Shown: one piece after another, positions 1 through 64,000 of the stretch | How positions within the stretch are numbered: position 1 is the stretch's first letter | Layout of the letters: each line of letters begins with the position of its first letter | DNA from: Blastocystis sp. subtype 4 | Taxonomy: Eukaryota | Direction: 5' to 3' | Length of the DNA stretch: 64,000 bases | Assembly: GCF_000743755.1 (NCBI RefSeq) | Contig: NW_014569533.1 | Coordinates: 1-64,000 of the forward strand | The notes under the pieces: model-generated | Told to the model about the DNA's origin: nothing | What the model saw: only the letters and a program-made list of their open reading frames with translations | Database searches by the model: none | Translations under genes and position numbers: made by a program

Positions 1-3000
1 CTCTTCCAGGCAAACAAATGCAAACTTCAACAGTAACGAGTCCAGTGACATTCCTTCAATCTGGAAGTAACACGATTGCTATTGCTATTGTTGCTATTGA
101 TGATACTCAACTCACATCCTATTTCGATACAATGGTTCGTTTGATGTCATCAGAACAATCTGAATCTCATATCTGGGAATATAGTGTAAACACATTTGGG
201 ATTTACGTTGGTTTCGAAGCTTTTGATATGTACTGTGGAACCACCATCTATTATTCATCCTGTACTGCCAATTCTCTTACTTTGACTCTATCAAACAATC
301 GTCGTGAATGGATCAGTTCTGTTCAGATTCAGAACTATTACTCTTCATCTAGCAATCAATGGGTTACTGAATTCAATCTGTATGGTCGTAACTCAGATAC
401 AGATGAATGGACACTTCTGACCAATGTAACTGGTCTCACTTATTCCACTCCTGCTCAGAAGAGAAGAATCTATTTCCCTAACAATACTCCTTACAATCAA
501 TTCAAGTTTGAGAACTTTGCTACTGGTAATTCCTCTTCCTGTTATTGGAGAGTTCAATCTCTGGATCTGTTTGCTGATAATGTGTTGGCTGATATTCCTA
601 ACTTCACTTATGATTCTTCAGTCACTGTATTCAAGGATGTTGAGATGGTTGAAGTGATTCCTCAGAATGCGGATCGTTACATGAACTTCAGAGTCTCTCC
701 TGCTTTCCCTGCTGGTATTGTGTTGGATCGTTATTCTGGTTGGATCTCAGGTACTGCCACTTCTGAGAGTGCTGTTCAAACCTACACCATCACTGCTACA
801 AAGATTAGTGGAGGAGATGTGACTGATACTATCTCTCTCTCAGTTTCAGTATGTACTGGAGGCAAGGGATTGATGACTGTTCGTTTCTATGCTGATTCTT
901 ATAAGAGTGAGAATTCATGGAAACTGTATGAAGGAAGAGGAACCTCAGGAACTGTGTTGAGATCTGTTGACGTATTTCCTGTGAAGTCAGCATATTACTA
1001 TGTTGATTTCTGTTTGAATGATGGAATCTACACATTTGAAGGAGCTGATTCATTTGGAGATGGATGGGAAAATGGAAGTGGTTACACTTTGACTGTTGAT
1101 TATGGAGAGATGGAGTTGGATATCATGGAAATGGACACTGGTGTGAAACCTGTGTATGTATCAAGTGTGTTCTCAACGTATTTCCCTTTCCAAATTGAAT
1201 ACACAGATTGGAAGGTGATACAGAGTGATGTGTCAAGTGATTGGAATACTGTCAGTTTCGATGATTCCACTTGGAACACATACAAGGCTGCTGTCATTCC
1301 TTCCACTTCTTCAATCACAACATATATCCGAAAGAGTTTCACAATGAGTGGAGTGAATGATTATCAAGTGTTGAATGTTCGAGTGAAGTATTCTGGAGGA
1401 GTGGCTGCCTATCTGAATGGAAATGTGGTTGCTCGATTCAATCTTGAAGATGATTTCGATTCAACAAGTCTATCAATCACTGATCATGATTCTACTGTGT
1501 TCTCTAAGTTCCATGTGATTCTGTCAACAGCTGGAATTCAAGAAGGCAGTAATGTATTCAGTTTCGAGATTCATCGTGGTTTGAGTGGTTCTTCTTCTGA
1601 TGCTGTTGTGTTTGATGCTACTGGAGTATTTGGAGTTGATGACTGTTCTACTGTTGTTGACTCTTATTCTTCTATCACTTCTACTGAACTGGAATCAGGT
1701 ACTCTTGCTGGAATCATGGATCTTGATCCTTACACTTATGGTGTACTGCCTAATACGATTGGAACGTATATTGATTGGACTGTTGAGAATCTGGAAGGAA
1801 GCAAATGGAACTCATTCAACATAGTTGGAGCAACCACAGTCTCTTCTTGGGGCTTTGATATCAATGCAATCCACCATATTGATGATACTGTTGTTGGACC
1901 AGTTACGATTCTGAATGCAATGAATCAGAGAGTGGTTTCTCGAACAAAGCCTCAGATTGCTGTTCCTGTGGCTCTGGCTGGATTCCGTAGATATCGATGG
2001 CAAGTCACTAAAGCCAGTTCAACAACAGTCTTGGGTTCTGTTCATACAGCCTATTGTAAGCCAACAGGATCTGTGTGTCCTTCAATTGACAGCTATCCTT
2101 CAGTGGGTGAAGGTCAAATCTCTCCTTCTTCTTGTCCTGAGGGTTACAGTGGCTATTCATATCGTGAGTGTTCTGGAGGTGTGTTGGGTGAAGTGAAGAT
2201 GGATCATTGTGTATTCTTTACTCGAATCTACCTTCCTTCATCTTCCTATTCCTTTCTCATTCATCAATCCATCTCATTCACTATTGATATGAACAATGTC
2301 ACAAATTGTATCATCACTCCTTCTCTTCCTCAAGGGCTCATTCTTGATATTTCTTCTTGTACTGTCTCTGGTACTTTTACTTCCTCTTTTTTCTCTTCTT
2401 ACACTGTTACTGCCATTTCTGATTCAAACACTTTCATCCGTATTGTATCAATTGAGATCATTTCATCTCTCATCTCATATCCTCAAACCAATCTCATCAT
2501 TGGTCAAGGACTATCCTTCTCTATCACTCCCAATCTCACCAAAGTCTCTACTATCTCCATTGTCTCAGGATCACTTCCTATTGGTCTATCTATCAATCCA
2601 TCAACTGGAGTCATCTCTGGATCTCCTTCTCAATTACTCTCTTCTCAATCAGTCACAATTGAAGCAATGAGTGGAACAGCAATTCAAACTGTTGTTCTTT
2701 CATTCACTGTTATCACTCCTATCTCTTCATTCTCTTATTCTCAATCATCTTATGTTATATCAAAGAATCATCCATTCTCAATCATTCCTACTGTTGATGG
2801 AGATGATCTATCATTCTCTATCATATCAGGATCCCTTCCTATTGGACTATCACTCAATTCAATAACTGGAGTCATTTCTGGATCTCCTTCTCAATCCATA
2901 ATATCTCAATCAGTCACAATCAAAGCATTCAATCAAGTGAGTGATCAAACTATCTCACTCATATTCATGGTGCTCGCTTCCATCACTTCATTCTCTTATT

Positions 3001-6000
3001 CTCAATCATCCTATGTTCTGACAAAGAACAATCCATTCTCTATCATGCCTTCTGTTGATGGAAATGATCTTTCATTCTCTATCATATCAGGATCTCTTCC
3101 TGTTGGACTCTCACTCAATCCATCAACAGGAGTCATCTCTGGATCTCCTTCTCAATCTGTTATATCTCAGTCGGTTACTATCAAAGCATTCAATCAAGTG
3201 AGTGATCGATCATTCTCAATCACATTCACTATTCTCACTCCTATCTCCTCATTCGCATATCCTCAGTCTTCCTATATCCTATCAGCTGGTGTATCATTCT
3301 CTGTCTCTCCTACTGTCAATGGAGATGATCTATCATTCTCAATCACTTCAGGATCACTCCCCAATGGATTGTCTCTCAATCCCTCAACTGGTGTGATATC
3401 TGGAACTCCATCCCTATTCATTCTATTACAATCAGTTACTATCAAAGCATCGAATGAAGTGAGTGATCAATCATTCTCTCTTTCATTCACTGTTCTTCAA
3501 TCCATCTCGTTGTTCTCATATCCTCAGTCATTTTATGTTCTATCAAAGAACAGTCCATTTTCGGCTACTCCTTCAATCACTGGAGATGGTTTATCATTCT
3601 CTATTACATCAGGATCACTTCCTATTGGTCTGTCTCTAAATCCATCAACTGGGGTTATCTCAGGATCTCCATCTCAGTTTGTGATATCTCATTCAGTCAC
3701 AATCAAAGCATTCAATCAAGTGAGTGATCTTTCTGTTACACTCACATTCACAGTACTCACTTCCATCACTTCATTCTCTTATCCTCAAACTGTTTATGTT
3801 CTTGCAAAGGATCAATCATTCTCTGTGACTCCTATTGTTGATGGAGATGATTTATCATTCTCTATCACATCAGGAGCGCTTCCTACTGGTTTGACTCTCA
3901 ATGAATCAACTGGAGTCATATCTGGAATCCCTTCTCAATCTGTTATATCTCAATCAGTCACAATCAAAGTGTCGAATGAAGTGAGTGATCGATCATTCTC
4001 TCTCTCATTCACTGTTCTCACTCCTATCTCTTCATTCTCATATCCTCAATCATCCTATGTTCTATCCAAGAATCATCCATTCTCTGTCTCTCCTTCAGTC
4101 AATGGAGATGGTCTGTCATTCTCAATCATATCAGGATCTCTTCCTATTGGACTATCACTCAATCCATCAAATGGAGTCATATCTGGAATCCCTTCTCAAT
4201 CCACATCATCTCAATCTCTCACAATCAAAGCATTCAATGAAGTGAGCAATCAGTCATTCTCTCTTTCATTCACCGTTCTTCAATCCATCACGTCATTCTC
4301 ATATTCGCAGTCATCCTATGTTCTCTCAAGGAATGAATCATTCTCCACAACTCCTTCTGTCAATGGGGATGATCTATTGTTCTCTATCACATCAGGATCT
4401 CTTCCTATTGGTCTCTTGCTAAACTCAACAACTGGAGTGATATCAGGTATTCCATCTCAATCTGTGTCATCTCAATCAGTCACAATCAAAGCATCAAATG
4501 AACTGAGTGATCGATCATTCTCTATCTCATTCACTGTTCTCACTCCTATCTCTTCATTCTCTTATCCTCAGTCATCCTATGTTCTATCCAAGAATGAATC
4601 ATTTTCAATCACTCCTTCTGTGAATGGAGATGATCTTTCATTTACTATTTCATCAGGATCGTTTCCTGTTGGATTGTTTCTCAACTCTACAACAGGAGTG
4701 ATATCTGGTTCTCCTTCTCAATCTGTCATATCTCAATCAGTCACAATCAAAGCATCTAATCAAGTGAGTAATCAGTCGTTCTCTATCCTATTCACAATTC
4801 TCACTCCAATCACTTCTTTCAACTATCCTCAGTCTTCACTTATTCTATCAACTGGTGAATCATGTTCTATCCCTCCTTCTGTGAATGGAGATGATCTATC
4901 ATTCTCTATCATAATAGGATCTCTTCCAACTGGACTCAATCTAAACCCTTCGACGGGAGTCATATCTGGTTCTCCTTCTCAATTTGTAATAATGCAATCA
5001 GTCACAATCAAAGCATCAAATGATGTGAGTGATCGATCATTCTCTCTATCATTTACCATTCTTCAGTCTATCTCTTCATTCTCGTATCCTCAGTCTTCTT
5101 TCGTTTTGGCAAAGAATAGTTCGTTTTCTGTCACTCCTTCCATCACTGGAGATGGTTTGTCATTCTCGATTACATCAGGATCACTTCCTATTGGTCTGTC
5201 TCTAGATTCTTCTTCTGGTATCATTTTTGGTTCTCCTTCTCAGTTTGTGTTATCTCAATCAGTCACAATCAATGCTCACAATCAAGTGAGTGATCGATTT
5301 GTCATTCTCACATTCTCTATTCTCACTCCTATCACTTCATTCTCATATTCTCATTCTTCAATTGCTCTATCAAAGAATGAGTCATTCTCTTTCTCTCCTA
5401 CTGTTGATGGAGATGATCTTTCATTCTCTATCTCATCAGGATTTCTTCCTATTGGTCTATCTCTCAATTCAACAACTGGAATCATATCTGGAACTCCTTC
5501 TCAATCAGTATTATCTCAGTCAGTTACTATCAAGGCATTCAATGAAGTGAGTAATCGATCATTCTCTCTTTCATTCACTGTTCTCACTCCTATCTCTTCA
5601 TTTTCATATTCTCAATCATTCTATGTCCTATCAATAGATGAATCATTCTCTGTGATTCCTACTGTTGATGGAGATGAACTCTCATTCTCTATCTCATCAG
5701 GATATCTTCCAATTGGTCTATCTATCAATTCAACAACTGGAATCATATCAGGAACTCCTTCTCAATCTGTCAAATCACAGTCAATCATTATCAAAGCATT
5801 GAATGAAGTTAGTGATCAATCATTCTCTCTTTCATTCACCATTCTTCAATCGATCACTTCATTCTCTTATCCTCAGTCATCCTATGTTCTATCTAAGAAT
5901 GATCCTGTTTCAATCACTCCTTCAGTCAATGGAGATGAACTCTCATTCTCAATCACATCAGGATCTCTTCTTATTGGATTGTCTCTAAATCTATCAAATG

Positions 6001-7145
6001 GCATGATATCTGGAATCCCTTCTCAATTTGTGATATCTCAATCGATAACAATCAAAGCATCCAATGAAGTGAGTAATCGATTATTCTCTCTTTCATTCAC
6101 TGTTCTCACTCCTATCTCTTCATTCTCATATTCTCAATCATCCTATGTTCTATCAATAGATGAATCATTCTCAATCATTCCTACAGTTAATGGAGATGGT
6201 CTGTCTTTCTCTATCACATCAGGATCTCTTCCACTTGGGCTCATTCTAGACTCAACAACTGGAATGATATCAGGTATTCTGTCTCAATCTGTGTCATCTC
6301 AATCAGTCACAATCAAAGCATCAAATGAACTGAGTGGTCGATTGTATCCTCTTTCATTTTCTGTTCTAATTCCTATCTCTTCATTCTCTTATCCTCAGAC
6401 TTATTATATCCTTGCTGTTGGAGAAGACTATTCTGCTTCACCAGAAATACAAGCAACCAATCCTTTCTTCTCCATCTCATCAGGATCTCTTCCTATTGGT
6501 CTATCACTCAATCCAACAACTGGCTTGATATCTGGAATTCCATCTCAATCAGTTTCATCTCTATTGGTAACAATCAAAGTATCGAATGAACTGAGTGATC
6601 AATCATTCTCAATCACATTCACTATTATCACTCGTATCTCTTCATTCTCTTATCCTCAGTCATCCTATGTTCTATCAATATATAAATCATTCTCTGTGAT
6701 TCCTACTGTTGATGGAGATGGACACTTCTTTATCTCATCAGGATCACTTCCTATTGGTCTCTCTCTAAATCCATCCAGTGGAATGATATCAGGAACTCCT
6801 TCAACTGCAATCGAGTCTACGTCTCTCACAGTTGAAGTTTGCAATCTAATTGGATGTACCCAAACTCAATTATCCTTTAGTGTGAAGGCTCTATCATCTC
6901 TATCAATCCTTCTAATCTCTCTTGCTGTTCTCATTCTCATTATTGTTGTTATTGGTATCATTCGAAAGAAATCTCACATGCATTTGTATCGGAAGCGTGG
7001 ATCTCGGAAGCTTCCGATCTCGTACCCAACTAAGTTGAACCATACTCCTCAAACTGAGAAACCATCTATCTCAGTTGATAATCCACCTAATATGCTATCT
7101 AATATTACAGTTTATGATCCTCCAACCCCTTCTCATTCATCATAA
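1..7145 (+). CDS. Giant type I membrane/surface protein, 5'-partial: beta-sandwich/carbohydrate-binding-like N-terminal region, ~17-18 putative Ig (He_PIG-like) repeats, one TM helix, short cytosolic tail
   Basis: Uninterrupted 2375-aa ORF; the frame is open upstream of nt 18 (LPGKQ-M). Repeated 'FSITSGSLPIGLSLNPSTGVISGTP' motif. C-terminal hydrophobic helix LSILLISLAVLILIIVVIGII is followed by RKK. Confidence 0.85.
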   Translation, partial: LPGKQMQTSTVTSPVTFLQSGSNTIAIAIVAIDDTQLTSYFDTMVRLMSSEQSESHIWEYSVNTFGIYVGFEAFDMYCGTTIYYSSCTANSLTLTLSNNRREWISSVQIQNYYSSSSNQWVTEFNLYGRNSDTDEWTLLTNVTGLTYSTPAQKRRIYFPNNTPYNQFKFENFATGNSSSCYWRVQSLDLFADNVLADIPNFTYDSSVTVFKDVEMVEVIPQNADRYMNFRVSPAFPAGIVLDRYSGWISGTATSESAVQTYTITATKISGGDVTDTISLSVSVCTGGKGLMTVRFYADSYKSENSWKLYEGRGTSGTVLRSVDVFPVKSAYYYVDFCLNDGIYTFEGADSFGDGWENGSGYTLTVDYGEMELDIMEMDTGVKPVYVSSVFSTYFPFQIEYTDWKVIQSDVSSDWNTVSFDDSTWNTYKAAVIPSTSSITTYIRKSFTMSGVNDYQVLNVRVKYSGGVAAYLNGNVVARFNLEDDFDSTSLSITDHDSTVFSKFHVILSTAGIQEGSNVFSFEIHRGLSGSSSDAVVFDATGVFGVDDCSTVVDSYSSITSTELESGTLAGIMDLDPYTYGVLPNTIGTYIDWTVENLEGSKWNSFNIVGATTVSSWGFDINAIHHIDDTVVGPVTILNAMNQRVVSRTKPQIAVPVALAGFRRYRWQVTKASSTTVLGSVHTAYCKPTGSVCPSIDSYPSVGEGQISPSSCPEGYSGYSYRECSGGVLGEVKMDHCVFFTRIYLPSSSYSFLIHQSISFTIDMNNVTNCIITPSLPQGLILDISSCTVSGTFTSSFFSSYTVTAISDSNTFIRIVSIEIISSLISYPQTNLIIGQGLSFSITPNLTKVSTISIVSGSLPIGLSINPSTGVISGSPSQLLSSQSVTIEAMSGTAIQTVVLSFTVITPISSFSYSQSSYVISKNHPFSIIPTVDGDDLSFSIISGSLPIGLSLNSITGVISGSPSQSIISQSVTIKAFNQVSDQTISLIFMVLASITSFSYSQSSYVLTKNNPFSIMPSVDGNDLSFSIISGSLPVGLSLNPSTGVISGSPSQSVISQSVTIKAFNQVSDRSFSITFTILTPISSFAYPQSSYILSAGVSFSVSPTVNGDDLSFSITSGSLPNGLSLNPSTGVISGTPSLFILLQSVTIKASNEVSDQSFSLSFTVLQSISLFSYPQSFYVLSKNSPFSATPSITGDGLSFSITSGSLPIGLSLNPSTGVISGSPSQFVISHSVTIKAFNQVSDLSVTLTFTVLTSITSFSYPQTVYVLAKDQSFSVTPIVDGDDLSFSITSGALPTGLTLNESTGVISGIPSQSVISQSVTIKVSNEVSDRSFSLSFTVLTPISSFSYPQSSYVLSKNHPFSVSPSVNGDGLSFSIISGSLPIGLSLNPSNGVISGIPSQSTSSQSLTIKAFNEVSNQSFSLSFTVLQSITSFSYSQSSYVLSRNESFSTTPSVNGDDLLFSITSGSLPIGLLLNSTTGVISGIPSQSVSSQSVTIKASNELSDRSFSISFTVLTPISSFSYPQSSYVLSKNESFSITPSVNGDDLSFTISSGSFPVGLFLNSTTGVISGSPSQSVISQSVTIKASNQVSNQSFSILFTILTPITSFNYPQSSLILSTGESCSIPPSVNGDDLSFSIIIGSLPTGLNLNPSTGVISGSPSQFVIMQSVTIKASNDVSDRSFSLSFTILQSISSFSYPQSSFVLAKNSSFSVTPSITGDGLSFSITSGSLPIGLSLDSSSGIIFGSPSQFVLSQSVTINAHNQVSDRFVILTFSILTPITSFSYSHSSIALSKNESFSFSPTVDGDDLSFSISSGFLPIGLSLNSTTGIISGTPSQSVLSQSVTIKAFNEVSNRSFSLSFTVLTPISSFSYSQSFYVLSIDESFSVIPTVDGDELSFSISSGYLPIGLSINSTTGIISGTPSQSVKSQSIIIKALNEVSDQSFSLSFTILQSITSFSYPQSSYVLSKNDPVSITPSVNGDELSFSITSGSLLIGLSLNLSNGMISGIPSQFVISQSITIKASNEVSNRLFSLSFTVLTPISSFSYSQSSYVLSIDESFSIIPTVNGDGLSFSITSGSLPLGLILDSTTGMISGILSQSVSSQSVTIKASNELSGRLYPLSFSVLIPISSFSYPQTYYILAVGEDYSASPEIQATNPFFSISSGSLPIGLSLNPTTGLISGIPSQSVSSLLVTIKVSNELSDQSFSITFTIITRISSFSYPQSSYVLSIYKSFSVIPTVDGDGHFFISSGSLPIGLSLNPSSGMISGTPSTAIESTSLTVEVCNLIGCTQTQLSFSVKALSSLSILLISLAVLILIIVVIGIIRKKSHMHLYRKRGSRKLPISYPTKLNHTPQTEKPSISVDNPPNMLSNITVYDPPTPSHSS
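2480..6880 (+). repeat. Coding tandem repeat array, 261-nt (87-aa) unit, about 17 copies
   Basis: The unit marker 'gtgatc(g/a)atcattctc' and variants recurs near 2941, 3202, 3985, 4507, 5029, 5551 and 6595, all multiples of 261 nt apart. Confidence 0.9.
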
Positions 7146-7989
7146 AGTGCCTCTTATCTATATTATCTGTAATAATAACTACCTGTTCTGTTGTATCTGT
7201 TTGTGATGCGTCAAACTAGTAACTGAACAGTCAATAACATAAACACTCAATTCATATGTTCGTTATTAAATAATAACATCTCAAACTAGTACTACTATAC
7301 TCTATTCAAACAAATCTCCTTCATTATCACCAATTCTGTCCATTTTCTGTGTCATCATTACAATCAGTTCTTTATTATAGATATAAAGACTATTCAAATA
7401 GCTTGTCCTTGATATCTTCACAACTATTTCATGATTGGTGGAGTTCGAAATCGAAATGCAAACGATTCTGGTTTGGATTGTTGTTTTGGATTGTCATGAT
7501 TCCTATTCTATCATTCCCATTCTACAAGATAGTGAGTTACACTTATATGGGCGTTCGAATTGCTATCAACAGTAGCGTGGTGATTCAGAGATGGTGACAA
7601 AACAGTTATTTGTTAATTTGGTTGAGATGGCAATGGAGATACATTTATTATTATTGGTACAGATACTGGCCTCTAGCATAATCGTTCTGTGTGAGGCACT
7701 TCAAGAATGATAGAGTTATCAGTTATAGACATATGGTTTAGAGAGTCACATTCGTTACAGTTGGTATCTGTATTCATTCTGAGTTTCTTTGTTTCATCAG
7801 ATAAATCAACAAACAGAATGAATAGAGTTCTGAAATCATCTTGTTCGATAAGTAGTCGCACCTTACTCTCCTTTACTGTATCATAGTAGCAGACTCCTCC
7901 GTATCTCCACTTCAAATCACAAACTGCAATTCTGTATCCATTAAGTCAAAGACTCATTGAACAGATGGAGCAACCCGATTCGATTAGAC

Positions 7990-8290
7990 TGAAGAATGAA
8001 TCAGGGAATGAGGATAAAGTGAGTAATTGTATTTGTTTTGAATGGAATGAGAGTGTATGAAAGAGGACTTGTTCGAGAGGGAGCAGAGTATAGAAATGAT
8101 TAAAACGAGACAAATTGAGTGAGAATGGAAAGGTGATATGAAATGGAAGACAGATGAAGGTGAATATGGTAATGGTTGTTTGAAGAAAGTGAATGGATTT
8201 GTGCTTAATGAATTGATAATGATTGAGATGCCTAAACCCTAACCAATATATTCGAAGAGATGTTATTGTTTACAATGAAAGTAATAGAGT
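7990..8290 (+). pseudogene. Possible decayed fragment of an LRR-like multigene family
   Basis: Purine-rich low-complexity DNA containing a short frame YGNGCLKKVNGFVLNEL reminiscent of protist LRR repeats; no intact ORF. Confidence 0.2.
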
Positions 8291-8776
8291 ATTCCAAAAG
8301 TCAGAACCCTCTAGATTCACTCTCTCTTTCTTTCGATTCTGAGTGAGCATTGGTAGCTATAACACAATAATGAATTCTCACTGTTTACCTATGATCAATC
8401 ACATCACTCATCTTCTTCAATCATGGATATTAAGCAACTTATATTATCTTATTTATCAAACTGGCAGTACTCACAGTCCTTGTATAGAAACATCACCTTG
8501 AGATCCATCATCCAAACCATCTACATGTCACGAAAGCCACCATATGACGATAGCACCTCCGTTCAGTTTTCCAACTACATAATACAGTTCCAAACACATA
8601 AGCAATAACTAATAAATTCTCCCCTATTTCCGGTATTCCCCTTTTACCAGTCCTGCAAAAACCAAATTCATCCTCTTCTTATGAAGTGTCTGTTTCTAGA
8701 CGATTTTCGTTCCCAAAGTTAGGTTAAACAGTATCTCTTCTCTGTGCAAGTAAAGTAGCCATTGTTCTCTGTTGGG

Positions 8777-10278
8777 ATGTTTGACCAATCTTCACTGGAT
8801 CTATCCAACCGAAGAAGTAAAAGAAGAGATTATCTCTTTTCAAGAGTAGGTCTGTCTCGTTATCAATGAAATATAGAGAATTCCATCCACAAGGGATTAC
8901 TATCCTACTTCGGGAGAATTTGTATCTACAACGTCCTCAGAATGGGATCTATTTGATTTTCCTGACTCATCGTTGCCAAGTTATGATTATCCCACTTTTT
9001 CAGAGTCCTATAGAACGAATTCTAGTCTTTTTTCAGATGATCACTGTACTAGAGATATCCATTGATAAAGTATAGTTTCTTCAAGTTATCGTGCACCTTT
9101 TGGAGGATCGTCCTTATTATCGGAGCCAGATTCTCTCTTTGATTCTTTTTCCTATTCTCGTTATCCTTATTCATCTGAGAATCCATGTACTTCTGAGGAT
9201 TCTTATTCTTTGGATCCATTTTCCTATTCCACGAATGACTCGTTTCGGCATCCGGCTGTGTCTTCCAAATTAAATGCAAATGCTCCGGAGTTTGTCTTGT
9301 CGTCTACAAAAAGTGAAGTCAAGCAGGAAGAACCTGAAGAGGAATGTCATTTTGAGGAACAAGAAGAACCTGAGGAGGTGGTCGAAAATAGTCCTATCCC
9401 TGAGGAAGATTCTGTTAATGAGGAAGTTAACATAGTAGACAAAGCAAAGGAGAGTCCGCTTGTTGAGCCGGAAAATGATATTGTGGAGAGTACAGTACCT
9501 CCAATGAAGGAAGAGACTCTCCCAGCAGTAGAGAAGGCTGATATGAGAAAACCAACAAAACCTCTACCGAAATTGCGTCCTCAGCCCAAAACAGTTTCTA
9601 CGGGATCCAAAGTCAAGAAACAACCTGAAAAGAAGAAACGAACAAAGAAGCGAAAGATTGTGAAGACAGTCTCGTCTCCATCTGAAGAACCTCTGGTTCA
9701 TCCACCTGCTCATTCCTCATTCCGCATCCTACATTCAATTTTCTCCTTCTCTTCTAATGCCATTCAGAAAGCTATACTCTATCTCAATCATCAAGAGACA
9801 ACTGTTCTTCTTGTCAATTTCCTCTTCCTCTTGCTCTATACTCTTGTATAACTTTCATTACTCAATTCACTCATAGAATCTCTCATTGAAATTGAAACTC
9901 ACTGTTATATCACTCGTTCTATTCTTTCTGGCACAATCCCCATCGGCATCATCGCTTCTTCACATCATCAGCTTTGTGTTCCCTATCGTCTCCACTTGCT
10001 TGCTTTTTAAACGTTTCATTGGATTTGCACAGCCGTTATCCTGTAAGTCTCTCTCTAGGCATGATCATGTAGACATCTATTGCAATCTCTTTGCATTTAT
10101 CATTGTCTCCCTCTGTAGAAAACCCTGTTATGACGGAGGGTTTCTACTTCTATATCTCATTCAATTCATCATCCTCTGTCTTTATCATTCCTTTGTGTCT
10201 TATCGAAGTTTCTTTTTATTCTTGGCGGTAGCTATTAATGCTATTTGGTCCTACTTTGTTTTTTTCAATTTCCCGTGA
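8777..10278 (+). CDS. Multi-pass membrane protein with Ser-rich N-terminus and PAM2 (PABP-interacting) motif
   Basis: ATG at 8777; three ~30-nt GT-AG introns join the fragments in frame. SKLNANAPEFV at 9264-9296 matches the PAM2 consensus. Several hydrophobic helices at 9800-10270. Confidence 0.65.
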
Positions 10279-10331
10279 TTTTAACACATCTTTGGTTTTG
10301 ATCAATCTTCCACTAGAATAACTTGAGTGTC

Positions 10332-11997
10332 ATGACGGATCAGTTAAAGAAAAGAGGATATGTCTGTCGAGAAGTTGTCGATACTGAGGAACGTTACGTT
10401 CACGATCTTGAGTACCACTTTACCAGCCTTGTAATTCGTAGAGTGATTGTGAATGTATTTATGAATCCGATGAAGAAGAAGAAGATCATCAGCGAGGAAC
10501 TGATCATGGGTATCTTTGGTAATATCCCGGTTCTTTTGAATGTCAACAAGAAACTTCTAGAGAGTTTAAATGCGGCTGTGAACCGAGATTCCCCTTCTCC
10601 TGATTATGCCAATGCAAATATTGGTGCGGTTCTTCTTAAATTCTGTCCCTTCTTTAAAATGTATTCCAACTACTGTAAACTCCAAACAAAAGCTACGTCT
10701 GCAATTCGTGAATTGAAGAAGACTACCAAATTTGCAAACTTCTATTCTGCATGTAAAAAGAACCCTGAAACACGAGGAATGGAATTAACCGTAGTTAATG
10801 AATTCAGTTTTAACTGATAGAGTTTCCTGATTATGCCTGTACAACGTATTCCTCGTTATCAGTTGCTTCTGAAAGAGTTACAAAAGCGTACACCTGAGGA
10901 TCATCCCGATTATCCTTTCATTGTCAAGGCTTTAGAGTGTATTGTGGTTGTAGCAAAGGAATGTGATTCTGCAATGAGCGAAAACAAGGAAAACAGCTTG
11001 AAATTGAGCATTCAGAATTCATTAGGTTCTTCATTCCAGCTAATGAAGGCATCTCGTAAGCTTCTGAAATATGGTCAAGCAGTTTGGACCCATAAAAAGG
11101 AGATTACCAATATTACTGCTTTCTTGTTCTCGGATCTTCTAATATTCAGTAACCAATTTGACAGTGAGTTGAATCTCGAAGTTATAGCAAAATATGAGTT
11201 ATGTGAGTATCATCGTTGGAGATGATTGGTAGTCATGTTTAACTATAAGTACAATGAGATCACTCCACGTGTAGTCGAAGCAGAGAATGCATTTGAACGA
11301 TTCTTTTTGGAGTTTGAATCTGTTGAACAGGCTCAAGATTGGTATACTCAAATGAGTGAGACATTGAAAGCAGTTCTAGGAAGGACCATAGGTAGTAAGT
11401 GTGAAGTGTGTTTTGGACCTCTCCAGCCTGCTTACTGTTGTCACTGTATCAAATGTGATCGTATTTGTTGTGCTGAATGCTGTGGATACATAAATAGTCA
11501 TGATCGAAAGACTTCAAGCAAGAATATGGCTTGTTTATCGTGCTTGGAGTATAATGAGAATATTTTGAATAAGAACACCGATGTGAAAGCTTTGATCGAT
11601 TCTAGGAATTCCTGTAATCGGGAGAATTATATCCAACCTGTGTTTGTATGTAATCTTGCCAAGAAACAAGAGTTGAAACTACCTGAAGGATGGGAAGCAT
11701 GTATTACACACGATTCACGTGTCTATTACTTCAATCGTTCTTTGTGGCTCTCATCATGGTCGCTTCCAAAGGAGACATTTGTAAATGATGCTCCTTATGG
11801 TTGGCAGAAGTACTATGGAGAGAAGGATGCTGGATTCTATTATCAGTCGAAAGGTCATTGTGTTAAGTTTGATCGTCCTCTGGACCCGATGAAAGCTACA
11901 GTAGGATGTCCTGATTGTGATTATGCACCTACGAAGAATGATATTGTGAAGGGAGTGTGTCCTTGTTGTAATACCTCGTTGAAGGTCCTTTCTAGTT
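10332..11997 (+). CDS. RhoGEF (DH-PH) with FYVE-like Zn finger, two WW domains and a C-terminal CxxC..CxxC; stop probably completed by polyadenylation
   Basis: DH motifs EVVDTEERYVHDL and MPVQRIPRYQLLLKEL; PH 'FLFSDLLIF'; WW 'LPEGWEACITHDSRVYYFN' and 'APYGWQKY'. TGTTTGTT at 12002. The genomic stop would be at 12011. Confidence 0.85.
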
Positions 11998-12001
11998 TAT
12001 A

Positions 12002-12009
12002 TGTTTGTT
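12002..12009 (+). terminator. TGTTTGTT 3'-end/polyadenylation motif (RhoGEF)
   Basis: Starts 5 nt after T11997, the first base of an in-frame codon. Confidence 0.75.
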
Positions 12010-12841
12010 AGAAAACAGAAGAACTTTGATTATGTTCATCTGAAACAGAAGGAATATCCTCTGTCTGTTTCGAGTCCTGTTGATTGTTATCGACTTGCTG
12101 ATTCTCTTTCAACCTCCGATTCTCCTCTTCCAATGCATCGATCCGACTCTCAAACACAGCAATCTGCTTTGCAAACGACTCTCGCTCCCGTTGAACATCA
12201 TCAGCAGTAGGAAGGTGAGACTGTTCCACAATCATTCCACGCATAATTTCCTTCACTTTCCGTAATTGCTCCTCCAGAGCATCCTTTTCTTCTGCCAACT
12301 GCTGATACTTCTCTTGCAATTTCAAATATTCTTGATAATAATAATTAACAGGACCATATAACTTATCTTCCAACTCATGCTTCTCATCTTCCGCCTCTTC
12401 CAAACGTATTCTAATATTTGCCACATCTTGTGTAGATTCCACCAATATTCCATTCAGATCAGCAATCTGTTTTTGCGCAACTTCATATAGATCCTTGTAC
12501 TTGAATGCCTCCTTCTTTTCCTCCTCTAATTCTTCGATTCGTTTTTCACACTGAAAGACAATTCCTTTCATATTCTCCAACATCCTTTGGGAACGAGTAA
12601 ACCTTTGTGATAGTCCTTCCATAGCATCCTCCCAAGTTTGTTTTTCTTTTTCATACTGTTGTTTATCTACATACTTTGCACTGATAGAGTCTTCTGTGGC
12701 ATAATGAACTCCTCCTTCCTCCACTTGAACAGCATCAATATCAAAATCACTGGAGAAACAAAGATCATCGCTACCCCAATCATTGGACTCTCCCACTACT
12801 TCATTTCCACCATTTAGATCATTTTCAACCAACTGATTCAT
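12008..12841 (-). CDS. Hypothetical coiled-coil protein (277 aa, intronless)
   Basis: Clean ORF with E/K/Q-rich heptads. Confidence 0.7.
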   Translation of the reverse strand: MNQLVENDLNGGNEVVGESNDWGSDDLCFSSDFDIDAVQVEEGGVHYATEDSISAKYVDKQQYEKEKQTWEDAMEGLSQRFTRSQRMLENMKGIVFQCEKRIEELEEEKKEAFKYKDLYEVAQKQIADLNGILVESTQDVANIRIRLEEAEDEKHELEDKLYGPVNYYYQEYLKLQEKYQQLAEEKDALEEQLRKVKEIMRGMIVEQSHLPTADDVQRERESFAKQIAVFESRIDALEEENRRLKENQQVDNNQQDSKQTEDIPSVSDEHNQSSSVF

Positions 12842-12978
12842 TTTTCAAGACTCCTGATAACGATTATGTTCATTTCTAACAGGGATAAAGCATTCTATTT
12901 GGTAAATGCTTGAATTTCCATTTTAATCCTTTCAACTTGCTTCGCTTGACAACGAATCAACTCTCCAGAATCACTTCT

Positions 12979-15173
12979 ATGAGTGTTTGTGAGTTCCAAA
13001 TCGTTCTACCTCAAGTTCCATTGCTTCAGGATATGACCTCTGTTCAAGATACAATTGCATCAAGATGGGAAAAGTGGTTCAGTGATAATCCCCTCCTTTC
13101 GATTCCTACATCTGAGGATGATCCGTTTCTGAAAGATTGTATTCTTCCAGAAAAGATTCAATGTACTGAGAAAGAGACCTATCTTCGGAAAGCATTTGCA
13201 CCTACGAAAAATCCTCTACTCAACACAGCTCAAGTTCATGTGATCATGGCTTTCATGGATCTCATGAACTCGCCGAATGATGCTCTCGCACTTCGTGTTC
13301 TTCTTCGTGACAGACTTCTTTGTTGTTGTGGCGAAGAATATACAAATCTCATTCAAGTATCCCTATTAATTCTCTGTTCTCTAGAAAGTGGAATATGCTG
13401 GAGATTACTTTCGTCTTCTCTTACTCTATTTTAATCCCGCACTCACCTTTCGACTTGATAATCAATTCAAAGGATGGGAGGACACAATATGTACATTCAT
13501 CATCGATCCAGCTTCATACCTCACGCCACATCAACTATGGCTTCTATTTGAACCTCTTCAAGCAAGTCCACAACGATCTGTTCTGTGGTTAATGTTGTGG
13601 CTTGTTCATGTATTTTGTTTACATGAATCAACTGGTACTTCGTTTGATGTAAATGATTCATTGTACTCTAATCTAGCAATATCTACATGAAGTGCTCAAG
13701 GATGTAACGGTGATGCCATCAACAACTATGATCACACAACTCATCAATTCCTCTCAAGAAGCTATCGTAATATCAACGTTCAATTCTCATCTAGAATGAT
13801 ATCTTCTCTGTTCTCAGCAATGAGCGACCTTTCTCGCTTCCCATGCATTTTTCAGATGTAGCGAATTCAGTGTATATCAAGTCTAGATTGTTGGACCTGT
13901 TATTACAACTGAACATCGCTATAAGAAAATGGTACCACACACACTACCTACAATCAGTAGTCGATATGTCGTACTTGACATACGAAAGAATGTGGCTGCC
14001 AGAAATGACTTTGTCAATGTGGTTGATGGGTGTGTAGAGGCAACCTTATTCTCCTCACTCTCAACCAATCAAACGACTCAGATTCGATATATTCATGTTC
14101 CTTATTCATCGACTCATACAGAAGGAAACACTTATTATGCCTTCTGTGAGCCATATAACTATGTACACATCCAATCCATGCTTTAGTAATAGCCACTTAT
14201 CATTCTCGCTGACAATGCTATGGAAGCAAATGTGGTTGCTTTGCTTCTTCAGAAGGATCATCGTCTTCATGTTTCCATCGCTCAGTATGATCCATCCAAT
14301 AAACAAGACTTCCCTCAACTCTTGGATATTCTTCTCTCAAGTGACTACAGTACACCAACCACTTCTTTCAAACCTCCTCGAGGAATGTTTGGAGGATGGA
14401 CTTGGTGGAAAGGATGGGCCACAACCAGTGATAACGAAACATCTAGCAGTGAATTTTATCGTAGTGCTAGTGTAGAAGAGGAACGAATCATCATCGCTGA
14501 AGCAACGTCATCCAAAGCCTCCAAGACAGAAGAAGGACATTCCAAAGGATACTTTGATGCTATTCATTCCTGTCTGGATAAACTAGTTACGGAAGTCAAT
14601 CAAGTGGAAGTCGGAGCAACGATTACTTCCCATCTTCTCACCATTGTCCATTCTCTTCTCTATACCCATCCTGTTGTGGTCATTCCTGAAAGTGAAATCC
14701 AAGAAGGGGTGTCTGCAATTGAAGCAATGCATGTATCCACTTCGATTGATGGAAAAGAGATGAATATGAGTTCGCAACTTCGTGGTTCTCATCTCCTCAT
14801 CCTCACAGAATCTAAATGTCTGCTTCTAGAGGAGAGTAGTGACTCCAAACCAGAAAAGACCGAAGAACCCATTGAACAGACGCAAACCGATTCTGATATA
14901 TCAGCAATTGTATCCATTGTCAACAATTTCCTTCCCATTTTTAATGATAATGAGCCTTTCCAGTGCGACAACTACATTGCTAAACTCAATATTCCTCTCG
15001 GTGATATCCAACTTATCAACATTCTTATCAATGAAGACGATTCAAATCAATCCAAAGCCCAAATCATTCACATCAAATATGCATCTCACGAAAACATCTT
15101 CCTTCAGGTGGATTATGCCATTTTCATCGTCAACGAACTTATGCATCGTATTGGAAAGATTCCTTCGCATTGA
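12979..15173 (+). CDS. TBC1D23-like protein (divergent TBC, rhodanese-like and C-terminal PH-like domains)
   Basis: Spliced fragments FRLLLLYFNPALTFRLD (compare TBC1D23 FRLLxQYHEPELC) and YVVLDIR (rhodanese-like first strand); C-terminal region rich in beta strands. Confidence 0.55.
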
Positions 15174-15175
15174 AC

Positions 15176-15183
15176 TGTTTGTT
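15176..15183 (+). terminator. TGTTTGTT 3'-end motif (TBC1D23-like)
   Basis: Starts 5 nt after the T of the genomic TGA (15171). Confidence 0.75.
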
Positions 15184-15257
15184 GGGACACTTGCTCAATT
15201 AGGGATACATCAATTGTCGACTTCTTTTGCCATTCCATTATTTCCTATGACCTCCAT

Positions 15258-17214
15258 ATGATAGCCCGGAAGTGGTTCATTGGTCGTTTATTGTATGGAT
15301 CCTTGTTAACAAGGCTCACTTGAAGATTACCAAGAGCGTTACTTCAACTCCATCATCATACTAGTTTTCTACGACCTATGGGTATCACTAAAATTAGTTC
15401 ATGATTTGTAGCTACGAAAGACTTTTCTAAGGGATATAAGTTCATTACTGAAGGGAGTGCAACCATTCTCTTCCCAGAGAGTAATGATGTATTCTATAAT
15501 AAGGTATTACCCAATAATCTGGTCCAATGTAGGTTCAAGTGAAGAATCGAGACCTTTCCATTCTTATGATCACTTTGTTTGGAGAATTGCAACAACAAGA
15601 ATGGGATCAATTGAAAGTATCCAAGCCCAAGCGATATGAAGGAATTATGGCTGAACGCAAGAAAGCAGCAGAAGCAGAAGGTATCTATGTACTTTTTTCA
15701 TTACAATCAAGGTAAACCATGGATTGCAGAAGAGGGTTTGTACATTTTGGAAGCCCTTGCTGCTTCAGGTCTTCGTAGTATCCGCTACTTCAACGAAATT
15801 CCTAATATTCGTCGAATCATCATTAATGATATTGCAGATGCAGCCGTAGAAAGCATGAAAGACAATCTCGCTTATAACAACATTACATCGAGTCGAGTAG
15901 TTCCAAATCAGGCGTACAATTCATTATTCCCATTCACTTCAGAGATGCAACCATGATCATGTATCAGAACCGTTCTCCTTCCTATCATTGTTTTGATGTG
16001 ATTGATCTTGATCCTTACGGTTCATGCAGTATCTTTCTCGATGGTGCAGTTCAATCCATTCGTGATGGAGGTTTGCTCTGTGTTACGAGTACTGATCTGA
16101 CTGTCCTTTGTGGCAATCATCCTGAAGTAGTGTTCACCAAATACGGAGCAAATTGTCCCAAAACCCCATTTTGTCATGAACTTGCTGTACGTATTCTTCT
16201 GTACACAATTCAGATGACTGCTGCTAGATATGGAAGAAGCATGGAAGTCTTAGGAGCTTTCCAAATTGACTTTTATGTGCGTTGTTTCGTTCGAATGTAG
16301 ATGTCTGAAATAGACTCAATTTTAGTCATGACAGTAAACTGGCCATTAAGCATTGTGCAATGAATTCTTCGCTTCTGTACTACTGTAATAATTGTCAGAA
16401 CTTCCAATTGCAGCCATTAGGCCGAACACATAGTACCCAATTGTAAGAGATCTGACGTCCAGAAGACAATACGTCCAAATTCCATCCTCCCAACTGTGAG
16501 GTTGATTCTCATTGTCCTTTGTGTGGTTCTCAGTACCGTGTAGGATTTATCATCCTCTTGTTAGCTAGCTTGGAGGACCAATCTTCAATGGTGCGTTACA
16601 CGATCATGTCTTCATCCAGAAGGCTATCGATCGACTCACTCAGCTCTATGTTACAAAGGATCCAGTGGCTGTTGCTGCCAGTCACTATCAGTGTTCTACT
16701 CACAGTATCTTGCTAGGACTTCTCACTGCAGTGAGTGTTGTAATTTCGTCTGATTCACAGATGCAAGAGGAGGTTCCTTCACCACTCTATTATAGCTTCC
16801 ATGGAGTCACATCTTCGCTCCGTCTCACTGCACCTAAGTATCAGGAAATCGCTTCGGCTTTACGCCATGCAGGGTATACCCAGTCGCAATGCCATTGTGA
16901 TCCATTAGCCCTCAAGACCAATGCTCCTGGATCTGTTGTGTTTGATATTTTTAGGGCCTATTTCCGTCAATTCCAGATGGAAGAGAAGAAAGATTGGCTG
17001 GAGCAATTGCCGGATTGTTTTGCAAAACAGTATCTGTCGCAACCTGCAGAAGGTGAGGTAGGATAAAGAAGAGAGAATTATGGAAAGTATGACTTTACGA
17101 TACTTCCAGACCTGAAGAAGGATTATGAATTCCCGCGTTTTCCTGGGAACCCGGAAGCGAACTGGGGACCGAAAGCCAGAGGCAGTTTGAAGAGGACAAA
17201 GTTAAGTGAGAATT
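15258..17214 (+). CDS. TRM1: tRNA (guanine26-N2)-dimethyltransferase, with optional N-terminal organellar presequence
   Basis: Motifs ITEG, VFYN..VQVKNRDLS, ILEALAASGLRSIRY, FDVIDLDPYGS, GGLLCVTSTD, KTNAP and PRFPGNPEANWGPKAR. ATGs at 15258 and 15378. No genomic stop before TGTTTGTT at 17219. Confidence 0.93.
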
Positions 17215-17218
17215 CGTT

Positions 17219-17226
17219 TGTTTGTT
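17219..17226 (+). terminator. TGTTTGTT 3'-end motif (TRM1)
   Basis: Starts 5 nt after T17214, the first base of the codon following ...LSEN. Confidence 0.8.
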
Positions 17227-17248
17227 TTATGTCATTGTCCTTCATCTC

Positions 17249-17779
17249 ATGGAAGCAGAAACCAAATCTAGTTCTCCAATTTCAAGGGATGAATGGAGAA
17301 TGATAATGAGAAAGAATTTCTGCAGAAAAGACATGATTGATGAAGATGGTAATTTAGTCAAAGAGTCAATTATATGATGTTCCACTAATCATATAGATAC
17401 TTCCACTTAAAAAAGTTAAAGACTTGGACACTTCGGGAGGAGTATCTTCTCATTGAGGGAATCCAAGCATATGGGGTTGGAGAATGGGAACGAGTCAGGA
17501 GGGATTACCTTCCAGATTGGGTAGATGTGGTATAGGAAGATGATATTTTAGGTTACAGAAGATATTCGGCTGAAAGCTTGCAGATTATTTGGTATTCAAC
17601 ATATTGAAACATATCAAGGGTTTAAAGGAGGCAAGGAAGAGATTCAACGAGTAGAGTTTGGACATGATTATCATGTTTTAGGAGTGGGAAAAGAATCGAG
17701 AACGTGGAATTGCACAAAATTTGTGGTATAACAATGTTCTCATTGATAAGCGATTTGGGTTGGTATATAAAGATGTATG
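17249..17779 (+). CDS. Small Myb/homeodomain-like protein resembling p2, an accessory subunit of the MTA1c (AMT1) DNA N6-adenine methyltransferase complex
   Basis: Absent from the ORF track. Exons 17249-17364, 17397-17520, 17552-17650 and 17682-17779 with 31-32-nt GT-AG introns give 145 aa: MEAETKSSSPISRDEWRMIMRKNFCRKDMIDEDGNLVKEYFHLKKLKTWTLREEYLLIEGIQAYGVGEWERVRRDYLPDWVTEDIRLKACRLFGIQHIETYQGFKGGKEEIQREWEKNRERGIAQNLWYNNVLIDKRFGLVYKDV. Confidence 0.8.
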
Positions 17780-17806
17780 GAACTCTTTGTTATCAATCCA
17801 ATTTCT

Positions 17807-17814
17807 AACAAACA
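17807..17814 (-). terminator. TGTTTGTT 3'-end motif (CBP/p300)
   Basis: AACAAACA on the + strand, 5 nt past the T of the minus-strand TGA (17819). Confidence 0.75.
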
Positions 17815-17816
17815 TG

Positions 17817-20800
17817 TCAGATTTGCCTTAATCGAGACAAATAGTGTGGCACTTTGCATAATATGTCTGTGCACGTATCGATGTGGGCATCAAAGATACG
17901 TTTTAATTCTTTACACAAACTACACTTGTTACTGGTACAAAACAGATAATGTTTGATTGCAGCTCGAATAGAGGAACAATAAGGAACACTACAATCTGAA
18001 GCCGTACATGTAAAGCAATGAGAAAGAGCTTCACTCTGAATCTCAAATGGTAGAGATTTGCCAAACTATACATCAAATCCGCCTCACAGTCTTACTGATG
18101 AATTGGATGAAATTGAGTGAGCTGTAACTTCAACCTCAAAAGGAACCAGTTCATGTTCATGAATCCTGCAATTGTCACAGAGATCAAAATCGTCACATAT
18201 TCTGCAATGCCACCGTTTCCCAGAAATAATATAATTCTTACACTAAACTTCATCTCCACATTCTCTTTCTCACCTTATTGCATACATGTACTTCCGTGGG
18301 AATTTGTGGATTATAGCAGTGAAACAAAATCATCATTGTACTGTACACAGCTCTTCGTATCTATATCTGATTCATGTCTCTTTCATATACTTGATCGAAC
18401 TGATAATGATAGAATTGGCAAATTGTCATAAAAATCTGTCGGCTTTCAAACATACGACAGACAAGCCAATTATTCCTCTCTTGAAGAGTTGGAGCAATTG
18501 GAGGTATTGTCACAGCAGCATCTCGCTCCATCACAGGAAGTCCAGAAAGACATGTCTCACACACGTATTTCTGTCGTGTGATTTCTTGACGTCCAGTACG
18601 ACTCTTAACCACAGGCTCCACCCAACACTCCTCTGGGATACAGTAATGAACCTGATCTCGAAGGTACCGACCACACTCACAGCATTGATGCTGGAGCTTC
18701 ACAACTAACAAACGAACACGAATATCCTTCAACGAAGCAGCCACAGTACTCAGTAACTCACCCTTCTTTGCACGACGACGTGGTGCAGTAGTGAGTGATG
18801 ACTGTGACTTATCATCCTCTCCAATGCTTACATCCGAATCACCTTCCTCAGGTTGAGGACATACACATCCTGGATTCGCTAATCGTTCCTTGCATCGTTC
18901 ATCTGTCTCCTTTACCCAGTAATCATCACTAAACTGTGGAACATACAGCAATGCTGTATCTTCCATTCTAATTCTCATTCATTCTTCCCAATTCACACGA
19001 TCGTTTGTATCTTCCACTCAAATACTCCTCAGTCAAATTTGACACATCTGTCACAATCTGTTCTCGATTTGCTCGACTCAACAGTTCCATGTACCATCGT
19101 TGCAAATGTTCTGTTGTTGGAGTACGTTGTTCCTGTGGATGTGAGAAGCTATTCCTTACTCTCTCTTACATAGTACTTACAACACATAGTCGTCGCCTTT
19201 CCGAGGTGGACATACCCAGATATGAGCTGTGTTGAATCCTTTCTCTTTCACATACGCCAAGTAACCAATCACCATCTCCTGATATACAGAAGTACGATAA
19301 CTTGAAGGACTAAGGAAACGAACACTATCCAGATACGAGATATAAACTGATCGAGTGTTACTCACTGAAGCTTCTGGACACTCGTAGACAAACATTATGA
19401 AGACCAACACATCCATTTCATGAATTGTCTATGACAAAAATAGTACCGATTTTGTACCTGAAATAAACAAAGACATTTTTCGATATATGGGATTTTGGAA
19501 GGGAAATTGAAATTGTGGAAATACTTCAGAAAATGTTCACCTACTGAATATTCCGTTTTCTAGCTATCAAAGAGACATGACAAATACATTGTTTAAGAAC
19601 AATCGAACTCTCAATCCTTCAGGAGCGGGAACAGAATCAGGAGTACAGTTCAATTCTTTGGCTCGTTGCTGACGTTGGCGTAGAATTAGACTATGAATTC
19701 GATTCTCCAAAAAACGACTGATTTCTGTCTCCTCGAAATCTGAGAATTAGTTCACTCCTTCATGAATACCTGTGACAGAAGGTATATATAATGTAGCACG
19801 TTCAGTAATACAATTCTCATGCAAATCAAGGATACATTGAGGACAATGAAAAATGAATGCATGATCTTGCTCATAGAGTCGATTATTGAATAGAACACAA
19901 ATTGTATGAAATGACTGATGACAATGATCGCATCGAATCCATTCTTCTTTCTCCTTGTGAACATTCATCACACATTCCAAGCTAGATTTGCGATATTCTT
20001 TTCCTTCACACTCAAATACATCTGTTAGTCTTTCATAACAAGCTTCACACCATACATGCTGACCTTCCTTATCTCTATAATACTTCTTGTTTAGCTCAAT
20101 TACTTCCAGACAGCTTCCACTACAATGTAATAATTGTCCTTCTAGCATATAACAGCCTCCCGAACATAATCCACAAATCGTGCCTTTTTGGTCCTTTTGA
20201 TAGGAATCACGAAGAGAGGTGTTTCGGCGCTGTAAATCAGTAAAGCGCTGCTGAAAATACAATTTGATATATGTGGAATAGTTTAAAATGGAGGAATCGC
20301 GATTAAAGCTCTCACAGTTCGAAAACATGCGTTGTAAGGCTTTCTGAATACTTTGAATGCTTTTGAAATCGAAATGTTGATTTGCCTTCTCAAGAGACTC
20401 CAAGTCAACAGGATTTGTAATACGTTGATAATATTCGCTACATCCTCTTGCTGTTACATCTACTGGATAGTGAAATAACTTCTGAGAACTATGCATCAAC
20501 TGCAATCTTCATAAACACTCTTTGATCTTGATATCGTGGAGTAAATGAGAGATCTCTATCTTTAGAGTCGATGGTTTCCACCAAGGAGAAGTTGTATCCC
20601 GTAGCATTTGCATGTAATCCATAAGCTAATAAGGAACCTATAATATTCATAATTATACCTGTTTATCTGTCATAAGCATGAAAGCAGAGGGAAGAAGATG
20701 ACTGCGAAGGTCAAACTCTCGATTCTTCTCCTAGGATTCAACCATCATTCTATCCACTACAGCGTGATATGCTCGAGCTTTAGCACAATAATTACAGTCT

Positions 20801-21554
20801 GGATCACTACATTGGGAGAGATGAGCCACAGTAACACGAAATGCGATACAGTCTGGGTTCTATAAATAAAGTTCACTTGGAAAACATTATAGTGCATTCT
20901 CGAGGATTACAATCCCTCACATGTTTCAAGAGTCTTTTAAACCTCTTGCAGTCTGTATCCAACTATAATAAATAATCCAGCCAAATCCAACATCGCATCC
21001 TTTCGTACACTTCTGGAGATGATGCACTTCATGGAATACCATTTTGAAAGTGTCTGTCAGATCCGATAAATCCTTATCTAAATACGACTGCAACATTTCG
21101 GATGTAAAACACAGACATCTCGGAATATGATCCCCTGTTAGAGGATACGGAGATAGCTTACGTAATTTAATAGGTGGTTCAGAACTATAATCCTATTTCT
21201 AAATACATCACTTCAATGCTACTTGAGTCTTCTGATCCACAAAATAGGAAACAAGTGGAGATTTGGAAGCAAAGAGGGAAGATAACTCAGATTCTATCTC
21301 CAAAGTACACTTCAAATCAAGACTGAATTGTCCCTAGAAATTATCCCATCCATTTTCATTCCAAATACGTTCGTTGCATACTTCTTTCTGAAGTAATCTG
21401 CAATCTTGCACACTTCTTCACTTTGAATCCTGAAACTAATACCAGTCTGCTTCAGTAATAGGTTTTGTCTTCTTAATCACAACTATCCCACATCTTACAA
21501 AAGAACGCAAAAACCATCACTTGTTTCAAGCAGAGGGTGAGTTGCATCACTCAT
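17817..21554 (-). CDS. CBP/p300-type histone acetyltransferase (TAZ1, bromodomain, RING/PHD, KAT11 HAT, ZZ, TAZ2)
   Basis: HAT motifs VYISYLDSV, AHIWVCPPRKGDDY and YVPQFSDDYW; ZZ 'WHCRICDDFDLCDNC' near 18150-18210; TAZ2 'HCFTCTASDCSVPYC...HIDTCTDILCKVP' near 17830-18030; bromodomain 'LFHYPVD...YYQRITNPVDL'. Confidence 0.9.
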
Positions 21555-21628
21555 TGCAGTCTATAATGCAAAAACTCAACTATGAACAAACAACAAGCAA
21601 AAGTATGGTACACACAGAATAAAGGTAA

Positions 21629-23575
21629 CTAATACGTCTCTTGACCCGAGTCTAATACTCATTACCCCATTTCCACATCCCTACCAGAATTGTTAAAATC
21701 ATCCACAAAGTGGTTGTCATCATAATCGAAAAGTGACTCCTGTGTGTGTGTATAAGTCTTACGATGTTTCCTAGAGCTCGTCTTTGCTGCCTTACACTCC
21801 TTAATATATCGTTCCATTTGTCTCAGTATCTCATTTGGTAACAGATTGAAATCCAATTCAATCGCTTCCTGGTGATTCTGATCCTCAGGAATACTCTCAC
21901 GAACTATTGCCAATAAACCGGCTACATCTGTTTCATTCAACTGACTCACTTGAACAGAAAGAGCCTTCTTTTCCTCGACCGTCATCGGCCTTGCATCAAT
22001 CTCATCCTTCTCTCCATTCTTTCTTGCATTTATCTCTCGTTCCATTCGAGTGATTGTTCCCTGCAGACTCTGAATCATTGCTTCCATCTCCTGCATCTCT
22101 TGTAACCGCCTTGCACGTTGTGTCATTGGATGAGTTTTCGGTGCAACGACACGAACTTCCTTACTGGCTGGTTCATCCACAATCAGTCCTCGACGTCGCG
22201 TACTCTGTATATATGAAGGGTGGGAAGGTTCAGGACCAGCTGCAAAGAGACGACCAGTGATTTGTAGTAACTCCTTCTCGAATTCTTCACTCAGTGTTCG
22301 AGCCATAATCCCTCTATCTCTCATATAACATAGTCATTCCTCACACGTCCGATTCAGGTTTGTTATACAGACAAGCATTACTGAAGACAAGTCGCATCAA
22401 CACAGCAAATTCCTCTTTGGTTGTTATCATTTGCGTCTCAATACGACGTTGAATCGTACTCAAATCCATTGGCTCTTTCACCACATCAGGATAATCAGGA
22501 ATGTTCAGAGCCACAGGATCTACTGGTTGTAAGAATGGACCTGACCATTTGTGGCCCATAATGTGACGAAGACATTTATAACACAGATTCATCTCACGTG
22601 ATAAACCACGAGGTGTTAATGAACTATGTCGTAGATACGTTGTCTACATTAGAAATAAACACTCATTCATACCTGGGGTACTACTGGTGGGATACGAGAA
22701 TGTGAAGATTGTGAATACAAATGTTCTGTTGCGGGCCGTGAACGAGGTTTTGGCTTCGGCTTGGGTTTTGGCTTGGCTTTCTTTCCTGTTCCCAGAGGAA
22801 GATAAGTTTTATCACAAACCATTGTTGATGTAATTGGGTTATAGGTACCATTAAGTGAAAAGGGTCCCAATTTATTCTGACCACGACCTTCAACCAAATA
22901 TATACTATCCTGCTTTGTGAACTTCAATGACAAGCCATTATCCGTAATACGTTTTGGAGGCACCACTTTCATCCAGAAATAGCCATTATAATTCCCATTC
23001 TGAGGACCTTCTGCAGCTGTATCGCCTAACTTCATTTGGTAGCGGAAATCACTTGTGACTCCATGTACCTCTCCATTCATTCCCATGCCCCACTATAATG
23101 AGAAAATATTATCCAGTAGCTTACAAGTCCAGACCACACGCACATATTGCCATCATTAACATAATGACCTTTCAAGATTGGATATGGTTTCTTTGTACTG
23201 ACTATGATTGATTAAAAGGAATCTAAATCAATACATTTCACTGATGTACGAAAACCAGTTCCTTGCTTCTTCTTCATGGTTGCTGGTTTCTTCTCTTCTA
23301 GATCTTTTGGTTCTGTTGTTTCTTCCACTTTCGAAGGATCTTGCTCTTCTTCCTGTTCATCGTTTTCCTGTTCAATTGTATTTCCTACGTTCGATGATGT
23401 AGTTCCATTCTTACCATCCACATTCTCACTAGACTGTAGAGTAGCAGAATCATTGCTGTTTTCTTCATTCAACTCTTCTTCCATTTCCTGCTTCACCTGT
23501 TCTCTACGAATCATCAAGATCTTGATACGGATACGTTGACAAAGGAGGAGTGGTGACTTCTTTTGTTTCATCCAT
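21629..23575 (-). CDS. BET-like protein: acidic N-terminus, unnamed beta-rich domain, single bromodomain, ET domain
   Basis: Bromodomain 'WSGPFLQPVDPVALNIPDYPDVVKEPMDLSTI'; ET 'PMTVEEKKALS...IELDFNLL'. Start ATG 23575; a final 33-nt intron gives ...DSGQETY*. Confidence 0.88.
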
Positions 23576-23788
23576 GATTTAGCAATTTCAAGAGCAAGAT
23601 GAACTCAGTATTCGTTGAATTCAAAAGGTTGGGCTCGTTTGAATTCAAATTATAAGAACCACGAAACGTCACGGATGAAACGCCTTTGTTGAAACTTCCA
23701 GCAGTTTCGACTGTGTTAACCAAACGACCTTATACAACTTTGAACAATCAACAAATGCAAAAGAGAATCCAAACAAACATTTATACTC

Positions 23789-26700
23789 TTAAGAAGACAA
23801 ACGATTGATATACTCCTGTACCCTTTCCTCCACATTCTTAACAGACTCGTCATCGCCATGCGCATCCTCAAAAGCTAACCACTTCTTAAAGATGCCCTTA
23901 ATCTTGTTCACACCTACTTTCACTTCTACCATTCTCTTAAATAGTGAACGAACAAAATCAAAATGCTGGAGTTTCGTCTCTTGGTCCACATACACATTCC
24001 ACAAATCCAAGCGTTTCGGCAATTTGCTCAGCAAATCCTCAAAGATTGTTCGTCCTTGATCAAACTGATTATACTTGTACAGTAAGATTGCATAACTTGT
24101 CAACATGTGCGTCTTTTCGTTCTTAGGCAACGAAGCCAATGCACGCTTCAGAATCTCACCACTTTGATTGAAATCTCCCTGTTTGAAATAGAAGGAACAC
24201 CAACCATTCCATACTGTCACATCATCCTTGTAATCTTTTGCCAACTGCTTCCACACGTTATATGCATTGGAATACTGTTTCTTTGTTTCATAGATTCCAG
24301 CCAGATGTAGTCCAGCAGTTTTGTCATCCATCTTCTGACGTGCCTCCTTAAATAGTGTCTCCAATGAATCCTCATCACCATACTCTGCTTCCAGATTCAT
24401 CAGAGCCAGCCACAAATTGGAACGCTCTTCTTCGAGATGCACGGGGATTGTCTTCAATCCGCGGCGAAGTACAGCTCTTGCCTTTGCTACCTCTGTGAGA
24501 GAGAGAAGCCAGGAGGCATACTGAAGCCAAAGATGCGAGGAGAAGGGATTGGCAACCATCAGTCGCTCGAAGTCAGCTTCTGAGGCAGGCGTAGAGTCTT
24601 GTGCAGCTAGAGACTGTTCTAACGAAGCCACATCCTGCTCAGACAACTTCTTTGGCTTGGACTTCTCTACAGGTTCAGCGATAGTAACCGAAGATTCTGT
24701 TGTGGCACCCAGACCTTCCCAACTGAACCCACCAACTGGCGCAGATTCAGCATCACTCTCACTTTCACTATCGCTCTCAATCATTTGATCATCATCACTA
24801 TCACTCTCTTGTTCCAGTGCACGAGGAATCTCGTCATCACTCTCCATCACTTCCACCACCTGTGTCTCTTCCTCCTCTGGGAGATCTGAAGGTTTCAATG
24901 AAAGTCTTAGTTGGCGCTTTGACTTATCAAACTCCAGAATCCGAGCCTTCACAGCATCACCCACAGCATACAGTTTCTCTACATCAGGAGAGGGAGTATC
25001 CGCACAGTTCTCACGGAACACAATGCCAATAATGTTTGTATAGTCGAGACGGACAAAAACAGAATTCTCACGAACTCTAGTAACAACGCCTTTCACAATG
25101 AGTCCTTCCTTAAAATCACTCCATGTCAGAGCTTTCTCTCCTGCAATATCTGACTTCTACAAGTGAATCCATTCTTACAAACCTACTCGGAGTGAAAGAA
25201 TGAATTGTTGAGTATCCTTGTTGAATTCTACGATGCGTCCAGTGACCAGCAGACCCAGAGGGAAGTGTTTCTTCAAATTACCTAGATATCGATCATCTGC
25301 CAGTTTCTGAGGAACGAAGGCCACTGTCTTATAGTTGAGACTAACAATCATTAGACCCCTTCATCAGTACCGCACTTGGACTCCCTTCATTCCTGAGTTC
25401 ACTACAAACCCACACACAGACTGATTCTCTTGGAATGAAGTTTGCTGTTGAGCAAGGACATCTGAGCGCAGTGTGACTGCTGTCACTTCCTTCTTGAAAA
25501 ACAGTGTTGTTCCCAAGACAGTTACTGTCCTTCTCTCTCGATTCGCCAAGGCTTGAAGAGGATTCTTTTCCCATGATTTCACCTCTGTGACATCGGTACA
25601 GAAGAGGAAGGCTTCACGATGACCAGGCAATTGGACTGTTGCTATCTCCTCACTGAGTGACGATTGAGCTGGCTTGCGAATGATGATTCCGTCAACAGAA
25701 GAACCTGGTTCCAAATCCTCCAAACAACGAGGATGCATTGACAAACCTAGCTTATAGCCCTGACACACAACACAGCACACAGTTGCTTCAATCTTGGTTC
25801 CTGGAATGAAATCAGCACTGTTATAACTGGTTAAACTCGAGTCATAATCAAGAGGCAGAATCTCTCCTTCAACTCCTGTTGCCAGACTCACTGACATGGA
25901 ATCTGTTGTTACTTCATCAATCAAACAAGATACTTTCGTTCCCACGGGGAAATCACTGATTTGCTTACGAGGTACCCATTTTCCCTAGAATCAATCCCAT
26001 CGTCCAACAATACTTCAGGCAAAGCCAAATCATCTTCATTCATTGATAAGTACAACAAGAAGAGAGGTTCAGATGTAGCTCGTTCTGTTTGAATTACAGC
26101 AATGATCCTACCAATTATAAGTGTGTTCAAAGCATACTTAGCAACAAGTGATTCTCCTTCTTTGACATCTCGTTCATTCATATCCATGCGTTGAATGTAA
26201 GCATGGTAATACCCTGACACTTGGACTCCCAGAAGTGTTACCTGAGCTCGAGTTCCAAATAACCTTGTTACACGTACTCGGAACACACTTCCTCTGAGAC
26301 TATTATTCAACTGAACATCAGTGCGTTGAGGGATTGCATCACGTGATACTGCCTCGTTATAAAGACGACCAGCTCGAACTGATCCAAAAAAGGCTCGAAT
26401 TCTGTCAGCGTCATCTTCAGACAGTTTCTCTCTGAAGGCATCTCGAGCTTGAACAACCAATTCTCCAAACCCAAGATCAGTTACGACCATACAGGCAACA
26501 GAAGTACCAGGTTCCAAATCAGGAGTTGGATCCTTGACGGTATTATAGGAAGCAGCTGATACAACCAACAGATCATTGTTATGACTGGGCATAGATGCAA
26601 TGAAATAATCATCCTTCTTAAGAAGAATTATAGTCTCAACCTTCTGTCCATGTGAAATACCCAAATCACAATCACTCATCTTACGACTACGTTGTCTCAC

Positions 26701-29700
26701 TTCTTCTTGTGTGATAGAATGATACTTGGGATTCAATGTGACATCGTACAATTCGAGAGATGGATTCACATCGAGAATACGAGCAGTCACTTTCACACCT
26801 TCTTCTAATGTTACTCCTTCTGTGTGCAGAGGAGACTGAGCAAACCCAAGACAACCATTCTCAAGTTCAACAATCACTCCATAAGGACGAAGAGAATGAA
26901 TGGTTGCTGAATGCATAGAGCCCAGAGGACATGTCTTCCAATTGAATGGAGTTGATTCTTCTTCCATTTGGTCATCACTGCTACTCTCCTTCTCTTCCTT
27001 CCTGTCATCTTCACTCTCTTCTTTCTCTTCACTCTCTTCATTCTCGTCTTTCTCTTCACTCTCTTCATTCTCACTCACTTCACTCTCTTCTCCCTTCTCT
27101 TCCTCACTTTCTTCTTCCATCTCATTACTCTCTTCCTCTTCATAGAATCCACTCTCCAAGAGTCGGAATCGCTCTTCCTGATAGGTTGCAATGAACATAG
27201 CCTGAATATCATCACTTACAACACATTTCAAGGATCCACACACTTTCTGTTGACTGCCCATTTCCACACGAACACACACACTCTGACCAACACTCACAAC
27301 CTCATTAGCATTTTCAATTCGCCTAAGAGATAACTTGCTACGAGGAATAATCAATCGTTGGGATCCCAAAAATCGTACAAAGGCAGCATTCGGTGAAACG
27401 GACGCAACATATCCGAAATAAATTTGATCTTGTTGTAATGATGTCAGTGAACGAGGCATCTCATTTACCTTCATTGTAGCCAAGAGTAATGACTGAGTAG
27501 TTGCTAGCCATAGTGGCATGCCATCTAACAGTGAATCATTCTCATTCATTTCTACTATAGGAAGCTCGAGGAATGCTATTCAATATGCCCACTTCATTCA
27601 CACGAATACCTTCCGTGAACAAGCGATACAAACGATCATTCAATTCAGGATGATCACTGATCTGAGGAATTGGAAGGAAAGCATACAAATCATTCTCCAT
27701 ATGAAGAATCACGCCCTTCTCTTCTTTCTCTTTCTCATAAACACATACAGAATACTCTGTTTTAACAACAACTCCACTACCAACACTTCCCTACGTATCA
27801 TCTCTCAATCTCATTCCTACAATCAGCTTCTCAATTGAATCATCACCATCAACAGGAACAATGATCACTCGATTCTTCATTCGATCCACACCTTTCACTC
27901 GCACATGAGCAATTCGACCCTTCTTGTAGATCTCCTCAGCACGAAGGTTACGTCGTTGCAACTCATTCGTCGGAATAAATCCACAAATACCATTGAAGAA
28001 GTGAATCATCACACCTCCTGGCATGATCTCTGAGACTGTTCCTACATACTCCGCATCAGTCTCAGCCTTCTCAATATCTGTGAGAATTGGAGTCTCCTCA
28101 CGTAACAGTGTTCGTTTGGCCGTACAGATTAACGAGTGTTGTTCTCGGCTTATTCGAAGGATTCGAACATGGACTCGCTTGCCAACAGGATAAAGTTTCT
28201 TTGGATCAGACACGGAGCCTAACTCGTTCATATGTTCAGGATAGATCACACCACGAATCTAATGATCAGAAGCCTCCATTAACCAAACATGTGTTCCAAT
28301 AGTCAGAATTACACTATTCTCTGATGCACTCACAACAGTAGCTTCAACAATCTGTCCTGGTTTTGCGTCATCCAAAGCCACCACATCACTCTTCAAAATA
28401 GATTCTGATGTGCCAGCCTAATCATCATTTAGTCACAATAGCCTTACAAGAACCAAATCGTCCACAAGGTCATAACCAATCACTCGATACTTCACAGACT
28501 GACCTACTGTATAGACTCCTTCAGGGGTTGTGATGAATCGATCAGTCAGACGGACCATTGGCACGTAAATATTAGGATTCACAAGAATACCCATGAAATT
28601 GTCCACAGAACTAACGACACCAGTCTCGACAGAACCTAGAGACACTGCTGGAGGCGAATAGAACAGATTCTCGACAGAACGTGTGGCACTTAGTAGGATT
28701 TGATGTGTGCTTGGACACACACAAATCACTCGAGTCTTCAACTTCATTCCCACACGCAACGTAGCCATCTCTTCAACCTATTCTTCATTCTTCCAATTCA
28801 TTCTTACTCGTTCCTTCAAATGATAATAGTAGATCTCTCCAATCAGACCATTCATACTCAAACGTGCCCCATTTTTCAATACCTCTGTTACTACTCCTTT
28901 TACCATATAACCAGGTTTCAATGCAGAAATAGGGGAATTTTCTGTCACTACAATTCAATCCATTATTTCATTTCTACACTTCACAGGCTTCTGTCCTTTA
29001 TGACCAGAAGTTTCTTCTAAATGGACCACACGATCAATACTACTCACTGCAAACAGATGTACACATCCCATAGCAACTATTTCGTTATCAAGTTTCCCTG
29101 TTTCTACGATTCGTGGTGGTTGGATCACATTTGTAGAATCCATGTAACTCTGAGAATCCAAGATTCACAGTATATCCATAGTCTTCCTTCTGTGAGATCT
29201 CTCCTTGAACAATCCCATTCACAAGCAATGCTTTTTGATCACTTCCACTTCCGAAGCTAGCATTCAGAAGTGAAGGACGCATCGTCAGGTCAATCACTTT
29301 CACATTCCCTCTCTATGCTCGAGATTAGAATGAATACGTACTGTTTGAAGCTCCCGAACCATCACTACGACACGCATATTCACTTGATACAACAAGGTTA
29401 GATCGACTTCTTCCAACGTCTTTGATCCTTCTTCTGTGTCTGCCAGAGAATGGAACAGATCACTCGTTTCGGTTAATTGGACAAGTCTGTTCATTAACAC
29501 CAATATATCTCATCTACCCAGATAAATTGAACGGCAAACCAATCATTAGATGTCGCTTCATAACTTCTTTCACATAACCAAGCAACATCATTCCTGGCTA
29601 CATGTCATATTTCACCATTGTAAATACTTTCATTCGACTAAATGACAAAGCAGTAAAGTAGTTGGAACGGTTTTTCGTGGACTTCATAACATCATTCTCC

Positions 29701-30072
29701 TCTACAGTCAAGACCGATACAGTTCACATACTAATCTTCGATTTCAAGTTAAATTTCTCTTCCCGCTTTTCAGCAACACTCTTGGACTTTGTCGGAGTTG
29801 ATTCCTTATCCTGGGGTTTGAATAAGAAGTCCTTCCACTAATTCAGTTCATCTACTTCTTACATTGCTGTTTGCCACTTTAGACCTCTTCTTAGACATCT
29901 CAAACATCTCCTTTCCTCCACGCTGGAAACGAACCTATTTCAATCACTCCAATTGACCTAAGTCCCACAGGTTCCGTTGGTTTGGAACGTTTCTCTCCCT
30001 TCTTACTGGTCTTTTCCTACATCGCTCAACTTCCATCCTAAACGTTCCTACGTCAATCTTTGGATCTGGCAT
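23789..30072 (-). CDS. RRP5: rRNA biogenesis protein RRP5 (multiple S1 domains plus C-terminal HAT/TPR repeats)
   Basis: N-terminal FQRGG; S1 repeats; 'DFERLMVANPFSSHLWLQY' and 'GRTIFEDLLSKLPKRLDLWNVYVDQE'. Confidence 0.92.
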
Positions 30073-30204
30073 CCTTTAACTAAACAAAATCAAACGATTC
30101 AGAGGATTTCGAAAAACCAATTTGTCCCAACAAACAAACAAAACATAACTGAAAAGTGACCAGTCAGACTGGCAACTGCATAAAAAATCATCACAACTTA
30201 CTAT

Positions 30205-31996
30205 TTATAGCATACCTTGCTGCTCCATAATCTCAATATTTGGAGCCAAGAAGGGAGAACTCAGTCCCGTTTCCATCTGACTAATTCTTCTCTGTAGTGA
30301 CATTCCCGCCTCATCTACCTTCTTTACATCATCATTAAAGGAACTAGGATTAATCTCCCCTTTCGCACCTACTGAACCAGATCCTGTGAAGTGGGATTCG
30401 ACTGTTGTGTCTAACCGTAATCTGATTCCATCAACCTTACAGGAGCAGAGTAGTACATAGTGGAAGGATCAGGTACCACCACCTCAGAACTAACAGGCTT
30501 ACTATACAGCTCCAATGGAGTGGGTTTGGATGTGTCTAATACTAGCATGTCACCGTTGCTAGGGAGTTGACTGCTTGTTGACATTCCCTCCTCTATCATT
30601 CAATCCTTCTCCTGTTCTCTCCTACCTCGCATATACGGCTCACCCAGATCCAGTGGAGGAATAGGTGAAGAAGGAGCTTGCTGATCTGTCTGTTGAGGCA
30701 TAGAAGGTGGATTGAGATCAAGCGAGGCTGTGGAGCTGGTAATATCGACACCATGCATGTCATCCATCTCAGGTAGGCCATTCGGACCTAGCGAAGGTGA
30801 AATTCCAGGGAACATCAATGAAGGTTTCTAAAGAGTGAGAGATGAAATATGCAAAGTACACTCTGAAGAGAGTTCTGCGATCCATTGGTGATCATACGTT
30901 GGGAATAAGGACGACGAGAGTCATCCAATGGAGAACGAAGAGGCATCGTACGAGGAGAATCGAGACGAGGAACAGAGTTCATTTGCAGGAAACTATGATA
31001 AAGGGTCAAGTGTTTCTTCTACTCTAATGTACCATTGTACTGATCAGGAGTCATCAATCCATCTTCACCAGGATAATTCGAGTAATCGATAGGATCCATG
31101 GTAAGATCCATAGAACGAGGTTTATCTGCCAACAACTAGAGATAAATCTGGACCAGCACAACCACATATGGATTTGCATCTTCATTGTCACGAATTCGTG
31201 TTCCAGGATATACTTTGTACAGAAAACGACAGATACGCTCCATTTGTTGCTTCAATGCATCTTGTTGTTTCTTCGATTTCATAAATGTCTGCCACAGCAA
31301 CCGATTCTCTTGTAAAACATTTGTATACTTTGCTTCCATCTCTGCTGTTTGCTGTTTGAGAAGCGTCAACTCCCGAAGCATAGCATCCCTGTCAATTTTG
31401 TTCTTTTTTACGTTCAAAGAAAGGGTTCGTTCAGACAGATCCGAAGCTAGAGTCATTATCCAAAAGTATTCCTACGATGTTCCCGCTTTTCACCTTTCGC
31501 TTTTGAACTTCCGTTCTTTCTCTTGATCAATGGCAAGAGCTCTAAGTGACCTCGCTTAAACAAAGGATGCTTAAACTCCCGCCAGTTTGGATCTTAATGA
31601 CATGTGACAATAACACTTACCTTGCCTTGTTTTATGGAAACCGTACATATTCAACTGTCTTACAAAGGAAGAGAAGTTTCCATGTTTAAAATACAACGGA
31701 AGGACTTTCTTCGAAAAATCGTCCACCTATAATATTATAAACTGAAAAGCTCAAATTCATATACCTTCAAAATGAGGATTGACTCGCCATTCTCGCCCCA
31801 ACATACAATGTCTTTGAAATCATCATTGTGCATGATAGCGTAAGTTTTACTAAGGAATGCGGGGATCACTTGACTCTTCATAACCTCATCATCTTCATCA
31901 AACCCCTCTGCATACTAATCATAATGAAATCGCTTTCTTTCGCAATACTTGAGAATCTGAATCAGTTAGCGCATTATCCTCTTCTGGCTTACTCAT
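30205..31996 (-). CDS. Heat shock transcription factor
   Basis: Spliced HSF DNA-binding domain: [52 protein letters not shown] coiled coil at 31200-31400. The 3' end is approximate. Confidence 0.88.
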
Positions 31997-32096
31997 CTTG
32001 TGTGTGGACCAGTTCAGTAGTTATAGATTATTTGATTATCAACACTCCAATGATTTTCCCTTTTTCTCCAAACAAACAAATTCAAACTAAACGACT

Positions 32097-32757
32097 TTAA
32101 AAGTCAAGCAATGAGGGGAGAGACTTCGCTTTGACCAAACCAGAAATCGTCTTGAAACAAGGATGATTCTTGGAACCGATCATTTGGAACGCAACACTTT
32201 CGGATGTTGTCAGATGAATGCCACTCTGTTGCATCCGATACAGAGCAACCTTGCGATCCACAGGAGAACGACTGCTTACAGCATCCACACAGATGTGAAC
32301 ACTGTATCCAGCTTCCATCAAATCCATACAAGTTTGCATTACACAGACATGAGTCTACAATCAACACTTTCCAGAAAGAATACCTCCAAACCACAAATCA
32401 CAATATTAGTGACGTCAGGAAGATTCGATTTCAGGTACTGCTTCACTTCCTCCGAGTACATCGTGTAGTCCACCTTGGGAAATACAGGGAAAGCTTCTTG
32501 TGTATCTGAAGCTTGAATCAAGGGCTGAAGAACATCCACTACAATTCAATGTCTCCAAATATCCCCAAACCTGTATGTTGAAGCTTCTCTGGGTATTGTT
32601 CTGTGATAACACAAGGTAGGTGAAGAGCACGAGAACACTTCAGCAAGAAACCAGTAGTATTGATTAGCTCCTCAATCCCAAAGATGGCCTTTGTAAAGGC
32701 TCCTTGGACATCACAAACAAAGAGAGCTGTATTAGAAGTCAGAAGTCGGGAAAACAT
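32097..32757 (-). CDS. Isochorismatase-domain protein (ISOC1/2-like)
   Basis: TALFVCDVQ, VITEQYPEKL, ICGLE..VCVMQTCMDL, DAVSSR and TTSESVAFQM motifs. Confidence 0.9.
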
Positions 32758-32851
32758 TCTGATTAAAGAGCAATCGGGTTTGCAATTGCCCTACAAAATA
32801 GCCTTGATTTTAGGTTTGGGATCCCACCAATTCCGAGTTAAAGATTAGAGA

Positions 32852-35800
32852 ATGCCGACGAGTCTGTATGTGGGTGTAAGAAAGGCACGTGGACTGCCTG
32901 CAATCGATCGAAAACGAAAGACTACAGATTGGTTGGATCATCTCCTGTTCCTTACTTGTAGTTTTGTAGAGGTAGTATGGGCAGATGAGCGGTATGTAAC
33001 CACGGTGATTGAGAATAGTTTAAATCCAGAATGGAAAAACGAGACAGTAAGTTGGGATATTCAGGAAGAGTCTCGTTTGCAAGATGATCCGTTGATTTTT
33101 CGAGTCATTTCTAAAATAGGTTGTGATAACTAGGTGATGGATCATGATACATACTCGGCTGGATCTCTAATTGGTACGGTTGTTATCGACTTGAATACCA
33201 TGTTGATGAGAGCTGATTATAACAATACACAAGGCACTTATTTCGATGGATGGATGCCAATTTATGATACAATTGAAGGCATTCGAGGTGAATTGAATGT
33301 AGTTGTGAGTTTTCAGGCGATTGGAGATAAGAATGTATGCCTAGAGTTATCGGTTCAGAAGTAGCAATCAGAAGAGGGTTCACCCGGTATTTTCATTTTT
33401 TCTGGAAGTCTTCCAGATATGCAAGAGTATGTGATGCAAAGCATTCTAGGCTTTGCTGAAGCCCTTGTAGTGGATACAGATCCAGAATTCGAATTTGAAG
33501 AGCGTTTTCGATCTGCTCAAAAGAGTAATGAGAAACGACAGAAACAATTGTACCACTTATCGTATCTCAATTGAAATCCAATCATTAGTAGCATGCAGTT
33601 ACGTCGTCAAGTTGGAAAACAAGCCAAACAACGAGGAGCAAATGCTGTTTTTGGATATCAACAATTTTTTGATATGGAAGGTGATTCAGGTATAGTAGGT
33701 CGTGCATACGGAACAGCATGCATGTCTATCTCTCTCTTTGTCTTTATATGTAGCATTTATCCTCGTGAGAAGAATGATATGTCTGTCCTTCGAATACCTT
33801 CACGGGATGTTCCTTCTCCTCTTACCGATCTTCCAGCCCTGGAGGATCAACCAAAACGAAAGGAGAGTGAAACTCAATCCCGTCGCAAGCGTCCTATCTG
33901 TGAGATTCAGACTCGTGATATCATATGTACAACTGCTGAGAGAGTATGAGGAGATAGATACAAGTGATCGAACCCTCCATAAAGGTTTGGACAAGTAAGT
34001 GATATTGGATTCTTAAGAAATAGTTCTCGTTTGTACGGGCTCTATAATACCGTATCTGATGATCGAAAGAATCCTTCTGATCTTTTGTAACTCCTTTTAT
34101 GACTGTTTAATATAGTCCCTCCTTGAATGCTCAGTCTATTGAGCTCATGACTCTACGTAAACTTCCTGACAGTTTCCGTTATTCGATCAATGGTGTAGTT
34201 GCTTCTCGTGCTGTGAAGTTCATTGGTAAACTTCATAGTACGTTGGTGGATATCGAAACGCGTGATAGCTGGTGGGAAGGATTACGAGATGAAGTACGAG
34301 CAAACACCTTGCGAATTGGAGCTGATCTGGTACTGGGGTATCGAGAGACTTGTTCGATTCATGGTGATATATGTTTGTTAAGTGCGACAGGGACAGCTGT
34401 GAAGTTGGATATGTGATTAGAATCATTGGGAGATCATTCATAGTAAACAGAGAGGAACCAAACATCGTATGGGTCGATGTCCTTGTGAAGCTGTTAGAGT
34501 AAGAGTGAGCTATCATGTGTAGATCCATGTCGATCCTACCAAACACCACACCCTCTTTCGTGATATGACATTAGGACTGTGTCGACGATGCAATCAGAAA
34601 CGAGTTCCTTTTGTAGTATTGAGTACGTCTGAAATCCCTTCAGGACTGGAGACAGTTGGTACTCCTCAGTTCATCCAAGCATGTGTTACAGTAGACAAAT
34701 CAGATCAAGACACCCGAGAGAACGGAGCTAACTCAATTAGTCGTAAGATGCCCTTCATCGAACTAAGACTGTACAATCAGTTGTTGGTGAAGCTCTACAG
34801 CCTTCATTGCAATGCAGTTTTTGGAATCTCAGTTGAAATGGAAATTGGTGGCTCACTCCTTGTGGGAGTCATTACAGGAACTGCTGTATATGTTCCTGGT
34901 CTTCCTGAACCTGGACCAGTTAGTATCAAATCTCCGTTTCCTCCAAGTATGTCCATCTCTCCTGATAACTACAAGCGTGTCACAGTATGAATGAGTGAAT
35001 GAGCTGATCTCTAGCAAGATCTTCTTGATCTTCAGCAGCAGCGTGCACAAATCACACAGCAGATACTAGCCCGTCAGCATGTGAAACAGAAGACACAGAG
35101 GAGGCGTCATAGAGATCGTGGTCTCCAAAAGGCCCAATCAACTATTCTATCAAATGCTCACTCCTATTCTGAAGAGGTCCATATGACAAAGGCAGAAACA
35201 GAATTACGGCGTGATGGAACACTCATTCATTCAATGAGTACAGAACCTGGACCTGTCATACAACATCGAGAATCACGGGAAACAGAAGAATTATCACGAC
35301 TTCAAAGTAGTGTAGACTTGAGTGTCGACATGAGAAGTTTCTCATCCTCAACTTCATCTTCCAGTGAAGGAAGTGAATGTAGTTCTTCTTCGTCTTCTTC
35401 TTCATCCTCTTCATCTTCTTCTGATGACGAGAGTCGAAGTGAGAAGAAGTATGCGTCCAAGTATTCTCTGATTGAGAAAGTGATGAACTAGATACAAGGA
35501 TCATGTTGTACCAACTCTCTGTGAGATTCATCCAGACTATGGAGTGATTGAGCCAGATGACAATTACCAAAACATGTTCGCTACGTATTTCCCATGGATC
35601 TCTGACTCACGTATTGTTTTCCACACTCTTCATACACACAAGAAGAATGTTCCTGTTCGTGATTATCGGCCTGTGATTCTACTAAAACGAGTCCATCTCA
35701 GCTCTTCATCAGCTGCACTCAACAAGCTTCTCATGGATATGTGTTCTCGTCTCTCTTACAAAGTCTCGCGAATGATGCCTTGTTCTCTCACAGGATTAGA

Positions 35801-36359
35801 TGTTCAAGTGCGTCTTCCTGGTGAAGATGTGGTGGAAATCTGTCTCTCTTCGCTAATCTCTTTCAATCCTGAGGAGAATGGTTCGTTGAAGAAGCTGATC
35901 GAAGGATCTGATGTCGTAGATCACTCAGATCCTGTTCATAAGAATGAGAACATAGAACATGTTCTTTCCATGGAAGATTCAATGGATCTACAAGGAATCC
36001 ATCCATCACCTCCTATCATCGAAACAGGCCGAGAGAGATTGTTTGCTCCTTCATATGTTTTCCTCACTCCACTCACTTCTATCACAGGATATCGAGTCAA
36101 GCGATACTGTGGTCTTGTGGTTCTTCATTTTATTCGGGAGACATGGCATTTGGAAGAACAAGCCTCAATGAATAATTACTCACACAAGTTCCTTCTAGAA
36201 GTGCTATCTGTTGCCAAAGCACATGTTCGATGTATTGGAGGAAATGCTTTGTTATCTGTTCGAATTCTACCACAAGAAACTGCCGAGGAAGATGTGAATC
36301 AGGCTTATAGTATGATTACGATTTCAGGTGATGCTGCCTTGATGGAAGAAGATAAATAA
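32852..36359 (+). CDS. C2CD5: C2 domain-containing protein 5-like (C2 plus YbjQ-like repeats)
   Basis: N-terminal C2 (ARGLPAIDR, SLNPEW, MDHDTYSA, GWMPIYDTIEGIRGEL); GANAVFGYQQFFDMEGDSGIVGRAYGTA; ETRDSWWEGLRDEVR. Confidence 0.88.
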
Positions 36360-36422
36360 GGAGAAACATCAAGAATTAGATCATAAAACAGAAGAGAGTG
36401 TTTGTTGAAATAGAAAAAGAAA

Positions 36423-36495
36423 TGCCCCTGCCGTGATTCGAACACGGGTTATCACGGCCACAACGTGATGTACTGACCAACTATACTACAGTGGC
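36423..36495 (-). tRNA. tRNA-His (GTG)
   Basis: Reverse complement GCCACTGTAGTATAGTTGGTCAGTACATCACGTTGTGGCCGTGATAACCCGTGTTCGAATCACGGCAGGGGCA folds as a cloverleaf with a GTG anticodon. Confidence 0.93.
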
Positions 36496-36531
36496 ACCTG
36501 AAAGGGTTCCTTTTCACTTCTATTTAGGAAT

Positions 36532-36539
36532 AACAAACA
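36532..36539 (-). terminator. TGTTTGTT 3'-end motif (IF2-like gene)
   Basis: AACAAACA on the + strand, 5 nt past the T of the minus-strand TGA (36544). Confidence 0.75.
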
Positions 36540-36541
36540 TC

Positions 36542-38315
36542 TCATTTCTCAATAGATTCCAACAATTCGCTCATCAAACGCGAATAAATAAAATGAGATC
36601 CTAAATGTACATCTGACGGAATATCCACATTAAACGATACAATCTTTGTATTTGAACTCTTACATTGCTCAATGTCGTTATCAAGAATCTGTCCAACCCG
36701 CGTCCTGACAACAGAGAATTGAGGCTTCTTTTCCAGAGTCTCCAGAATGACACTCAGACTGTTGGCATTGTCAGCAACCACGATAATCGGTTGTTTCTTC
36801 AATTCAATATATTCCTCACCATGAATAATCTCCGTCGCCCCTGGATCTGAAAGCGCAAATTCCTCTTCAGCACGCTCTTCTTCCTCTGTAGCACACTGTG
36901 CTGCATTGAAAGCATATTCCAGAAGACGCTGCTCCATAATCGCCTCAATCTCTTTTGGATCCCGTACAAAGAGTGTATGACCTGTTGGCAACATCTGGGA
37001 ATTCTTTCTCAATGCCGCAGGAAGTTTCCGCGCTCCGAGAACGTTGACAACCATTCCTGGAAATGCTTGTGAGATGGAATTGCTCTGAAGATCGACAAGA
37101 CTCCGCACACGACCCATATACAGCCCACAGATGAAATCATCACGAACAGACAGTTGTCCTTGTTGAATCAATGCACGAAATACAATTCCTTGAGAAGGGA
37201 TCAGAAGACTATCAAGAATGGATGCCTCTGCTGGTACATCCAAAGGAACAGATCGCTGATACTTCTTACCCAACTCTACAAGTCGTTGCTGGAAATGTTC
37301 CATTCCCGCTCCAGTAACAGAGGATATGGTACATGAATCCACTAGATATGAAAAAGAAAAGGAATTGAATACCAATTGGCACAGAGTATTCAGAAGCCAT
37401 AGCCAACATGGTTTGTTGAATTGAATTTTTCCGTTCATCCGTAACCAAATCACTCTTTGTGAATACTAAAATGACAGGGACACCATTGGCTTTGAGTTGA
37501 TTGAAAATGACATGAGACTCCTCCGAAGGACCTTCACTTAGTGAAACAACATAGAGAGCAATATCTGATAATACACTCCCATTATCACGAATCTATAAAT
37601 GAACTAACAGAAGAAGAGGAACAAAAGAGAAGCAAGACTGACCTGGAGTATCTAAAAATGTACACTTGAAGGAATCCAGTTGATTTGATGAATTATAGAA
37701 TGGAATTGATATAGCATTGGCTCGAATGATTTGTGTTGTTCCTCCAAACTCTTGTTTCTGGATGGAAGAATGTTGTAGATAATCCAGCAAGGTTGTTTTG
37801 CCATGATCCATTTCTCCAACAACCGAAATAACCGATTGACGCAAACATGACTAGTTCTTAAATAATCAATATTCACATACTCTACTTGTTTCATTAGACT
37901 CAGTTTGAATGTTCTCAGGATCAATCTCAACACACTCACACTTCTTCTTACATCTGTTCAAATATTGTTCTGCTATTGAATAGGGAACAATGACATCCCG
38001 TTCATCGGAAAAACAGTGAGATCGACCTTCCTCATCCTAGATCTCATCCTTTTCATTCAAATCCACTTTTAAATATAAGAATTTTCCTTCCCGAGTGCAC
38101 AGAGCTTTAGAAACATGAGAAAGAGGCAAATAAGACTTCTTTGCAACTGTGCGTAACTTATTGAATGGACTGAGTTTCACAATCCCTGATGAAGGGGTTT
38201 CCAACGAAGGATCAATAATCGTCCTTGTTTTCCGTGAGAAATGCCTAGAAATCCCTTTAATTACGTTGTTACTCTTCAAAAACGGCGGAAAGCGAAACAA
38301 ACAAGAAGACAACAT
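36542..38315 (-). CDS. Divergent organelle-targeted translation initiation factor IF2-like GTPase, C-terminally short
   Basis: Presequence-like N-terminus MLSSCLFRFPPFLKS...RHFS; G1 VVGEMDHGKTTLLD; EFGGTTQ; TFLDTPGQ; SSVTGAGM; domain II 'QGQLSVRDDFICGLYMGRVRSL'; domain III 'PIIVVADNANSL'. Confidence 0.8.
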
Positions 38316-38614
38316 GGATCTTATGATTCCTGTTTTCTCTTAACAGAGGAATCGTGAATCTCTGGTGAGTTTGAAATCACTGTCTTTACAAAGCATCGAT
38401 GCTTCTCCTTGTTTCTGTTCCAACAGGTGATTCACCTCTATATTATATCAATTTCATTACCGTCAGTGCTATATAGTTTACCATAATTGAGATCTCAGTA
38501 TCTCTTGGTTATCAAGCTCATTAGATCACTAAACATGTCTCCTTCGATGTGCCCGAAATCTTAGATAATTCGTTGTATTCGGTGTTATATTCTTTCTATT
38601 CCGTTTGTTAGACT

Positions 38615-40501
38615 ATGGCAGACCTGTATACACCTTACCGAAACTATGTGAAGAAGATGTTGACATTCCAGGGAAGAGAGAAGGGAACGGCAAAAGTGTT
38701 GATTCTAGATAATGATACGGTACTTTGCTGGTTATTAGAATAGAGCTAATGCGTAGACACAGTCGATTGCTGTTGCTTATTCTCAGAGTGAGATTCTGGA
38801 CTACGATGGTTGGAACTTTTTTTTCCAAACACTTATCTAATAGTTTTCCTGACTGAAAAGCTTGGAGCAAGCCACGAGGATATGAAGCACTTGATTGTAC
38901 ATAATTGTGTTTCGGATGGATGATTTGTAGGCAATCGTCTTTGTTCGACCTAGTGATGAAAATATTAAACTCCTTTGCGCAGAGTTGAAGAAACCCAAAT
39001 ATGGTGAGTATCATATCTGTACGACTTGATTTTCGAATTCACTCTAGACTTTACCAATATCTGTCGTATTGACAACATTCAGGAATTGGCTTCGGCTGAT
39101 GAGCATTGCGTAGTGAAGGAAATTCATGAGTTCTTTGGTGATTACATCCCAATTGATACAGACCACTATACCCTGAATCTGACGGATGGACTTCAATTGT
39201 GTCGTCAACCTAATCAGTGGAAGGTGACAGAGAATAACATTTTCCATCGTGCAACAGATGTAGAATTATAGCTATATACTCATTTCTAGTCGCTTCTGGC
39301 AGTTTGTCTGGCATTGAAACAGCGACCATATATTCGCTATCAGTCTACATCAGAATCGGCTGGACGACTTGCACGTGAAGTGCTGCATCAAATCGAACGT
39401 GAGGATCAACGTGGAGGTCTGTTTGATTATCGCGGGAATTGTCAGTTAGTGATTATGGATCGAAAGAGTGATCCTGTGACTCCATTGTTGATGCAGTGGT
39501 TGTATTTGGGTATGGTACACGAGTTTATGCCGATCTGGAACAATCGAGTGAAGTTGGTTAATAACGGAAAGGAAGAGGAATTTGTGTTGAATGCTCAAAC
39601 AGATGAATTCTTGAAGGCCCACAAATGGGATAATTTCGGTGATCTGTGTGATGCAGCAAAAGAGCAAACAAATGAGTTTGCAGCTGCTGACAAACGACAA
39701 GAGGAATTGAAGAGTACGGATATGGCTTCATTTGTGGAGAATTTCAAGGATTACAAGCTCTTAGAATTATCAGCTAAACGCCATGTGTCGTTGGTATCAG
39801 AGTTGAGTCGAATTGTGCGTGCTCATGCTCTGACTACCATATCTGCACTGGAGCAGAGTCTAGCATGCAGTAGTGATCATTCATCACAGTACAAGGAGTT
39901 AATGAGATTGATCGAGGATCCGAATGTACGTTTGGAAGGAGAGATATGATAAGCAGACCTCGAAAGAAGACTTGATTCGTTTGGCTGTGTTGTATGCATT
40001 GCACTATGAACAGAAACCTGGTAGCAAACTGAGTTCTGTTTTGTCTGCGTTACGTGATCGTGGTATCTCAGATGACATGATTTCCACGATTCATTCCTTC
40101 CTGAAGTACTGTGTATCTTCTGTTTCCTCATTTTTAGATTCTCTCCTTCAGAGGCTCGTACTGGTGATCTCTTTGGAAGTAGTGGAATCGGAGGATTGGT
40201 CCAAGGATTGGCGAAATCAATCAAGGGAACTGGCAGTGTATACACACAACATCAACCATTGCTGCAAGATGTGCTCAATCAGATCAAGAAGGGAAAGTTG
40301 TCAGAGGGAGATTATCCTTATGAGGGAGCAAGTGCTTCTGGAACTCCCAATGTAGTGATTGTGTTCTATGTAGGAGGAACGACATATGAGGAGGCTCATA
40401 CTGTGAGTCAGTGGAACGAGGAAGGAAGCATGCAAGTGGTTCTCGGAGGAACGCATGTATTGAATTCGGATATGTTCATGCGCTCAATAAAGACACTTTA
40501 A
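38615..40501 (+). CDS. VPS45: Sec1/Munc18 family protein VPS45
   Basis: AKVLILD..YSQSEIL; LASADEHCVVKEIHEFFGDY; IMDRKSDPVTPLLMQW; VYTQHQP; VIVFYVGGTTYEEA. Confidence 0.92.
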
Positions 40502-40612
40502 GGAGGTTTGTATTGCTTGTTGCTGTCTTGTTTGTTGATAGTCAAAATTCTGACTATTCGGATCATCTTTACTTAACTGACATGGTTTAAAACAAAGATA
40601 GTTCAAAAGAAA

Positions 40613-41999
40613 ATGAATGGAAATAGTTCAGCTGAAGTCATGAATCCAAGTAATTACAGAAAGAAAGATAAGAACTAGTGCGAATGCCGGTCCATCCTGT
40701 GTATACTGGAGATGAGGTGAACCAGACATTTGCTATTCTCTATTATGCAGTGTATCATGGTGAATGTCTTGTGGGTCCAGTTGGAGATACTATGAATCCT
40801 TCAATCCAAAAACTGTATCAAACAATTTGGTCGACCCGTAGCGATGCGTATTCATGTGTCTACAATAAGATCCCATCTGTCAATCTGGCGCAAATGACAC
40901 CACAGCAGCAGTTAGATGCGATAAAGGAATATGTTGCACCATATCCACTTCCTCCAAGTCTGGCTTATTCAACCTGTAGCATGAAGGATGTCTTTTCGGT
41001 TGGAACAACTCTAGAGTGGATTGTAAGCGATTGGATTGCGCTGCGTTCGGTATATATTTTGATTCAACTTCATCAAAAGGCTTTGAAGGAACCAACGCCA
41101 CAAGTTTCCTATCTTCGTGATGAAGTGATCAACTGTCTGAAGGAAGTGTATTACTCATATCCAGAATATAAGTGAGAGGTATGGGTGAGAATGACAACAG
41201 ATACACGCTTGAAGTACTAACAGATCTTCAAAACTGCGGAGCTACTTTATCAGATGGATTGAAATGTTTTGTCCAAGCTTGTGTAATTGCTACTCAAATC
41301 GAAGTCGATTGTATCGATCGTGTCATTATTTATTATCATGATTCATAAATAGGGTTTTCTGGAACTTCTATGGTTTGTGAAGGACGCAGAGCCAGTCTTC
41401 ATGATTGATACTCTCAAGGCTCTGATTGACAATCTAGTTCCTGGTAATGATGCGTGTAAACAGTCATTCCAGAAAAAGATGAATGAAATATACACTGTAG
41501 GAGCTGATTTCGACATTTACCAATCAGACTATGCGTATGGATCCTCAGTCTTCGTTGTCAGATTGCTCTCAAATTGTAATGAATCCGAATCTAGTTATTG
41601 CTTCTGTGAATCGTAAGAGTTGAGATGTGTATTTGATTGTGAGGAGCATTCAATGCAATCAACTATCTTATTCATCGTACTCCAATTGCACATATGATGC
41701 AAGAAGAAATGCATAGTGCATTGCAAATGATGAATACGATCAAACCCTGTTCTCCTGAGAATGCCAGGGCAATGGTTCCTCCTGCTCCAACGAATTATAT
41801 CGAAGCTTTTGACCAGTATGAGACTGTGAGAAAGGAGAAGGCTAGATTTATTGGAACACCATCCAAGCCAATGGTGATCCGCTGGGTAACAATACTTGTG
41901 AGTGTGATTACATTCTTACAGCAGAAGAGTCCATTGAATCCATTGATTAAAGATGCGAATAGTTTGGCGAATGCAGCTATGGATATGATTAAGAAGTGA
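40613..41999 (+). CDS. Hypothetical alpha-helical protein
   Basis: Several same-strand ORF fragments joined by ~30-nt GT-AG introns; TGA 41997 is followed by the variant motif TGTTTGTA. Confidence 0.65.
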
Positions 42000-42021
42000 A
42001 CATGTTTGTAAATAACACAAC

Positions 42022-45000
42022 TCATTTCAATATCGTATTTATACTCTCTTCCAACTCTTCGGCTTTGTTATGATCTTCAACGATCGTCATCAAATCACTC
42101 CTTACATACTGAAGCAATTCACGTTCCTCCACACCTATTCCATTCTGTCTACAGATTCTATGTCTCATTCATTCACTCATCTCTCACTCTACAATACATT
42201 CACTCACCAACAGACGCCATGATTCATCTCGTCTTGTCTCCAATAATCCTCGCAATTCGGTTGCCACAAAACTACGACTCTTGTGACATCGTGTAACGAA
42301 AAGACACACAACATTTCGCACTTGTTCGCATGAACTCAATGACTGTAATGCTTGACTCAGAAGAATCGTTAGAATTCCAGAAAAAGGCACATAAATATCA
42401 TCGTGGAATGTGTCAATAATCCTCACGATTTCAGTGATGAATTGCGTATCATAACTACCATGACACTGGAAGGAGTTATTCAAAATCTCATGCCAGCATA
42501 GTAGAATAACCGCAGGATCCGTCTTCTCCAATAGTTCCATACACTTCAGAATCTGTATTGGTTTATGTGCTTCCTTACACTCCTTCAACAGTTCATCCAA
42601 TGAAAGAGGTTTATCAATCATTAGATTGGCTTCAATCTGAATCGATAATTGGTCAATTTGTCGTTGCACAAACATCGGACGCAATTGTGGGTAAGGATAA
42701 GGAGTACGATATCCCTGCTCCTCTGCAAGAGCCAAATCCTTGTAAATTTCACAAAATGTTTGTTTACGTTGTTCCAATGTTAAGGAAATAAAAGGATACT
42801 GATTGAGAGCAACGATTTCAAAGAGCCGAATTGCTGCTGTGTGAGGCTTTCCATGTACCACATAGTATGTATTGAGAAGCTAGATATGAGTGAATGAGAG
42901 AAATGATACGAAATGATTGTGATGAAACAGAAACTCTTCCAATTCAGCTCTCATTGGGAAGTGTTCGAAGATTTCAGGATGAGACTCAAATAACCAATTG
43001 TAAACTCGCATACGCAGAGAATCAGAACCAAGTTCACATAGAAGTGGAATCATATCCAACTTACTGCCTTCAATTGCAATCATTACAATACGGAACAAAT
43101 GATTCTCCATTTCTTCAATCAATTGAATATGAATGGATTGAGCCTTGAGCAAGTCTTCATTTTCAGGATCCAGACACATCTCCACTGGAAGCTGGAGAAC
43201 TCCGTTAAGGAAAACTTGACCACAGTCCACAGGAGAGCCTTCAAGCAGGGACTCCACTCGTTGAATATACTCACTCACTTCTGAAGGAAGGACCTCGGAG
43301 AACACACGTCCTAATCTGTCTATTGCCAGACTACGGAAGGATGAATCTTGTTGAAGGAGATAGGAGGCTTGAGCTAAATACTTTGCTGGTTTGGGGAAAT
43401 AACCGCGGCAATCCGTCTCTAAGGCTTCGGATGCAGATTCAAAGGATTCTGTGAATGAACTGAAGTTCAAATTCTTACCCCAAGAAGAACCAAATGCAGC
43501 CAGAGTCTGAGAAGCGATGAATGGAAGCTGTTTGATACAAGAAGGATCAGTAACCCATTCACGGAACGATACTTCCTCAAGAAGAGAGTTCGATTCTTCA
43601 CGGAGAAGAGAACGAATGAACGGAGTAAGCTATTGTGAAAATGAGATAAAATCCTTACATGAAGTGCAAATTGAGTGAGAGAGAGACAACGATCCAGGAA
43701 GAGAAGTAGAGAGTAACCAGACCGTTCTAATACTGAGAGATGAGAGAGAGGAACAGAAGGAATCAAAGCAAGATGATGAAAGAGTTGAGACATTGAATGA
43801 AGACGATCTTGAAGCTGAGAGAGAAGAGATGAAGACGTGTGTGATGAAAGAATTGGTTGATTCCAAATAGATCGTAAGATGTGAGTTAGTGTGAGAAGTG
43901 AAGCATCAAGATAGATTGAGAATGCAGTGGGCTGTTCAATGAGTTGACTTAGAATCGAAATATCACATGAATGATTCACCAATTGCCAATCCAAGTAATG
44001 AGAAACAGTGAGTAATGAGACTTGTGTGGACTAAATATGATGACTCAAATATACTTTCACATCACTCCAATCTCTGTGAAGGGGATACCGATAAAGACAC
44101 AATACCTCATCTGGTTGAATTACGAGAAATGCTGGCTCGTTCTGTTCATACAATACTCCACAAACTCCAGCTAACAGATAATCACTCCCATCGGATCGAC
44201 GTTCTTTCCAAGAGGTCGGCGAATTCATAACACATACATTCAATACACGATTGAATGATGAACGCCACTCCACTTCTCGGTAGTACGATGGATTTGAATG
44301 AGAACGAACAATACCAACAAGGGTCTCTGTATCCAGAGCCAGGATTGAACTGCCTACAAACCACATATCCCTCAAACACAACTGTTTAGAGAGAGTAGGT
44401 CTCACAACACTCACCTGAAGATGATCCTCGACCAGACATACATAGAACCGCATTCCTGATTCTGTGACCACACATACTGTTGGAAGAGGACATAAGTCAT
44501 GGGGAAGGACTTGCAATGATAACAGATGAAGGTCTCTTGGTTGAATAGGCAGACCATTTGAACACAGTAGAATAGATTCATCAACCAGACGAGATGCAGT
44601 CACAAGATTCTCACAGTAATCAAGCAATTTGAAGTCAGACTCTACTAATCAGACCACGGTTGAGCGACTACCATCATGATCAAGCCAAAATACACAGACC
44701 CAGCCAGAGACGAGTAAGGCGTAGATGAGATGATAGAATGGATCATAACTAAGACTCTGAATCGGTGAACTCTGGATGAAGGAATGGAAGCCAAATGTCA
44801 AATTACGAATGTATGCGGAAGCAGTCATTCCAAGATAATTCAAGAAATAGGACTAGAAATGAGTACAGAATGATATGAAATACACGAGGTTCATAAATAA
44901 ACTCTTGAATCGTACCATCAGAACATCCAAGAAGAACACGACCATATCCTGTACAAATGAGATTTGTAATCTTTTGACCATCGATTGGAGCATTCACATG

Positions 45001-45798
45001 GAGAGGAGCAACTATCACCTAGAAATCACAAAGAAGGAGAATCAAAACTCGTTGTTCTTGGTTTTGAATAGATAGTAAGAGAACATCCGACGTTGTTATA
45101 ACTATAATTCCATACTCAATCGACATGTCGAAGATTCCCTGTTTTAGTCGTACCAGATCCACAAATAGAATCGTTTGATCAATTCCATCATATGAAAACC
45201 ACTGATTAGATGAACCATAATCCCAAAAGAACAACTGGTTACCAGATGCCATAAACAACAAATTAAACTCACTAAAATACCCTGACACTGGTTTTGAGAA
45301 GTGACTTAAGTCTTGGATCAGTGGTGGAAAAGGAATTCGAGATTTTACGACGAACTACAATATAAGAGTGATTGTGAACCTTCTACAGGTTCCGAATCCT
45401 GAGTATCTGACTGTTCTGGAATGCAAACGGCAGACACCTTTCGGTTGTAAAAAACATCAACTGCAAAACACTTCTGATCATCGGAAGTGATAAACTATAT
45501 TATGAGCAGGGCATTCAGCACCATTTACCGTATCAACTCCTTTTGAAGGAGCCTCAAGAAAATCCTTAGGAACAACGGTTTCTCGTTGAATTGGCATCAC
45601 TTCGATGATTCAGAATGGTGAGAGAAGGAATTGTTTGAGTAGACATATATAAACTACTGAAATCTGATTTATCATGTTCATACAATTGGATGAAAATAGA
45701 ATTGGAAGAGAAATAGAATGGAGTGTTTTTACGTCCTGCTTAGTATTCTGGACTCAAGTATGGAGAATTAGTTCACCAGTGTTCTCTGACAGTTCCAT
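42022..45798 (-). CDS. Nucleoporin Nup155/Nup170-like
   Basis: GYFSEFNLLFMASGNQLFFWDY..YDGIDQTILFVDLVRLKQGIF; TGYGRVLLGCSDGTIQEFIY; long helical C-terminal region. Confidence 0.75.
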
Positions 45799-45811
45799 AT
45801 TCTTGAAATGA

Positions 45812-45837
45812 AAATGGCGGGAACGACGCCGCCATTT
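45812..45837. promoter_or_regulatory. GC-rich inverted repeat in the 66-nt bidirectional Nup155/MSH6 promoter
   Basis: AAATGGCGG-gaacgacg-CCGCCATTT: perfect 9-bp inverted repeat that includes an E2F-like GGCGGGAA. Confidence 0.45.
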
Positions 45838-45864
45838 GTTTAGGTATTTCATTGTTCTTTTGTA

Positions 45865-48800
45865 ATGAACAAAGGTAGTCAAGGTACACCAACCAAAAAG
45901 ACAATTTTTGATTTCTTCAAAACTCCAAAGAAGAGTTCGAGTTCACATCAACGACTCATTTCGTAGAAATACCTTCACAGTCATCAGTTCTCTCGACTCC
46001 ATGTAGATCCTGTTGTCTATTTTCATGTAGCTCCTACGATTATCCAAAAGAAGGAACCCCAACCTGTTGTTAAGAAAGGAATACTTAATGGAACTGAAAG
46101 CGTGATTGGAAGGAGGATCCGTGTGTATTGGCCGAATGTAATCCCTGATCTGGTGGTTCATGGACTAGGATGATGAGTGGTATGCAGGAACGATCATCCA
46201 ACAACAAGGAGATACACTCCAGATTCAGTAAGAGTGAGTTATTGAAATGATGGTTAGTTATGACGATGGAGAGTATGAGTGGATTGACTGTAGCAAGGAA
46301 AAGTATGAATTGATGGCATTATCACCTATTCCACGCGCTCCTGCAGCATCTCAAGTATCTACCTCTCAGATGCCATCTGCTTCACTCCATTCTCAGATGT
46401 CTGTACAGCAAACTCAGATCTCTCAGAAGCCAATGCCATTGCAAACCAAGCCAATTCAGCGTTCTGTCGAGTCCAAAGACGATCAAGAGTATATTCCGAT
46501 GGAATTAGAAGAACCAAGTGACGAAGGAGTGAGTCTAGTGATGGAAGAAGACAGTGATGATCAACCGATTGGTCGACTCAAACGAAAAAGAGTTCTGGAT
46601 GATTCAGATAGTGATGAACCAATCATGAAGCGAGCTTCATTACCAAATCTACCGTCTTCAAAGAGAATCACAACTGACTTGGAGAATCCTTTGAAAGCAT
46701 TCAGTTATCAAGCTACGCCTACTTCATCAAAGACAACTACTCCTGTTAAGCCACGAGTTCTACCTTCTGGTGGTAAATCACGAAAACAAGGAGTTTCGTC
46801 AACTGAAACTAGTTTTGTAGAAGATGAAGGGAATTCATTAGATAAGAAAGGAGCTGTAATTTTGGGTGCAGGTGAACATGTTCATGATCATACTGATTGG
46901 ATGCAACATCCACATGACAGATATGGACATGAACCAAACAATCCAGAATATGATCCTACCTCTCTTTCGATCCCATCAGGCTATCTTAAGACCTGTTCAA
47001 ATGGAATAAAACAGTGGTGGGCAGTCAAGCAGAATAATTACGATTGTGTGTTGTTAATGAAGGTTGGAAAGTTCTATGAGACTTATCACCATGATGCTGA
47101 CATTATGGTGAAGGAATTAGATTTGGTTTATATGAAAGGAGAAATGGCTCATGCTGGATTCCCAGAAGCAGCTTATAGTAAATTTAGTAATATGTTGGTA
47201 AATGCTGGATATCGTGTTGCACGTATGGAACAGACTGAAACTCCTCAAATGTTGAAAGAACGAAACGCCCGTTCAAGTGTAAAAGTAACGATGAGTTGAT
47301 TGGTTGATTACTAGTCTCATGTTGTATCCAGAGAGGTGTGTAGTATTTTGACTCCTGGTGTCTCTGGACATGGAGTTGTTGATAAAGTTTACAATCAGAA
47401 AGATCATCGTATCTTGTGTACTATTACTGAAGAATGCAGTCAGTTAAATATGGAAGAAGATGAGTTGTTCCTAACAGGAGAAATTGGAAGGAAGATGGTT
47501 GAAGGAGGTAATCCTGATGCTGTGGTGATTGGTCTGTGTATTGTGGATACAGTTCTTGGAAAGTTTTATTTGGGTCAGTTTGTGGACGATGACCAACGAA
47601 CAGGGTTGCGGACCCAGTTACTGCGATTTGATCCAACTGAGTTTGTAATTCATAAGAAACGATTGTTGCCCCACACCATTCAACTTATTCATCAGGAATG
47701 TCCTTTAGCCATGATGAGTTATGTGGATCCTTCATCTGATTGTTCTCCTTCAAGTTTGATATCATTGGTGCAGCAGTACTCTCTGTTTGATTCCGATGAT
47801 GCTCCTGAGCTTGCAGGGAAGTGGCCCTCATTACTGCAATCTATGTTGACTGATCGAAAGACTCCGAATCCTAACTATTCATGTTGTTTATCAAGTCTTG
47901 CTCTTTCTGTGGCCTATCTAAATCGATGCTGTGTAGCGAATTTGCTCATGAGTCAACGATTGTTCTATTTAATTGATAACATTGATCAGGGTATTCAATT
48001 AGTGTCCTATTCACTATCTAGAAAAAGACATGTTACGTGAATTGTCTCATCCATCTACAATCTCCGAATCCCTTCCAACAGAACAGAAGACTATGATATT
48101 GGATGCAATTACTCTTAAGAACCTTGATATCTTACCAGATCCCACAAATCCTACAATTAACACACTATTTCAATATATCTGTCACACTGTAACTCCCTTT
48201 GGAAAACGAATCCTTCAAGATTGGATTTGTCAACCACTCTTTGAAATCGATTCAGTTAATGAGTAGGATTTAAATATGGTTCTTATATAGACGTTTGGAT
48301 GCTGTAAGTGAATTGATCGCGAAGCCATCATTAATGCAAGCTATCTCTGAAACCTTTAAAGGATTGGTGGATATTGATCGTATGTTAAGTCGTCTTCATG
48401 ACTATTGTACAAGCATCATCAATAAGAAACATCCTGATAATCGTGCTCAATATTATGATGATAAGAAATACAATACCAGGAAAATTAAAGATTTTGTACA
48501 ATTGATGGATGGAATGAGAGTTATTCTTGATTTCGGAAAAGGGCTTTCTGAATCATTGGATTCACGTCTTTTGCAAAAACTACTCACAGTTCGACCTGCA
48601 ACAGAGCTACATCTAGGAGAATTAGGTTTTCCTGATATGACAGAAATCCTGGATTTTTTTGACAATTCATTTAACCATGATTTGGCAATTCAACAGGGTA
48701 TTATTATGCCTCGTCCTGGTGTGAACAAGGCATTAGATGAGGTGTCTGAGAAGTTACTCGCTACACAACAGGAGTTGAACAATTATCTGGAAGAGATTCG

Positions 48801-50171
48801 TACTCGATTCCATAATCAGTAGGTTTTTCTGTCATTTTCAAATTCCAGATCCATCGTGTATTTTGGGAATAACAAAGATAGATTCCAGCTCCAGTTTCCT
48901 GATGCTGTTTGTCAACGTTTAGGTGCGATGCCAAAGGAGTTCACATTGAAATCTCAACGCAAAGGAGTGAAGCGATTCTGGACACCATTCATTACAGAGA
49001 AATTCACTCTGTTGCAACGAGTAGGCATATGCCCAGGAGTACTTATTGTAGTTGGAGGAGCAGAAACAGGATTTGTTGAAGACTGCGACAGCGGACGTGT
49101 TTCACAGCTTCTATCGTGTAATAATTGGGAGAATGATCCATTTGTAGCACCATCAGAATTGGTCACGTTTGGTACAATGTGCAGGTCAATTGGATGCACT
49201 ACGATCACTAGCAGTCACATCAACTGCTGGAGATGGTCGTGGTGAATGTGTTCGACCTATTTTTGTGCCTCGAGGAGCCACTGACAGAGCAGTCCTGGAG
49301 ATTCGAGATTCAAGACATCCCTGTGTTGTAACAACATTCAGTCGAGGTGATTTCATTTCAAATGATTTGATGCTTGGAGGTGAGGAGACTCCTCTGTGTA
49401 AGATAATCACAGGACCCAATATGGGAGGTAAGAGTACTCTTCTTCGACAAATGGCTGTAAGTATCATATTGGCTCAAATTGGTTGCTATGTACCAGCTTC
49501 ATATATGAAGTGTGAATGAGAGAGAAGTATGATACGTAGACTCTCCCCCGTTGATCGAATCTTCACACGAATTGGAGCACAGTATGAATGGAGGATTTGA
49601 GATAACGTCCAGAGATCGAATACTGTCAAATCAATCAACGTTTTACGTGGAATTAGTAGAAACATCGCTTATTCTCGCTAATTGTACGCAAGACAGTTTT
49701 TTGGTTATTGACGAACTGGGTCGTGGGACAAGTACATTTGATGGTTCAGCTATCGTATATGCTGTATTGAAATATCTCTCAAATGTGAAGCACTGTCGAA
49801 TGTTGTTCTCTACTCACTACAATTTTATCATCACTTCATTCTTAAATCATCATTCTATTAGCACTGGATACATGTCATATTTACTTGAAAAAGGACAGGA
49901 TGGAGAGGAAATGGTCACGTTCTTGTATAAGTTGGTTGAAGGCATATGTCCTGATAGCTTCGGCATAAATGTTGCTCGATTAGCAAATATTCCTGAAATA
50001 GTCCTTAAACGTGCAAAAGAAATGGCTGATTCATTCAGTATTGATTTGAATCTGAGAACACCAGAAGTTCAGTTGTTTTTGTATGAACAGTTGATATCCA
50101 AAATCAAAGAGATTCCTTTTGGAGAGCATTATGAAGAGAGAATACGTCATCTACTAAAGAATGTAATTTAG
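45865..50171 (+). CDS. MSH6: DNA mismatch repair protein MSH6 with PIP box and Tudor domain
   Basis: KKTIFDFF (PIP-like); Tudor IGRRIRVYWP..YDDGEYEWI; YDPTSLSIP; KVGKFYE; HAGFPE; TGPNMGGKSTLLRQ; DELGRGTSTFDG. Confidence 0.95.
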
Positions 50172-50190
50172 TTGTGATATGTTTGATAGT

Positions 50191-50198
50191 AACAAACA
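50191..50198 (-). terminator. TGTTTGTT 3'-end motif (gamma-COP)
   Basis: AACAAACA on the + strand; the minus-strand T at 50203 starts the codon after ...MSLLQ. Confidence 0.8.
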
Positions 50199-50202
50199 AA
50201 TG

Positions 50203-53200
50203 ACTGTAAGAGAGACATTAATGTCTGAATCAACTCATGATCTTCTGAACGAATAGCAATCTACATTTAACTTCATTTTACATGCCCACTTTCAACACAC
50301 ATCCATATTCCTGAGAGAGAATTAATTGACAACGAGCCATTACTAACGTCTGTCCTAATACTTTACCAGCCAGAATCATTGTATGGTTTGTTGACTACGT
50401 TTCACATAAAATCCAGTTCCTTACTCCAATTGGTACACGATCGCTTCCTTCAAATACATGAAGACCCAACACTTCAACAATGGACTTCACAGCTGTACTC
50501 AAGTCCTCGAAGGACAAACTCATCTTTTCCACAACCTCATTCTCTGCAGTTAGCTCATTCCAAGCAGCACGATAGTCAGGAAGAATAGGTCGACTGATAT
50601 AGTCACTCAGCTGAATAGAACAGGCTTCAACAGGATACTCTTCATTGTATCCTTCAATTGTATCCAACTCATCCAGCTCATCCTCTTCTGCATCCTTCGC
50701 TTCGAACTTCAATGTTACATCAAATGTGGCCTCAGGAATTTCTTCAGGATTGAACTCCAGAGCGATGTAACAAGCCTTTTCCTGTCCATAGAGGATCACA
50801 GGAGCATCAATCTGAGCTATGGGATGCCACTGCTCGGGATCACCTTCTGTCAATGATAGCTGAACTGTCACGTTGGTCATCACCTGACCTTCAATCGTAT
50901 TTTTGATCTGGAACTGAAGGACAACATGAGAAGCAAAGACATGACGAATCACACTTACCACGTATTCTGTCTCCTCTTCTGTTAACATCGTACGATGACT
51001 TGATCGAATCACACACCCGTACTCAGCAAAAGCAGGAATCTGATACAATTCGTTTGATGATGGCTCTGCGGTAGTTTCAGATTCCGTTTCTGTGGCCATA
51101 CCCTGGACAGATGCTTCTTCCTTCTTTCTTGGAACCTCAGCTACAACCGGGAGAGTCGAATATTCTAAACTGCCTTCAGAAGGTCGCATCTGATAGGTCT
51201 GAAGTGAAGCACGTAATTGCTTTGCAGACATGGGAAGATGGCGGAAAAGAAGTTTCTCTCGCTCAGCAGGATCTGCTTGAAGAGCAGCTAAGGCTGTAAC
51301 AGCACGATCACGCACCTCATCACTCTCATCAGTCAGACAACCACGTAACAGCTCCTGAACACTCTCACGTACACTCTCAACACGACCAGCGAACTCACCA
51401 AGAGACTGAACAGCAGCAGCACGTACAGAAGCACCTTCCAAAATGATCCGATTGAAGATAAAACGAATGAAGCGAGAAGGAGCCACAGCTGTTGGACCAT
51501 ATTCAGCCAACACATGAAGGATTCCAATAATTATCTGAGGATACTCACAATCCTCAATGCATTCACATAGATGAAGGAGGGATGGTTCCTATGAATAATT
51601 CTGGAATTCCAAAAATACAAGGGATTCTGGAATTCGTTTCATCATTGCAATAATTGTATCTACAATAGCTGCCTTCAGCGCCTCTGATCCTTCCTAATCC
51701 TCAGTCCAATAACCATAGACTACATTACGAAGGATTCCACTTAAGAAGGACAGAAGAGCGTCATATTTCTCAGGGAACTTCGTCGAGAGAGTGAGTAACG
51801 CATGAACCAGAACCTGTTTAAACTCATCATCAATCTCACTCATGTAAGTAGAGATTTGTTTCAACAATGGGTCAATTCTATTACTCATAACCTCATCATC
51901 ATATCCACCTTGAAACTTCAACAGTCTTCAACAGAGTACTAACAGCCAGAGTAGCTACAGAACGATTGGAATCATTAACAAGCGACTCCAAATCACTATT
52001 ACAGGTCTCAACGATTGTAGGATGAGCAATGCTCAACTATAAATCAACGGGGGATCTTGTGAGTACTTGATTGAGAATACGAACCGCAGCGAACTTCGTA
52101 ACAGTACGAGAAGAACCCAAATGAATTTGAAGCATACTTACCACTGGCTGTAAATCTTCATCACGCACATCAGGAAGAGTTACGAGGGCCCGAGCAGCTT
52201 CAAAACAAACCATCTAGAATGAAACGACTTAATGATTCTCACATCACTCGTGTGACGCAGACAACGCAATAGTAAGTCGTAAATATCATGAGAAACCTCT
52301 GAACTACCATCTTCTCTCAACAAACGAACACTGTATCGAATCAACATACACACAGCAAGAGGACTCGTTGGAAGATGCTGACGCAATTGAGTGACCAGTT
52401 TATTCAAGGCTAGTGCATCATTCTGCTTCATTGCATAGAGTAACAATAACCCATGATACTGAACCATCTCATCCTCATATGTCAGAGATTGATTAATCTC
52501 ATTAACCCAACGACGTACTAATTCAGGTGCAATAGTAAAGAGATACAAACCACAGAGAAGAGCTGAGGAAGCTACACAGGGATTCTTATGAACGATAGCT
52601 TGTTTGATGTAACGCTCCACTTGAGCTAACATAGAAGCCTACACTGAGATTCAACCAATAACAGTACATCCAGAATACGACTTAGAACACGAAGACTATT
52701 AGCGCGGAATAATTCATTATCGGAATTCAGATCCTTCAGCAAAGTACTGACAACGATGATCACTTCTTCAGCAGAGGTCTTCTCAGCAACTTCCTTGATG
52801 AACAAATAGGTCATTCGACGCAACTTTGGCTACATATGAATACTCAATAGTAATGGTGACATCCTGGCTCTGGAACAGTTTTGTAGCTCCAAAAAACACA
52901 TCTGTAACCTCGCTACTTGACAATGTTTCACCCTCGACAACCACAAGATACAAGACCTTTGAAATGAGAATACAGCAAAGATCCGGTTTCTGAGTCACTG
53001 TATCCGAGTCATTAAAAGCCCTGCATTCTTGTAGAACAACCGATTTGGTCAAACCATAGAAGGGTGACTCTGTTCATTAAAGCATAGACATTCATCTCAC
53101 TTTTAAGGTCATCATCTTTGTCATGACCTCCCATATCGAAGAATTCTTTCCTGATGATGTTGAGGACAGATTCCGGTTGATCGTCTTGCTGCCCCTGATT

Positions 53201-53224
53201 ATTCGTTTGCGAATTATTCTGCAT
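50203..53224 (-). CDS. COPG: Coatomer subunit gamma
   Basis: [65 protein letters not shown]. Confidence 0.95.
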
Positions 53225-53368
53225 GTTCTGTAATCACAATTCTCCTTCAATTGAGATTATTTGGTCATTTCAAGATGATGCCAGAAATCGGTTCGATTTC
53301 TTCACTCCTATAGTGTTTTTAGAGTCGTGGAATCGTGAGGATTGTCTACCTGGGTCTTAACAAGTAGA

Positions 53369-54036
53369 ATGTCCAATTCTGTGGAGGATCAAGAGAACGG
53401 AATCATTGCCGACCTCGAGCATATGATCGAATCCTTAGAATATGAGCGATCTAAGAACGATATCCAGACGTATCTGCGTGTTTCGCAGTCGCTGGAGGGA
53501 CTTCTAAGCAATGAGAAAACCGTTAAACATATGAAGGATTTTGTGATTGATGAACGATGTGAAGAGAATATCCTATTCCTTATTGATGTCAATGAATATA
53601 AAAAGATGTACGGTGACGATAACTACAATCCATATCAGGTTTGTCTTGGAGGGGCTTCTAATGGGTAGAAAATTCTGAAGGTAAACAAGATCGTCAAGCA
53701 ATACCTCATTCCTGTGTGATCTTTATGTTTCTCTCATTCTTTAGGGCGAATCATACTCACAGCTATATATTCCATTATCTGTGATTAATGAATTCAATGA
53801 GGAATACAGGAAATGGGATCGTGTGATTCCAGAACCTACCAAGGAGGATCTTCCTCCAATTAGTCTGTTTGATAAGGTGGAGAAGGTAGTTTTGGAGACT
53901 GTACGAAGGGTGAAGGCTTGATTGTACATTGATGTGTAGACGAGTTACCAGAAGTTTATTCGCTCTGCAAACATTCACCGCTTGCTTGCTATGACTGTCC
54001 AGGACATTGTGATCTCACACAAACCTGTGGAATTAT
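53369..54036 (+). CDS. Stand-alone RGS (regulator of G-protein signalling) domain protein
   Basis: LEGLLSN..FVIDERCEENILFLIDVNEYK; KIVKQYL; LFDKVEKVVLE..SYQKFIRS; three short introns. The stop would be completed by polyadenylation. Confidence 0.75.
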
Positions 54037-54040
54037 CGTT

Positions 54041-54048
54041 TGTTTGTT
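54041..54048 (+). terminator. TGTTTGTT 3'-end motif (RGS gene)
   Basis: Starts 5 nt after T54036, the first base of the codon after ...PVEL. Confidence 0.8.
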
Positions 54049-54070
54049 CCAAACACGTTTATTTATGCGG

Positions 54071-56253
54071 CTAAACATCTTCTTTGGGTGATTTCTTCAA
54101 AAAATAGTTTGTAATGGCAGGACTCTGAATCATGCTCTTTTTGACTCGAGTTTTCCTAGGAGACTCTGTAACCTTCTTCTCCTTCTTTCCAACATTTGCA
54201 ACTACATCAAAGATAGAAGATGCTACAACAGCCGCTTTCAATCCTGTTCGAAAAGGAGTTCCCTGTCGTGAGTGTTGGGATGAACTACGAGGAGAAGAAG
54301 ATAAAGAAACTGCAGGCCGCTTCCCTTCAGGAGTAACCAATCCCTCTGCTTCGCGCTTCTCTGGGTGACAATTGGTATCACTCTCCATATCCAATATCAC
54401 TTCTTCATCAATCGAACTTGCTACGACAAAGCGTTGTTGTGAATGCTGTGCAAGAAGGATTTGACTTTGATTCGAAAGAGGAAAGGGCCGTCGCCACAGC
54501 ACATCATCCCCCACCTGACTATCTGCCACGATTCCATCTTGAATCGAATGAGAATTGGTCACATTCTCCTTTCTAGGACTCAAACACTCGTCACACAACA
54601 TGTTCTGTAATGGATTCTCTTCTGGTTGTTGTGAGAGGAGTTGTGATGCTAGCTGGCTTCCTAAAATACAGTACTCAGCCTATTCGTTATTCCCAACTTC
54701 GATTTCAACATTCACGATCCAAGGATGTTGTAAGGACTCAGCTGCTGTTAAACGCAGAGATGGATCACGAACAATCAGTCGATGAATCAAATCCTTCGCC
54801 ATCTCTGAAACACCCTTCCACACTGGCTTATCAAAGGATACGTCTGCTCGAAGGATTTGCTGTGACAGCTCAGAAGAACCAAAAGGAAGTTCACCAGCCA
54901 AAATCACATACATAAGAACACCAACAGACCACATATCCTATCAGTGATTCATAATTAACATGACATTTACCACTGCACTGTTGTAACTTCCAATTCGTTG
55001 ATTCCCACGTAACTCTTGGATTTCAGGAGCAAAATACTGAGGAGTTCCACATACAGTATGTAACCCATCGGCTGCATATTTTGCAAGTCCAAAATCAGTG
55101 ACTTTTATTGTCACATTCTCATCTTTGTAAACCATTAACACATTCTCTGGTTTGATATCACGATGAACAATACCCTTGCTATGAAGGTAGTCAATCACCT
55201 CTAGAAGATTCTTCATTAGACCACGAGCATCAATCTCATTGAAATGGCCCAACTTAAGAATCCGATCAAACAGATCTCCTCCTGTTACCAATTCCATAAT
55301 GATATAAATATTCTTCTATGGATGAATAGGAGTCAATGAACACACTTTGCCACGGATAATCTCTTTCATGAAGGGGATGCCAGGATGATCCAGACTAGCT
55401 AGCATTTCTGCTTCACGAAGAATTGTACGGATTTTATCATCCTATATATTGCATTTATAGACCAAACATACACGATTACGAATCCTCTTCAAATCGATGA
55501 TCTTCGCTGCATACATATTCCCTGAAGAACGTTCACGACAGAGCTTTACTTCACCAAAGGACCCTTTCCCAAGACCACCTTCAATAATATACTTCTCTTC
55601 AATTCCATCCATTCTAATCAATAATCATACTAAGCTAGTTCAACTCCTGCGAAATAAGTGAATCTGCAATTCGGAGAGGAATCGCTGGATCTTGAAAAAT
55701 GAAGGCATGAAGATGTGTGGCCGTTTTACAGCTCGCTGGAAAGGCAAATCCGATATTATCTCCCTACAACTAAGCAAGAGAACAAAACCACACATGTGTC
55801 AAGCAATATGGTTCATTCTTGGCAATCCGGGTTTCATTGACAAGAGTACCATTAGTACTTGTGTCCACAATGAACACTTTGTTTGGATCCAGACTCCTAT
55901 CTAGAAAGATGTAGGCATGATTCTACATTCAATTCCACCAAGAAAATGGTACAGAACTAATATAATTCTCAGGAAACACAAAATCGTTGTTGGGATGACG
56001 ACCAAACGAGAACTATTTTGAAACCTTATTCATGAACTCACTTTATCTTTTCCCTGTAGATCAATACAGGGATCCGAAGTCAAACTAATGAGCTTTCCCC
56101 AGAGACCAACCTCCTATTCAATTACAAACAAAAACAAAACAAACAGGATACAGTGAGTTCACCTCCTGCGTCTGGGGAATCACTCTATACTTAAAACAAG
56201 AAGAAGGTAGCCAACGGTTCTCCCAAAGCCTGAGTCGCCGGAATATCATTCAT
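54071..56253 (-). CDS. Chk2/Cds1-like FHA-domain Ser/Thr kinase with SQ-rich C-terminal tail
   Basis: N-terminal ATQ; FHA WGKLISL..FGRHP..ISS; kinase GLGKGSFGEV, HRDIKPEN, DFGLAK, CGTPQYFAPE; tail GSQLASQLLSQQ...QSPAITNYF. Confidence 0.8.
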
Positions 56254-56303
56254 TGACTAATAAGTCAATATGGAGTGAGAAAACGAAAAGTACAAAAGAA
56301 AAA

Positions 56304-56377
56304 TGCTCAAACGGGGGATCGAACCCCAGACCTTCGCGTTATTAGCACGACGCTCTAACCAGCTGAGCTATTCGAGC
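56304..56377 (-). tRNA. tRNA-Ile (AAT)
   Basis: Reverse complement GCTCGAATAGCTCAGCTGGTTAGAGCGTCGTGCTAATAACGCGAAGGTCTGGGGTTCGATCCCCCGTTTGAGCA folds as a cloverleaf with an AAT anticodon. Confidence 0.95.
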
Positions 56378-56568
56378 ATGTATGAATTCAAAACAAGTAG
56401 AATACGAGACTTTGACTGAATGCATCATAACAGATTGAAGTGTGAATGCCTTGTATAGAAGAAGTTGAAAAGGTTAGCAAAGTAAGAGAGAAAGAAGTTC
56501 ATTCATCTCCACTTTCATTGTTGATTCCTTTTGTCTTGGCTTTTGTTGCGAATTGATCAGACAAGAGC

Positions 56569-58321
56569 ATGAGTATTGCGTACCAACAAGCAGCAAACGT
56601 CATTCAGCAGTTTTGGGACAAAAAGGCTTCATTGAAAACTCTGATCTACGGCTCGAGTTTTCCTAAGAAGGTACAAGAAATCAAGTTCATTGATGGGGAT
56701 TAGGGATACTTGTTTGCATTGTGTACTAAAACGCTTTCAGCACAAACTGTTATTGATGGTATTGTTGAGAATTGTCCATCTCTTTCGCGTCACGAGATTT
56801 CCAAGAAGGCCCTTTTGTACGTTTTATTATATGATGAAATCTTTGGAGAAGGTTGTCGTGTAAGAAATGAGAGTGGATAGTGATGAAAAGGGTGGTGGTG
56901 CGCTAATTCGAACCATTCGGGAATCCAAGGACGAAATTGTATCTTATTTGAATTCTCGAATGAAAGAAACTGGAGTAACCTCATTCCAAGAATTGCTGCC
57001 TCAACGAGCTGAAGTTGAAGTGAAAGTAGAGAGAATGGTTCATAGTTAGAATTGGAGATTTCTTCGAGTCAATCGTTGCAAAACAACTGTAGATAAAGTG
57101 TATCAAATCCTTAGCCGTATGACTTGTTCTTTGCTAGTTAACTCTAGAGGAGTATGGAAATGAGAGTATCCAACGAGACGAATTAATGGATTGTGTTCTA
57201 AAGATCCGTCACTCCATCGACCTTCATACACATCCTCTCGTGCTTTCTCAGTCTGTGATCCTTCAAACTAAAGCATCTTGTTTCCCACCATTCCTTCTTC
57301 TCCGAGATCTCTATGATGGAACCAAACATCTCCCAGAGCGATGTGATGTGATCGATGCCACTGCTGCTCCTGGGAACAAAACCACATTTCTGGGTGATAT
57401 CCTTCGTACCCAGTAGGCTCGATTTTTGTATCTCTCCTAGAGGAACAGTCTTTGCATTTGATCGAGATGAGAAGCGATTTCGAATACTTCGTTCTCGTTG
57501 TAAGGAGTACAGAAGTGGGAATGTAACCCAGAGAATGATATTCTCATCCTTAGATTCAATGTATGCATGCAGACTTCCTTCAGACCAATCCATATGCCTC
57601 TGAGTTCATTCATGTTCAACGGATTTTATTGGATCCATCGTGTAGTGGAAGTGGAATGAGTCATACTTCGTTGGTTTCATTCTCTTCTCTATTTCATTCA
57701 TAGGATCAGACACCTCCCTCTCAAGAGCGTCTTCAGTCTCTTACTCGCTTTCAATTACGGTGTATTACTCATGCAGCCCAGTTTCCTTCAGTAACACGAA
57801 TCAGTTACAGCACATGCTCAGTATATGAAGAGGAGGATGAGAAAGTGGTTGCAGAAGCATTGCGTCAACTCAATAGTGAGAAGGAGATGTGGCATTTAGA
57901 GAGAATCTGTGAGGAAGTACCGTGTCGTGGACATGCAGTGGATGGATTGACTGCTGCTCAAGCGGAATGTGTGGTACGATGTGAAGTGGGAGATGGAATG
58001 GGTCAGGGTTTCTTTGTATGTGTATTTGTGAGAGATTCTGGAATTCCATTAAGCGAAGCAGAACGTAAGAAGAAAGAGAAGGAATATATGGAATCTCTGA
58101 AGGAACCAGAAGCTCCAGTCGCTCCTACAGAACAGAAGAAGGTGATCGTAGAAAAGACAAAGAAACGAATGAAGAATTCGAAGGTGGATCAGGAGAAGAA
58201 GGCATTGAAGGAGAAGAAAACTCAGCAGAACATCAGTACATCCATAAATTATGCTTTAAGAGCTCAACAGGAACATCCAGGTAAACACAAGAAGAAGATT
58301 CCTTTAGGCAAATCATACTGA
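56569..58321 (+). CDS. NSUN5: LSU rRNA cytosine-C5 methyltransferase (NSUN5/Rcm1-like)
   Basis: RFLRVN; ILQTKASCFP; IDATAAPGNKT; FAFDRDEKR; ILLDPSCSGSG; YSTCS..EEEDEKVV; GFFVCVF. Confidence 0.88.
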
Positions 58322-58323
58322 TG

Positions 58324-58340
58324 GGTTTGTTAAACAAACA
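58324..58340. terminator. Back-to-back 3'-end motifs for two convergent genes
   Basis: GGTTTGTT on + (58324-58331) and AACAAACA, i.e. TGTTTGTT on - (58333-58340), separated by 1 nt. Confidence 0.65.
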
Positions 58341-58344
58341 TGAA

Positions 58345-60318
58345 TAGAGTATATTCCAATCAACCATACAACTATTACAACGGTATTCATTGATACGCCG
58401 TCGACTGATGGTATTAGCATGCTGATACTGAAGAACTCGAATTAATCGTAGACTACAAAATACACATTCTTCTCCTTGCAAATAGGCTATATAACAACAA
58501 GGACATACCAACACCTCTCCTGTAGGAATCGGTTGGAATGATAAAGGACAATAATCATCAATACTTGATAAGAGACACCATGAAGCGTGATTCCTGTGGA
58601 GGAATGTCTTCTCTCCACAACATTCACATTCAGTCCATTCATCCAACGGCTCTTCAGAAGATCCTTCCAGTTGTCTGCATATCCATCGAGATCCTGCATC
58701 AGACCGCGACCGAAGTGCTTCCAACCACAATCGTCGTCGAAGAGTCAGTAACTTATCAACAGCATCCGTCTGTGACCCAAACCACCATGGTTTCCCTTGT
58801 CTCATCATTACTGACACATAAATGTGAACACATTGAAGTTCTTGAGTCGAAGCAGCTGGAATTTGTTCCCAGATTGTTGCAAAAGACTCTCGAGCCATTT
58901 GTTGGGTTAGAACCACAGTAGATGGTAACCATTCAGTGTTCATTAGTCCATAGGACTTTAGAACTAAGAGTTGCCGAGTCATGTCAATCGAGGTGGTTCT
59001 TTGCGAAGTAATCACTTGACTTGCAACCAGAATCGCCGAAGTCTGGAAAGAAGCACTCCCCAAATAAATCACATCAGAATACCGAGCGAAATCCGATGGG
59101 ATAGAATAATTAACGAGAATCTGCGATTGAGCAAGATCAATAACCTGATAATGAAACTGTTTAGTGATACACTGAATGAGAGGAGTTTCACTGATTGCAG
59201 TACAGAAAGCAACTCCTTCTGTTACATCAAAGAACCATTGCCTGATCAACTCTCCATTCTTTGTATCAATCCATACAATTCTGACACCATCTGATACCAG
59301 AAGACACTTTCCGACTTGTTGGATCCACTGAATACTGGGTTGGAGTGGCATTTCTATTTCATGGATTGATGATATGTTCCAGAGAATCTCCACATTGGCC
59401 GAACCCCTTGCTGATTCCAGAGGGGTTAGAACGAGAGACCATAATGAATGCATCTCTCCACCTTGGAGTCGAAACTGAAGACTTGTCATCTCCTCCTGAC
59501 TAGTCTTCGGATCTGACTGATAGGAGGACTCTTCATCTTCTATTTCCATTGTATCAGAGGGCTGAGTAACTACTTTTGAAGTATCGAGAATATGAGGGAC
59601 AATACTCAGTAATCCACCAGAAGCTGTGCCAAGAACCAATTCATCATTCAACCAGCAGAGAGAGGTGATAACAGTATTACAAGTAAAGGAACCTTGAAAC
59701 TGAATCATGGCCTCATGGTCGTTGCAGGTCATTGAAAAGAAGAAAATGGCAGCTTCAACTGATACAGCAAACAGAGAATGATCATCACTAAAGGCAGCTT
59801 GAATTGTAGTTACAGAAGAGCAACTCTGTTGGAACAATTCTGAAGATGTAATTAATTCGGACAAGTCACATAGAACTTCCATTTGCTTAAGAAAGAACGA
59901 GGATGGCATTGTCCATATCCGTATTACTGGAAATAAATCTGCTGTGAGTAGAAGAGGATTTGAAAACCCTCCAAATCCTTTTGGAGCCCACTGACATAAG
60001 ACAGGAATGTGATGATCCTTTCCATTCAACAAATCTGGAAATTGAATTGGCACCTACGCAATCAAGATTACATATCACTAGAACTTGTTTCTTCTTGTTC
60101 TTGTTCTTGAGTTCTTCCTCCTCTATTTCAGGATTACTATTTACAGAAAGATCAAAAACATCCTTAGTATATGGATTCAATACAAAACAATCCATATCAC
60201 TCAGAATTCCCAACAATCCATCGTTGGACACAGATACGTTCCTACAATATCGTTTTCGCACTGCAATCGAATAGAGTGTCTTTTCGAAAACATCCGATAC
60301 AACAATTGTATGATTCAT
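58345..60318 (-). CDS. WD40-like beta-propeller protein with C-terminal Cys-rich Zn finger; possibly TFIIIC delta (GTF3C4/Tau60)-like
   Basis: WD-like 'ITSLCWLNDELVLGTASGGL'; C-terminal ECECC...CPLSFQPI....CPCC....CVFC resembling zf-TFIIIC; N-terminal 'VSVSNDGLLGI'. Confidence 0.5.
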
Positions 60319-61280
60319 AGAAAACAATGCATCACAAATCCTTTATACTCTCATTTTCTTTTACATATTGCGAATAATTCAAAAATAAATCCTCCTGTCG
60401 AGTCAAAAAGAGGATAAGGTTATCGACTGCCTGTCGAATCGTTGTAAAGTCCTTCTCTGTGAAATCATTTGCAGAATATAAGGTTGGAAGTTGAACTATA
60501 GGTTACCTCATATGTACTATCTTACATACTAACCGCAGGAGATGCTCAATTCCATATACATCACAATTGTTAGCAACCCGGCGTTCTTGCACCATTCTAT
60601 ATTGCGAAAGTTCGGAGGGATAGAGTACTGTTGTATCTATCGCAATGTTGAAGAATGAAAGAATACCATCAACCAACTATGTCTAAATCTCCATTCTCCC
60701 TCACTTCCATTGCATTTACCAATTCTGTTCCACCTATCTCATTCATTTCATTCGTATACTATATAACAAATTCCTCTGATTGGTACCATCTGCAAGATAG
60801 TCTTGATATTCGGTGTTCTGGGAAGTGGTAAAACAAGATTACGGTATCCTACCATCTATTATAAACCAATTCACGAATTCGTACATACCAATCGAGAATA
60901 AGATGCTTATGCAATTGAAATGGAATTCGAGATTTATTCTGAGTTTCATATGCTTTTGTCTACGTTTAACAACAAAATACTTAACAACAATCTCATCTTG
61001 GATAGAAGTGTTTTGATATGCTCCTTCCTCTACTCGATTCTTGTACTTCATTAGGGCTCTATTGACTTCGTTGTCTTTATAGATGTTCTCGACCGTAACC
61101 CATTGATCATATTTTGAACCCCAACCATTGTAATGAATGTAATACCGCGGTGAATGTTGGTCACCTGCGTTGTCGACGGCTAGGATCTACTGATCACTTC
61201 TAATGATGTCTATTCACCTTTGCTAGATAATACTTGCCATCTTCGATAACAATTACAGACTCATTTACGATATAGGACAT
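60315..61280 (-). CDS. MRG15/Eaf3-like protein (chromo-barrel plus MRG domain)
   Basis: Mostly missed by the ORF track. Spliced YYLAK|IL..YYIHYNGWGSKYDQWV; IPFQLHKHLILDW; LPLPRTPNI; LVDGILSFFN; DVYGIEHLLRL. Confidence 0.85.
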
Positions 61281-61324
61281 TAATGCAAAAGGATTATCTT
61301 AACAAACAAATATAGGTCCACACC

Positions 61325-62281
61325 TTAGAAGGTAGGGTACACAGAGCTGTAAGTAATAGCACAGCGACCCATTCCACCAACATCCTTCTCAATACGGCAA
61401 TAACCCTCCTCACCCCAGCTGGTTCCCCAAGAGTTCTTGACGATCCAGTACTTGATTCCGGTCTCCTCTTCGACTCCATAACCGACAGCCAACACAGCAT
61501 GGTTAATGCTCTCAGAACACTTGGTGATGATACCCTCCTTGTACAGCTGCATGGCAGAGGCATCAAGGACAATAGAAACGGGGGTCAGAGCAACAGCGTT
61601 AGCCAGAGACTCCTCATCTCCCTGAGGAAGCTGAACCTTACCAACAGACTGGACAGCCACAGTGCACTTGTCATCCTTGCAGTCCTCATCCTTAGCATGA
61701 TAAGGATAATCCTCCTCAGTGCACAGACCATGATCACTGACATAGTCCATGACGCTCCAGGGCCAGCCTCCTCCGCAACCTTCAGCCTGGTACTTAGGCT
61801 CTCTAGCACAATCGACCAACTGCTGCTCAGAGAGGGAAACGAGCTTTCCAGAGTGGATGAAGTAAGCTCCCTCCACAGTACCAGTAGTAGAGAACGACCA
61901 GCAAGAACCGCAAGCAGCCTGATCCTTGACAGGAGTGACAGCTCCCTTCTCTCTCCAGTCAATTCTCTCAGGAGCATCACCATAGATGGGGGTCACACGT
62001 CCAGCACGAGACTTAGGATCCTTAGCACAACCGCAGAACTTGTAGGCAAACTCCTCCTCAGCAATATCAGCGAACTTGTTCACACCCAGAGTCCAAGGAA
62101 GATGGAGAGCGTTATGAGCCTCAATCTTCTTAAGGTTGTTGTTGTACACAGCAAGACGGTATCTCTGCTCCTCAGGAGAAGAGTACACCTTTCCGAAATC
62201 CTTCTGGTACTGCAAGAAAGCAGAGTCACGGAGGTTGACACTCAGTGCAACTGCAAAAAGAACAAAAACAAAAGCCTTCAT
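61325..62281 (-). CDS. Papain-family (C1A) cathepsin L-like cysteine protease, secreted preproenzyme
   Basis: Signal peptide; I29 prodomain with ERFNIN-like and GVNKFAD motifs; catalytic QAACGSCWSF, NHAV and KNSWG; intronless. Confidence 0.96.
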   Translation of the reverse strand: MKAFVFVLFAVALSVNLRDSAFLQYQKDFGKVYSSPEEQRYRLAVYNNNLKKIEAHNALHLPWTLGVNKFADIAEEEFAYKFCGCAKDPKSRAGRVTPIYGDAPERIDWREKGAVTPVKDQAACGSCWSFSTTGTVEGAYFIHSGKLVSLSEQQLVDCAREPKYQAEGCGGGWPWSVMDYVSDHGLCTEEDYPYHAKDEDCKDDKCTVAVQSVGKVQLPQGDEESLANAVALTPVSIVLDASAMQLYKEGIITKCSESINHAVLAVGYGVEEETGIKYWIVKNSWGTSWGEEGYCRIEKDVGGMGRCAITYSSVYPTF

Positions 62282-62838
62282 AACTTACAAAGAATAATGT
62301 GAGCAGTTCGGATTTATCGAAAGACGCATGTACATTTTACGAGCTGATTGGATGAACCAGTTTTGGTTGATCATGGGGTAAATGAGTAGTACTAGATTTT
62401 CGATTCTCAGGATCCTTTCAAGGCCCTAATAATGTTCTCTTGTAGATTTCTCACGAGATATTGATCGAACAAACATGAAAACTGCCTTCCAGCTGTGCAT
62501 CAGTGATTATCTACATAGTGATCAAATGTAACACGATCTCCAGCTATCCACTTCCTGAATGATCCCCACCTTACTCAATGCTCAGATAGTCTCTACAAAA
62601 TGTGATAAAGGTCCTTTCGAACTTGGATAAGCTTATATCCATTCGAAGTGTCTTTTTGTTTCTCTAGCGATAGTTCATTGTATAATCCATGACACTTATT
62701 GGATCTATCCAGTTTGAATTGAACAGAAGAAACAATCGCAATAAGCACCCATGTCAATCCAACTCTTACCATTCATCTTAGCTTTCCATCTCTATCCCAA
62801 ATAACCAACTTTTCACTGAGAATAAGACAATCACTGAA

Positions 62839-64000
62839 ATGCTTTCTTCTTCACTTCGATTTGTCTCTGGACATTCGGTTCGATTTCTATCTATTCTTAG
62901 TGGTGAGGGATTGGAATCTCTCTGATTCATAGAAGGCGTGCTTGTTCGTGATTTCATCAAGGATTCACTTTACAACAAAACAAAGGGGTACAACTGCAAT
63001 AAAAAAACGGGCGTATTAGAAGAGCCTCTCGATTTTGGTAGTCTTTGGGGAAAGTGGGAATTTAATAAAGCGGTTAAGGCGGTATATGATGTATTCACTA
63101 AATGAAAGGATCTTAGTGTAGAAACAGGGGGTCAATTACATGAATGCCGTTGAAATCTTCACACCCTACTTTTCTCAGGCTATTGCAAATGTTATTGTAC
63201 ATAACCATAAGCTGGGAACTCCTTTGAATGTAATGGAAGTAGCAAATGGAAGTACTACCCATCTTTGTGCAATGTTGGCATACATGAAGGAGAAGCTACC
63301 CAATGTGTATAAGAACATGAAGTACTACCTTCTCACAGATGATGTTTACTTTAAACCTCTGTCTGTTCCTGAAGAATTCGCTGACAAGGTTCATATCCAG
63401 GATATTGTATCGAATATTGGAAAGATTCATCCATAGTCGTCCTATGAGAAGTGCCTACATCTCTGTGATTCAGCATTTCTGATTCTGAATGATGTGATGA
63501 GTGGGTTGCCTCATGACAAAGTTCGTGTGTCTTATGGCACAAAAGGAAACTCCATTGAGCAGTATCAACAAGGAATTGTGGTTCAGCGTTCGGCAGATGT
63601 ATATGAAGAAGTATTTCTGTGAAAATGAAAGCGGGAAATGATCTTTTAGACCTGTTTCGGACCCTCTTATTCGTCGATACCTAGAAATACTGCTTTCCAA
63701 CCACATTGATATGATGACACTCGCGGAACACCAAAATGCGTCTATTGATGCTTACAATAAGCATTCAGCTCTGGGGAACAATCGGGCTCAGCGATTCAAG
63801 AAGTTCAATCCATCGGAAGCATTTATTCCTACCGTGTTGCTCGATCTTTTAGAAAAGGTTTCTCATCTTACGACGAATTGTCACATTGTGGGTTATGACT
63901 TTGATTACCTTCCTCCTTGCGCGGAAGGTGATTTAAATAGTCCAGTCAATTGTATCAATGGCCCTATTGTTTGCAGTTACGAAAACGGTATTACTCTTTC
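62839..64000 (+). CDS. Organelle-targeted NDUFAF7/MidA (DUF185)-family SAM-dependent methyltransferase, 3'-partial
   Basis: Presequence-like MLSSSLRFVSGHSVRFLS; LVRDFIKDSLYNKTKGY; VEIFTPYFSQAIA; VMSGLPHDKV; FIPT; YDFDYLP. Confidence 0.7.

What the first reader, a model, noticed from the sequence alone, without database searches (positions are those of the whole stretch)
11997..58346. Stop codons absent from the DNA and completed by polyadenylation in about six genes
Seen: TGTTTGTT begins exactly 5 nt after a base that, followed by poly(A), makes an in-frame stop. Cases: RhoGEF T11997 (TAA), TRM1 T17214 (TAA), COPG minus T50203 (TAA), RGS T54036 (TAA), the WD40/Zn gene minus TA58346-58345 (TAA), and p2-like TG17778-17779 (TGA, variant motif TCTTTGTT). 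Without this, several frames would run into the neighbouring gene. Established: this mechanism is known for Blastocystis nuclear genes. The ORF-track C-termini of these genes are therefore likely wrong, and the mRNAs would have no 3' UTR.
Basis: partly seen in the sequence, partly recalled or inferred. Interest (0 to 1): 0.7.

Follow-up and report, generated by a model that had tools for sequence, protein, structure and literature searches.

The report
Blastocystis stop codons finished by poly(A)
In this stretch of the gut protist Blastocystis, six genes lack a stop codon where the protein should end; RNA shows the poly(A) tail completing it in one gene and it likely does so in the other five, which is a mechanism already published for this organism.

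Summary
Real, and already known. The window is Blastocystis nuclear DNA, most like subtype 4 (GC 40%). TGTTTGTT occurs 22 times against 4.1 by chance. All six cited bases lie 5 nt before the motif, in frame, and give TAA or TGA once A's are added. For RhoGEF a spliced RNA contig ends in 24 A directly behind T11997. Two control genes with DNA stops are tailed at the same offset. The other five have no tail read. Their orthologues in other subtypes end at the same residue (within one), with a DNA stop or with T plus motif: 15 of 15 rows that reach the end. Read-through would overlap a neighbour in 6 of 6 cases, three by only 4 nt. I add a seventh candidate (T12022, minus) and note that genes switch between DNA-encoded and tail-made stops across subtypes. 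This is the mechanism of Klimes 2014 (PMC4159000), found in 15-26% of genes. The scan noted look-alikes before in other organisms (Giardia, Rozella, a diplomonad, a virus), none in Blastocystis.

The parts
10332..11997 (+). RhoGEF (DH domain, weak WW hit, Cys-rich end), 525 aa, ending ...LKVLSS; T11997 plus tail gives TAA
   Evidence: Pfam RhoGEF; RNA contig 11100-11997 with intron 11203-11232 and 24 A behind 11997; two upstream introns inferred from sequence
12002..12009 (+). TGTTTGTT downstream element of RhoGEF
   Evidence: 4 nt behind the observed tail
12010..12017 (-). Variant element TGTTTTCT, abutting the RhoGEF element on the other strand
   Evidence: the same 16-mer lies between the WD40/Zn and NSUN5 orthologues in L003, where both cuts are in frame
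12022..12841 (-). Gene of no known family (likely coiled-coil, my reading); seventh candidate, T12022 plus tail would give TAA; DNA stop lies 4 codons later
   Evidence: in frame; 2-mismatch motif; RNA contig stops at 12059 with no tail; orthologue ends differ in length, so not informative
15258..17214 (+). TRM1 tRNA dimethyltransferase ending ...RTKLSEN; T17214 plus tail would give TAA
   Evidence: Pfam TRM; last intron 17058-17087 fixed by spliced proteins P0003 and P0014; L005, L006, L010 carry a DNA stop at the same codon; no RNA cover
17219..17226 (+). TGTTTGTT element of TRM1, 23 nt before the next ATG
17249..17779 (+). Small Myb/HTH-like gene (p2-like), 145 aa; TG17778-17779 plus A would give TGA
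   Evidence: three introns seen in RNA; frame; L005, L006, L010 end at the same residue with T plus exact motif; contig ends at 17736 with no tail
17784..17791 (+). Variant element TCTTTGTT
50191..50198 (-). TGTTTGTT element of COPG
50203..53224 (-). COPG (coatomer gamma) ending ...LMSLLQ; T50203 plus tail would give TAA; start position approximate
   Evidence: Pfam COP-gamma; last introns 50395-50424 (loose end) and 50261-50289 (orthologues); L003 has TAG at this codon, and L005-L008 and L010 have T plus motif
53369..54036 (+). RGS-domain gene, 192 aa, ending ...KPVEL; T54036 plus tail would give TAA
   Evidence: Pfam RGS; intron 53714-53744 in RNA, two others inferred; L003 and L004 end ...PIEL with T plus motif
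54041..54048 (+). TGTTTGTT element of RGS
58333..58340 (-). TGTTTGTT element of the WD40/Zn gene
58345..60318 (-). WD40/Zn gene, probably TFIIIC90/GTF3C4, 647 aa, ending ...DWNIL; TA58346-58345 plus A would give TAA
   Evidence: Atlas lead 0.98 with low recognition score; homologue P0002 (67%) ends ...DWNVL; L003 has T plus motif there
50175..50187 (+). Control: MSH6 tail site (50175), 4 nt after a DNA TAG, with variant element TGTTTGAT at 50180
   Evidence: 23 A behind 50175
61301..61313 (-). Control: cathepsin tail site (61313), 12 nt after a DNA stop, with exact element at 61308
   Evidence: 24 T before 61313

Best explanation
These Blastocystis genes end without a full stop codon: the RhoGEF mRNA is cut 4 nt before a UGUUUGUU element and its poly(A) tail turns the last U into UAA, and the other five genes likely end the same way. 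Shown: motif enrichment, the 5-nt spacing at three tail sites in this window, the in-frame stop at T11997, and equal protein ends in other subtypes. Inferred: cleavage at the other five sites. Inferred: that the element positions cleavage through a CstF-64-like protein (hypothesis of PMC4159000; a motif mutant cut reporter output 324-fold, PMC6395660). Inferred: that ribosomes terminate at a stop that abuts the tail. Because the cut is so exact, selection on a DNA-encoded stop is probably relaxed and the 3' UTR can shrink to nothing.
For: Poly(A) at T11997 on a spliced contig, and the genome behind it is not an A-run. Same offset at 50175 and 61313. Only offset 5 works for all 7 ends. 15 of 15 orthologue rows that reach the end of the five other genes stop within one residue; 2 further COPG rows are truncated. 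Across 13 genes, 0 of 42 rows with a motif gave 'no stop at the cut', and all 17 orthologue rows lacking a DNA stop were completed in frame (about 11 independent gene-by-lineage cases). P0002 ends at DWNVL. The RNA-based subtype-4 model P0014 is flagged partial and ends one residue past the site. L001, an independent assembly, matches 40398-54375 but for 1 base, so the missing COPG and RGS stops are no sequence error.
Against: Only 1 of 6 sites has a tail, from one contig of one run whose RNA status is a guess in the record, although its contigs are spliced and tailed. Contigs drop rare isoforms, so minor read-through mRNAs are not excluded. Six exact motifs are internal, antisense or unresolved, so the motif alone need not mean cleavage. 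No protein-level evidence.
Confidence: 0.95

Rival explanations
1. The five genes without a tail read use the next genomic stop, carry 11-37 extra residues and overlap their neighbours; the motif spacing is coincidence.
For: No tail seen at these five. Genomic in-frame stops exist 11-37 codons on. ORF-called proteins with the extension are in the databases (P0001 cluster).
Against: The extensions run through the motif and are not shared by the orthologues, which stop at the predicted residue. Chance per site is about 0.09. The database extensions come from gene callers that need a DNA stop (inference).
Confidence: 0.03
2. An unseen short last intron shifts the frame so that a DNA stop is used (candidates: WD40/Zn 58456-58428 or 58436-58405; COPG 50234-50204).
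For: GT..AG pairs of typical length, 27-35 nt, exist there. RNA contigs did not visibly cover these last stretches.
Against: The candidate introns encode peptide that is conserved and colinear in orthologues (P0002 through ...DWNVL; COPG ...QTLMSLLQ against ...QTFLSLLQ).
Confidence: 0.015
3. The missing stops are assembly errors, or the A-tail is a priming or decay artefact.
For: Single contig, single run.
Against: L001 is identical at the COPG and RGS ends. X1 shows no substitution against 11100-18300. No genomic A-run follows the sites. Three of three visible tails sit at exactly motif minus 5.
Confidence: 0.005

Closest known systems
Polyadenylation-created termination codons in Blastocystis nuclear genes (Klimes et al. 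2014, PMC4159000; Gentekaki et al. 2017, PMC5608401; Genome Res 2025, PMC12129017)
   Same: Same genus, same TGTTTGTT element 4 nt behind the tail site, same products (mostly UAA, rarely UGA: 359 and 13 in subtype 7; 5 and 1 here), same class of DNA stops rewritten by the cut, same annotation errors. Motif density is 1 per 2.9 kb here and 1 per 2,751 bp published for subtype 4.
   Different: Nothing mechanistic. These particular genes are not named in the passages I read. The 2017 paper only predicted the process for subtype 4; the 2025 paper reports the element at subtype-4 transcript ends.
Mitochondrial stop completion by polyadenylation (mammals, dinoflagellate cox3, Diplonema) and mammalian PAY* Tyr-to-stop conversion, as summarised in PMC4159000
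   Same: A's of the tail complete UAA; no 3' UTR.
   Different: Organellar processing, or a minor alternative isoform; no GU-rich element at a fixed distance.
Dual-use stop codons of Giardia and Naegleria (PMC11529991)
   Same: Extreme shortening of 3' UTRs in compact protist genomes.
   Different: There the stop is fully in the DNA and overlaps an upstream hexamer signal.

Membership tests
Blastocystis poly(A)-created stop codons | Nuclear genes of a human-associated Blastocystis subtype | tested here: met
   The TRM1 cluster holds near-identical proteins named Blastocystis subtype 4; introns 28-33 nt; GC 0.402 against 39.4-39.5% published
Blastocystis poly(A)-created stop codons | TGTTTGTT (up to 2 changes) enriched and 4 nt behind the poly(A) site | tested here: met
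   22 against 4.1; 3 of 3 visible tails at motif minus 5
Blastocystis poly(A)-created stop codons | No in-frame DNA stop before the cut; last base(s) T, TA or TG in frame | tested here: met
   6 of 6
Blastocystis poly(A)-created stop codons | Transcript shows the tail at that base | tested here: met
   RhoGEF T11997 only
Blastocystis poly(A)-created stop codons | Transcript shows the tail at the other five sites | tested here: inconclusive
   TRM1 had no cover and the p2-like contig ends at 17736; no tail listed for COPG, RGS or WD40/Zn, with 20 of 36 loose ends hidden
Blastocystis poly(A)-created stop codons | Protein end agrees with homologues | tested here: met
   15 of 15 orthologue rows for five genes and P0002; no RhoGEF homologue found
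Blastocystis poly(A)-created stop codons | No alternative longer 3' isoform; translation ends at the made codon | not testable with these tools
   Only contigs were served; needs raw 3'-end reads and proteomics

The most novel reading that the evidence does not exclude
The stop at a given codon switches repeatedly, in both directions, between DNA-encoded and tail-made across Blastocystis subtypes, as a nearly neutral state under a fixed cut site. COPG and TRM1 are tail-made here and DNA-encoded in some relatives; MSH6, NSUN5, MRG and the 14193 gene are the reverse. In addition, a 16-nt two-way element can end two convergent genes that both lack DNA stops (12002-12017 here, and the same 16-mer at a different gene pair in L003). 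I did not see this in the passages read; the 2025 paper proposes relaxed selection in general terms. The direction of change is not polarised here.
Probability: 0.5. Interest if true: 0.3.

Novelty: already known. Interest (0 to 1): 0.12.

Why it matters
It corrects six or seven gene ends and gives one direct RNA example in a subtype-4-like strain. ORF-based models here gain false tails, stop in an intron, or fuse neighbours (P0001, P0013, P0022). The mechanism itself has been in print since 2014. The only forward-looking use is the orthologue pattern, which offers a simple way to measure how fast DNA stops are lost and regained.

Tried and rejected
No whole genome is held for this window, so no genome-wide count was possible. 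RNA cover: X1 contigs did not cover 15197-17124 (TRM1) and stopped at 17736 (p2-like) and 12059 (minus gene) with no tail. Depth sums suggest the COPG, RGS and WD40/Zn ends were barely covered; 20 loose ends, 16 gaps, 9 joints and 202 pieces were hidden. None of this is evidence against. A homologue search with the RhoGEF last exon among longer proteins found nothing. The Atlas gave no usable hit for a 33-aa p2-like exon. Pfam gave no WD40 or zinc-finger hit for the WD40/Zn gene. Rival last introns for COPG and WD40/Zn were rejected by orthologue colinearity. Internal priming was rejected. The -62475 motif has an in-frame T in one frame, but I could not build a credible gene there, so it is not counted. 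Base counts at -5 over all exact motifs are only weakly T-rich in the window (12 of 22, neighbouring offsets 4-11) and clearer in four related loci (19 of 29). The supplement search of PMC12129017 found only a script holding the motif; the supplements of PMC4159000 and PMC5608401 were not read and may list some of these genes.

Full report
Organism. The window is compact eukaryotic DNA, GC 0.402, with GT..AG introns of 28-33 nt in RNA contigs. Its TRM1 clusters with near-identical proteins named Blastocystis subtype 4, and published subtype-4 GC is 39.4-39.5% (PMC12129017 Table 1). No whole genome is held.

Motif. TGTTTGTT occurs 22 times (8 plus, 14 minus) against 4.11 +/- 2.02 in 100 shuffles, maximum 8. 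That is 1 per 2.9 kb, close to the 1 per 2,751 bp published for subtype 4 (PMC5608401). I sorted all 22 by reading frames. Five precede any DNA stop and give a stop at motif minus 5 (12002, 17219, 50198, 54041, 58340). Three cut inside a DNA TGA (15176, 17814, 36539). Eight hits at seven places follow a DNA stop with a short UTR (21592, 23779, 30140 and 30136, 32078, 36399, 40529, 61308); 21592 and 30140 rest on my frame reading alone. Six are internal, antisense or unresolved (7815, 34372, 38303, 42757, 56145, 62475), about what chance gives.

The six cases. Each cited base is motif start minus 5. On spliced models the base is the first of a codon (T: RhoGEF, TRM1, COPG, RGS) or the second (TA: WD40/Zn; TG: p2-like, variant TCTTTGTT), and added A's give a stop. 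A random cut in 13 coding stretches does so in 1268 of 13476 positions; 5 of 7-9 in-frame exact motifs do so (p 1e-4 to 7e-4). Only offset 5 of 1-12 works for all seven ends tested. Read to the DNA stop, the frames gain 4-37 residues and overlap a neighbour in 6 of 6 cases, by 4 nt in three and by 15, 55 and 89 nt in the others.

RNA. One run, X1, holds 71% of the words of 49500-59000; the record only guesses that it is RNA, but its contigs are spliced and tailed. On 11100-18300 it shows no substitution, and one contig runs 11100-11997 with a single intron (11203-11232) and 24 A directly behind T11997. The genome continues TATATG there, so this is not priming on an A-run. On 44001-64000 two more tails are visible, at 50175 (MSH6) and 61313 (cathepsin), both at motif minus 5 and both behind DNA stops. 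So 3 of 3 visible tails follow the rule. The three p2-like introns and one RGS intron are also seen in RNA. No tail was seen for the other five genes; that is lack of cover or hidden rows, not counter-evidence.

Orthologues. A metagenome scan with COPG gave 11 loci. L001 and L002 are the same subtype; L001 matches 40398-54375 but for one base. L003-L004, L005-L007 and L008-L010 form three other lineages at 52-71% identity and share gene blocks with the window; L011 does not reach a gene end. COPG ends at the same residue in 6 of 6 loci that reach the end (2 truncated): a DNA TAG in L003, T plus exact motif in five. TRM1 has a DNA stop at the very codon in 3 of 3. The p2-like gene has T plus exact motif in 3 of 3, RGS in 2 of 2, WD40/Zn in 1 of 1. 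A 67% homologue of the WD40/Zn protein ends at DWNVL, matching DWNIL here. The same colinearity removes the rival last introns of COPG and WD40/Zn. Over 13 genes, none of 42 rows with a motif left an open frame at the cut, and all 17 orthologue rows without a DNA stop were completed in frame. Rows within a lineage are not independent (about 11 gene-by-lineage cases), and the motif was chosen as the best match within 150 nt of an anchor.

Annotation effects. ORF-called copies of the WD40/Zn protein carry the 37-residue extension (P0001). One subtype-4 TRM1 model ends at a stop inside the unspliced last intron (P0013). Another, flagged partial, ends one residue past T17214 (P0014). A subtype-3 model fuses TRM1 to the p2-like gene (P0022).

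Mechanism. Shown: fixed spacing of tail and motif, and a tail-made UAA in RhoGEF. Inferred by orthology: the same at five more genes. From print: the element is needed for reporter expression (a mutant that also changed two upstream T's gave 324-fold less, PMC6395660 passages), and a short CstF-64 homologue is the proposed reader (PMC4159000). Untested anywhere I read: how the ribosome terminates against the tail.

What is known. PMC4159000 (parts 1-2 of 3 of the text read) reports 372 of 2,419 subtype-7 genes, 359 UAA and 13 UGA, 90 rewritten stops, and the motif 4 nt downstream in 96%. PMC5608401 (passages) reports 26% in subtype 1 and predicts the process for subtype 4. PMC12129017 (passages, section 5 and a supplement search) finds the element at transcript ends in subtypes 1, 3 and 4 and not in tortoise strains. 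PMC11529991 (passages) covers dual-use stops, a different device. Six or seven cases among roughly 28 genes (my rough count) is the published rate. Earlier notes of this scan list look-alikes in other organisms only; they did not change my reading.

Extras. A seventh candidate is the minus gene ending at T12022, whose 2-mismatch element abuts the RhoGEF element in a 16-mer also found between two other convergent genes in L003; it has no tail read, and I put it at about 0.7. The stop state differs between subtypes in both senses, which fits relaxed selection but is not polarised here.

Verdict. Observation confirmed, interpretation supported, mechanism already known. Interest 0.12.

Noticed in passing
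window 12002-12022; L003 about 3075-3099: Two-way 16-nt element (exact motif on one strand, TGTTTTCT on the other) between convergent genes; seventh tail-made stop candidate at T12022 (minus).
   Followed up: partly
window 15171, 17819 (-), 36544 (-), 58319, 41998: The predicted cut falls inside a DNA TGA. At the first four it would be rewritten to TAA; at 41998 TG plus A restores TGA. This is the rewritten-stop class of PMC4159000.
   Followed up: partly
L003, L005, L006, L010 against window MSH6, NSUN5, MRG, 14193-15173, COPG, TRM1: Stop state differs between subtypes: DNA-encoded in one, tail-made in another, at the same or a nearby codon.
   Followed up: partly
window +34372, -38303, -56145: Exact sense motifs inside genes: C2CD5-like coding region, 5' coding region of an IF-2 gene, and a probable kinase intron. 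Cleavage at the first two would give no in-frame stop.
   Followed up: no
window 60318-60331 (-): The MRG-like gene's variant element ends immediately before the ATG of the WD40/Zn gene; 13 nt separate stop and start. L003 has the same layout with a tail-made TGA.
   Followed up: partly
window 58345-60318 (-): The WD40/Zn gene is probably a divergent TFIIIC90/GTF3C4 (Atlas 0.98, TFIIIC_delta on 39% of cluster members, recognition below threshold; no Pfam hit).
   Followed up: partly
window 3-7145 (+): Intron-free open frame of at least 2380 aa with many roughly 87-aa repeats and a hydrophobic stretch near the end; looks like a bacterial-type Ig-repeat surface protein (recalled resemblance, not scanned).
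   Followed up: no
window 12059-13915: One RNA contig spans the minus gene and the divergent plus gene; overlapping 5' ends or an assembly join.
   Followed up: no
window 36422-36496 (-), 56303-56378 (-): tRNA-His(GTG) and tRNA-Ile(AAT) lie in tiny intergenic gaps.
   Followed up: no
window 62300-62800 (-): Possible small spliced gene upstream of the cathepsin with an exact motif at -62475; structure unresolved.
   Followed up: partly
L005, L006, L010: In two other lineages the block at window 12-17.8 kb lies between cathepsin and COPG, which shows rearrangement between subtypes.
   Followed up: no

Follow-up and report, generated by a model that had tools for sequence, protein, structure and literature searches.

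Between the TRM1 gene (PF02005) and a bromodomain/PHD gene resembling CBP on the minus strand, the window (the whole 64,000-nucleotide stretch of Blastocystis sp. subtype 4 DNA analyzed here) holds a small spliced gene on the forward strand, referred to below as the p2 gene after the protein that it very probably encodes. The original prediction had placed a four-exon gene of 145 amino acids (aa) between these two neighbors, at positions 17249-17779, and this arrangement was borne out: domain matches confirm both flanking genes, the coordinates are exact, and an RNA contig skips the introns. When translated by coordinates, the locus (JH06_0548; 17249-17779, +) comprises exons of 116, 124, 99, and 98 nt separated by introns of 32, 31, and 31 nt, all bordered by GT..AG, and its reading frame runs through 145 codons followed by TG, giving a spliced product of 145 aa. 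Because no stop-to-stop open reading frame (ORF) across the region is longer than 59 aa, the gene is missed by an ORF track.

The p2 gene of subtype 4 is transcribed and spliced into this 145-aa reading frame. In the public RNA run X1, a 381-nt contig extends over 17262-17736 and skips all three introns exactly, its gaps falling at 17365-17396, 17520/21-17551, and 17651-17681, such that the introns, whose verification by RNA sequencing had been proposed at the outset, are all spliced in one RNA study. The poly(A) tail on the transcript of the upstream TRM1 gene in this run shows X1 to be RNA; X1 is the sole RNA study behind the splicing, with runs X2-X4 having no coverage of the p2 gene and runs X5-X8 consisting of low-depth, unspliced DNA. 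The borders of introns 2 and 3 are ambiguous by one G and were placed in the GT..AG form.

Exon 1 (17249-17364, +; 116 nt) carries codons 1-38 along with two bases of codon 39 and so specifies the N-terminal tail together with the long helix of the N-terminal p2 domain, a segment in which M20-R21-K22 is conserved; its ATG at 17249 is the same start as in the orthologues of B. hominis and metagenome contig L001, and the RNA contig covers the exon from 17262 onward. Intron 1 (17365-17396, +; 32 nt, phase 2) is removed by joining 17364 to 17397, and exon 2 (17397-17520, +; 124 nt) opens with the Tyr40 codon (17398-17400) as its first full codon and continues with the first two helices of a Myb/homeobox-like domain (W49 ... 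GVGEW69). Intron 2 (17521-17551, +; 31 nt, phase 0), across which the RNA joins 17519/20 to 17551/52, is followed by exon 3 (17552-17650, +; 99 nt), which completes the homeobox-like domain with its third helix (EDIRLKACRLFGIQ) and opens the C-terminal domain (Y..GFKG). After intron 3 (17651-17681, +; 31 nt, phase 0; RNA joining 17650 to 17682), exon 4 (17682-17779, +; 98 nt) carries on with the long helix of that domain (EKN..G...LW) and finishes the protein with its tail; the exon ends in TG, with RNA contig coverage extending to 17736 only.

The gene was described at first as hidden, which holds with respect to the ORF track but not with respect to NCBI, where it is already present both for subtype 4 (mis-modeled) and for B. 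hominis. Exon 2 is 100% identical to the hypothetical protein JH06_0548 of Blastocystis sp. subtype 4, and the NCBI model of that protein (P0002, 120 aa; 17306-17731, +) starts at the internal Met20 and keeps intron 3; the last 24 residues of this model are wrong, and the true C-terminal domain is missing from it. The B. hominis orthologue (P0005, 142 aa), listed by NCBI as a "Myb-like domain-containing protein," is colinear with the 145-aa product from end to end, with no internal gaps after residue 10. Word-indexed protein searches matched only Blastocystis copies and fragments. The orthologue is also borne by three metagenome contigs (L001-L003) from another Blastocystis lineage, with exons of 116, 124, 99, and 97 nt and introns of 32, 38, and 30 nt at the same sites. 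Because 105 of 145 residues are identical between the subtype 4 protein and that of the metagenome lineage while synonymous sites are saturated (pS of 0.99 versus pN of 0.18), we consider this to be a protein-coding gene under constraint.

The 3' end of the gene appears to depend on polyadenylation, in that the final TG at 17779 is predicted to be completed to a TGA stop by an A of the poly(A) tail. A predicted polyadenylation downstream element, TCTTTGTT (17784-17791, +), which is one base off TGTTTGTT, begins exactly 4 nt past the predicted cleavage site after 17779, and the rule described for the Blastocystis downstream element is a 4-nt spacing with up to two substitutions (PMC4159000). 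The element itself, TGTTTGTT, is present in 22 copies in the window, versus 4.1 expected. The orthologue on the three metagenome contigs has no genomic stop and reads GAG T/GTCC/TGTTTGTT at the same codon. We infer the end at 17779 from the spacing of TCTTTGTT together with the orthologues ending at the same alignment column. The same 3' arrangement is found in TRM1, for which the poly(A) was observed in RNA: this gene has no genomic stop, and its mRNA contig ends at 17214 and continues with 23 A residues, converting AAT T to AAT TAA. Its 3' end (17086-17226, +) reads AAT T/CGTT/TGTTTGTT, with TGTTTGTT at 17219-17226, four bases past the cleavage site. The X1 RNA shows, in addition, the splicing out of a 30-nt intron from TRM1 at about 17056.

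Downstream, the CBP/p300-like gene (17817-21000, −) is convergent with the p2 gene and contains a bromodomain and a PHD domain, along with ZZ and TAZ-like cysteine motifs recognized by eye. It has its own TGTTTGTT at 17814-17807 (−), which places the predicted poly(A) sites of the two genes about 40 nt apart. On the three metagenome contigs, the adjacency to TRM1 is kept and that to the CBP-like gene is not kept within 3 kb, and we therefore ruled out the CBP-like adjacency as a functional link, since it is not conserved within that distance. Elsewhere in the window, an uninterrupted open frame of 2380 codons (3-7142, +) runs off the window start and contains 16 He_PIG (putative Ig) repeats (E value of 1e-149), and it is unusually long and intron free for this genome. 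The window also includes a tRNA-His(GTG) gene at 36422-36496 (−) and a tRNA-Ile(AAT) gene at 56303-56378 (−).

We consider it highly probable that this gene is the subtype 4 orthologue of p2 (AMTP2), a small helper subunit of MTA1c/AMT1, the eukaryotic complex for N6-adenine methylation of DNA, and that its product likely works as in ciliates. In single-sequence searches, the B. hominis protein matches Tetrahymena AMTP2 (7f4l_B) with an E value of 5.7e-13, residues 12-124 aligning to residues 16-129 of 142, and Paramecium p2 with an E value of 4.5e-11; the next match is a Terfa Myb domain (1.4e-4), and p1 scores 0.24. Even the annotated protein of the window, P0002, matches AMTP2 at 1.6e-11, with the best non-p2 match, a generic Myb protein, at 3.4e-4. 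HMMER, run in full against 1.84 billion representatives, returned 290 relatives with E values of ≤1e-3, 97 of them at ≤1e-10. From these, a family profile was built of 51 sequences, i.e., P0005 and 50 of the 150 matches listed, mostly chosen as single-stretch matches spanning most of the query, leaving out multirepeat Myb proteins, most short fragments, and the longer forms. The profile matches whole chains of Paramecium p2 (4.1e-33) and Tetrahymena p2 (about 3e-31), and it matches p1 (2.9e-12) on the homeobox-like part only, with SNAPC4 at 5.3e-11. Homology is, hence, stronger to defined p2 proteins than to p1 or Myb proteins in both the single-sequence and the profile searches.

The structural searches lead to the same family. 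An AlphaFold2 model of the B. hominis orthologue, computed with the family alignment (pLDDT of 93.5 and pTM of 0.77), has helices at residues 10-21 and 35-38, then at 48-61, 66-72, and 79-90, and finally at 95-98 and 105-122. The predicted fold thus consists of a long and a short N-terminal helix, a three-helix homeobox/Myb-like core, and a short and a long C-terminal helix, which matches the architecture of p2, whose three-domain layout within a small chain of some 130-170 aa is described in PMC9174199. When compared with the PDB by Foldseek, all nine matches with E values of ≤0.001 are p2 chains of MTA1c or MTA1-p2 entries, covering 123-127 columns with TM scores of 0.63-0.69 by target; with an rmsd of about 10 Å, the free model departs somewhat from these chains in the placement of its domains. 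The tenth match, chain C of an MTA1c entry, is in our view p1. The identification proposed from the sequence is, therefore, upheld in the sense that the best matches belong to the p2 clade and not to generic Myb/SANT proteins in single-sequence, profile, and structure searches alike, with p2 chains also leading the AlphaFold/Foldseek comparison made with the B. hominis orthologue. The p2 motifs listed in that proposal are broadly recognizable in the alignments to Tetrahymena p2, with two amendments: F and DG are separated by 8 residues, not 4, and the motif given as LR.C is present as LKAC in the Blastocystis protein.

The residues of greatest functional interest lie in the N-terminal domain, which in p2 holds two loops of AMT1 that form the SAM pocket and in which the Tetrahymena substitution Y41A abolishes SAM binding (PMC9174199). 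Tyr40 of the subtype 4 protein aligns with this SAM-pocket tyrosine, in a family column occupied by Y 36 times and by F 11 times among 50 sequences, and R21 aligns with Tetrahymena R22, where the family alignment has R in 47 of 47. Further conserved family columns are R83, G91, Q93, and Y98 (B. hominis numbering). Among the nine Tetrahymena p2 contacts to the AMT1 methyltransferase domain described in PMC9174199, two (R22 and Y41) are identical here and one is conservatively replaced (Y17 by W16), five (N20, D24, S26, N27, and H39) differ, and T44 makes a backbone contact. The five differing side-chain contacts are a caveat to a conserved interface unless the AMT1 partner has covaried.

MTA1c methylates ApT, with hemimethylated sites being preferred. 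Reasoning by homology from Tetrahymena, we expect the N-terminal domain of the Blastocystis protein to dock on the catalytic subunit AMT1 at its MT-A70 domain and, through Tyr40 and the neighboring backbone, to keep in place the two loops of the SAM pocket, such that AMT1 would bind its cofactor SAM only with p2 present. The other two domains, homeobox-like and C-terminal, would pack on the N-terminal helix of AMT1 and would tether the DNA-reading subunit p1. AMTP2 itself is modeled without a DNA contact of its own in the 2026 version of a preprint (10.1101/2025.07.08.663716).

Among relatives of the protein, an organism name is attached to 11 of the 20 top HMMER matches that were looked up, namely, Blastocystis sp. 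Blastoise, Aplanochytrium, Bathycoccus prasinos, Lichtheimia, Rhizophagus clarus, Ambispora, Balamuthia, Planoprotostelium, Thecamoeba, Diphylleia, and Pigoraptor. AMT1 has been reported in green algae, early-diverging fungi, and labyrinthulomycetes (PMC12695648 and PMC12019607); of the relatives, Aplanochytrium, Bathycoccus, Lichtheimia, and Rhizophagus, together with the amoebozoans, belong to lineages with reported AMT1, and Aplanochytrium is the sole relative genus named in the rows of the published AMT1 table that were compared. Look-alikes in the ESM Atlas include Zoopagomycota and Chlorophyta clusters at 0.96, which we treat as a lead only. Several relatives depart from the usual length. 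An ORF from the transcriptome of Thecamoeba quadrilineata (P0015, 385 aa) contains a bromodomain at 17-114 (Pfam E value of 6.8e-14) and a full p2 module at 237-371 (E value of 3.8e-23 to the Blastocystis protein), which, if the transcript is real, would represent an acetyl-lysine reader fused to a subunit of a 6mA writer. Other long forms (P0021 from Rhizophagus, 421 aa, as well as P0038 and P0052) have N-terminal extensions with no Pfam match. Conversely, five HMMER matches from other organisms (P0017, P0027, P0028, P0042, and P0059) start right at the YF motif; we rejected these as p1 genes, as they look like p2 with a missed first exon. Their common starting point suggests either that an intron just ahead of the codon of the SAM-pocket tyrosine may be shared beyond Blastocystis or that gene callers commonly miss first exons.

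Partners for p2 in Blastocystis are available from published tables, whose AMT1 and AMT6/7 entries are those of B. hominis, a sister strain of subtype 4. For Blastocystis_hominis, Supplementary Table 1 of PMC12695648 (2025) lists two AMT1 and one AMT6/7, with AMT2/5, METTL4, METTL3, and METTL14 all at 0; the tree file of that paper includes CBK22092, CBK23014, and CBK24695, and Supplementary Data 3 of PMC12019607 (2025) gives CBK23014.2 as B. hominis Mta1 and CBK22092.2 as Mta9. According to PMC12695648, neither p1 nor p2 occurs in the absence of AMT1. Within the window, no MT-A70 domain was detected in 58 of the 73 long ORFs, nor in six of the other 15, and a search with the family profile among proteins of 455-2000 aa, a range above the length of ciliate p1 (about 360 aa), produced no match. 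A full-text literature search returned no paper on 6mA or MT-A70 in Blastocystis, and a search of the literature for DNA methylation in Blastocystis returned nothing relevant.

The implication of a complete AMT1/MTA1c system and genic ApT 6mA that accompanied the original prediction is supported indirectly; it is reasonable and in line with the published tables for the sister strain, and subtype 4 likely methylates its DNA adenines by means of an MTA1c-type complex. In its most specific form, namely, that Blastocystis runs a working MTA1c-type writer (two AMT1, AMT6/7, and p2) that deposits symmetric ApT 6mA on transcribed genes and does so without METTL3, METTL14, and METTL4, this is a reading that we favor on balance. 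If it is true, DNA 6mA would be the sole MT-A70-based methylation of Blastocystis, would be absent from the host, and could be read from long-read data that already exist; should p1 really be absent, the complex would constitute a natural three-subunit variant of MTA1c.

Alternative readings differ in how much of the above they accept. The one that fares best, although we regard it as unlikely, grants that the gene is a true p2 orthologue and supposes that its original job has been lost or changed, with AMT1 lost or inactive or with no detectable 6mA, and that the protein has another chromatin role exercised via its Myb-like domain. Such a change would fit with most side-chain contacts to AMT1 being different from those of Tetrahymena and with the repeated loss of AMT1 in eukaryotes, including 10 of the 14 heterokonts in the table of PMC12695648 (the 4 with AMT1 being three labyrinthulomycetes and Blastocystis), but B. 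hominis keeps both copies of AMT1 along with AMT6/7 (PMC12695648 and PMC12019607). The p2-specific N-terminal domain is, moreover, under strong purifying selection across Blastocystis lineages, its SAM-pocket tyrosine and its invariant arginine included, the gene is expressed, as evident from the X1 RNA contig, and the reported restriction of p2 to genomes with AMT1 also argues against a p2 that has outlived its partner.

It is very improbable that the protein is unconnected with DNA methylation and is instead a generic DNA-binding protein of the single-repeat Myb/SANT or TRF-like kind, such as a factor acting at telomeres or snRNA promoters. This possibility arises from searches with partial sequence, in that exon 2 alone scores best against SNAPC4 (E value of 7.7e-7) and zebrafish Terfa (1e-4), with AMTP2 weaker (0.011), and from Pfam, which does not include the p2 family and gives only weak, subthreshold matches to Myb_DNA-binding and HTH_CHD1_Hrp3. 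With the full-length protein, however, p2 is ahead of every Myb protein by 7 to 8 orders of magnitude, and with the family profile it is ahead by more than 20 orders; the match takes in the N- and C-terminal domains, which are absent from Myb proteins, whereas generic Myb domains appear among the Foldseek results only from an E value of 0.13 and over about 45 residues. That the protein is a p1 (AMTP1) subunit or a p1/p2 hybrid is barely credible, since, despite the homeobox-like domain common to p1 and p2, the p1 profile match of 3e-12, and the p1 chain at the tenth structural position, the match is confined to the homeobox-like part (profile positions 55-141 versus chain positions 20-107), a length of 145 aa fits p2 (142 aa) rather than p1 (360 aa), p2 alone matches the N-terminal region MRK...DG.L...YF, and there is no C-terminal helix-turn-helix.

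The assignment to p2 supplies a corrected gene model and a name for a protein listed as hypothetical in subtype 4 or as Myb-like in B. hominis, and it adds a SAM-pocket-activating subunit to the AMT1 and AMT6/7 proteins already tabulated for Blastocystis. The ancestral status and wide distribution of AMT1 with p1/p2 are already in print, and the Blastocystis p2 extends, rather than changes, this general principle; given the published AMT1 and AMT6/7 of B. hominis and the linkage of AMT1 to p1/p2, it is an expected member of the family. The attendant prediction is that Blastocystis DNA carries ApT 6mA on its active genes. Blastocystis is an anaerobic stramenopile that lives amid 6mA-rich bacteria and is the commonest eukaryote of the human gut, and an ApT signal of the eukaryotic type would be of use in sorting out its DNA from metagenomes. 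To our knowledge, nothing equivalent to the AMT1/MTA1c pathway exists in the human host.

Set beside known proteins, the Blastocystis product resembles the Myb repeats of TRF1/TRF2/Terfa and SNAPC4 in the three-helix core encoded by exons 2 and 3, over only about 45 residues and with no extension of the match into the flanking p2 domains; a similarity between the DNA-binding domains of TRF and p2 is noted in PMC9174199. With p1/AMTP1 (7F4L chain E, 7YI8 chain C, and 8XYL chain C) it has the homeobox/Myb-like domain in common, but p1 is a protein of about 360 aa in which an N-terminal region reads DNA and a C-terminal helix-turn-helix binds AMT1, and the Blastocystis protein lacks those parts and has a p2-type N-terminal domain instead. 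The best structural match is p2/AMTP2 of Tetrahymena thermophila (7F4L chain B, 8XYL chain D, and 7YI8 chain D), which is of similar length (142 versus 145 aa), has the same three-part layout, and is colinear over nearly the whole chain, with Y41, R22, and the GVG.W, LR/K.C..G, and N...G motifs being kept. The two proteins differ in that identity is about 31% and most of the side chains that hydrogen bond to Tetrahymena MTA1 are changed, and the Blastocystis gene differs from that of Tetrahymena in its three short introns and its predicted polyadenylation-made stop. The best profile match is p2 of Paramecium tetraurelia (Ptep2, 7F4T chain B), which is aligned over residues 4-127 of 128 and has 26 to 27% identity to the Blastocystis protein in the structural alignment. 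Because Ptep2 can substitute for Tetrahymena p2 in activating SAM binding (PMC9174199), the function of p2 evidently tolerates divergence.
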